DNA from: a virus
Taxonomy: Duplodnaviria; Caudoviricetes
Reading direction: 5' to 3' (one strand)
Length of the DNA: 24,938 bases
Virus record (IMG/VR): IMGVR_UViG_3300049141_000142
Location: 1 to 24,938 of that record
In this document: piece after piece, positions 1-24,938 of the stretch
Layout of the letters: every line of letters starts with the position of its first letter
Position numbering within the stretch: position 1 is the first letter of the stretch
The notes under the pieces: generated by a model
Told to the model about the DNA's origin: nothing
The model's database searches: none
What the model saw: the letters and a program-made list of their open reading frames with translations, nothing else
Made by a program: the position numbers and the translations under genes

Positions 1-249
1 TCACCATTGCCCTGCGGCGCCGTCCGGCAGGATCAGGCGGGCAGGCCTCGCAGCCGAGGCCGGGCGCGCCCTGGCGTCGGCGCCCCGAGCAATGGTGGGC
101 AGGCCCGCTCGCCGGGGACGTGGATGCGGCGACTGTCGCGCGATGCCGGCACGGCGGCCGGCGCCTCCTCCCAGCTCCATGAAGAAGCCTGCATACTCGA
201 GGACGCTGGGCGCGGCGCTGCCCGCCACCGGGAGGCGAAGGCGGTTCAT
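1..249 (-). CDS. hypothetical protein (doubtful)
   Basis: ATG at 249 with GAGG 4 nt upstream; TGA at 1-3; Arg/Ala/Pro-rich, no recognisable motif. Confidence 0.3.
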   Translation of the reverse strand: MNRLRLPVAGSAAPSVLEYAGFFMELGGGAGRRAGIARQSPHPRPRRAGLPTIARGADARARPASAARPARLILPDGAAGQW

Positions 250-258
250 GGCGCCTCT

Positions 259-579
259 TCAACGGTGCGGAACGGATCCGCGCATCAGGGAGAGCGTGAC
301 CTGATCGCGGCCAAGAACGATATCGGCCCGACGCCCGTTCGGTGGCCTGTACAATCGTTGCAGGTGACCGCGCGCGAGAATCTCGGGAAGGCGTTCCCGC
401 ACCCAGACGTCACCGTCCACGCCGTCGACGGCGCTTCGTTTCGCGGCGATGTGCCGTAGTCCGAAGCCACCCCGGAAAATGCGGTTGCCATTGCCGGCGG
501 TCCCGAGGAGGAAACTGATGTCGCCCACATCCTCGCGGTACATCGCGCTGGGCAGGTTCTGCTGCGTGTCACTCATCAT
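259..579 (-). CDS. PBECR-like (phage Barnase/EndoU/colicin E5/RelE fold) nuclease domain, probably truncated
   Basis: AMYREDVGDISFLLG...GGFGLRHIAAKR resembles the AFYR.DIGDIDLVWG...GYGLAHI motif I recall from phage polyvalent-protein nuclease domains; GGAG upstream of the ATG; ends early at ...SLMRGSVPHR. Confidence 0.5.
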   Translation of the reverse strand: MMSDTQQNLPSAMYREDVGDISFLLGTAGNGNRIFRGGFGLRHIAAKRSAVDGVDGDVWVRERLPEILARGHLQRLYRPPNGRRADIVLGRDQVTLSLMRGSVPHR

Positions 580-672
580 TCAGAAGCTCCCTGCGCTGCC
601 GGCCATCAGAATTGCTGGGCGTCGTTTCCTGCCACGCAGCAGCGCCGTCGCTCCGGCCGGGGCTGCTGCGCA

Positions 673-1170
673 TTACGCCTCATCGAGCAACCCGCGCCGG
701 CCGCGCCGGATCGCGGCCGCGCCCGGCACCGCCGTGCGCAGATACGGGTTGCCTGGTATCGGCTGGCGCATCGGCAGCGCGCCGGCCTGCGGCCGGTGGC
801 CCGGCGGGGCGGCGCCGGTCGCGATGGGCGCCGGCTGTCCTCTCCCACGGGCCTGGGCGCCTACCAAGCCGTGGGCCGCGCGCAGCAGCGCCGCCACATC
901 GACGCGCTGTCCATCCTTGAAGCCGCCCCCGGACAGGCCGAGCCGCGTCATGAGGTCGCGCGCATCCGGCGTGACCGCGGCGTCGGGCTTGCCGAGCCCG
1001 TCGATGCCCTCGGCCGGGATCGGCGTACCGGCCGCCATCTTCGCGAGATCGGTACCCGCCGTGCCGGCCGCGCCCGTCGCGGGGGCCGCGGTTGCCGCGG
1101 CATGGGCCGCGTTGCCCCATTGATCGACCAGCATCTTCAGCCACTCGGGGTCGAATCCCATTCCGCTCAT
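673..1170 (-). CDS. hypothetical virion-associated protein, 165 aa
   Basis: ATG at 1170 overlaps the upstream stop (TGATG); Ala/Gly/Pro-rich; C-terminus RRGRRGLLDEA. Confidence 0.7.
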   Translation of the reverse strand: MSGMGFDPEWLKMLVDQWGNAAHAAATAAPATGAAGTAGTDLAKMAAGTPIPAEGIDGLGKPDAAVTPDARDLMTRLGLSGGGFKDGQRVDVAALLRAAHGLVGAQARGRGQPAPIATGAAPPGHRPQAGALPMRQPIPGNPYLRTAVPGAAAIRRGRRGLLDEA

Positions 1171-2159
1171 CACGCGCTTAGCCCCCCGTAGAGGCCGCCG
1201 GCGACGGCACCGATCGCGGTGCCCCACGGTCCGAACATCGATCCCATCGACGCGCCGCTCGCCGCGCCGCCGAGCGCCCCCATCGCCGGGCTGGTGCCGC
1301 CGGTTGTCGGCATGGTGCTCACCGTCGTCCCGCCATAGGGCGTGCCGCCGAGTGCGGCGAGCCGCGTCTGCAACTGCTGCATCGGGTAGTTCCACTGCTC
1401 CAGGAAGCGCGCGTAGTTCTGGTCGAGATTGGCCTGGTCGAGCTGCTGCTGCTGCCCGCCGATACCCTCCAGCGCCGCGATGTCCGTGTAGTTCGCCTGC
1501 TGCGCGTTCTGCCCGAGCTGCCCGGCGAGGCCGAGCGCCTGCAGGTTCAGCCCGGCGCCCTGCAGCCCGGCGCTTTGGTTCGCCATCGCCGCCTGCAAGC
1601 CGCGCGTCAGATCCTGCTGTGCCATCGCCTGGGCATTGGTAAAGGCGCCGCTGCGGAGCTGGGCGGAGAGCTCGCCCGCCTTCTGCGCCGCCGTCGCGTC
1701 CACGACGCCCGCCTGCAGCGCCTGGCGGCTGCCGCCGAAGGCGCGCGCCGAGACTGCGCGATCGGCCAGGCTGTTCTGCGCCGCCTGGCGCTGCTGCTCC
1801 AGCCCGTTCAGCGCGCCGGTTTCGACCGCGCTCAGATAAGGGTTCATGTAGGCGCCGAGATCGGTGCCCGGCAGCGTGCCGGCCGTGACCTGTTGCGGCT
1901 GATAGCCGGCGAGGCCCTGGGCGCCGACGGCGAGGCCTTGCAGGAAGTTGCCGGTCTGCCCCTGCATGCCGCGCACGCCCTGCTGCGCCGCGAGCTGGTC
2001 CGGTGAGAAGCCGGCGATGCGCGGCCCGTCATATTGCTGCAGCGGCCGGTCCGCGACTTCCTTCGAGAAGTCGAGCGTGTCCTGCGCATAGGCATCGAGC
2101 CATGGCGGCAACCGCTGCTCGGTGGTCTGCGTCGTGTTCTTCGGTGCGGATCCGCCCAT
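1170..2159 (-). CDS. putative DNA pilot / ejection (internal virion) protein
   Basis: Gln/Ala/Gly-rich, motifs LPPWL..Y, AYMNPY, AFGGSR, and a Gly-zipper C-terminus (GPWGTAIGAVAGGL); lies downstream of the nozzle and GNAT-like genes as in podoviruses. Confidence 0.75.
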   Translation of the reverse strand: MGGSAPKNTTQTTEQRLPPWLDAYAQDTLDFSKEVADRPLQQYDGPRIAGFSPDQLAAQQGVRGMQGQTGNFLQGLAVGAQGLAGYQPQQVTAGTLPGTDLGAYMNPYLSAVETGALNGLEQQRQAAQNSLADRAVSARAFGGSRQALQAGVVDATAAQKAGELSAQLRSGAFTNAQAMAQQDLTRGLQAAMANQSAGLQGAGLNLQALGLAGQLGQNAQQANYTDIAALEGIGGQQQQLDQANLDQNYARFLEQWNYPMQQLQTRLAALGGTPYGGTTVSTMPTTGGTSPAMGALGGAASGASMGSMFGPWGTAIGAVAGGLYGGLSA

Positions 2160-2160
2160 C

Positions 2161-2520
2161 TCAAAGCTCCTTCACATACAGCGTGGCGCGCGGCGCGTAG
2201 CCGTGCCGGCGCGCGAGTCGCGCCCAACCCTTGCGGCCCAAGGCCTCGGCGCGCAGCGCACCGCGATCGCGGGCCCAGCCCTCGATGGCGGGCAGCAGGG
2301 CGCAGCCTTCGTGGATGTTGCCCGCCGCCAGCCAGTGGCGCAGCGCGAGGCCGCGCGGGTAGCGCAGCATCTCCGTCACCGCGACCGTGTCGCCCTGCTG
2401 CCAGAACTGCGCGCGGCCTGCGCGGATCGCGGCCACCACATCGGCGAGCGTCGTCATGCCGCCATCCTCGGCGACCGCGCGCTCGAGCTTCGCGAGCAGG
2501 CGGGCTTCGCCCTCCGTCAT
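2161..2520 (-). CDS. phage GNAT-fold-like protein, 119 aa
   Basis: ATG at 2520 coupled (ATGA) to the upstream stop; IEGWAR..G......GRKGW.R motif and YVKEL end, typical of small proteins between nozzle and pilot genes. Confidence 0.75.
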   Translation of the reverse strand: MTEGEARLLAKLERAVAEDGGMTTLADVVAAIRAGRAQFWQQGDTVAVTEMLRYPRGLALRHWLAAGNIHEGCALLPAIEGWARDRGALRAEALGRKGWARLARRHGYAPRATLYVKEL

Positions 2521-2723
2521 CCCTGGATCTTCTCGGCCGAGAGCGCGCCGGCATTGCTGACGGTGACGCGCCAGACGCTGCGGTCCGGCGCCTGCAGCAG
2601 GATCGCGGGCGCGGCTTCCTGCGTGGAGTGCAGGGCCAGGAAGCCGCGGCGCAGCGCGTCGAAGGCCTGGCGCAGCGCCACCGCATGCGGGCCGGCGCCG
2701 GGATCGGGCAGGTCGAGCCTCAT
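2517..2723 (-). CDS. small phage tail-associated protein, 68 aa
   Basis: ATGA-coupled on both sides; C-terminal ILLQAPDRSVWRVTVSNAGALSA beta-rich motif seen in small post-nozzle phage proteins. Confidence 0.75.
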   Translation of the reverse strand: MRLDLPDPGAGPHAVALRQAFDALRRGFLALHSTQEAAPAILLQAPDRSVWRVTVSNAGALSAEKIQG

Positions 2724-4234
2724 CGCCCCGCCCCCGGCTGCGCGTCAAGCCGGAGCTCGCCGAGGCTCCAGTCGCCGTCCTGCGCTGCCTCGATGCGCAG
2801 CCGGATGTCGCGGCCGGAGAAACGGCAATCGGTCCAGCCATCCGCACCGGGCATGAAGGGGCCCTCGACGTATTCGGGGCCGTCGCCGGCCTCCTTGGTG
2901 AAGGCCAGCATGCGCGTCGCCGCGAAGCCATGGCCGCTGTCGAACTGCGCTTGAGAGACCTCGATGCGCTGGTCGCCGCCGCCGATCGCGATATTCGCGG
3001 TCTCCGCCCAGACTTCGCCGACCCGGGTCAGCCCGGCGGCGGTCCAGCCCTTCTCATGCTCGAAGATATGGCCGTCGCTGCCGGCCATCACCGGATAGGG
3101 AGCGACGCTCGCCGCCAGCATGGCGCTGCGCGGCAGCGCGCCGACCGACCACCAGTTCTCCTGCCAGTTCCAGATCACGTAGCGGTCGCATTCGGTCTGG
3201 CCCTGGGACGGGTAGAAGAACCAGGCTTCGGGGAAGAGGCCGTTCACCGCGGCATGCACGCGCGACTGGCCCGCGAAGGCGTCGATGCCGGCGAAGAGAA
3301 AATGGGCGACGTCGCAAGGCAGCGGCCGCACCGCGCCGCCATCGAAGACCCAGAAGGTCTGCCGGCCCATCCAGATCACCGTGCTGCTGCTGCTCGCGAA
3401 GCTGTAAGGGCTGAACAGGCTGCAGGCTTCGCCGATGCGCTCGAAGGCATAGACGAAGGGCTGGCCGATATAGCGTGCCAGCCAGACATCGCTGTCCGTG
3501 AAGATCAGCACGCCGCCGCGCACGCGCACCGCATTGACGATGAAGCCGGAGATGGAGAGGTCGAAGAAGCCCGCGCTGTTGCCGGGATTGGCGAAATCCC
3601 AGTCGTTGATGTCCTCGCGCGAGCACCAGGCGACGCGATAGGGCACGCCGCCGGCGCCGAACAGCATCACATGCCGCTCCTCGGTGACCAGCATGGCGAT
3701 GCTGTGCTGCGGCGCATCGGCAACCGGGGCTGCTTTCGCCGGCAGCGGCAGCACCGTGGTGTCCCAGAGCAGCAGGCGCCCGTCGCTGCCGCAGAGTGCC
3801 AGCAGGTTAGCGCCGAAATTGTCGAGGCTCCAGATCACCGGCCGCCCGAACAGCCGCCCATCGGCCAGCGGCCGCGGCGTGCCATAGGCATCGGCATTGT
3901 AGGGGCCGATGCCATAGCCGCTCTCGGTCGCGAGCGGCGGCGTCGGCTCGAAATCGGCGGGCGTGATGTCGGTGACCGTGCCGCCTTCGAGGATCTGCAG
4001 CTTGCTGTCGCTGCCGAGCGCGATGCGGAAGATGTCCTGCAGGTCGCGCCAGGCCGAGAGGCGGCGAACGGGTTCCGCGAGCGGTGCCGCGGTGTTGCGC
4101 TGCCAGCCGCCGACCGGCAGCAGATGGTCGCCGCGCCAGCGGATGAGGTTCGCATCCCAGTAGCGGTTCCGCGCGCGGGACGGCGTCGCGGCCTTCACCA
4201 CACCCGGGGGCAGTTTGATCGGCTGCATCGCCAT
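2720..4234 (-). CDS. tail nozzle / tail tubular B-like (beta-propeller) protein, 504 aa
   Basis: GGAGG then ATG at 4234; N-terminus PIKLPPGVVK..T......RYWDANLIRWR, then GYG.GPY...AYGTPR, WSLDNFG, VAWCSRED..DW; aromatic beta-rich repeats. Confidence 0.8.
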   Translation of the reverse strand: MAMQPIKLPPGVVKAATPSRARNRYWDANLIRWRGDHLLPVGGWQRNTAAPLAEPVRRLSAWRDLQDIFRIALGSDSKLQILEGGTVTDITPADFEPTPPLATESGYGIGPYNADAYGTPRPLADGRLFGRPVIWSLDNFGANLLALCGSDGRLLLWDTTVLPLPAKAAPVADAPQHSIAMLVTEERHVMLFGAGGVPYRVAWCSREDINDWDFANPGNSAGFFDLSISGFIVNAVRVRGGVLIFTDSDVWLARYIGQPFVYAFERIGEACSLFSPYSFASSSSTVIWMGRQTFWVFDGGAVRPLPCDVAHFLFAGIDAFAGQSRVHAAVNGLFPEAWFFYPSQGQTECDRYVIWNWQENWWSVGALPRSAMLAASVAPYPVMAGSDGHIFEHEKGWTAAGLTRVGEVWAETANIAIGGGDQRIEVSQAQFDSGHGFAATRMLAFTKEAGDGPEYVEGPFMPGADGWTDCRFSGRDIRLRIEAAQDGDWSLGELRLDAQPGAGR

Positions 4235-4253
4235 CGCGGCACCTCCGCCATCC

Positions 4254-4282
4254 CTGTCCAGTGGACGGGGGTGTGATGCAAG
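4254..4282 (-). promoter_or_regulatory. repeated 29-bp bipartite motif, copy upstream of nozzle
   Basis: Minus strand CTTGCATC-ACACCCCCGTC-CACTGGACAG, 19 nt before the ATG at 4234. Confidence 0.75.
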
Positions 4283-4287
4283 GGTTG

Positions 4288-4411
4288 ATGCACGGGAATG
4301 ATGGACCTGGTGAAGCAGGGCTATTTCCCGGCTGGCTGCCGGATCCTCTATGCCCATCTCGGCGGCGCGCCGGCGCTGAACGGCTACGCCTACGCCTTCC
4401 GCAACGGCCGA
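4288..4411 (+). pseudogene. acdS: 3'-terminal relic of ACC deaminase
   Basis: MHG(+1 shift)[37 protein letters not shown] matches the AcdS C-terminus (MHGMI..V..G.FP.GS.VLYAHLGG.PALN.Y...FRNG*); the expected stop reads CGA at 4409-4411; no 5' part is present. Confidence 0.85.
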
Positions 4412-4425
4412 AGCCATTGATCGGC

Positions 4426-4455
4426 GCCGCGCGGCGAGGCTGATCGCCGCGCGGC
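4426..4455. terminator. GC-rich hairpin between convergent acdS relic and spanin gene
   Basis: 12-bp perfect stem GCCGCGCGGCGA / TCGCCGCGCGGC with 6-nt loop; no clear U-tract. Confidence 0.55.
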
Positions 4456-4460
4456 ATCCG

Positions 4461-4652
4461 TTACCATCCGCAGAGCCGGCGCCCGGTCTCGTTGTGCGCC
4501 AGGATGTCGGCGGCCGTGCCGCGCGTCAGCGCGTCTTGCCGGCTGACCAGGATCGGCCGCCACGGCCCGCAGGCGTCAATCCCGCGACCAGTCCCGGCGC
4601 AGCCGCTCAGCAGGGTCAGGCTCGCGAGCCACAGCACGCTCCACCGTATCAC
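4461..4652 (-). CDS. o-spanin (Rz1-like lipoprotein), 63 aa
   Basis: GGAGG then GTG at 4652; signal peptide with lipobox LSGC; further Cys residues; overlaps the i-spanin 3' end in another frame. Confidence 0.85.
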   Translation of the reverse strand: MIRWSVLWLASLTLLSGCAGTGRGIDACGPWRPILVSRQDALTRGTAADILAHNETGRRLCGW

Positions 4653-4830
4653 GGGTCCTCCGGTTTTCGATGTCGCGCCCGAGGGCGCGGTTGCCCGCCT
4701 GCAGGCGTTCCTGCTGTCGACCGCTGAGGAAGGCATAGCCGAGCGCCGCAACCGCCACGCCGACGGCGAGGAGGATGCGGCCGGCCTTGGTCCCGGCGAA
4801 CCAGCTCCAGGCCGCGAGGAGCGCACTCAT
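4576..4830 (-). CDS. i-spanin (Rz-like), 84 aa
   Basis: ATGA-coupled to the endolysin; N-terminal TM helix followed by a charged helical segment ending LRRDWSRD. Confidence 0.8.
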   Translation of the reverse strand: MSALLAAWSWFAGTKAGRILLAVGVAVAALGYAFLSGRQQERLQAGNRALGRDIENRRTRDTVERAVAREPDPAERLRRDWSRD

Positions 4831-5489
4831 GCCAAGGCTGCGCGGCGGCTCAGGATCACCGCGACCGCAACCGCGGCGGCGGCCAGCGCGATCGCCGCCA
4901 CCGCCTGCCAGGGCAGCCCGACCAGCGCCGCCAGGCCCGGGCCGGCCGCGCCGATCGCGCCGCCGATCGTCAGTGGCGTCGCGTTGGCTGCGACCGGCCC
5001 GGCCGGCGGCGCGGCCTCGACCGTGTTGCCCGCGACGTAGTCGCCGCGCACCCAGAGCCCGGCCTCGGCCGCGCGGCGGTTGACCAGGCCGGCGACGCGG
5101 CGGCCGCCGGCGCGGTTCCACTTCGCGAGCTCGGCCGGCACCGCTGCATAGTCGCCCGCGTTCAGCTTGCGCAGCAGGGTGGAGGTCGTGAAGGCGCGCT
5201 CCCCGACATTGAAGGCGAAGCTAACCAGCGCGCCGAACTGGTTGTCATTGAGCGGCACGATCACCGCCTCATCGACAGCAACTTCGAAACGCGCGAGGTC
5301 CTGGCGCAGCAGGCGCTCGGCTTCCGCCTCCGTGATGCGCTGCGCGATGCGCACGTCGCCAGTGTGGCCATAGCCGATGGTCCAGACCCCGGCGACATCC
5401 TGATAGGCGGAGAGCCGCAGGCCCTCCCACTGCTTGATCAGCGCGAGCGTCGCGCCGTTCACCCTGCGGGTGCCTGCGTCCAGCGTCAT
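4827..5489 (-). CDS. endolysin, GH24 phage lysozyme with hydrophobic C-terminal extension
   Basis: WEGLRLSAYQDVAGVWTIGYGHT (E-x8-D-x5-T triad), QFGALVSFAFNVG, STLLRKLNAG, GLVNRRAAE; C-terminal ~45 aa hydrophobic. Confidence 0.95.
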   Translation of the reverse strand: MTLDAGTRRVNGATLALIKQWEGLRLSAYQDVAGVWTIGYGHTGDVRIAQRITEAEAERLLRQDLARFEVAVDEAVIVPLNDNQFGALVSFAFNVGERAFTTSTLLRKLNAGDYAAVPAELAKWNRAGGRRVAGLVNRRAAEAGLWVRGDYVAGNTVEAAPPAGPVAANATPLTIGGAIGAAGPGLAALVGLPWQAVAAIALAAAAVAVAVILSRRAALA

Positions 5490-5707
5490 GCGTCGCTTTC
5501 TCCTTCCGGTGCCGCGAGCCAGATCGCGGCGGTCGAGAGGATCCCGACCGCGGTGATCGGCGATATGCCCTCGGTCGTCGCGACCTCGACCTGGCCGTCG
5601 TCATTGATCCAGGCGAGGCAGGCGAGGCGGGTCCCCGCCTCGCTCAGCCGCTCGGCCATCGCGACGAGCGGGTTCTGCGCCATGGGCGGCTTGCGTGGGC
5701 GGGTCAT
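5486..5707 (-). CDS. hypothetical protein, 73 aa
   Basis: GGAG then ATG at 5707; stop overlaps the endolysin start (ATGA). Confidence 0.7.
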   Translation of the reverse strand: MTRPRKPPMAQNPLVAMAERLSEAGTRLACLAWINDDGQVEVATTEGISPITAVGILSTAAIWLAAPEGESDA

Positions 5708-5720
5708 CGCGGCGTCTCCA

Positions 5721-5930
5721 TCAGCGCAGCCGCGCGAACCAGGCGAGCGCCGCGCCGATCGCGGCCGCCGTCGCGACCAGCAGCCCGACGACGCGCCAGC
5801 CGCCACGCACCTCGTTCAGCAGCCGCGTCAGCGCGGTGACCGACGCCTTGAGGTCGGCCATCTCCTCGCGGAGGTGCTGCACCTCCGCTTCCAGCGCGCC
5901 GAAGGCGCGGGCGTCGACGGGTGGGGTCAT
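5721..5930 (-). CDS. holin-like / coiled-coil + single TM phage membrane protein
   Basis: GGAG RBS; FGALEAEV coiled coil, GGWR, then a TM helix; lies upstream of the endolysin. Confidence 0.75.
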   Translation of the reverse strand: MTPPVDARAFGALEAEVQHLREEMADLKASVTALTRLLNEVRGGWRVVGLLVATAAAIGAALAWFARLR

Positions 5931-5981
5931 GCGGATGGCTCCGTTTGCGATGTGCGGGGAGGACAGCCGGGCGCGGCCAGG

Positions 5982-7115
5982 TCAGAGCGCGGCCTCCAAC
6001 GCCGCGATGCGGGCGGCCTGGGCCTGGACGATCGCGTGCAGGTCCTTGACCGCGTTGACGAGCGCCCAGGGGAGGGGACCGGCATCGAGGCGCAGCGCGT
6101 CCTCCAGGTCGATTTCGCCGAGAATTTCCCGACTGGCCGTGACGGTCTCGGGCATCGCCCGAAGCATGTCCTGCGCGATCCCGCCGATGTAGCGCCGGGT
6201 CGGATCGCGCCCGGTCGCGGCGCGGTAGCTATAGACCTTCGGGGTGATCCGCAGGATGGCGGAGAGGCCGGTGGTATAGGGCTCGATGCGTTCCTTGAAG
6301 CGCTCGTCTGAGATATCGGACCAGGGACCGCCGCCGGCCTTGTAAGCGCCACCGTCGTTGCGGAAGTCGAAGGCGGTCGCGCCGATGCCGATGCGCATCG
6401 CCGTATAGACGCCTGTGGCGTGGATCGTCTGGAGATTGATGGCGCTCCCCCAGCCGGGATCGCCTTGCACCAGGATCTGGTTCCAGACATTGCCTGGGTT
6501 GGTGATGTAGTCGCTGGTACTGAGCACCAGGCCGATGCCCTGGCTGGCGTAGAGCGCCTTACCGTGGGAGCTCCAGTTGATGCCCGCGGAGGCGCTGATG
6601 CTTCCGATCACGGAAAGGCCATTGCCGGCCGTCAGCGCGCCGCCAATGGTCACGGCGCCGTTTGCCCGATTGATCCCAAGCGCTGTGACGTCGCCGGCGC
6701 CGCTGTCGTTGAGGCGCGTGATGACGAAATCGCTGCCGGCGTTGCTGCCGGTTTCGGCCGCGGTATTGGCGCCGATATACCAGCGCCGGGACGTGCCGGT
6801 GCGGAAGCTGGCCAGGCGCCAGCGGCCGGCAGCGCCGTCGATATAGAGATTGGAATCGGCGGCGCCCGTCGTTGCAACGCGGAAGCTGGCGCCTGTCCCG
6901 CTCGCCGGTGCCAGGGTCAGCGCGCCCGTCATCGTATCGCCGGCCTTGGAGACGCGACCATTGGCATTGGCGTTCGCCGCCGCGGCATTGTCGAGCGCTG
7001 CCTTGACCTGGGTGTCCAGGATATCGGCATTGCCGTTCAGCATCGGCGCCCAGGCGTCGTCATCGCCGTTCGGGTCGGGCTTGGTCAGTCCCAGGTTCGG
7101 GGTCGTCGTGGCCAT
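5982..7115 (-). CDS. tail fibre with C-terminal intramolecular chaperone (Peptidase_S74-like), 377 aa
   Basis: GGAGG then ATG at 7115; TPNLGLTKP anchor, KAGDTMTG, ETGSNAGSDF..R..D.G; SDERFKERI...G.IAQD...PETV autocleavage chaperone and terminal coiled coil. Confidence 0.9.
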   Translation of the reverse strand: MATTTPNLGLTKPDPNGDDDAWAPMLNGNADILDTQVKAALDNAAAANANANGRVSKAGDTMTGALTLAPASGTGASFRVATTGAADSNLYIDGAAGRWRLASFRTGTSRRWYIGANTAAETGSNAGSDFVITRLNDSGAGDVTALGINRANGAVTIGGALTAGNGLSVIGSISASAGINWSSHGKALYASQGIGLVLSTSDYITNPGNVWNQILVQGDPGWGSAINLQTIHATGVYTAMRIGIGATAFDFRNDGGAYKAGGGPWSDISDERFKERIEPYTTGLSAILRITPKVYSYRAATGRDPTRRYIGGIAQDMLRAMPETVTASREILGEIDLEDALRLDAGPLPWALVNAVKDLHAIVQAQAARIAALEAAL

Positions 7116-7135
7116 TCCGGGTACCTCCACGATCC

Positions 7136-7164
7136 CTGTCCAGAGGACGAGGATAGGAGGCAAG
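7136..7164 (-). promoter_or_regulatory. repeated 29-bp bipartite motif, copy upstream of S74 fibre
   Basis: Minus strand CTTGCCTC-CTATCCTCGTC-CTCTGGACAG, 20 nt before the ATG at 7115. Confidence 0.75.
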
Positions 7165-7204
7165 CGGAAATGATTGGGTGAGGCGGGTGACGGGCCGGCG
7201 GCGG

Positions 7205-8188
7205 CTATTCGCGGCGCAGCCGGCGCAGCCGGCGCAGTCCCCACCGGATTGGGGAGGAGAGGCGCCAGAGACCGGAATCGCGCAGGCCTGGAGGCAGAAC
7301 GCCGCGCGCGTGTAGCGCCCGGTTCGCTGCCTTAAGGGAGGTAATCACGCGCGCAGCCGCGGCGCCTTCCTGCCAGTCCGTCGGCGTCCGCTCGGCCAGG
7401 GTCCCCGGCAGGGGTTCGGCCCGAGGGTGGCGGCAGACAAAGATCGCTGACACGCTATCGCCCATCATCAGGCACTCGGCCTCGACGGGCGGGAAGGTGA
7501 AATCGGTCTCGCGCATCGAGCCTTGTCGCTCAGGAAGCGCGGCCTCCCTGACTATCGCCTCCGAGCTAGCGAAGCGCCCAGCGCCGAAGTGGCCATGGCA
7601 TTGAACCTCTTCGAAAAAGCGATGGAGCTTTGCGCGCCAGGCGGTGGGCGGGATGTGATGAACATGGAATTCGTTCGCGATGTCCTGCTCCATCGCGGCG
7701 GGGTTGGAAATCGGCGGCACCGCCACCAGCACGGCGCCATCCGGGGCAACGACCCTCGCACACTCGGCAGCGAGCTGATCGACCGCCGCTACGTGCTCGA
7801 AGACGTTGGAGCTGAAGACCAGGCCGAACTCGTGATCGCCGAAGGGAAGAGGCCGGTTCAGGTCGGCCACCCGAAAATTGACGCGGTCGGCCGCATAGCG
7901 GCGGCGCGAGTGCTCCACGGCTTCAGGGCTACCTTCCAGCGCCTCCACTGCGGCAGCACCATGCCGTGCCAAATAGGCTGCCCCATACCCCGAGCCCGAG
8001 CCAACATCGAGCACCCTCTGCCCGGTCGCGAAGGCCGCGCCGAATCGATAGATCGAGAGATGCGCCCAATAAAGGAAGTTATCCCGAACTATGGCGCGCT
8101 CGCCTTGGTTGCTGAGGTCATCGTGGTCGGGAACGGGCGAAGTCATCGTCGATGAGGAGCCTTGGCGCATTTGCGCCCATACTGCCAC
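7205..8188 (-). CDS. class I SAM-dependent methyltransferase (accessory/moron gene); start uncertain (8188, 8170 or 8146)
   Basis: VLDVGSGSGYG motif I, LPF.D.EFGLVFSSNVFEHV, RVVAPDG; C-terminal SGLWRLSSPIR amphipathic motif; more A/T-ending codons than the core structural genes. Confidence 0.9.
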   Translation of the reverse strand: MAVWAQMRQGSSSTMTSPVPDHDDLSNQGERAIVRDNFLYWAHLSIYRFGAAFATGQRVLDVGSGSGYGAAYLARHGAAAVEALEGSPEAVEHSRRRYAADRVNFRVADLNRPLPFGDHEFGLVFSSNVFEHVAAVDQLAAECARVVAPDGAVLVAVPPISNPAAMEQDIANEFHVHHIPPTAWRAKLHRFFEEVQCHGHFGAGRFASSEAIVREAALPERQGSMRETDFTFPPVEAECLMMGDSVSAIFVCRHPRAEPLPGTLAERTPTDWQEGAAAARVITSLKAANRALHARGVLPPGLRDSGLWRLSSPIRWGLRRLRRLRRE

Positions 8189-8221
8189 CTGGCGATGGGC
8201 TTCACCAGCCGCCCAGAAGCG

Positions 8222-8938
8222 CTAGGTCGGCGGTAGCTTCATGATGAACGCAAGCGCGTAGTAGGGCGGCACTGTCGGGACGGTGACCGTGTGGGCATGA
8301 TTGCCGTCGGCAACGATGCCGTGGGCGTGCCCCTGATTGCCGCCAGCTCCTGCGATCGAGATGCCGGTGCCGGCGGCGTCAGTGCCCTTTGGTCCGATGT
8401 CGTTGCCGACAGTGACATTGACAAACCTATTTCCGGCGCCGTTTGGGCCGGCAATCCCCGACTGATCGAACATCGGATGCGCATGCCCAGGATCGAACAC
8501 CCCGTGCGCGTGGAAGGGCATCTGCCCTTCGGTGATGGCGTGGGGCGCCGTAACGCCCGTGTGCGCGTGCGCGCCGGCCGCCGATGTGCCAACGAATTGG
8601 CTGAACGCGCCGCCCGCATCACCGGGAAGTCGTCCGGGGTGGGCGCCTAGAACGAACCTCTCCTGAAGATTCGGCGTGCCGTTCGCGCCGTTGCACAGCG
8701 CCCATCCGGCGGGGATGGCATTGAGAGCGCCGCTCCACATGATGATGCCGCCAACCGGGTAGGCCAGCTTCTCCAGCGCCGTCGCCCGCGCCTCCAGCGT
8801 ATCGAGGCGCCCATCGGTCTCCGTCGCGAACTGGTCGATCAGATCCATGTCGCCGTTGAGCTTGTTGCCCCAGGTGTTGATGCTCTGGTTGATCTCCGGC
8901 TTGGTCAGGTTGAGGGTCGGCGTGAAGCTGTCGGCCAT
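8222..8938 (-). CDS. short tail fibre with tail-collar domain
   Basis: TPTLNLTKP anchor; PVGGIIMWSG...IPAGWALCNGANGTPNLQERF collar; HxH metal-binding repeats; PPYYALAFIMK end. Confidence 0.9.
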   Translation of the reverse strand: MADSFTPTLNLTKPEINQSINTWGNKLNGDMDLIDQFATETDGRLDTLEARATALEKLAYPVGGIIMWSGALNAIPAGWALCNGANGTPNLQERFVLGAHPGRLPGDAGGAFSQFVGTSAAGAHAHTGVTAPHAITEGQMPFHAHGVFDPGHAHPMFDQSGIAGPNGAGNRFVNVTVGNDIGPKGTDAAGTGISIAGAGGNQGHAHGIVADGNHAHTVTVPTVPPYYALAFIMKLPPT

Positions 8939-8940
8939 CG

Positions 8941-9447
8941 CTATCGCTCCGCGGGTTGCTGCGGCACCCAGGCGGGCGCGCCAGGTATCGGTGAGGGGAG
9001 CCAGGGGCCGCTGCCGCCAAGCTCGCCCGGGTCCCAGGCCGGCGCGGATGGCGTGTCATCCGGCCGGTCCCAGAGCTCGCGCAGCCGGCCGCGCAGGGCA
9101 CTCTGCGCCGCCGCCAGGCCGAAGCCGCCGAGCGCCCGTGCCAGGTCGCCCCGCATCTCGCTGACCGCGGCCGCATGGGCGCCAAGCACACCATCGCGCC
9201 GGATGCCGCCCAACGCCGCACTCACCGCCGTCAGCGCGCCGCCGGAGGCCTTCGGGTTCAGCGCCCCGCCCAGCGCGGCCGAGACCGCCGCGGCGCGGAC
9301 CATGCCCATCCGCGACCGCAGCACGCCGCCGCTGGCGGCAACGCCCGCCAGCGCACGCGCGGCGGCCCGGTCCAGCCGCCATGAACCGAAGGCGGCGAAG
9401 CCATAGGGCCCCGCGCCGAAGGGGCGGGTGCGGCCGCTGACCGGCAT
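8941..9447 (-). CDS. phage structural protein (hypothetical)
   Basis: Coupled start; FGAGPYG..AFG N-terminus, Ala/Gly core, Trp-Pro repeats at the C-terminus; lies in the tail operon. Confidence 0.7.
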   Translation of the reverse strand: MPVSGRTRPFGAGPYGFAAFGSWRLDRAAARALAGVAASGGVLRSRMGMVRAAAVSAALGGALNPKASGGALTAVSAALGGIRRDGVLGAHAAAVSEMRGDLARALGGFGLAAAQSALRGRLRELWDRPDDTPSAPAWDPGELGGSGPWLPSPIPGAPAWVPQQPAER

Positions 9448-9878
9448 CAGTCGAGCGCCACCTGCAGCGCCGCTGGCTCGAAGCGGATCGCGTCGCCGTA
9501 ATCGACCGTCTTCGGCAGCGGCGTCACGAAGCCGCTCGCGGGGTCAGTGAGCGGCGCATAGGCCAGCATGTTGCCGCCGCTCGCCGCATCGAACAGCGCG
9601 AACCAGCTCACCGTGCCCCAGCCACCGGCGCCCGCAACCGGGAACAGCACCGTCGCGTCATTGCTCGCCGTCCAACGGCCGCTGGTGCCATCCAGCGCAA
9701 AGGCGAAGCTCGCCGGCTGCCGCGCATAGGCGGCGCCGTTCACCTCGGTCCCGCCGCCGGCCTCGCCGGGTGCCACGGTGAAAAGCGCGACATGGATCCC
9801 TGCCGGCTGCGGAAAGGCCGCGCCGCGGAACACATGACGGATCACCTTCTCTTCGAGATAGTTCGTGAAGCCCGGCAT
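9447..9878 (-). CDS. phage tail-associated structural protein
   Basis: FTNYLEEKVIRHVF...VALFT..PGEAGGGTEVNG..YARQ...WGTVSWFALFDAASGGNML, a widespread phage virion family; coupled to both neighbours. Confidence 0.85.
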   Translation of the reverse strand: MPGFTNYLEEKVIRHVFRGAAFPQPAGIHVALFTVAPGEAGGGTEVNGAAYARQPASFAFALDGTSGRWTASNDATVLFPVAGAGGWGTVSWFALFDAASGGNMLAYAPLTDPASGFVTPLPKTVDYGDAIRFEPAALQVALD

Positions 9879-10528
9879 CAGCGGAATCCCCTGCGCACGC
9901 GCCGGATCGGCCCGCCGCTGAAGCGGGCCGCCTCCGTCGCTCGGTTGCGGCTGTCGATGCGGTCCTTGTAGAGGCCGGCCCAGGTCGGGAGCCGCGCATC
10001 GTTCTTCAGATAGGGCTCAGCCTGCACCAGGCTGCCATAGAGATAGGCGGCGCTGTCCTCGGCCAGCAGCCAGTTGCTGGGCGTATCGGGGCCAAGCCGC
10101 GGCAGCTTCTGGAAATAGACCATTTCGATGGCCGCCGGCTGCGCCGGCAGCGGGAAGAATTCCAGCACGGTGCCGGCGACCGCATAGTATTCCGGCGCGC
10201 CGGTCACCGCGGGATATCCGGGCGGCACGGCGCCGAAGGGCAGGCGGCGGCCGCGCAGGGCCTGGATGTGATCCAGCGTCGTCAGCACCAGCGGTCGGTG
10301 CCGCCCTTTCGGCGTCAGCCGCACTGCCTCCAGCCAATCCTCCGGCAGCGCCACCGGCTGATCCGCGATCAGCGCATCGACATAGCGGTGCATCCGCCGG
10401 TCGCGCAGCTTCGCGTTGATGTCGTCCTCGGCGAGGCGGATAAAATCCGGAATGCGGTCCGTCAGGTCGCGGCGGTTCAGCCAGGATGCGATGCTCGCCT
10501 GCAGCTCGGCATAGGTCGAGAGCGCCAT
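9878..10528 (-). CDS. head-tail adaptor protein
   Basis: MALSTYAELQASIASWLNRRDLT..IPDFI.LAE and NWLL.....YLYGSL..A.PYLKND.R...W motifs of podovirus adaptor proteins. Confidence 0.85.
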   Translation of the reverse strand: MALSTYAELQASIASWLNRRDLTDRIPDFIRLAEDDINAKLRDRRMHRYVDALIADQPVALPEDWLEAVRLTPKGRHRPLVLTTLDHIQALRGRRLPFGAVPPGYPAVTGAPEYYAVAGTVLEFFPLPAQPAAIEMVYFQKLPRLGPDTPSNWLLAEDSAAYLYGSLVQAEPYLKNDARLPTWAGLYKDRIDSRNRATEAARFSGGPIRRVRRGFR

Positions 10529-10848
10529 CAGATGCGCCCTCCGGCCACGCGGAAGGCCCGGTTGTCGGCGTCGTTCAGCCAGCGGCGCCAGGCGGCGCGG
10601 TCATTCATCCATCCCTCCCGGACCGCGCGATCGACGACCGCCAACGGCACCCGCGCCGCGAGCCGGAAGGGCCGCCCGCGCTGGTCGAGCTCCGCGTCGC
10701 GCCGGTTGGCGGCGAGGATGGCGTCGCAATCCTGGCTGGTGACGAAATGCATGGCGCCGCCCTGGCGGCTTTCCGTCTCCGCCGGGTTCCACACCAGGGT
10801 GCGTATGATGCCGCCATGCTGGTCATAGATGTGCCGCTCCGTCGCCAT
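10528..10848 (-). CDS. conserved phage protein downstream of capsid gene, 106 aa
   Basis: QDCDAIL..N, ARVP.......W, RWLND.DNRAFRV..GRI motif; TGATG coupling to the adaptor. Confidence 0.8.
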   Translation of the reverse strand: MATERHIYDQHGGIIRTLVWNPAETESRQGGAMHFVTSQDCDAILAANRRDAELDQRGRPFRLAARVPLAVVDRAVREGWMNDRAAWRRWLNDADNRAFRVAGGRI

Positions 10849-10874
10849 GCTGCATCCCCGAATACGGAAAGGGT

Positions 10875-10899
10875 GGCGGAGGGCGTAGCGCCCTCCGCC
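10875..10899 (-). terminator. hairpin after major capsid gene (putative attenuating terminator)
   Basis: 11-bp perfect stem GGCGGAGGGCG / CGCCCTCCGCC, 3-nt loop, 8 nt after the capsid stop, followed by ACCCTTT on the minus strand. Confidence 0.7.
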
Positions 10900-10907
10900 C
10901 TGTCGCC

Positions 10908-11870
10908 TCACGGCTCGTCGGCCGCCGACGGCGCGATGTCGGCAATCTTGAAATGCGCCGCCTCGTTCGAGACCTCGAGCCCGTACTCCGCGACCAGCAT
11001 CCGGGTCTCGGCATCGCCGACCTTCGCGATCTCCTCGGTCTTCAGCCGCCGGTAATAGGCGACCTTTGCGTATTCCGGATCGATGCCGAGCACGGTGCGC
11101 GGGCGCTGCCAGCGCGACGGTACCGCCTTCAGCTCGCCGAAATCGGAGAGGTAGAAATCCGCCGCGGCGACGATCTCGTCCGCGTCGATCTTCACGCGGC
11201 TGTTGGCGCGCCCCGCGAAGCCGGAGAACTTCCGCTTCGCGTAAGGGCCCATCATCAGCAGCGTCGGTTCGCCGCCATTCTCATAGGTCTCCTGGATGGC
11301 GTCCGCCAGCAGCGCCTCGGTGAAGGCGCGCAGCGTGCCATCGGTGACCGCGGCGGTCTCGCTCACTGGGTTCGCGCCGCCCGCGCCATAGGACGCGTTG
11401 GTCGTGATCCAGTGCTCGAAGGCTCGGGTCGCGCGTGCGGTAGGCGTGGTGTCGTCGCCATTCGCCCGCGCCTGCTCGCCGACCAGGATGCTCTCCATGT
11501 CGCGCAGCAGCGCCTTCCCGTTCAGCGCGATCTGATGCGCCATCTCGCCCCGCTTGCCGGCGGCGTCCGCACTCTCCTGCGAGCCGGAGACCGTCGCGTC
11601 GCGGGTCGAGATCTGACAGACATTGGACCGCCGTACCGTCGGCTGCGCGACGGAACGCGACAGCTCGAACCCTTCCTCCTTGCGGTTCGCCTTGTTCACG
11701 GCCGGCAGGTTCTCGGTCTGCCAGTCGAACTGGACGTTGGTGGCATTGCGGGTGCCGATCGCCGTCATGAAGGGACGGTCGCTCGGGTCGATGTTGTAGA
11801 TTGCGTTCGCCAGGTCCTCGCGGTTGCCCTTGGCGCCATAGGTGGTGAATGCGTTCGTGACCTTGGCCAT
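10908..11870 (-). CDS. major capsid protein (DUF5309 / SU10-MCP-like)
   Basis: GNREDL..AIYNIDP.D.PF, FDWQTE.L, N.CQI......VSGSQ, Y.SDFG, AKVGDAE..MLVAEYGLEV.NEAAH; strong AAGGAG RBS. Confidence 0.92.
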   Translation of the reverse strand: MAKVTNAFTTYGAKGNREDLANAIYNIDPSDRPFMTAIGTRNATNVQFDWQTENLPAVNKANRKEEGFELSRSVAQPTVRRSNVCQISTRDATVSGSQESADAAGKRGEMAHQIALNGKALLRDMESILVGEQARANGDDTTPTARATRAFEHWITTNASYGAGGANPVSETAAVTDGTLRAFTEALLADAIQETYENGGEPTLLMMGPYAKRKFSGFAGRANSRVKIDADEIVAAADFYLSDFGELKAVPSRWQRPRTVLGIDPEYAKVAYYRRLKTEEIAKVGDAETRMLVAEYGLEVSNEAAHFKIADIAPSAADEP

Positions 11871-11886
11871 GGCCGGGTTCTCTCCT

Positions 11887-12921
11887 TCAGAGGAGTTTTT
11901 CGATCACCGCCTGCGCGTCGCGCAGGCTGTTGGACTTCGCCAGACGCTGCTTGGCGCGCACGAGGTCGGCGCCCTGCCGCGGTCCGGGATGCTGCGCACC
12001 CGGCCGCGGGGAGGGCGATGCCGGCCTCGGCGGCTGCGGAGACAGACGCTTCTGCATGGCCTCGTCGTATTTCATCGCCTTGTAGAGGACGACGACCGCG
12101 CGATGATCGATGACGGAGGAGAGCTCCTCCTCCGACCAGCCGAGCCCGAGGCCATACTCCCGCACCTTGATCCGGTCGGTGTTGCGGCGCTCCCTGTCGC
12201 GCCAGGCGGGCATCGCCTGCACGAGCAGATCGCTTTCATGATGGAGCTTCGCGCGCATCTCGTCTTCGGTCGCGATCGCTTCCGCCGCGCGGACGCGCTC
12301 ATACTCCTGCCGCGCGGCGTCCATGCGGGACTGGCTCTCGCGCCATTCCTCGCGCTTCAGCATGTAGCCGACCGGGTCTTCCTCCTTCAGGCGCGCCCAA
12401 TCCGGCTCCGGACCCTGCATCTGCTGGATCTGGAAGGCGAGAGCCGGGAGGAGCTGCGCGTATTGAAGGCGCTCCTGCCGCACCGCGGACGCTTCGCCGT
12501 CGAGACCCCTGCGGTCTTCGGCGAGCGCCTGCGTCTTGCGCGTGTAGTCGGCCTGGCGGAGATAGCCGCGGGTCACCTCCGCCAGCGGAAGCCGCTGCGA
12601 CTTGCCGTCGATCTCGACGGTGACGAGCGTCTTCGCGGGGTCGGGCTCCGCGGCGTCTTCATCCGCCTCGGCCGGGGGATCCTCGGGCTCGATCTCGACC
12701 TCGGGCTCCAGCTCGGAGCCTTCGGCATCGACCGGCGTCTCGCCGTCGGATCCGGGATGCTGCGCCTCGGCTGCGTCAGCCTTGGCCTGCGGCATGCGGG
12801 CCGCCGCGGCACCTGGTTCCCCGCTGTCGCGGGCCAGGAGTTCGGCGATGCTGGATGCCGCGGTTTCCACGTCGGTGCCCTGGGGCGTGTCGGACGTGGC
12901 GATGGTGATCTCGGACGCCAT
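11887..12921 (-). CDS. capsid scaffolding protein, 344 aa
   Basis: AGGAG then ATG at 12921; acidic N-terminus, VTVEIDGK....L.E...GYLRQADYTRKTQALAE, coiled coil, DHRAVVVLYKAMKYD; immediately upstream of the capsid gene. Confidence 0.88.
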   Translation of the reverse strand: MASEITIATSDTPQGTDVETAASSIAELLARDSGEPGAAAARMPQAKADAAEAQHPGSDGETPVDAEGSELEPEVEIEPEDPPAEADEDAAEPDPAKTLVTVEIDGKSQRLPLAEVTRGYLRQADYTRKTQALAEDRRGLDGEASAVRQERLQYAQLLPALAFQIQQMQGPEPDWARLKEEDPVGYMLKREEWRESQSRMDAARQEYERVRAAEAIATEDEMRAKLHHESDLLVQAMPAWRDRERRNTDRIKVREYGLGLGWSEEELSSVIDHRAVVVLYKAMKYDEAMQKRLSPQPPRPASPSPRPGAQHPGPRQGADLVRAKQRLAKSNSLRDAQAVIEKLL

Positions 12922-12922
12922 G

Positions 12923-13213
12923 TCAGCTCCTGCTCTTGCGTTGCAGTTCGAAGCGGAGGTTGCGCTTCGTGATGGCCGCACCCGCGGCGGCCGCCGCGAG
13001 ATCCGCGCGCAGCGCATCGAGGGCGCGCAGCATCAGGAAGGCGGCCTCCCGCTCTTCGCGCCCATGCGCGGGATCGGAGTGGCGGATCTGTGCCAGGCAA
13101 TGCGCTTCGACATTGGCGAAGGCGCGCTGCAGGCCGGGATGCTCGATCGCCGCGCGTGCCTGGCGCGCGGCGGCATCGGCTTCGGTGATGATGGTGTCGG
13201 GGCTGCGTGCCAT
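12923..13213 (-). CDS. small conserved head-module protein, 96 aa
   Basis: GGAG then ATG at 13213; helical, EEREAAFLMLRALDALRADL; typical position between portal and scaffold. Confidence 0.8.
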   Translation of the reverse strand: MARSPDTIITEADAAARQARAAIEHPGLQRAFANVEAHCLAQIRHSDPAHGREEREAAFLMLRALDALRADLAAAAAGAAITKRNLRFELQRKSRS

Positions 13214-13233
13214 CGCTGTCTCCACCTCAGCGC

Positions 13234-13262
13234 CTATCCAGAGCAGGGGGGAGGGATGCAAG
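13234..13262 (-). promoter_or_regulatory. repeated 29-bp bipartite motif, copy upstream of scaffold/capsid operon
   Basis: Minus strand CTTGCATC-CCTCCCCCCTG-CTCTGGATAG, 20 nt before the ATG at 13213. Confidence 0.8.
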
Positions 13263-13933
13263 CGGGAAGTGCGGAGAAGGAGATCGACGGCGCTGATCGC
13301 CGCGGATTGCGCAGGATCGGGAGGGTTGTTCGCCGCGGCCGCCGACAGGCCGGCGGCACGATGGCAACAGCCGTCATGCCTTACCGGTTACCCTCCGGCC
13401 GTCGACTGTTGGTTACGCCTGGTACTGCGCTTCTCGGAACGCACGCCTCGCCACGTTGAGCGTCGGATCGCTTCCCGCGGCAGCGCGGTGAAAGTCGGGC
13501 GGAAGCCGGGGGATCGCTCCAGACCATGCCCATGATGCGAGGGCCGCGGTACATGTGTGAAATATGGCCGCGCTTGATCCAACGGCGGCTACGGTAGAAC
13601 TGCGGCAAGCGCCGCCGCCGAGGCCTGCTCGCGGATTGCCGCTGGTCTCAGCAGTATCGTGCCGGCCTGCGCCAAGGATACCTGGTCTCGTACCGAAGCT
13701 GCTTCCGACGCCAGATCCCCGTGGGCCGCCGGACTACCGGCGGTCCTTACCGCGGAACAGCGCGATGTCGCCCCGGTTGACCCGGCGCGGTTGGCGGAGA
13801 AGCTGCGCCATGTTTTGCCAGCGCATCCGCTCCCACATAGCCGGGTGCGGTTCCATGCGCGTGGGGCGATAGGGAATCACGGTCCGAGTATGCCAGACGC
13901 ACACCCTTCCCCAGAGCGGGAAGGGCCTCCAGG

Positions 13934-14134
13934 TCAAGGCGCTTCGTCGGATGGAAGGCTGCCATCGAGCCGGCCGGGGACCGCGCCGTAGCGCGGCATC
14001 AGGAACGCCCGCCGTCGTCCGGCGGCGGATCGGAGAGACACGCGAATATTCTCGATCGGATCGGGATGCGCGAGCAGCCCGCGCGGCACCGGCGGCACGC
14101 GGTCGGTGGGGTATTCCGGATCGCGCGAGCGCAT
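13934..14134 (-). CDS. short hypothetical protein or gene remnant, 66 aa
   Basis: TGATG-coupled to the upstream gene; contains PRGLL and MPRYGAV, the latter duplicated from the upstream gene. Confidence 0.4.
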   Translation of the reverse strand: MRSRDPEYPTDRVPPVPRGLLAHPDPIENIRVSLRSAAGRRRAFLMPRYGAVPGRLDGSLPSDEAP

Positions 14135-14207
14135 CAACGCATTCTGCCCAGCAGGGCGTTGAAGTCAGGACTTCCGGCGAGCCCCACCGCGCCGTAGCGC
14201 GGCATCA
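13980..14207. repeat. 22-bp exact direct repeat ACCGCGCCGTAGCGCGGCATCA
   Basis: Copies at 13980-14001 and 14186-14207; a 12-bp core GCCGTAGCGCGG occurs again at 14248-14259. Confidence 0.85.
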
Positions 14208-14970
14208 CGCCGACCTGCTGCAGCCGCGCCAGCGTCGCGGGCTGCATGCCGTAGCGCGGTGGTGCGTAGCTCGGCAGGCCGAGATTGGGTACTGGTGGCA
14301 GGCCACCGCCGTTCGCGGGCGGGTTGCCCGGCGCCGGCGCCGCCGGCAGCGGTTGCAGCGCACCGATGGCCGGCGGCGCAGCCGGGAAGGCACCGTAGTT
14401 GTAGGCCGCGACCGGCGCCTGCGGCGCGCCTGGCATGGCGCCGCCGGCGACAAAGTTGCGCGGCGCCTGGTCGATCGGCGCGGTCAGCGCGCTGCGCCAC
14501 GCATCGCGCTGCGCGGCGCGCGGGTCCGGCCCCTGGGGCAGCAGCGAGCCGAGATAGTTGGCGAGGCCGTAGCCACCATGATCGCCATTGCCACCATTGC
14601 CGTCGCTGGTGCCATCCGGGCCGCTGCTGTTGCTGTGCCCGTCGGCGGCACTGCTGTTGCCATGGCCATCGGCCGCACCGCTGTCGCCGTGACCATCGGC
14701 GGCGCCGGCACCGGAGCCATCGGCGCCGTCCGCGCCTGCTCCATCGCCCGCCCCATCGCCGCCGTCACCGCTGTTGTCGAAGGCCGGCAGGCCGGCCGGG
14801 CCGCGCAATGGCCGGCCGTCGCGCGTCAGCCCGCCGCCGCGCGCGCGCAGCAGCGCCGCCTCCTGCGCGGTGATGTAGGCCAGGTGATGCGGCGTGCCGC
14901 GCACGGAGGTGCGCCGCGGCGCGGTCACCTGGCCGGAGGGCTCGGCATCGAGAAGGCCACGGCGCTTCAT
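14134..14970 (-). CDS. putative internal virion protein, 278 aa
   Basis: GGAG RBS, ATGA coupling; HHLAYITAQEAALLRARGGG...GPAGLPAF motif that I recognise from phage low-complexity internal proteins; Gly/Asp/Ser repeats then a Pro/Ala-rich tail. Confidence 0.75.
   Translation of the reverse strand: MKRRGLLDAEPSGQVTAPRRTSVRGTPHHLAYITAQEAALLRARGGGLTRDGRPLRGPAGLPAFDNSGDGGDGAGDGAGADGADGSGAGAADGHGDSGAADGHGNSSAADGHSNSSGPDGTSDGNGGNGDHGGYGLANYLGSLLPQGPDPRAAQRDAWRSALTAPIDQAPRNFVAGGAMPGAPQAPVAAYNYGAFPAAPPAIGALQPLPAAPAPGNPPANGGGLPPVPNLGLPSYAPPRYGMQPATLARLQQVGVMPRYGAVGLAGSPDFNALLGRMR
14593..14700 (-). repeat. 27-bp (9-aa) coding tandem repeat
   Basis: ADGHGDSGA / ADGHGNSSA / ADGHSNSSG / PDGTSDGNG. Confidence 0.7.
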
Positions 14971-16055
14971 TGCGCTTCTCCCTCCCCTGCACCCAGCAGT
15001 CCCCCACCAGCGCCCATCATCAGACCGGCCGCTCCCTGCAATTGGAAATAGCGGGACAGGAATTCGTCCGTGTTGATGAGGGAGCGGAAGTACGCCGCGG
15101 CTCTCGGGGCCCGCGTCCATATCAGCTCCGGATTGCGCAGATAGGTTCCAAGCCCCTCAGCAAACAGCTCATTGCGTTCAGCTTGAGAGCCAACTCGTTC
15201 GCCGCCAGCGGAGAGGACCCGCCCCAGTTCGGTCACCACGTGTCGCGGCATTTGGGCGTCGCCCGTCAGCCCGGAATGCACGCCATGGCCGACTTCGTGC
15301 ATTTCTGTCTGGCCGCCGCGTGGATTGCCTTCGCGAATGCGCGCCGAGGCCATACGCGCCGTCGCTTCGCCGCGCCCCTGCGCCCAGGCGCCGCGCAGCG
15401 AGTAAACGCTCTCTATCCTGCCGTTACGGATGCGTGGAAATTCGGGGCCGGGGACATCGCGCGCAACGCCCCGCTGCGCCAGGTAGTCTAGAAGATACTC
15501 ACGAGCCTCTGATGGAAGCGGTGAAAAACTCCCCTCTGAAGTACGCCCCGCCCGCCACGGCGCCGTGAGATGTCGCCCTTCGGGGTCCACCGCGGGGAAC
15601 GCAGATGCATTGGAACCATTCGGCGGGCCAGGCGGTCGAGGAGGGGCGGGCGGGGAATCGCCCCGATCGGGAGGTATCGAGCCATTGGTCATATTATACC
15701 GGACTGCCCCCGCATTTGCACGCGCGATCGGCCGAATGCGGCCGGCAAAACCCAGCGCGAACATGGCCTCATCAAGCCGCCGCTGAGCCACGCCCGGGTG
15801 GACATATTCGGGCTCACCAGGGAACCCGGCCAGCGGGTTCCGCACCGGCTCGCCAGGCCGCATGTCCGGCGACGGCAGCGTCAGCGACGGCCCCTGACGC
15901 TGCGGCCGCAGCAGCCCGGCTCTCTCTGAACTGGCCTGATAGGCGGCCAGCATATCATCCAAGTCGGACGGCAGCAGCGAAGGGCGCCGTGCCACGATGT
16001 AGGCACGTGCCTCGTCGCCGGGATCAGGCTCGCCGCCACCCAGAAGTCCGGTCAT
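14967..16055 (-). CDS. putative virion-borne zinc metallopeptidase (HExxH, MPTase/anthrax-LF-like)
   Basis: EMHEVGHGVH plus downstream NELFAEGLGTYLRNPE.....AP.AA.YF; Pro-rich N-terminal half; ATGA-coupled to the portal; more A/T-ending codons. Confidence 0.75.
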   Translation of the reverse strand: MTGLLGGGEPDPGDEARAYIVARRPSLLPSDLDDMLAAYQASSERAGLLRPQRQGPSLTLPSPDMRPGEPVRNPLAGFPGEPEYVHPGVAQRRLDEAMFALGFAGRIRPIARANAGAVRYNMTNGSIPPDRGDSPPAPPRPPGPPNGSNASAFPAVDPEGRHLTAPWRAGRTSEGSFSPLPSEAREYLLDYLAQRGVARDVPGPEFPRIRNGRIESVYSLRGAWAQGRGEATARMASARIREGNPRGGQTEMHEVGHGVHSGLTGDAQMPRHVVTELGRVLSAGGERVGSQAERNELFAEGLGTYLRNPELIWTRAPRAAAYFRSLINTDEFLSRYFQLQGAAGLMMGAGGGLLGAGEGEAQ

Positions 16056-18397
16056 TGCATGGTCTCCTCGGCCGGCGCGGCGACTGCTGGCTGCGCCTGC
16101 ATGGCATTCCGGTCGCGATCGACCAGCGCCCGGATCGCCGCAACATCCACCTGGGCGCCGTATTTGAGCTGCATCTCGTAGGCCCGAAGCGTGATGTCGG
16201 CATCCAGACGGTCGCGTTCGCGATCGTCGGCCTGCTGCGCCTTCCAGGCTTCGAGACGTTGGGATTCCAGCTTCACCTGGGCATCGAGGCGGTTGGTGGC
16301 GATCTTCGCCTCGGCCTCCATGCGGCCGTTCTGGATCTGCGCCTGCGCCAGCGCCGCGCCGGGGTCGGGCGCCGCGCCCTGGCCGCGCGCCTGCTGCGCC
16401 TTCGCGCGGAAGGCCATGTCGTCGGCCGCACCCGGATCGAGGAAGAAGCGGTTCGCATCCTTGTAGCCGCCGAGGCGCACGATCTCCGCCAAGGTTGCGC
16501 GGAACTGGCGGATGGTGACCAGCGGGTTGTCCGGCCCGATCGTCGTCAGGATCTGCTGCTGCTGTTGCAGCACCATCATCAGGAAGGCCATGCGCTGGCT
16601 ATCCGGGCCGCGGCCGAGCGCGACATTGACCGAGACATCCATCTCCGCATCCCAGACGCGCGGATCGACCTCCGACCATTGGCCGCGCAGGCGCACCATG
16701 CGCGGCCGGTCCTGATGCCGCACCAGCATCCGCAGCACGCCGCGGAACACCTGCTTGACCAGCGTCTCCGCCAATGTGCGCGCGATCATCTCGACGCGCT
16801 CCTGCGACGCCTCGATGGTGTTCTGCACCGCGACCTTGGTTGCCGATTGCAGCGCCTCGGGGTCGAGGCCGCGGCTCGCCCGCGTGATACCGGTGCGCTG
16901 CGCCTTCACCTCGTCGACATAGGCCAGCACGCCCATCGCTTCGGCGCCCACGAAGGGTTGCGCCAGCGCCTGCACCATGCCCGGCGCCTTCATGCGGATG
17001 ATCGCGCCGCGCTCGTTGTTCGCGACGTCGTCGAGGTTCACCGCGCCCTCGACCACGCCGAGCTTCGGGTCCAGCGCCTCCGCCAGGCTGTCCATGACCG
17101 AGCGCAGGATGCCGGTCTTCAGGTCCTGCAGATCGAGCGTCTGGTCGGCGATCGAGCTGCCGATGACGCGGTGCGGCTGGCGCACGGGGGAGCCGAGCGC
17201 CATCGGCACCTCCGGCACCACCTCATCGCTCAGCACCAGGTCGCAATCAGCGCCCACGGTGCAGACGCGGTGCAGCTCCGCGACGCCGTCGCCATCCGCG
17301 TCGTAGCGGATGAAATGCTCGACATGCAGCACCCGCCAGGCGCTGCGGTCGATCGAGGGCAGATCGAAGGGCAGCGCCCGCGCCGGGTCGCGCTGCGTCG
17401 CCTCATCGTTCAGAGCGAAATCCGCCTCGGCGGTGGCATGCCGGGCGAGCGTCTCGACATCGCCGGCGCCGCGCGCGACGAGGTCGGAGATCCGTTCCAG
17501 GCTGCGATGCGCGCAATAGCTCGCGCCGTCGATGTCGCGGGCGTCGCGGGCGATGACGAATTCCTCGGGCGGCACCGCCATCAGCCGCAGCACGCCGCGC
17601 CGCGTGGTGCGCCGGACATGCAGGTCGATGCTGATCGCCGGCGAGGGCACCAGGCCCGGCATCAGCGGCGCCGGCGCCTCCGGCAGGATCAGCGTCTCGC
17701 GCCGCTCCAGCACCTCGATGGCGGGATCGGCGAGCAGCCGCGCCTCGGTCAGCGGGTCGAGGCCGGTATAGTCCAGCGCCTCGACCCGCACCGCCTCGTC
17801 CCACCACCATTTCACGATGCCGGTCTTCTTCAGCAGCGCGTCATGCACCGCGTCATGCAGCGTCGCGAACCAGGAATTGCCGTCAGCATTGATGCAGTAG
17901 CCGACATAGTCGGTCATCTGCTCCGCCATGGCCTCATCCTCCGGGCCATGCGGGATGAATTCGACGACGCGCTCGCCGGAGGTGAAGATGCGGATCAGCC
18001 CCGGCAGCATCTGGTGCACGATATCAGCGACCTCGCGCGCCACCACCGCGCTGCGGCCCGCGAGGTCCTCGAGCTGCTCCGGCCGGTCCTGCCGGTCATA
18101 GATCAGCCCGTCGTAATAGTCCTGCGCGCGCTGCCGCTCCGGCGCCTGGTGGCTGTCGATCGCATCCGCCGCATCCGCGTAGCTCATGCGCACCAGCGCG
18201 CGGATATCCTCGACCGAGAGCGGCTCGGCCGCCGCCGCCGCCGGCGGCGCCTCGGCCGGCGCCATCGGCGGCTCGCCATCCCCGGCCGCGAGGATCGCCG
18301 CCGCCGCCGCGTCGAGCGCGGCGCGCATGCCGCCGAGGGGCTTCGGCGGCAGCGCCGCCGCGATGTCGCCGATCCTGCTGCGCTGCTGTGCTGCCAC
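16052..18397 (-). CDS. portal protein (podovirus, P22/SU10-like)
   Basis: R..A.DYY.G, GRSAVV..EV.D.V....P.LIRIFTSGERVVEF.P.GPEDE..AEQ.TDYV, DALLKKTGIVK.WW, VPPEEF; Gln-rich C-terminal barrel; GTG start after GGGAG. Confidence 0.92.
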   Translation of the reverse strand: MAAQQRSRIGDIAAALPPKPLGGMRAALDAAAAAILAAGDGEPPMAPAEAPPAAAAAEPLSVEDIRALVRMSYADAADAIDSHQAPERQRAQDYYDGLIYDRQDRPEQLEDLAGRSAVVAREVADIVHQMLPGLIRIFTSGERVVEFIPHGPEDEAMAEQMTDYVGYCINADGNSWFATLHDAVHDALLKKTGIVKWWWDEAVRVEALDYTGLDPLTEARLLADPAIEVLERRETLILPEAPAPLMPGLVPSPAISIDLHVRRTTRRGVLRLMAVPPEEFVIARDARDIDGASYCAHRSLERISDLVARGAGDVETLARHATAEADFALNDEATQRDPARALPFDLPSIDRSAWRVLHVEHFIRYDADGDGVAELHRVCTVGADCDLVLSDEVVPEVPMALGSPVRQPHRVIGSSIADQTLDLQDLKTGILRSVMDSLAEALDPKLGVVEGAVNLDDVANNERGAIIRMKAPGMVQALAQPFVGAEAMGVLAYVDEVKAQRTGITRASRGLDPEALQSATKVAVQNTIEASQERVEMIARTLAETLVKQVFRGVLRMLVRHQDRPRMVRLRGQWSEVDPRVWDAEMDVSVNVALGRGPDSQRMAFLMMVLQQQQQILTTIGPDNPLVTIRQFRATLAEIVRLGGYKDANRFFLDPGAADDMAFRAKAQQARGQGAAPDPGAALAQAQIQNGRMEAEAKIATNRLDAQVKLESQRLEAWKAQQADDRERDRLDADITLRAYEMQLKYGAQVDVAAIRALVDRDRNAMQAQPAVAAPAEETMQ

Positions 18398-18436
18398 GCG
18401 ATGATGTCTCCCGCACCGATCCGGCTCTGATGGCGG

Positions 18437-18465
18437 CTATCCAGAGCGGGGCAGGTCGATGCAAG
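18437..18465 (-). promoter_or_regulatory. repeated 29-bp bipartite motif, copy upstream of portal
   Basis: Minus strand CTTGCATC-GACCTGCCCCG-CTCTGGATAG, 39 nt before the GTG at 18397. Confidence 0.8.
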
Positions 18466-18572
18466 GCCCTTGTCGGTGTGACCCCGCGCACATCGCGCGC
18501 GGCCGCGCCGCGCTTCCGCCTGGAAGCGCGCGCCGGCTTCGTGGCAGCGTGCCGCCGGCGCGGGAGGCGACG

Positions 18573-21146
18573 ATGCCTGACGAGAGCAAGACTCCACCGG
18601 AAGCCCAGCCGGCTGAGTTCGGTCAGTCGCCGCCCGCGCCGCCATCGCATCTCGACCAGCCGCAGCGCTGGCCCGCCTGGTACTTCGCGCTGACCGATGC
18701 GCTGAAGGCGGCGCGGGCGCCGGCGATCACCGCGGTCGCCTACATCCTCATGGTCGGCATCCCGGACCAGAGTGCGGAGGCCGCGCGCATCATGCTCGGC
18801 TGGCCCTGGTACTGGGCGATCGGCGCGTCACTGCTGTGGTTCGCGCTCTCGCTCTACCTGGCGCTCAGCCTCGCCGGCCTCGCGGAACGCGCGCTCGGCA
18901 TCCACCGCTGGCCGGACGGCGTCCGCAATGTGCCCCTGATGCAGAAGACCGTGGTCCTCTTCGTGTTCTCGGCGCCCTTCCTCGCCGGCTTCCTGGCGCT
19001 CGGCCCGATGGACCTGCTGACCGGGGAGACCAAGGTCTGGGACAACCAGCGCGGCTGGGTCATCTATCTGCCGCTGTTCTTTTTCGGGCTCTTCGCCCTG
19101 ACGATCCTCTACCCGCTGGTCGTCGCGATCCTCGACGCCATCCTGGACGGCGGCCTCGACGCGCTGTTCCGCCGCCTGCGCAAACGCCGGGGCAGCGCGG
19201 CATCCCCGTCGCGGGCGCGGGCGCTGCTCGACGGCACCTGGCGCCTGGCCGGCGCCTGGTCGGAAGGCATGACTTTCGCGGCGGCGATGCTCTTCCTCGC
19301 CTGGGTCATCGGCTGGGGCAGCCTCGAGTATTTCTTCGGGATCTACGCGGAGATCCCGACCCTGCTCTTCCTGCCGCTCTGGGCGACGGCGCTCTGCGCC
19401 GGCCTGCTGCTGCTGGTGCGGCTCTCGGCGCGGCGGCGCCTGCCGCTGCTGATGCCGGTGCTGCTGCTGGCGCTGTTCTGGTCCCTCGCCGATCTCAGCG
19501 ACAATCACGGCATCCAGCATCGCCGGCTGGAGGCCGCGGCGATCCCCGCGGCGGCGCCGATGCCGGTCGATCTTGCCTTCGGCGCCTGGCTCGACGCCAG
19601 GCGCGGGGAGGTCGCGCGCTGGCATGGGTCCGGGCGGAATTTCCCGGTGTTGCTGGTCGCCGCCGAAGGCGGCGGGGCGCGTGCCGCCTATTTCACCGCG
19701 CTGGTGCTGGAGGAGTTGCGCGCGCGATGCCCGCGCCTCATGCGCCACACCTTCCTCATCGCCGGGGTCTCGGGCGGCAGCGTCGGGGCGTCGCTGGTCG
19801 CGGCCTCGGCCGCGGCGCCGCCGGCCCGCCAGCCCCGCAGCGGCCCGGCCCGCGCCGCGCCGCCGCCGGTCGAACTCTGCGAGGCGCCGGGCGCCGGCGG
19901 ATCCTCCATCTTCAAGTCGGTCGGCGCCAGTGCCGATGCGCCCCAGGCGCTGCATGCCGACCTACTGTCGCCGTTGGTGCGCGGGCTGCTGCTGCCCGAC
20001 TTGCTTGCCCGGCTGGTGCCGGCCGATCTCGGCCGCGCCCTGCCGGACGGCGCGCTGCGGCGGGGCTGGGACGATTATATCCGGCAGCCCTTCAGCGACG
20101 TCACCGACCGCACCCGCTTCCTGGAACGCGCCATCGACCGCGCCTGGCAGCGGCGGACGGGACGGGACCTCGACGGCCTGCCCTTCCGCTCGGTCTGGCA
20201 CGGGCCGGAGGGCGACGTGCCGGCGCTGATGCTGCTGACCACCGATGTCGCCACCGGCCGGCGCGTGGCGGTGAGCCACTTGGCGATGCCGCCGCCCTAC
20301 GCCCCGGCGACGCCGCCCGGCACGCCGCCGGCGCCGCCCCCGGCGCCGCCGCGGGCCGCCCCGGGCCTCGCGACCGCGGCACCCGATCCCGGCTGCGCGC
20401 CGCGGCTGACCGCCGATGCGCCGGCAACCGCGCTGGCGCGCCTCCGCACCCTGGGCGAGGAGGCGCCGGGCATCGAGGTGCCGCTGACCACCGCCGTGGT
20501 GCTGAGCGCGCGCTTCACGCTGATGACGCCGGCCGGCACGCTGCCCTGCCCGGGGCCGCGGCGGCGGCTGGTCGATGGCGGCTATTTCGAGAACTCCGGC
20601 CTGACCACGGTGCTGGAGGTGGTGGATGCGTTGCGCCCGATCGCCCGCGACCGGCAGGTCGCGCTGCACATCCTGCGCATCGAGAACAGCCGCGCGACCA
20701 CCAATGCCGGCAATGCCTATGGCGCGGCGCCGCAGGACCCGCCGGGCTGGCTCGCCGAGCTCGCCTCCCCGGTGCGCGCCCTGATGGCAACGCGGGAGGC
20801 GCGGGGCGAGCAGGCACGCGCCGCGGTGAGCCGGGCGGTGGAGCAGTCGCGCATCAATTGCCTCGCCGCCGCGCGCGCCCGGGTCGCGGCCGACCTCACG
20901 CGGGAGGTGGAGCTGACGCCCTGCGTCGAGATCGGCGAGATCGCCTTCGCGCTGTCGCCCGGCTGCGTGCCGATCCCGCTCGGCTGGTCGCTTTCCGACA
21001 ATGCCCGGCGGGAGATGCAGGAGCAGCTTCTCGGCGCCCCCGCCGCCAAGGGCTGCGCGGAGGAAGGGGTCACCGGCCGCGCGCGGAACCGGATGGCGAC
21101 GAGCAGCGTGTTCCGCATCCTGATGCCGCCCTCGCCGCCGCCCTGA
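18573..21146 (+). CDS. multi-TM membrane protein with patatin-like phospholipase domain, 857 aa
   Basis: GGAGG then ATG at 18573; about seven hydrophobic segments; AEGGGARAA oxyanion loop, GVSGG nucleophile elbow (GxSxG), DGGYFENSG catalytic Asp motif. Confidence 0.9.
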   Translation: MPDESKTPPEAQPAEFGQSPPAPPSHLDQPQRWPAWYFALTDALKAARAPAITAVAYILMVGIPDQSAEAARIMLGWPWYWAIGASLLWFALSLYLALSLAGLAERALGIHRWPDGVRNVPLMQKTVVLFVFSAPFLAGFLALGPMDLLTGETKVWDNQRGWVIYLPLFFFGLFALTILYPLVVAILDAILDGGLDALFRRLRKRRGSAASPSRARALLDGTWRLAGAWSEGMTFAAAMLFLAWVIGWGSLEYFFGIYAEIPTLLFLPLWATALCAGLLLLVRLSARRRLPLLMPVLLLALFWSLADLSDNHGIQHRRLEAAAIPAAAPMPVDLAFGAWLDARRGEVARWHGSGRNFPVLLVAAEGGGARAAYFTALVLEELRARCPRLMRHTFLIAGVSGGSVGASLVAASAAAPPARQPRSGPARAAPPPVELCEAPGAGGSSIFKSVGASADAPQALHADLLSPLVRGLLLPDLLARLVPADLGRALPDGALRRGWDDYIRQPFSDVTDRTRFLERAIDRAWQRRTGRDLDGLPFRSVWHGPEGDVPALMLLTTDVATGRRVAVSHLAMPPPYAPATPPGTPPAPPPAPPRAAPGLATAAPDPGCAPRLTADAPATALARLRTLGEEAPGIEVPLTTAVVLSARFTLMTPAGTLPCPGPRRRLVDGGYFENSGLTTVLEVVDALRPIARDRQVALHILRIENSRATTNAGNAYGAAPQDPPGWLAELASPVRALMATREARGEQARAAVSRAVEQSRINCLAAARARVAADLTREVELTPCVEIGEIAFALSPGCVPIPLGWSLSDNARREMQEQLLGAPAAKGCAEEGVTGRARNRMATSSVFRILMPPSPPP

Positions 21147-21518
21147 CCGGGCGGCGGGTACGGCCGGCGATCAAGTGCCGCGCTACGGCGAAGCCGATCA
21201 ACAACTCTTGATTCGGAATTCGAAACGAACACGGCCGACGGGGCCTTGCATATAGGCAAAAGGCGTAAAAACCTCGCTGAAACCGATTATGAGCGGCGGC
21301 TGACAATCGTATACGATGAGTAATTCCTGTTCATTACGCGTAGAAGTTGCCATAGACGGAACGAAAATCCAACGTTACGCATCTGCAGGAGCATTCCAGG
21401 CAGGGGGGCATCGCGGTGATTGTGTCCGACTAGGTCGACAAGCCGTTTGCTAGATACGCAACCCCGTTAAGCCCCGTTCCGGTTGCAGAAGCCGGACGCT
21501 CATTCCCAGGAGAGTTGA
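21147..21518 (+). promoter_or_regulatory. AT-rich upstream regulatory region of the autotransporter
   Basis: Marked drop in GC; perfect palindrome ATCGTATACGAT at 21306-21317; AGGAG at 21508-21512. Confidence 0.5.

Positions 21519-24938
<3,420 letters not shown>

Follow-up and report, generated by a model that had tools for sequence, protein, structure and literature searches.

A podovirus-derived gene cluster split from its terminase: a probable new gene transfer agent of a soil bacterium

The window analyzed here, a 24,938-bp stretch of viral DNA, likely constitutes the principal locus of a podovirus-derived element that is inherited with its host and divided over separate loci, and this element is likely a gene transfer agent (GTA; rough probability 0.55). 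As best read from its genes, the element would be young and GTA-like, and would package host DNA. Host-controlled particles that carry the DNA of a soil bacterium are likely because the packaging genes of the closest relatives stand alone elsewhere, behind the same promoter-like motif that precedes the structural genes. Domestication as such is highly probable; that DNA transfer is the function under selection is somewhat favored.

Results

Profile and phrog matches identified in the window the portal-to-pilot module of a phiM5/MJing1-type podovirus, encoded on the minus strand. The module begins with a 781-aa portal of the SU10/PaP3 type (16052..18397; PF23899, E = 2e-177; phrog_1216; PDB 9nwm, 7sxk, 7z44). 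Beyond a cargo interval lie a small conserved gene (12923..13213), homologous to the MJing1 gene preceding scaffold, the scaffold (11887..12921; phrog_3927), the 320-aa major capsid protein (10908..11870; PF17236, phrog_1328; PDB 9ny2, 7z45), another small conserved gene (10528..10848; phrog_3982; 69% to MJing1), the head-tail adaptor (9878..10528; PF24175), a GP4 gp80-type fiber/adaptor protein (9447..9878; PF23140), and a small tail-region gene kept in relatives (8941..9447). A fast-evolving, collar-type fiber 1 (8222..8938; profile and phrog matches; dS 0.83-1.28) is separated from fiber 2, which carries an S74 chaperone (5982..7115; PF13884, phrog_1980), by an inserted, non-core SAM methyltransferase (7205..8146; PF08241), in whose slot relatives have other genes. 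Two small genes that are conserved in relatives (5486..5930), one of which (5721-5930) may encode a holin-like product, given its C-terminal hydrophobic segment, precede the phage lysozyme-type endolysin (4827..5489; PF00959) and overlapping Rz/Rz1-like spanins (4461..4830; phrog_1026, phrog_1275; the start of the outer spanin is not fixed). The last group comprises the tail hub/nozzle (2720..4234; phrog_3287; PDB 9nwi, 8zkk), two small genes placed by phrog search and MJing1 comparison (2161..2723), the pilot, which is the smallest ejection protein (1170..2159; phrog_4287), and a small post-pilot gene with GLL at its end (673..1161), recognized by comparison with MJing1 and with a phage-like relative, cluster B. 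By synteny, 2161-2520 may occupy the IVPA/P22 gp14 slot, as described in PMC10386132. The pilot is likely a gp7/gp14-like outer-membrane channel; its nearest Pfam cluster, P22_gp7, is a lead only (0.90), and it had no PDB sequence match.

These structural and lysis frames are all open, as a sequence-only reading had held, but the locus is not intact throughout: a PBECR nuclease-like remnant (259..579, minus strand; PF18809 below cut-off) is by alignment truncated relative to the copy in genome G001, and cargo remnants (13262..14133, minus strand) are frameshifted. In agreement with that reading, Pfam and phrog profile searches of the window did not reveal a terminase, an integrase, a repressor, or any gene for replication or for a large ejection protein; MJing1 and cluster B have two large ejection genes after the post-pilot gene, and these are absent here. 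No tRNA was found in the window, and neither the window nor L271 had any Rfam match. The proposed coupling of all genes was not borne out: adjacent genes overlap or are separated by at most 2 bp at only 13 of 23 junctions, and the cluster falls into four sub-operons. Its high GC content, which had been offered as a sign of domestication, is no such evidence, because the free phage MJing1 is as GC-rich (70.9% GC; GC3 0.93-0.96). The divergent, host-type flanking gene (18573..21146, plus strand) does begin with an ATG at 18573, 175 bp from the portal start, but its description as a patatin-like membrane protein comes from a weak Pfam match (E 5e-4, below cut-off).

The same promoter-like motif (consensus TKGMMH-N11-GCWCTGGAYAG) stands ahead of each of the four sub-operons and of scattered cargo genes, and in three lineages it also precedes the orphan terS. 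The window copies, all on the minus strand, precede the portal (18437..18464; TTGCAT-N11-GCTCTG-GATAG; same site in genome G003), the scaffold-capsid operon (13234..13261; same position in G001, G002/G253, and G003), fiber 2 and the lysis genes (7136..7163; motif scan), and the tail hub/ejection operon (4254..4281; motif scan). Four matches in the window compare with 0.21 expected by chance, and 12 in G003 with 4 for the control; of the exact matches, G003 had 8 and G253 had 1, with 2 across the remaining 399 family genomes (control, 10). No match of 14 bits or more came from cluster B, MJing1, or eight other phage loci; a scan of viral contigs returned two matches in G001 and two within coding regions of unrelated phages, which we put down to chance. 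A generic sigma-70 and terminator scan did not exceed chance level. No CtrA-like boxes were found at the cluster or terS promoters, GafA-type DUF6456 was found in 0 of 6 genus genomes (a Caulobacter control was positive), and no regulator gene was found in the cluster.

The description of the cluster as terminase-less holds for the window, but both cluster-carrying genomes, Plastoroseomonas hellenica and its gyrB sister genome (G003 and G253), each contain a single intact terS-terL pair, which belongs to the phage family of the cluster and stands by itself among housekeeping genes. A further orphan pair was found in L149. The pair adjoins nhaA in G003, in L149, and on a 3,411-bp contig of run X1, and lies at a different site in G253. 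Run X1 is the run that holds the window and contains all sampled words of window positions 1-10000; its terS-terL ortholog has ~92% nucleotide identity. The window and this terminase contig are linked by a common run and matching divergence, not by assembly. In G003, terL is on a 231-kb contig, with 86 kb on one side and 145 kb on the other, separate from the cluster contigs, and no other MJing1-gene match was found within 50 kb of it. TerL is the only PF03237 match in G003 and in G253, and it keeps the Walker A/B and nuclease acidic residues. The orphan TerLs form one clade (support 100/100). TerL is 65% identical to that of MJing1, and no viral contig gave a TerL above 67% identity. One 1,277,505-bp contig is listed for two proteins, of which one is identical to the L149 TerL and the other to the G001 pilot. 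TerL has an Ala+Gly content of 0.23-0.24, versus 0.19-0.20 in three phages, while the structural genes are equal in this respect; the carbon-cost bias typical of RcGTA gave no clear signal.

Among isolates, P. hellenica is closest to the window (capsid 98% identical) and has the same patatin junction, for which a search of related genomes had been proposed. The cluster is present in two of six genus genomes, both gyrB sisters, and was not found in the other four; a portal of this type occurs in 5 of 401 family genomes. A contig scan with two patterns only gave one locus, and says little about range. In cluster A of both G003 and G253, host genes directly follow the post-pilot gene, with different genes in G253, and the G003 cluster is interrupted by a PALP enzyme and Lrp pair. 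G253 also holds cluster B, which is closely related (capsid, nozzle, and pilot 80-86% identical; capsid 86%) and phage-like, with a full ejection set; no second portal or capsid was found in G003. A G003 homolog of the 777-aa ejection protein of cluster B, on contig C52, was rejected as an orphan ejection locus because it lies inside a separate element with an integrase and DUF927. Searches with the last ejection gene of cluster B and with MJing1 gp50 yielded nothing new, the latter being insensitive because it missed cluster B too; a search with MJing1 polA for a replication module gave no match and lacked a positive control. ComEC is also encoded in a genome that does not carry the element.

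The four reduced clusters, with open frames, form one clade (support 99/93) nested among MJing1-like phages. Estimates of dN/dS, all by NG86, were 0.22-0.30 across these clusters and 0.216 between the window and G003, at dS 0.234. Head, tail, and terminase frames are all open over dS 0.23-0.51 in four lineages; in one pair no stop codon was seen, versus about 66 expected under neutrality. The capsid is the most conserved gene (dN/dS 0.06-0.14; 0.058 against G003). The dN/dS comparison suggested by the sequence-only reading indicates purifying selection overall, but relaxed values for portal, scaffold, and TerS (0.32-0.37, versus 0.07 for gyrB). Comparisons with phage-like cluster B gave the same range (0.26-0.29). 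Between G003 and G253, dS was 0.44 for the cluster, 0.40 for TerL, and 0.30 for gyrB, which are comparable values, from few hosts.

The portal-scaffold interval holds, on the minus strand, a variable cargo gene with GLL at both ends, a HExxH zincin-like domain, and paralogs in relatives (14967..16055), a conserved 278-aa GLL-start gene present in all four reduced clusters and in cluster B (14134..14970), whose product is likely head-internal, and the decayed cargo remnants mentioned above, which share 80-86% nucleotide blocks with G003. The HExxH protein has only two database homologs, and its zincin-like structural look-alikes are weak (TM 0.6 or less), making the fold a weak lead. Of 95 proteins tested, 18 have GLL at most 20 residues from a terminus, and each of these is a cargo or ejection-region protein; the trait is ancestral, because the free phage MJing1 also has such cargo genes (gp71, gp72). 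The interval is enlarged by paralogs in relatives, and cargo-type genes stand behind the same motif at three further G003 loci, one of them an open 750-aa gene. Many cargo copies are frameshifted, and cargo and PBECR genes are decaying.

Discussion

The orphan terS-terL pair, the common motif, purifying selection, and the nested clade together give good support to a host-kept particle whose terminase is encoded elsewhere, one of the two outcomes that the sequence-only reading foresaw; the other, a DNA-free particle, is weakened because the terminase has been kept. Counting against the GTA reading are the narrow range, the variable flanks, the decaying cargo and PBECR genes, the relaxed portal, scaffold, and TerS, the equal dN/dS against phage-like cluster B, the occurrence of ComEC in a genome that does not carry the element, the lack of a regulator among the genes found, and the lability of TerL position in this phage group. 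TerL lies within about 2 kb of the portal in six of six viral contigs with a portal of at least 50% identity, but between adaptor and gp80 in one 43-kb viral contig. With the queries used, the region upstream of the portal gave no TerL match in 10 of 28 viral contigs.

That relocated TerL, and the fact that the record is only a virus contig beginning at base 1, would fit an ordinary or rearranged prophage fragment with terminase and replication genes just beyond its end; we consider this very improbable, as the orthologous G003 and G253 clusters pass into host genes after the pilot region, the G003 terminase sits mid-contig, more than 50 kb from any other MJing1-gene match, and no viral contig gave a TerL above 67% identity. 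A cryptic prophage in slow decay, or one retained for part of its functions (superinfection exclusion, or lysis that frees eDNA or vesicles) and making no working particle, would account for the dN/dS of 0.2-0.37 of several genes, the lost ejection genes, pseudogenized cargo, inserted host genes, and patchy range. It is nonetheless unlikely, given the open head, tail, and terminase frames, the strongly constrained capsid, and the recurrence of one motif ahead of every interrupted sub-operon and terS.

Equally unlikely is a protein-delivery particle that would bring GLL-tagged polymorphic proteins (zincin-like peptidases, DUF7178-related domains, the PBECR nuclease), as the main content of the head, into neighboring cells, while DNA would serve to fill the head or drive ejection. 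The enlarged cargo interval, the dispersed motif-preceded cargo loci, and the restriction of terminal GLL to cargo and ejection-region proteins point this way, but GLL cargo predates the element, many copies are broken, and the terminase is retained behind the same motif. Less likely still is a defense or hijacking system, activated by infection with a cluster-B-like phage, that diverts assembly toward host-DNA-filled or non-infectious particles. Parts could be exchangeable because cluster B is so closely related, and a helper would fit the cluster's apparent lack of a regulator; against it, scans of cluster B and other phages did not turn up the motif, and G003 has neither a second portal nor a second capsid.

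A close parallel to the GTA reading is the Brachyspira GTA (BhGTA/VSH-1, Brachygtaviriformidae), in which the single terL of the genome lies outside the structural cluster (PMC9662315) and whose structural and lysis cluster is of similar size (16.3 vs 17.8 kb). That GTA has a long flexible tail, few viral homologs, and experimentally shown particles, whereas the particles of the present element are predicted, and its podoviral parts are 50-70% identical to a free phage. With RcGTA and CcGTA (Rhodogtaviriformidae) the element shares a multi-locus layout, probably co-regulated loci, and the lack of replication genes, and by analogy may share periplasmic delivery and competence uptake, as described in PMC7296036. 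Those GTAs, however, have the terminase in the main cluster, an HK97 portal, a tail tube and baseplate, and a GafA/GafYZ activator; given its SU10-type portal and capsid and the DUF6456 result, we do not place the element in their family. The Bartonella GTA (BaGTA, Bartogtaviriformidae) is likewise alphaproteobacterial, has orphan genes, depends on ComEC for uptake, and is reported to have a short tail or none, but it has a run-off replication module, a BrrG antiterminator, and a terL adjoining the portal (PMC3610622), and this described gene layout sets it apart. The phiM5/MJing1/LUZ24-type podoviruses (Microcystis phage MJing1, OQ540923; Sinorhizobium phage phiM5; Pa223; SU10) have the same gene order (identity to MJing1: portal 51%, capsid 71%, nozzle 53%, TerL 65%), but also at least two large ejection genes, an integrase, and a polymerase, and lack the motif. 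The window is not an intact temperate prophage, lacking integrase, repressor, replication genes, linked terminase, and a full ejection set, nor a tailocin (a headless tail), its capsid being the most conserved gene. Its particle proteins are of caudoviral derivation, as PMC9662315 requires of GTA viriforms, and in G003 and G253 the element is endogenized over several loci among host genes, with no replication module; for the genome of the window, this layout is traced through run X1 only. A literature search, mostly without subscription papers, returned no report of a Roseomonas/Acetobacteraceae GTA or of this element.

Under the GTA reading, an unlinked activator or an altered RNA polymerase would turn on the motif promoters together in some cells. 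The P22-like TerL would fill proheads with host DNA, there being no replicating phage genome to favor, and would probably be unable to capture the scattered loci in one head. Endolysin and spanins would lyse the producer, the fibers would bind related cells, and the retained pilot would open the outer membrane. As the element lacks the tunnel and inner-membrane ejection proteins, the DNA would probably get no further than the periplasm and be taken up from there through ComEC, as in RcGTA and BaGTA; GLL-tagged proteins may ride in the head, a trait inherited from the phage. A more far-reaching version, which we offer only tentatively, supposes that a GTA arose recently and independently from a phiM5/LUZ24-type podovirus, that its domestication is still under way, and that its phage sister persists in the same host clade. 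This GTA would have rebuilt a dedicated promoter regulon over scattered loci, would have given up its tunnel and inner-membrane ejection proteins and come to rely on host competence, and would also deliver proteins, the GLL tag loading into the head the products of genes from anywhere on the chromosome.

The path from phage to GTA is hard to study because recognized GTAs are old and distant from their viral ancestors. The present element is close both to a phage-like sister cluster (80-86%) and to a sequenced phage (50-70%), and is carried by a culture-collection strain, P. hellenica LMG 31523. Each change (the unlinked terminase, the lost large ejection genes, the new common promoter motif, the dispersed cargo genes) can be tested singly, and the motif offers an immediate way to approach the regulator. 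Should the GLL tag prove to direct loading into the head, the choice of internal proteins by these podoviruses would be explained.

The structural cluster and its phage relatives

Profile searches of the window identified, on the minus strand, a portal (PF23899), scaffold, capsid (PF17236), adaptor (PF24175) and gp80, along with two fibres, a lysozyme, two spanins, a tail hub and a pilot. Neither profile nor sequence searches of the 24,938-bp window yielded a terminase, integrase, replication or large ejection gene, bearing out the portal-to-lysis cluster lacking these functions that the sequence-only reading had described. The patatin-like gene is, as claimed, divergent, lying on the opposite strand with its start 175 bp from the portal; downstream of it is an autotransporter with PATR repeats, whose Gly-rich passenger (21603-24938) continues past the record end. 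Translational coupling, supposed to extend throughout, was found at 13 of the 23 junctions but not at the others. Base 1 of the window is the exact end of an ORF, which suggests that the record was trimmed there to the end of a gene.

By portal, the best complete phage relatives are MJing1 (49.5%) and phiM5 (42%), the latter placed in the LUZ24 lineage by PMC10386132; solved structures related to the window portal (PDB 9nwm/7sxk/7z44) and capsid (PDB 9ny2/7z45) are also available. MJing1 has the gene order of the window cluster. Its TerL lies 1.4 kb upstream of its portal, its pilot is followed by two large genes (595 and 671 aa), and it also carries an integrase, helicase and polymerase. The host-like GC content of the window cluster had been read as a sign of domestication; however, this free phage has similarly high GC (70.9%), and the argument falls. 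MJing1 (L061, OQ540923) was deposited as a Microcystis phage, yet its nearest structural relatives here are in Acetobacteraceae genomes, and that host assignment may be mistaken.

We examined 28 viral contigs in which a related portal has 4 kb or more of sequence upstream. In 18 of them a TerL match lay within 2 kb of the portal, including all six whose portal identity was at least 50%. The missing TerL is nevertheless little proof by itself, because one 43-kb viral contig carries TerL in the late region, between adaptor and gp80 (L249:12463-13935), and not upstream of the portal.

Orthologous clusters and cargo genes

Looked for beside the patatin gene in related genomes, the same cluster was present in Plastoroseomonas hellenica LMG 31523 (G003), with 84% portal and 98% capsid identity and the same patatin junction (87% nucleotide identity). 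Three orthologous clusters were found in total: that of G003, the IMG/VR provirus G001, which begins precisely on the portal start codon, and cluster A of the sister genome G253, which is the same cluster as record G002. After the post-pilot gene come LysR and a dehydrogenase in G003, Fic and feoB in cluster A, and in G001 a frameshifted GLL-PBECR gene, of which window positions 259-579 are a truncated remnant. The G003 cluster has a PALP enzyme and Lrp pair inserted between spanin and nozzle, and a second patatin-like gene (L069:4113-6608) between the cargo genes and the scaffold operon. Cluster B of G253 (capsid 86%), bounded by contig ends on both sides, is a phage-like sister (L142/L087/L231) that has a complete set of ejection genes and encodes a different lysin. 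Behind its pilot come a 777-aa cell-wall-hydrolase ejection protein and a second large gene. A frameshift splits the cluster B capsid gene in viral record L231, whereas the genome copy, L087, is open.

Across clusters, the portal-scaffold interval holds one to five genes, including those for HExxH and DUF7178-related proteins. In 18 of 95 query-set proteins the tripeptide GLL occurs no more than 20 residues from one end; all 18 are cargo or ejection-region proteins, five of them from MJing1. We infer that GLL may be a head-loading signal.

An orphan terminase pair

With MJing1 TerL as query, we found in G003 an intact 480-aa TerL overlapping TerS. Flanked by a response regulator and nhaA, the pair occupies the middle of a 231-kb contig, and no further MJing1-gene match fell within 50 kb. 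The G253 ortholog (88%) lies among host genes at a different site, and that of L149, a 483-kb metagenome contig (89%), has nhaA on one side and hydantoinase genes on the other, the arrangement seen in G003. The terminase proposed to be encoded elsewhere thus exists, intact, in both G003 and G253. PF03237 matched only the orphan pair in these genomes, and nothing in the other four genus genomes. Catalytic motifs are retained on sequence inspection, and the 43% identity to P22 TerL is consistent with headful packaging.

The L149 TerL and the G001 pilot are each identical to database proteins that list one and the same 1,277,505-bp contig, suggesting a single organism. Sequencing run X1 contains every sampled word of window 1-10000, making it a possible source of the window. 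A 3,411-bp contig from this run spans terL, terS and nhaA at ~92% identity to G003, resembling the 91% between the window and G003 clusters; by shared run and matching divergence, rather than assembly or depth, it may belong with the window.

G003 contig C8 (L078-L080) also carries a terL relic of the same family, broken and inverted in part. PIN-domain toxin-antitoxin-like pairs, whose DNA is not alignable, occur near terS-terL in G003 (L083:5001-6103) and G253 (L128:6318-8083). More distant TerL genes (45-57%) are present in G241 and G087 (L096-L098, L129, L131), family genomes without an SU10 portal match.

A shared upstream motif

Alignment of upstream regions revealed TKGMMH-N11-GCWCTGGAYAG upstream of terS in three lineages, of the portal and of the scaffold operon. 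Four copies occur in the window (portal, scaffold operon, fibre 2, nozzle) versus 0.21 expected by chance. A weight matrix trained on nine of these sites recovered the three cluster-internal sites in each of the four reduced clusters (the window and its three orthologs); at 14 bits or more it found none in cluster B pieces, MJing1 or eight other phage loci, and in phiM5, L234 and L146 only 14-15 bit matches. With at most one mismatch, G003 has 12 matches versus 4 for the reversed control. A stricter pattern gave eight in G003, one in G253 and two in 399 other family genomes (control, 10), so the motif is not a general housekeeping promoter. Its layout resembles a sigma-70 promoter (-35 TTGCAT, 17 bp, poor -10) whose spacer carries a conserved CTCTG; GafZ, the GTA antiterminator of Caulobacter, is described as binding between -35 and -10 (PMC11150451). 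DUF6456 (GafA-type) was found in none of the six genus genomes.

Beyond the cluster and terS, G003 has seven matches. Three lie in front of GLL-type cargo genes, and one each in front of a tailspike-like and a hydrolase-like gene; the other two, carrying TTGACC, look like ordinary promoters. One of these cargo genes is an open frame of 750 aa that shares 52% identity with a cargo protein of G002. On contig C2 (L271/L288:5434) a perfect motif lies 248 bp upstream of a secreted hydrolase-like gene, and Rfam gave no match in the intervening stretch. Contig C52 (L146-L148) holds a separate integrated element, possibly a satellite or prophage remnant, with an integrase, DUF927, a DUF5681 small-terminase-like gene, two ejection-like genes and two tailspike-like genes, one with the motif upstream. 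On C4 (L289:5736-8081), paralogous 366/373-aa genes behind a motif-driven GLL gene are possibly an immunity-like pair; the one searched matched no PHROG family.

Selection, descent and range

For nine concatenated genes, window and G003 gave dN/dS 0.216 and dS 0.234 (NG86, as for all such values). Since the insertion site is common to both, the two clusters diverged while in the chromosome; over 3,694 codons, neutral evolution would have produced some 66 stops, against none observed. Values were 0.22-0.30 among the four reduced clusters and, by gene, 0.058 for capsid, 0.107 for nozzle, 0.33 for portal and 0.18-0.26 for TerL, with gyrB (0.07), hydantoinase (0.18-0.19), nhaA (0.33) and patatin (0.41) as host references. 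These values point to purifying selection; counting against this, values in comparisons with phage-like cluster B are equal (0.26-0.29).

The reduced-cluster capsids form one clade (99/93), with weak support for cluster B as its sister; a second clade (100/100), within MJing1-like TerLs, comprises the orphan TerLs. In gyrB, G003 and G253 pair as sisters at 96% aa identity, separate from the other four genus genomes, some of them incomplete, in which capsid and TerL searches found no match. The element was found in two of the six genus genomes. Related portals occur in 5 of 401 family genomes and related capsids in 6 of 301 relatives, close ones only in G003 and G253. Between these two, dS is 0.44 for cluster A, 0.40 for TerL, 0.30 for gyrB and 0.61 for cluster B. 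Fibre 1 has diverged much further (dS 0.83-1.28), suggesting exchange.

A putative gene transfer agent

The three ejection proteins of Pa223, a related phage, have been proposed to build an outer-membrane channel, a periplasmic tunnel and an inner-membrane complex, the channel protein being the smallest (313 aa; bioRxiv 10.1101/2025.06.11.659172). The window retains only the first ejection protein (329 aa); the nearest Pfam cluster to its pilot is P22 gp7, a lead only. RcGTA is reported to deposit its DNA in the periplasm, from where competence functions take it up (PMC7296036), and BaGTA to require comEC, dprA and comM (PMC5496983); comEC is present in all three genomes examined, one of them without the element. 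As to expression, assembly, packaging and delivery of particles, the most economical reading is that the scattered loci would be co-induced as one set and build heads filled with host DNA, the producer cell would then be lysed, and the DNA would be delivered into the periplasm of kin cells.

Judged from its genes, the element would work like a GTA on genomic criteria set out in PMC9662315. It is not a member of the RcGTA family; it differs from BaGTA, by gene layout, in terminase position (PMC3610622; preprint 10.1101/2024.11.20.624540), and the Brachyspira GTA is described as likewise having an orphan terL (PMC9662315). No publication listed in the literature searches named it. With the orphan terminase, motif and selection, the case for a host-kept structural set is real and stronger than first claimed. 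We consider the element to be a split, selected and putatively co-regulated podovirus remnant in a narrow Plastoroseomonas clade, and most likely a new GTA variant.

Follow-up and report, generated by a model that had tools for sequence, protein, structure and literature searches.

Four copies of a 29-bp sequence in the window (the whole stretch of DNA analyzed here, 24,938 nt) very probably represent the putative promoters of a regulon dedicated to one phage-derived element, itself probably a domesticated podovirus of the GP4/SU10-like type. The motif is likely to be a private promoter because it also precedes the missing packaging genes and scattered phage-type genes in related soil bacteria. 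There is roughly an even chance that it is a σ70-type promoter with a private extension, which co-activates the element and is read by RNA polymerase with a GcrA-like cofactor. Overall, the motif set is judged to be a new, lineage-restricted GTA-like regulon, and the earlier note on this DNA, which had proposed a private regulon read in trans, was largely right.

Gene content and motif copies of the window

To judge from its genes, the window is the head-tail cluster of a GP4/SU10-type podovirus without the terminase. Unless stated otherwise, all genes lie on the minus strand. The cluster begins with an SU10-type portal protein (16052..18397; PF23899, E 1.9e-177; phrog_1216). A variable cargo-like open reading frame of 362 aa follows (14967..16055), with GLL at both ends, an HEVGH motif and no family match; it is patchy among relatives, with homologs at L010, L011, and L063. 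The next gene, of 278 aa (14134..14970; start MKRRGLLDAEP), is present in all close copies, the compact one included, and is followed by a degenerate gap of 870 bp without a convincing gene (13263..14133), where relatives carry a patatin-like copy and a DUF7178-like gene. A conserved 96-aa phage gene with homologs in all related phages tested (12923..13213) lies 5′ of the scaffolding protein (11887..12921; phrog_3927, E 8.8e-58) and the SU10-type major capsid protein (10908..11870; PF17236, E 7.3e-89), which is 98% identical to that of Plastoroseomonas hellenica. A block at 8222..10848 encodes a 106-aa protein, the SU10 adaptor, a GP4 gp80 fibre protein, a 168-aa protein, and a collar fibre (PF24175, PF23140, PF07484; phrog matches).

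Downstream is an inserted class I methyltransferase (7205..8146; PF08241, E 1.1e-20), whose place is taken by other methyltransferases in relatives, followed by a tail fibre with an S74 chaperone (5982..7115; PF13884; phrog_1980). The lysis block (4461..5930; PF00959, E 2.2e-52; phrog_1275) comprises a 69-aa protein that is holin-like by appearance, a 73-aa protein, a lysozyme, an 84-aa protein, and an Rz-like spanin. A plus-strand relic of the 3′ end of acdS (4295..4420), recognized from its translation, has 87.5% DNA identity with the complete acdS that occupies this position in P. hellenica, where the full acdS-acdR pair is inserted (by Pfam matches of the intact genes). The cluster continues with a 504-aa virion protein, the nozzle by position, and genes of 68 and 119 aa (2161..4234; phrog_3287, E 1.6e-78), then a 329-aa DNA ejection protein and a 162-aa gene (673..2159; phrog_4287). 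The two large ejection genes that come next in the compact relative are absent from the window. A PBECR1-like nuclease relic (259..579) matches PF18809 at 27.0 bits, just below the 27.6 cut-off; at L011 the PBECR1-like part is carried by a broken ejection-like gene. On the portal side, the host flank (18573..24938, plus strand) holds a patatin-like gene and then an autotransporter, and flanks of these types also border the portal motif in P. hellenica and its sister genome.

All four motif copies described in the earlier note were recovered at the stated coordinates on the minus strand, which is the coding one. Their spacing is the same throughout while their spacers differ, and 100 shuffles of the window gave a mean of 0.00 copies. 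Copy 1 (18437..18465) lies 39 nt 5′ of the portal GTG and recurs at the same site in both sister genomes and in a root-metagenome contig. Copy 2 (13234..13262) is 20 nt 5′ of the 96-aa gene at the head of the scaffold-capsid operon and is kept in L010, L011, and L033. Copies 3 (7136..7164) and 4 (4254..4282) are 20 nt 5′ of the S74-chaperone fibre and lysis genes and 19 nt 5′ of the nozzle-position and ejection genes, respectively, each with orthologous sites in relatives. In three other copies of the cluster, the motif is kept at the same genes while the spacers differ. No fifth site was found in the window with up to 4 mismatches over the 18 box positions. Including further copies broadens the consensus to cT(T/G)G(C/A)-N14-C(T/A)CTGGA(C/T)AG; the position weight matrix (PWM) was trained on 26 sites that it also scores, so its scores for those sites are not independent.

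The interruptions said to precede the internal copies are present, namely the 870-bp gap, the methyltransferase (Methyltransf_11), and the acdS relic. That transcription would need to restart after them is only a presumption, because the methyltransferase lies on the strand of the cluster and a search of the window found no minus-strand terminators. As had been claimed, a scan of 27 open reading frames in the window found no regulator family.

Motif sites in the genomes of relatives

Because the record of the window is a single 24.9-kb contig, the evidence for a regulon was drawn from relatives, chiefly P. hellenica (G001), the nearest whole genome, and a second species that is its sister genome (G002). 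The P. hellenica genome contains 11 exact motif sites, compared to 0 in the control, plus one CTCGAC variant; apart from these 11 to 12 sites the motif occurs at chance level, which answers the concern that it might match at random. The sites mark the four structural operons and scattered orphan genes: an intact cognate terS-terL pair, a tailspike-like gene, helicase/primase genes, and cargo-like genes. The expectation that a genome scan would reveal missing parts was thus borne out by the terminase, tailspike-like and cargo-like genes. Used as a search key, the motif led to the terminase and, via a helicase paralog, to the candidate switch described below. In P. hellenica, separate contigs carry the structural cluster, the terminase, the tailspike-like gene, and the switch module, in each case surrounded by host genes.

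The orphan terS-terL pair, which has 59 to 65% identity with terminases of related phages, is intact in both sister genomes in different host contexts, each time behind cTGGAC-N14-CWCTGGACAG. Among the 12 P. hellenica sites, one precedes no recognizable phage gene and two precede fragments only. A toprim/D5 pair behind the C15 site was rejected as a core gene and is read as a satellite-like add-on, as it was found only in P. hellenica and not in its sister genome. The right box alone occurs at 23 sites in P. hellenica, compared to 49 in the control, and the 11 right-box sites without a matching left box are in or beside host genes. The sister genome also holds a compact copy of the cluster, which is motif-less and whose genes are coupled through overlapping stops and starts.

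The range is narrow, extending to two of the six genomes of the genus. The other 399 family genomes (401 including the sister pair) contain at most 4 sites each, and in the one with 4 sites (G013) all are in or against host coding regions and none at phage genes. The motif was absent from five complete related phages and one prophage, where the best PWM score was 13.6. Motif scans returned 9 loci in viral contigs and 116 in metagenomes, the latter from 3 of 64 parts. Of the 125 loci, a single one had a core element gene beside the site (L003, in the same record as L010), and one further locus matched a lysozyme only. Single motif matches are mostly chance.

Promoter architecture and the candidate reader

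The spacing of the conserved boxes suggests σ70-like geometry, with a private CWCTGG at −17 to −12. The TTGCA/TTGAC box would be the −35 element and GAYAG a weak −10 element, 17 bp apart, giving leaders of ∼12 to 13 nt that contain the ribosome-binding site (RBS). Across the 12 P. hellenica sites, mean pairwise identity is 0.73 in the left box, 0.36 in the spacer, 0.97 in the extension, and 0.88 in the −10 element. Motif sites do not pass a scan with the TATAAT consensus. One-mismatch versions with the same geometry precede the tRNA-Cys gene in P. hellenica and metG in the sister genome, which suggests that the geometry is that of host promoters. The broad pattern CTTGM-N20-ATAG is rarer in P. 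hellenica than in the reversed control (13 versus 42), so the host-promoter reading rests on these few placed sites; the 26 non-element matches to the pattern in three genomes all lack CWCTGG. The regulon proposed earlier is supported, with the refinement that the core resembles a host σ70 promoter with a private extension more than a site for a new sigma factor. An SOS/LexA box, judged against the LexA consensus, was rejected, as 0 of the 12 sites lie at repair genes. The motif also bears some likeness to an RpoHII consensus. An RpoH-type promoter was rejected because the published form, TTG / CCATGT in one paper (PMC8266604), differs and 0 of the 12 P. hellenica sites precede a chaperone gene.

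A trans activator in the role of GafA or GafYZ, as the earlier note envisaged, is supported as an idea; the best candidate appears to be a GcrA-like σ70 cofactor and not a homolog of GafA or GafY. Its gene belongs to a module with a CI-type repressor, a primase-ZBD-like gene, and an AAA_25 helicase, clearly present among the 401 genomes only in the two sister genomes, as are strong matches to the primase-ZBD-like gene. Since this co-occurrence comes from two sister genomes only, shared descent alone could explain it. The protein matches PF07750 (E 8e-12) over profile positions 108 to 150 of 155 only. Compared by alignment with the account in PMC5887438, it has lost the helix-turn-helix (HTH) and kept the CCCH finger and the W/F/F/Y/Y interface residues. 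The N-terminal HTH is deleted in 10 of 10 close sequences, with a short conserved basic segment in its place, and present in 4 distant ones. The GcrA-like protein falls into 9 close clusters, as does TerS. For one cluster of each, P0015 and P0009, respectively, the longest contig is 1,277,505 bp, and the two genes may lie on one chromosome there.

The GcrA-like protein is predicted to dock on σ70 region 1.2/NCR: a modeled complex with a host RpoD fragment scored 0.73, compared to 0.00 for the best control, with at least 50% of contacts agreeing between runs and a partner pLDDT of at least 61. Among solved pairs, 116 of 157 attain the mark applied to this score, as do 2 of 215 among mismatched pairs, and the model indicates likeness rather than binding because a similar complex is already solved. 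A G129D change in Caulobacter GcrA weakened binding, according to PMC5887438; the equivalent residue is D in P. hellenica and G in the sister genome. GcrA-like genes are common in early operons of alphaproteobacterial phages (41 viral loci, 8 inspected), and for the phiCbK homolog a different role, that of altering host replication, was proposed in PMC3556154.

A signal, probably DNA damage, would inactivate the CI-like repressor; the GcrA-like protein, lacking the methyl-DNA-reading HTH, would dock on σ70 domain 2, and its conserved basic linker may contact CWCTGG at −17 to −12 and aid the opening of motif promoters. Heads, tails, terminase, fibres, cargo, and lysis genes would then be co-produced from separate loci. 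We put the claim that this cofactor reads the motif at about even. A PWM scan found no motif in the module itself, which abuts a Mu-like contractile tail cluster in two of three known contexts (the sister genome and L371) and so may have arrived together with this tail or work for it.

The same regulon may, with a lower and decidedly minority probability, have another reader, either the second RpoD of P. hellenica (547 aa, without region 1.1) or another activator, in which case the GcrA-like protein merely competes with host GcrA or serves the Mu-like tail. The tail's position beside the module favors the latter role, but P. hellenica retains the module without a tail. P. hellenica has two RpoD-length sigma factors, compared to one each in G038, G168, and G307, and the second differs in region 2.4 (ITR to ISR); however, it sits among host genes (a hydrolase, a phosphoribosyltransferase-esterase) without phage context, and it was not found in the sister genome, whose assembly also yielded no primary RpoD.

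It is rather unlikely that the sites are activator-free host σ70 promoters, spread by duplication of a promoter cassette, in which CWCTGG(AYAG) is a repressor operator over the −10 element or an extended −10 read by σ70. The versions at tRNA-Cys and metG fit such promoters, a 244-bp stretch upstream of C6 is 79% identical to that upstream of C52, and CTGGACAG is near-palindromic in its C variant. However, 14 of 26 sites carry T instead of this C and so lose the symmetry of CTGGACAG, and the repeats between the CI and gcrA genes (TGTGCA, TGCATTNATGCA) are unlike the box. The near-invariance of the extension beside drifting spacers also argues against activator-free promoters, as does the cost of expressing lysis and capsid genes constitutively.

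Descent of the element and comparison with known systems

The locus flank is common to three lineages, and the motif-bearing capsids group at 88/96 support (in a tree drawn open). Values of dN/dS, only rough estimates given the GC content (0.43 for the TyrS control), were 0.06 to 0.49 among the four copies compared and 0.06 to 0.15 for capsids of motif-bearing copies; at a dS of about 0.4, they were 0.06 to 0.39 for core genes and 0.22 for the orphan TerL. Cluster genes are thus under purifying selection, at a fixed locus and with vertical descent, as in a GTA. With its genes split over several chromosomal loci in P. hellenica, the element is unable to move itself; nor is it an intact temperate prophage with the full gene set in cis, since host genes flank the cluster and the terminase lies elsewhere.

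Two features speak against a classic GTA. TerS retains its N-terminal domain, aligning with TerS of phage MJing1 from the first residues at 50% identity (Terminase_2 match at 20 to 59). The large ejection genes are either absent or in decay, which casts doubt on DNA delivery. The query used for the second large ejection gene gave no match, and a 777-aa ejection query matched only a separate, motif-less, satellite-like region in P. hellenica.

These losses, the degenerate gaps and relics, the narrow range within the genus, and the compact phage-like relative in the sister genome would also fit a slowly decaying prophage whose motifs are leftover late promoters and whose scattered sites are debris. 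This is highly improbable given the shared flank, the selection on core genes and orphan TerL, the lack of the motif in related phages and the prophage, and a terminase intact at different places with its own motif at each. The motif is hardly credible as a recombination or insertion site bounding mobile cassettes, for although inter-strain homology ends at the upstream edge of copy 2 (in the sequences of two more studies) and differing genes are inserted just 5′ of each site, spacers are only 36% alike, each placed site faces an RBS or gene that lies 3′ of it, no integrase was seen beside the sites, and the DNA shared by C6 and C52 continues past the motif.

A broader account, tentative and improbable in its entirety, holds that a podovirus was independently tamed in one Plastoroseomonas clade, that an HTH-less GcrA reprograms σ70, and that capsids carry swappable GLL-tagged cargo. 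Repressor cleavage would free the GcrA lacking a DNA-binding domain, σ70 would then read the extended −10 (CWCTGG) genome-wide, and capsids without large ejection proteins would be loaded with cargo from orphan cassettes with tandem immunity-like genes after them.

The candidate domesticated element resembles CcGTA (GafY/GafZ; PMC11150451) and RcGTA (GafA) in having a main head-tail cluster with accessory genes elsewhere on the chromosome, and perhaps, as proposed here from sequence, in a repressed trans activator that works via σ70 at weak promoters. Unlike in those systems, whose clusters are siphovirus-type, the particle genes are of the SU10/GP4 podovirus type (portal, capsid, and adaptor SU10-type, fibre GP4 gp80-type), the terminase is orphan with the TerS N-terminal domain kept, and the sequence common to the sites is part of the core promoter, with fixed spacing. 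Domain 2 of σ would be the target of the candidate cofactor, whereas GafY binds domains 3 and 4 (PMC11150451). With Bartonella BaGTA and its run-off replication, as outlined in PMC11841831, the element shares an independent phage origin and a defective-prophage module that stands apart and has replication-type genes (here the primase-ZBD-like gene and AAA_25 helicase, with none in the cluster); it differs in host family and in the added CI switch and GcrA-like gene. Like Caulobacter GcrA and phiCbK gp222 (PMC5887438, PMC7403470, and PMC3556154), the GcrA-like protein has a CCCH σ-interacting domain with the interface aromatics kept; unlike these, it lacks the methyl-DNA-reading HTH and is encoded behind a phage repressor. 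A literature search found no activator role at particle genes for GcrA homologs. Temperate GP4/SU10-like podophages (Microcystis phage MJing1 and 43-kb phages in IMG/VR) share the portal-to-ejection gene order, DUF7178-like cargo genes between portal and scaffold, and capsids and TerL that are 64 to 71% and 62 to 65% identical; unlike the element, they are contiguous and motif-free and encode terminase and replication functions themselves.

If true, these results would mean that a podovirus was domesticated recently and independently, and that its split into cluster, terminase, fibre, cargo, and switch is legible from sequence. The rewiring would be legible as well, with one promoter before each piece that is missing from the compact relative in the same genome. 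The origin of GTA-like regulons would become testable directly in a cultured type strain, and the many phage GcrA-like proteins without a DNA-binding domain would gain a role as σ70 cofactors that alter core-promoter choice.

Motif copies in the window and in its relatives

Four copies of the motif with identical spacing, as the earlier note had claimed, were present on the minus strand of the window, one 24,938-base virus record, at 18437-18465, 13234-13262, 7136-7164, and 4254-4282, whereas 100 shuffles gave 0.00 on average; no further site was found in the window at up to 4 mismatches. The distance of 19 to 20 nt from motif end to start codon was confirmed for three copies and is 39 nt for the portal copy. 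The interruptions reported before copies 2 to 4 are real, among them an acdS relic at 4295-4420, where a relative carries an intact acdS at the same place. In the Plastoroseomonas hellenica cluster, acdS-acdR (ACC deaminase-like and Lrp regulator) is inserted between spanin and nozzle (L061:5192-6828), and the window retains this insertion shrunk to the relic. The 27 ORFs scanned in the window include an SU10-type portal, capsid, and adaptor, a GP4 gp80 fibre protein, an S74 fibre, a lysozyme, a spanin, and an ejection protein. The same scan turned up neither a terminase nor a replication gene nor, as previously noted, a regulator.

A capsid search recovered three close motif-bearing copies, in P. 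hellenica LMG 31523 (G001; 98%), in a Roseomonas MAG (G002; 93%, also represented by IMG/VR locus L010), and on contig L011 (93%). All three retain the motif ahead of the 96-aa gene, the S74 fibre gene, and the nozzle-position gene; the spacers vary, as do the genes inserted upstream. The portal motif is also kept in G001 and G002. A second, compact copy of the cluster in G002 (capsid, 85 to 86%) is without the motif: its 96-aa gene and fibre gene are each joined to the preceding gene by overlapping codons, and before its nozzle gene stands an equally long site whose right box differs. This sister copy (L012/L064/L233; G002:C216, C101) has both large ejection genes; its capsid gene, whole in the MAG, carries a frameshift in the IMG/VR assembly. 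A search of G002 for a second terminase found none. The motif was also absent from five complete 42- to 43-kb phages that belong to this structural family and from one such prophage (best PWM score, 13.6), and the motif-bearing capsids form one group (support, 88/96; tree drawn open).

The relatives share a cluster flank, which in the window consists of a patatin-like gene followed by an autotransporter; G001 has a patatin-like gene, G002 an autotransporter homologous to that of the window, and a contig from another study carries portal, motif, and patatin together. At 70% GC, rough dN/dS values among the motif-bearing copies were 0.06 to 0.15 for the capsid and 0.11 to 0.49 for other genes, and the similarly rough G001-G002 dS was ∼0.4 versus 0.28 for TyrS. 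The range is narrow (2/6 genus genomes, the other four being small assemblies with TyrS at 73 to 78% versus 82% for G002), and any SU10 capsid occurs in 6/301 family genomes. Related FkbM-type methyltransferase genes lie beside podovirus fibre genes in G001 (L061:1078-2121) and beside a Mu-like tail end and the CI/GcrA-like module in G002 (L299:4917-5975). In the window and L010, these positions are filled by other methyltransferases.

Sites of the proposed regulon and probable promoter type

Exact TKGM-N14-CWCTGGAYAG sites numbered 11 in G001 (control, 0) and 4 in G002 (control, 2); across 401 family genomes, one other had 4 sites, none of them at a phage gene, and no remaining genome had more than 2. 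The genome scan suggested in the earlier note reached, in G001, an orphan terS-terL pair and a tailspike-like gene. The G001 sites comprise the four structural ones and orphan sites elsewhere. The first orphan site precedes an intact terS-terL pair among host genes, 59 to 65% identical to terminases of related phages; the G002 pair has a different context and the same cTGGAC variant, with TerL 88% identical. In G001, the second lies before a pectate-lyase-fold, tailspike-looking gene (PF12708, weak phage match), and the third before an HTH-looking gene of 87 aa, without a Pfam hit, that is joined by a toprim primase and a D5 helicase; this set was found in G001 only. Behind the fourth is a 750-aa DUF7178-like protein; its homologs sit in the portal-scaffold interval of L010 and of true phages, and in G001 paralogous genes of unknown function come after it. 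The fifth leads into a GLL-start ORF with two DUF1835/DUF3658 paralogs behind it, the sixth into an RGLLDAEP-containing fragment, and the seventh into no recognisable target. A twelfth, CTCGAC-type site precedes the AAA_25 helicase gene. Targets of the 12 sites are phage-type genes in 9/12 cases, fragments in 2, and none in 1; pairwise identity is 0.73 in the left box, 0.36 in the spacer, 0.97 in CWCTGG, and 0.88 in AYAG. The motif pattern is real, and the earlier note's proposal of a promoter read in trans is largely borne out.

Several neighbors of the orphan sites were recorded. The HTH-like/toprim/D5 operon is followed by an ABC-3C defence system (CTD6, MC2; L086:6028-12001, G001:C15:9.0-15 kb). 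In both G001 and G002, the orphan terminase has DUF433/PIN toxin-antitoxin-like pairs in its vicinity (L081:10001-11103, L083:11117-12882), and its remaining neighbors differ between the two. ROS/MucR paralogs lie near two orphan sites (L059:9071-9508, L085:6867-7307) whose upstream DNA is 79% alike across 244 bp, and a piece of a gene from the same terminase family, broken and in part inverted, is located at L291:6142-6497 (G001:C8:88.1-88.5 kb).

If its parts are taken as TTGCA/TTGAC, 17 bp, and GAYAG, the geometry of the motif is that of sigma70 (numbering inferred), with leaders of 12 to 13 nt, RBS included. The core is probably of the host promoter type, because one-mismatch versions stand 24 nt upstream of tRNA-Cys in G001 and before metG in G002. 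CWCTGG occurred in 0/26 non-element CTTGM-N20-ATAG sites from three genomes; this is no more than suggestive, as most of these sites were not placed and the broad CTTGM-N20-ATAG pattern is rarer than its control. Given a core of probable host type and the absence of CWCTGG from these sites, the private part would occupy inferred positions −17 to −12, the upstream fork junction. The element would work like the CcGTA regulon, as described in PMC11150451, but falls outside the RcGTA/CcGTA family. A search of open-licence PMC and bioRxiv full text returned no paper on the element, motif, or cofactor role.

The GcrA-like candidate reader

With the AAA_25 gene as the query, the module was found only in G001 and G002 among 6 genus genomes. 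It comprises a CI-like repressor (XRE HTH, with a C terminus that is peptidase-like by appearance; 91% identity between the two genomes), a GcrA-like gene divergent from it (58%), a primase zinc-binding-like gene (54%), and the AAA_25 helicase (76%); the primase-like gene has strong matches in 2/401 genomes, these same two, and three weak matches elsewhere. The PF07750 match of the GcrA-like protein is confined to its C-terminal part, and in 10/10 close sequences a deletion has removed the HTH and left a conserved basic segment. The zinc finger and aromatic residues, needed for GcrA sigma binding according to PMC5887438, are kept, but G001 carries D at the G129 position. The same paper attributes slight promoter-melting activity to GcrA without its DNA-binding domain and suggests that the linker makes contacts at the fork junction. 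The predicted complex with a host RpoD fragment scored 0.73 versus 0.00 for the best control (score mark reached by 116/157 solved and 2/215 mismatched pairs; contact agreement between runs, at least 50%; partner pLDDT, at least 61). This model indicates likeness only because a like complex is already solved. TerS and the GcrA-like protein each have 9 close clusters in a large protein set. At L351:9950-10177, an SU10-type phage encodes a 75-aa SID-only GcrA immediately ahead of terS, where a late activator would sit.

Other observations count against this candidate. No motif was found in the module, which adjoins a Mu-like tail cluster in G002 and contig L371 and stands without one in G001. 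Phage early operons commonly carry GcrA-like genes (41 loci), a SID-only gene directly precedes terS in 1/8 inspected GcrA-like loci, and the co-occurrence basis, two sister genomes, is thin. G001 also has a second RpoD without region 1.1 among host genes (L284:6580-8223; C15:84.6-86.2 kb), 49% identical to the primary RpoD. The Mu-like cluster, which encodes a contractile tail (sheath, tube, tape measure, baseplate) and is possibly a tailocin, converges on the module in two lineages (L299/L300, G002:C404:1-10000; L371:4171-12564) and was not found in G001.

Possible roles of the particle

In two respects the element differs from known GTAs: its TerS keeps the N-terminal domain, which known GTA TerS is without (PMC11841831), and the compact copy's two large ejection genes are missing from the motif-bearing locus. 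In the window and L011, only a PBECR1-like relic is left; of the two queries run against G001, one matched nothing but a motif-less region elsewhere and the other had no match. A motif-less satellite-like element at L285:2866-15193 (G001:C52:14.9-27.2 kb) encodes HTH_17, a toprim primase, a DUF927 helicase, and a DUF5681 terS-like protein, together with three virion ejection/fibre-like genes; it may exploit the tamed capsids or provide the ejection proteins that they lack.

In their HExxH, PBECR1-like, and DUF7178-like domains, the variable GLL-ended genes resemble phage polyvalent proteins (PMC5512222). Cargo-position genes start, and often also end, with a GLL segment (MKRRGLLDAEP, MTGLLGG, MKGLLSED, MSGLLSD; window 14134-16055, L058:9473-10201, L059:10225-10440, and L010 from 5651 onward). 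The segment, present in phage relatives too, is possibly a capsid-loading signal.

Dispersal, a fixed locus, and selection are consistent with a GTA-like element. Putative DNA-packaging GTA-like particles rate somewhat above putative protein-delivery particles.
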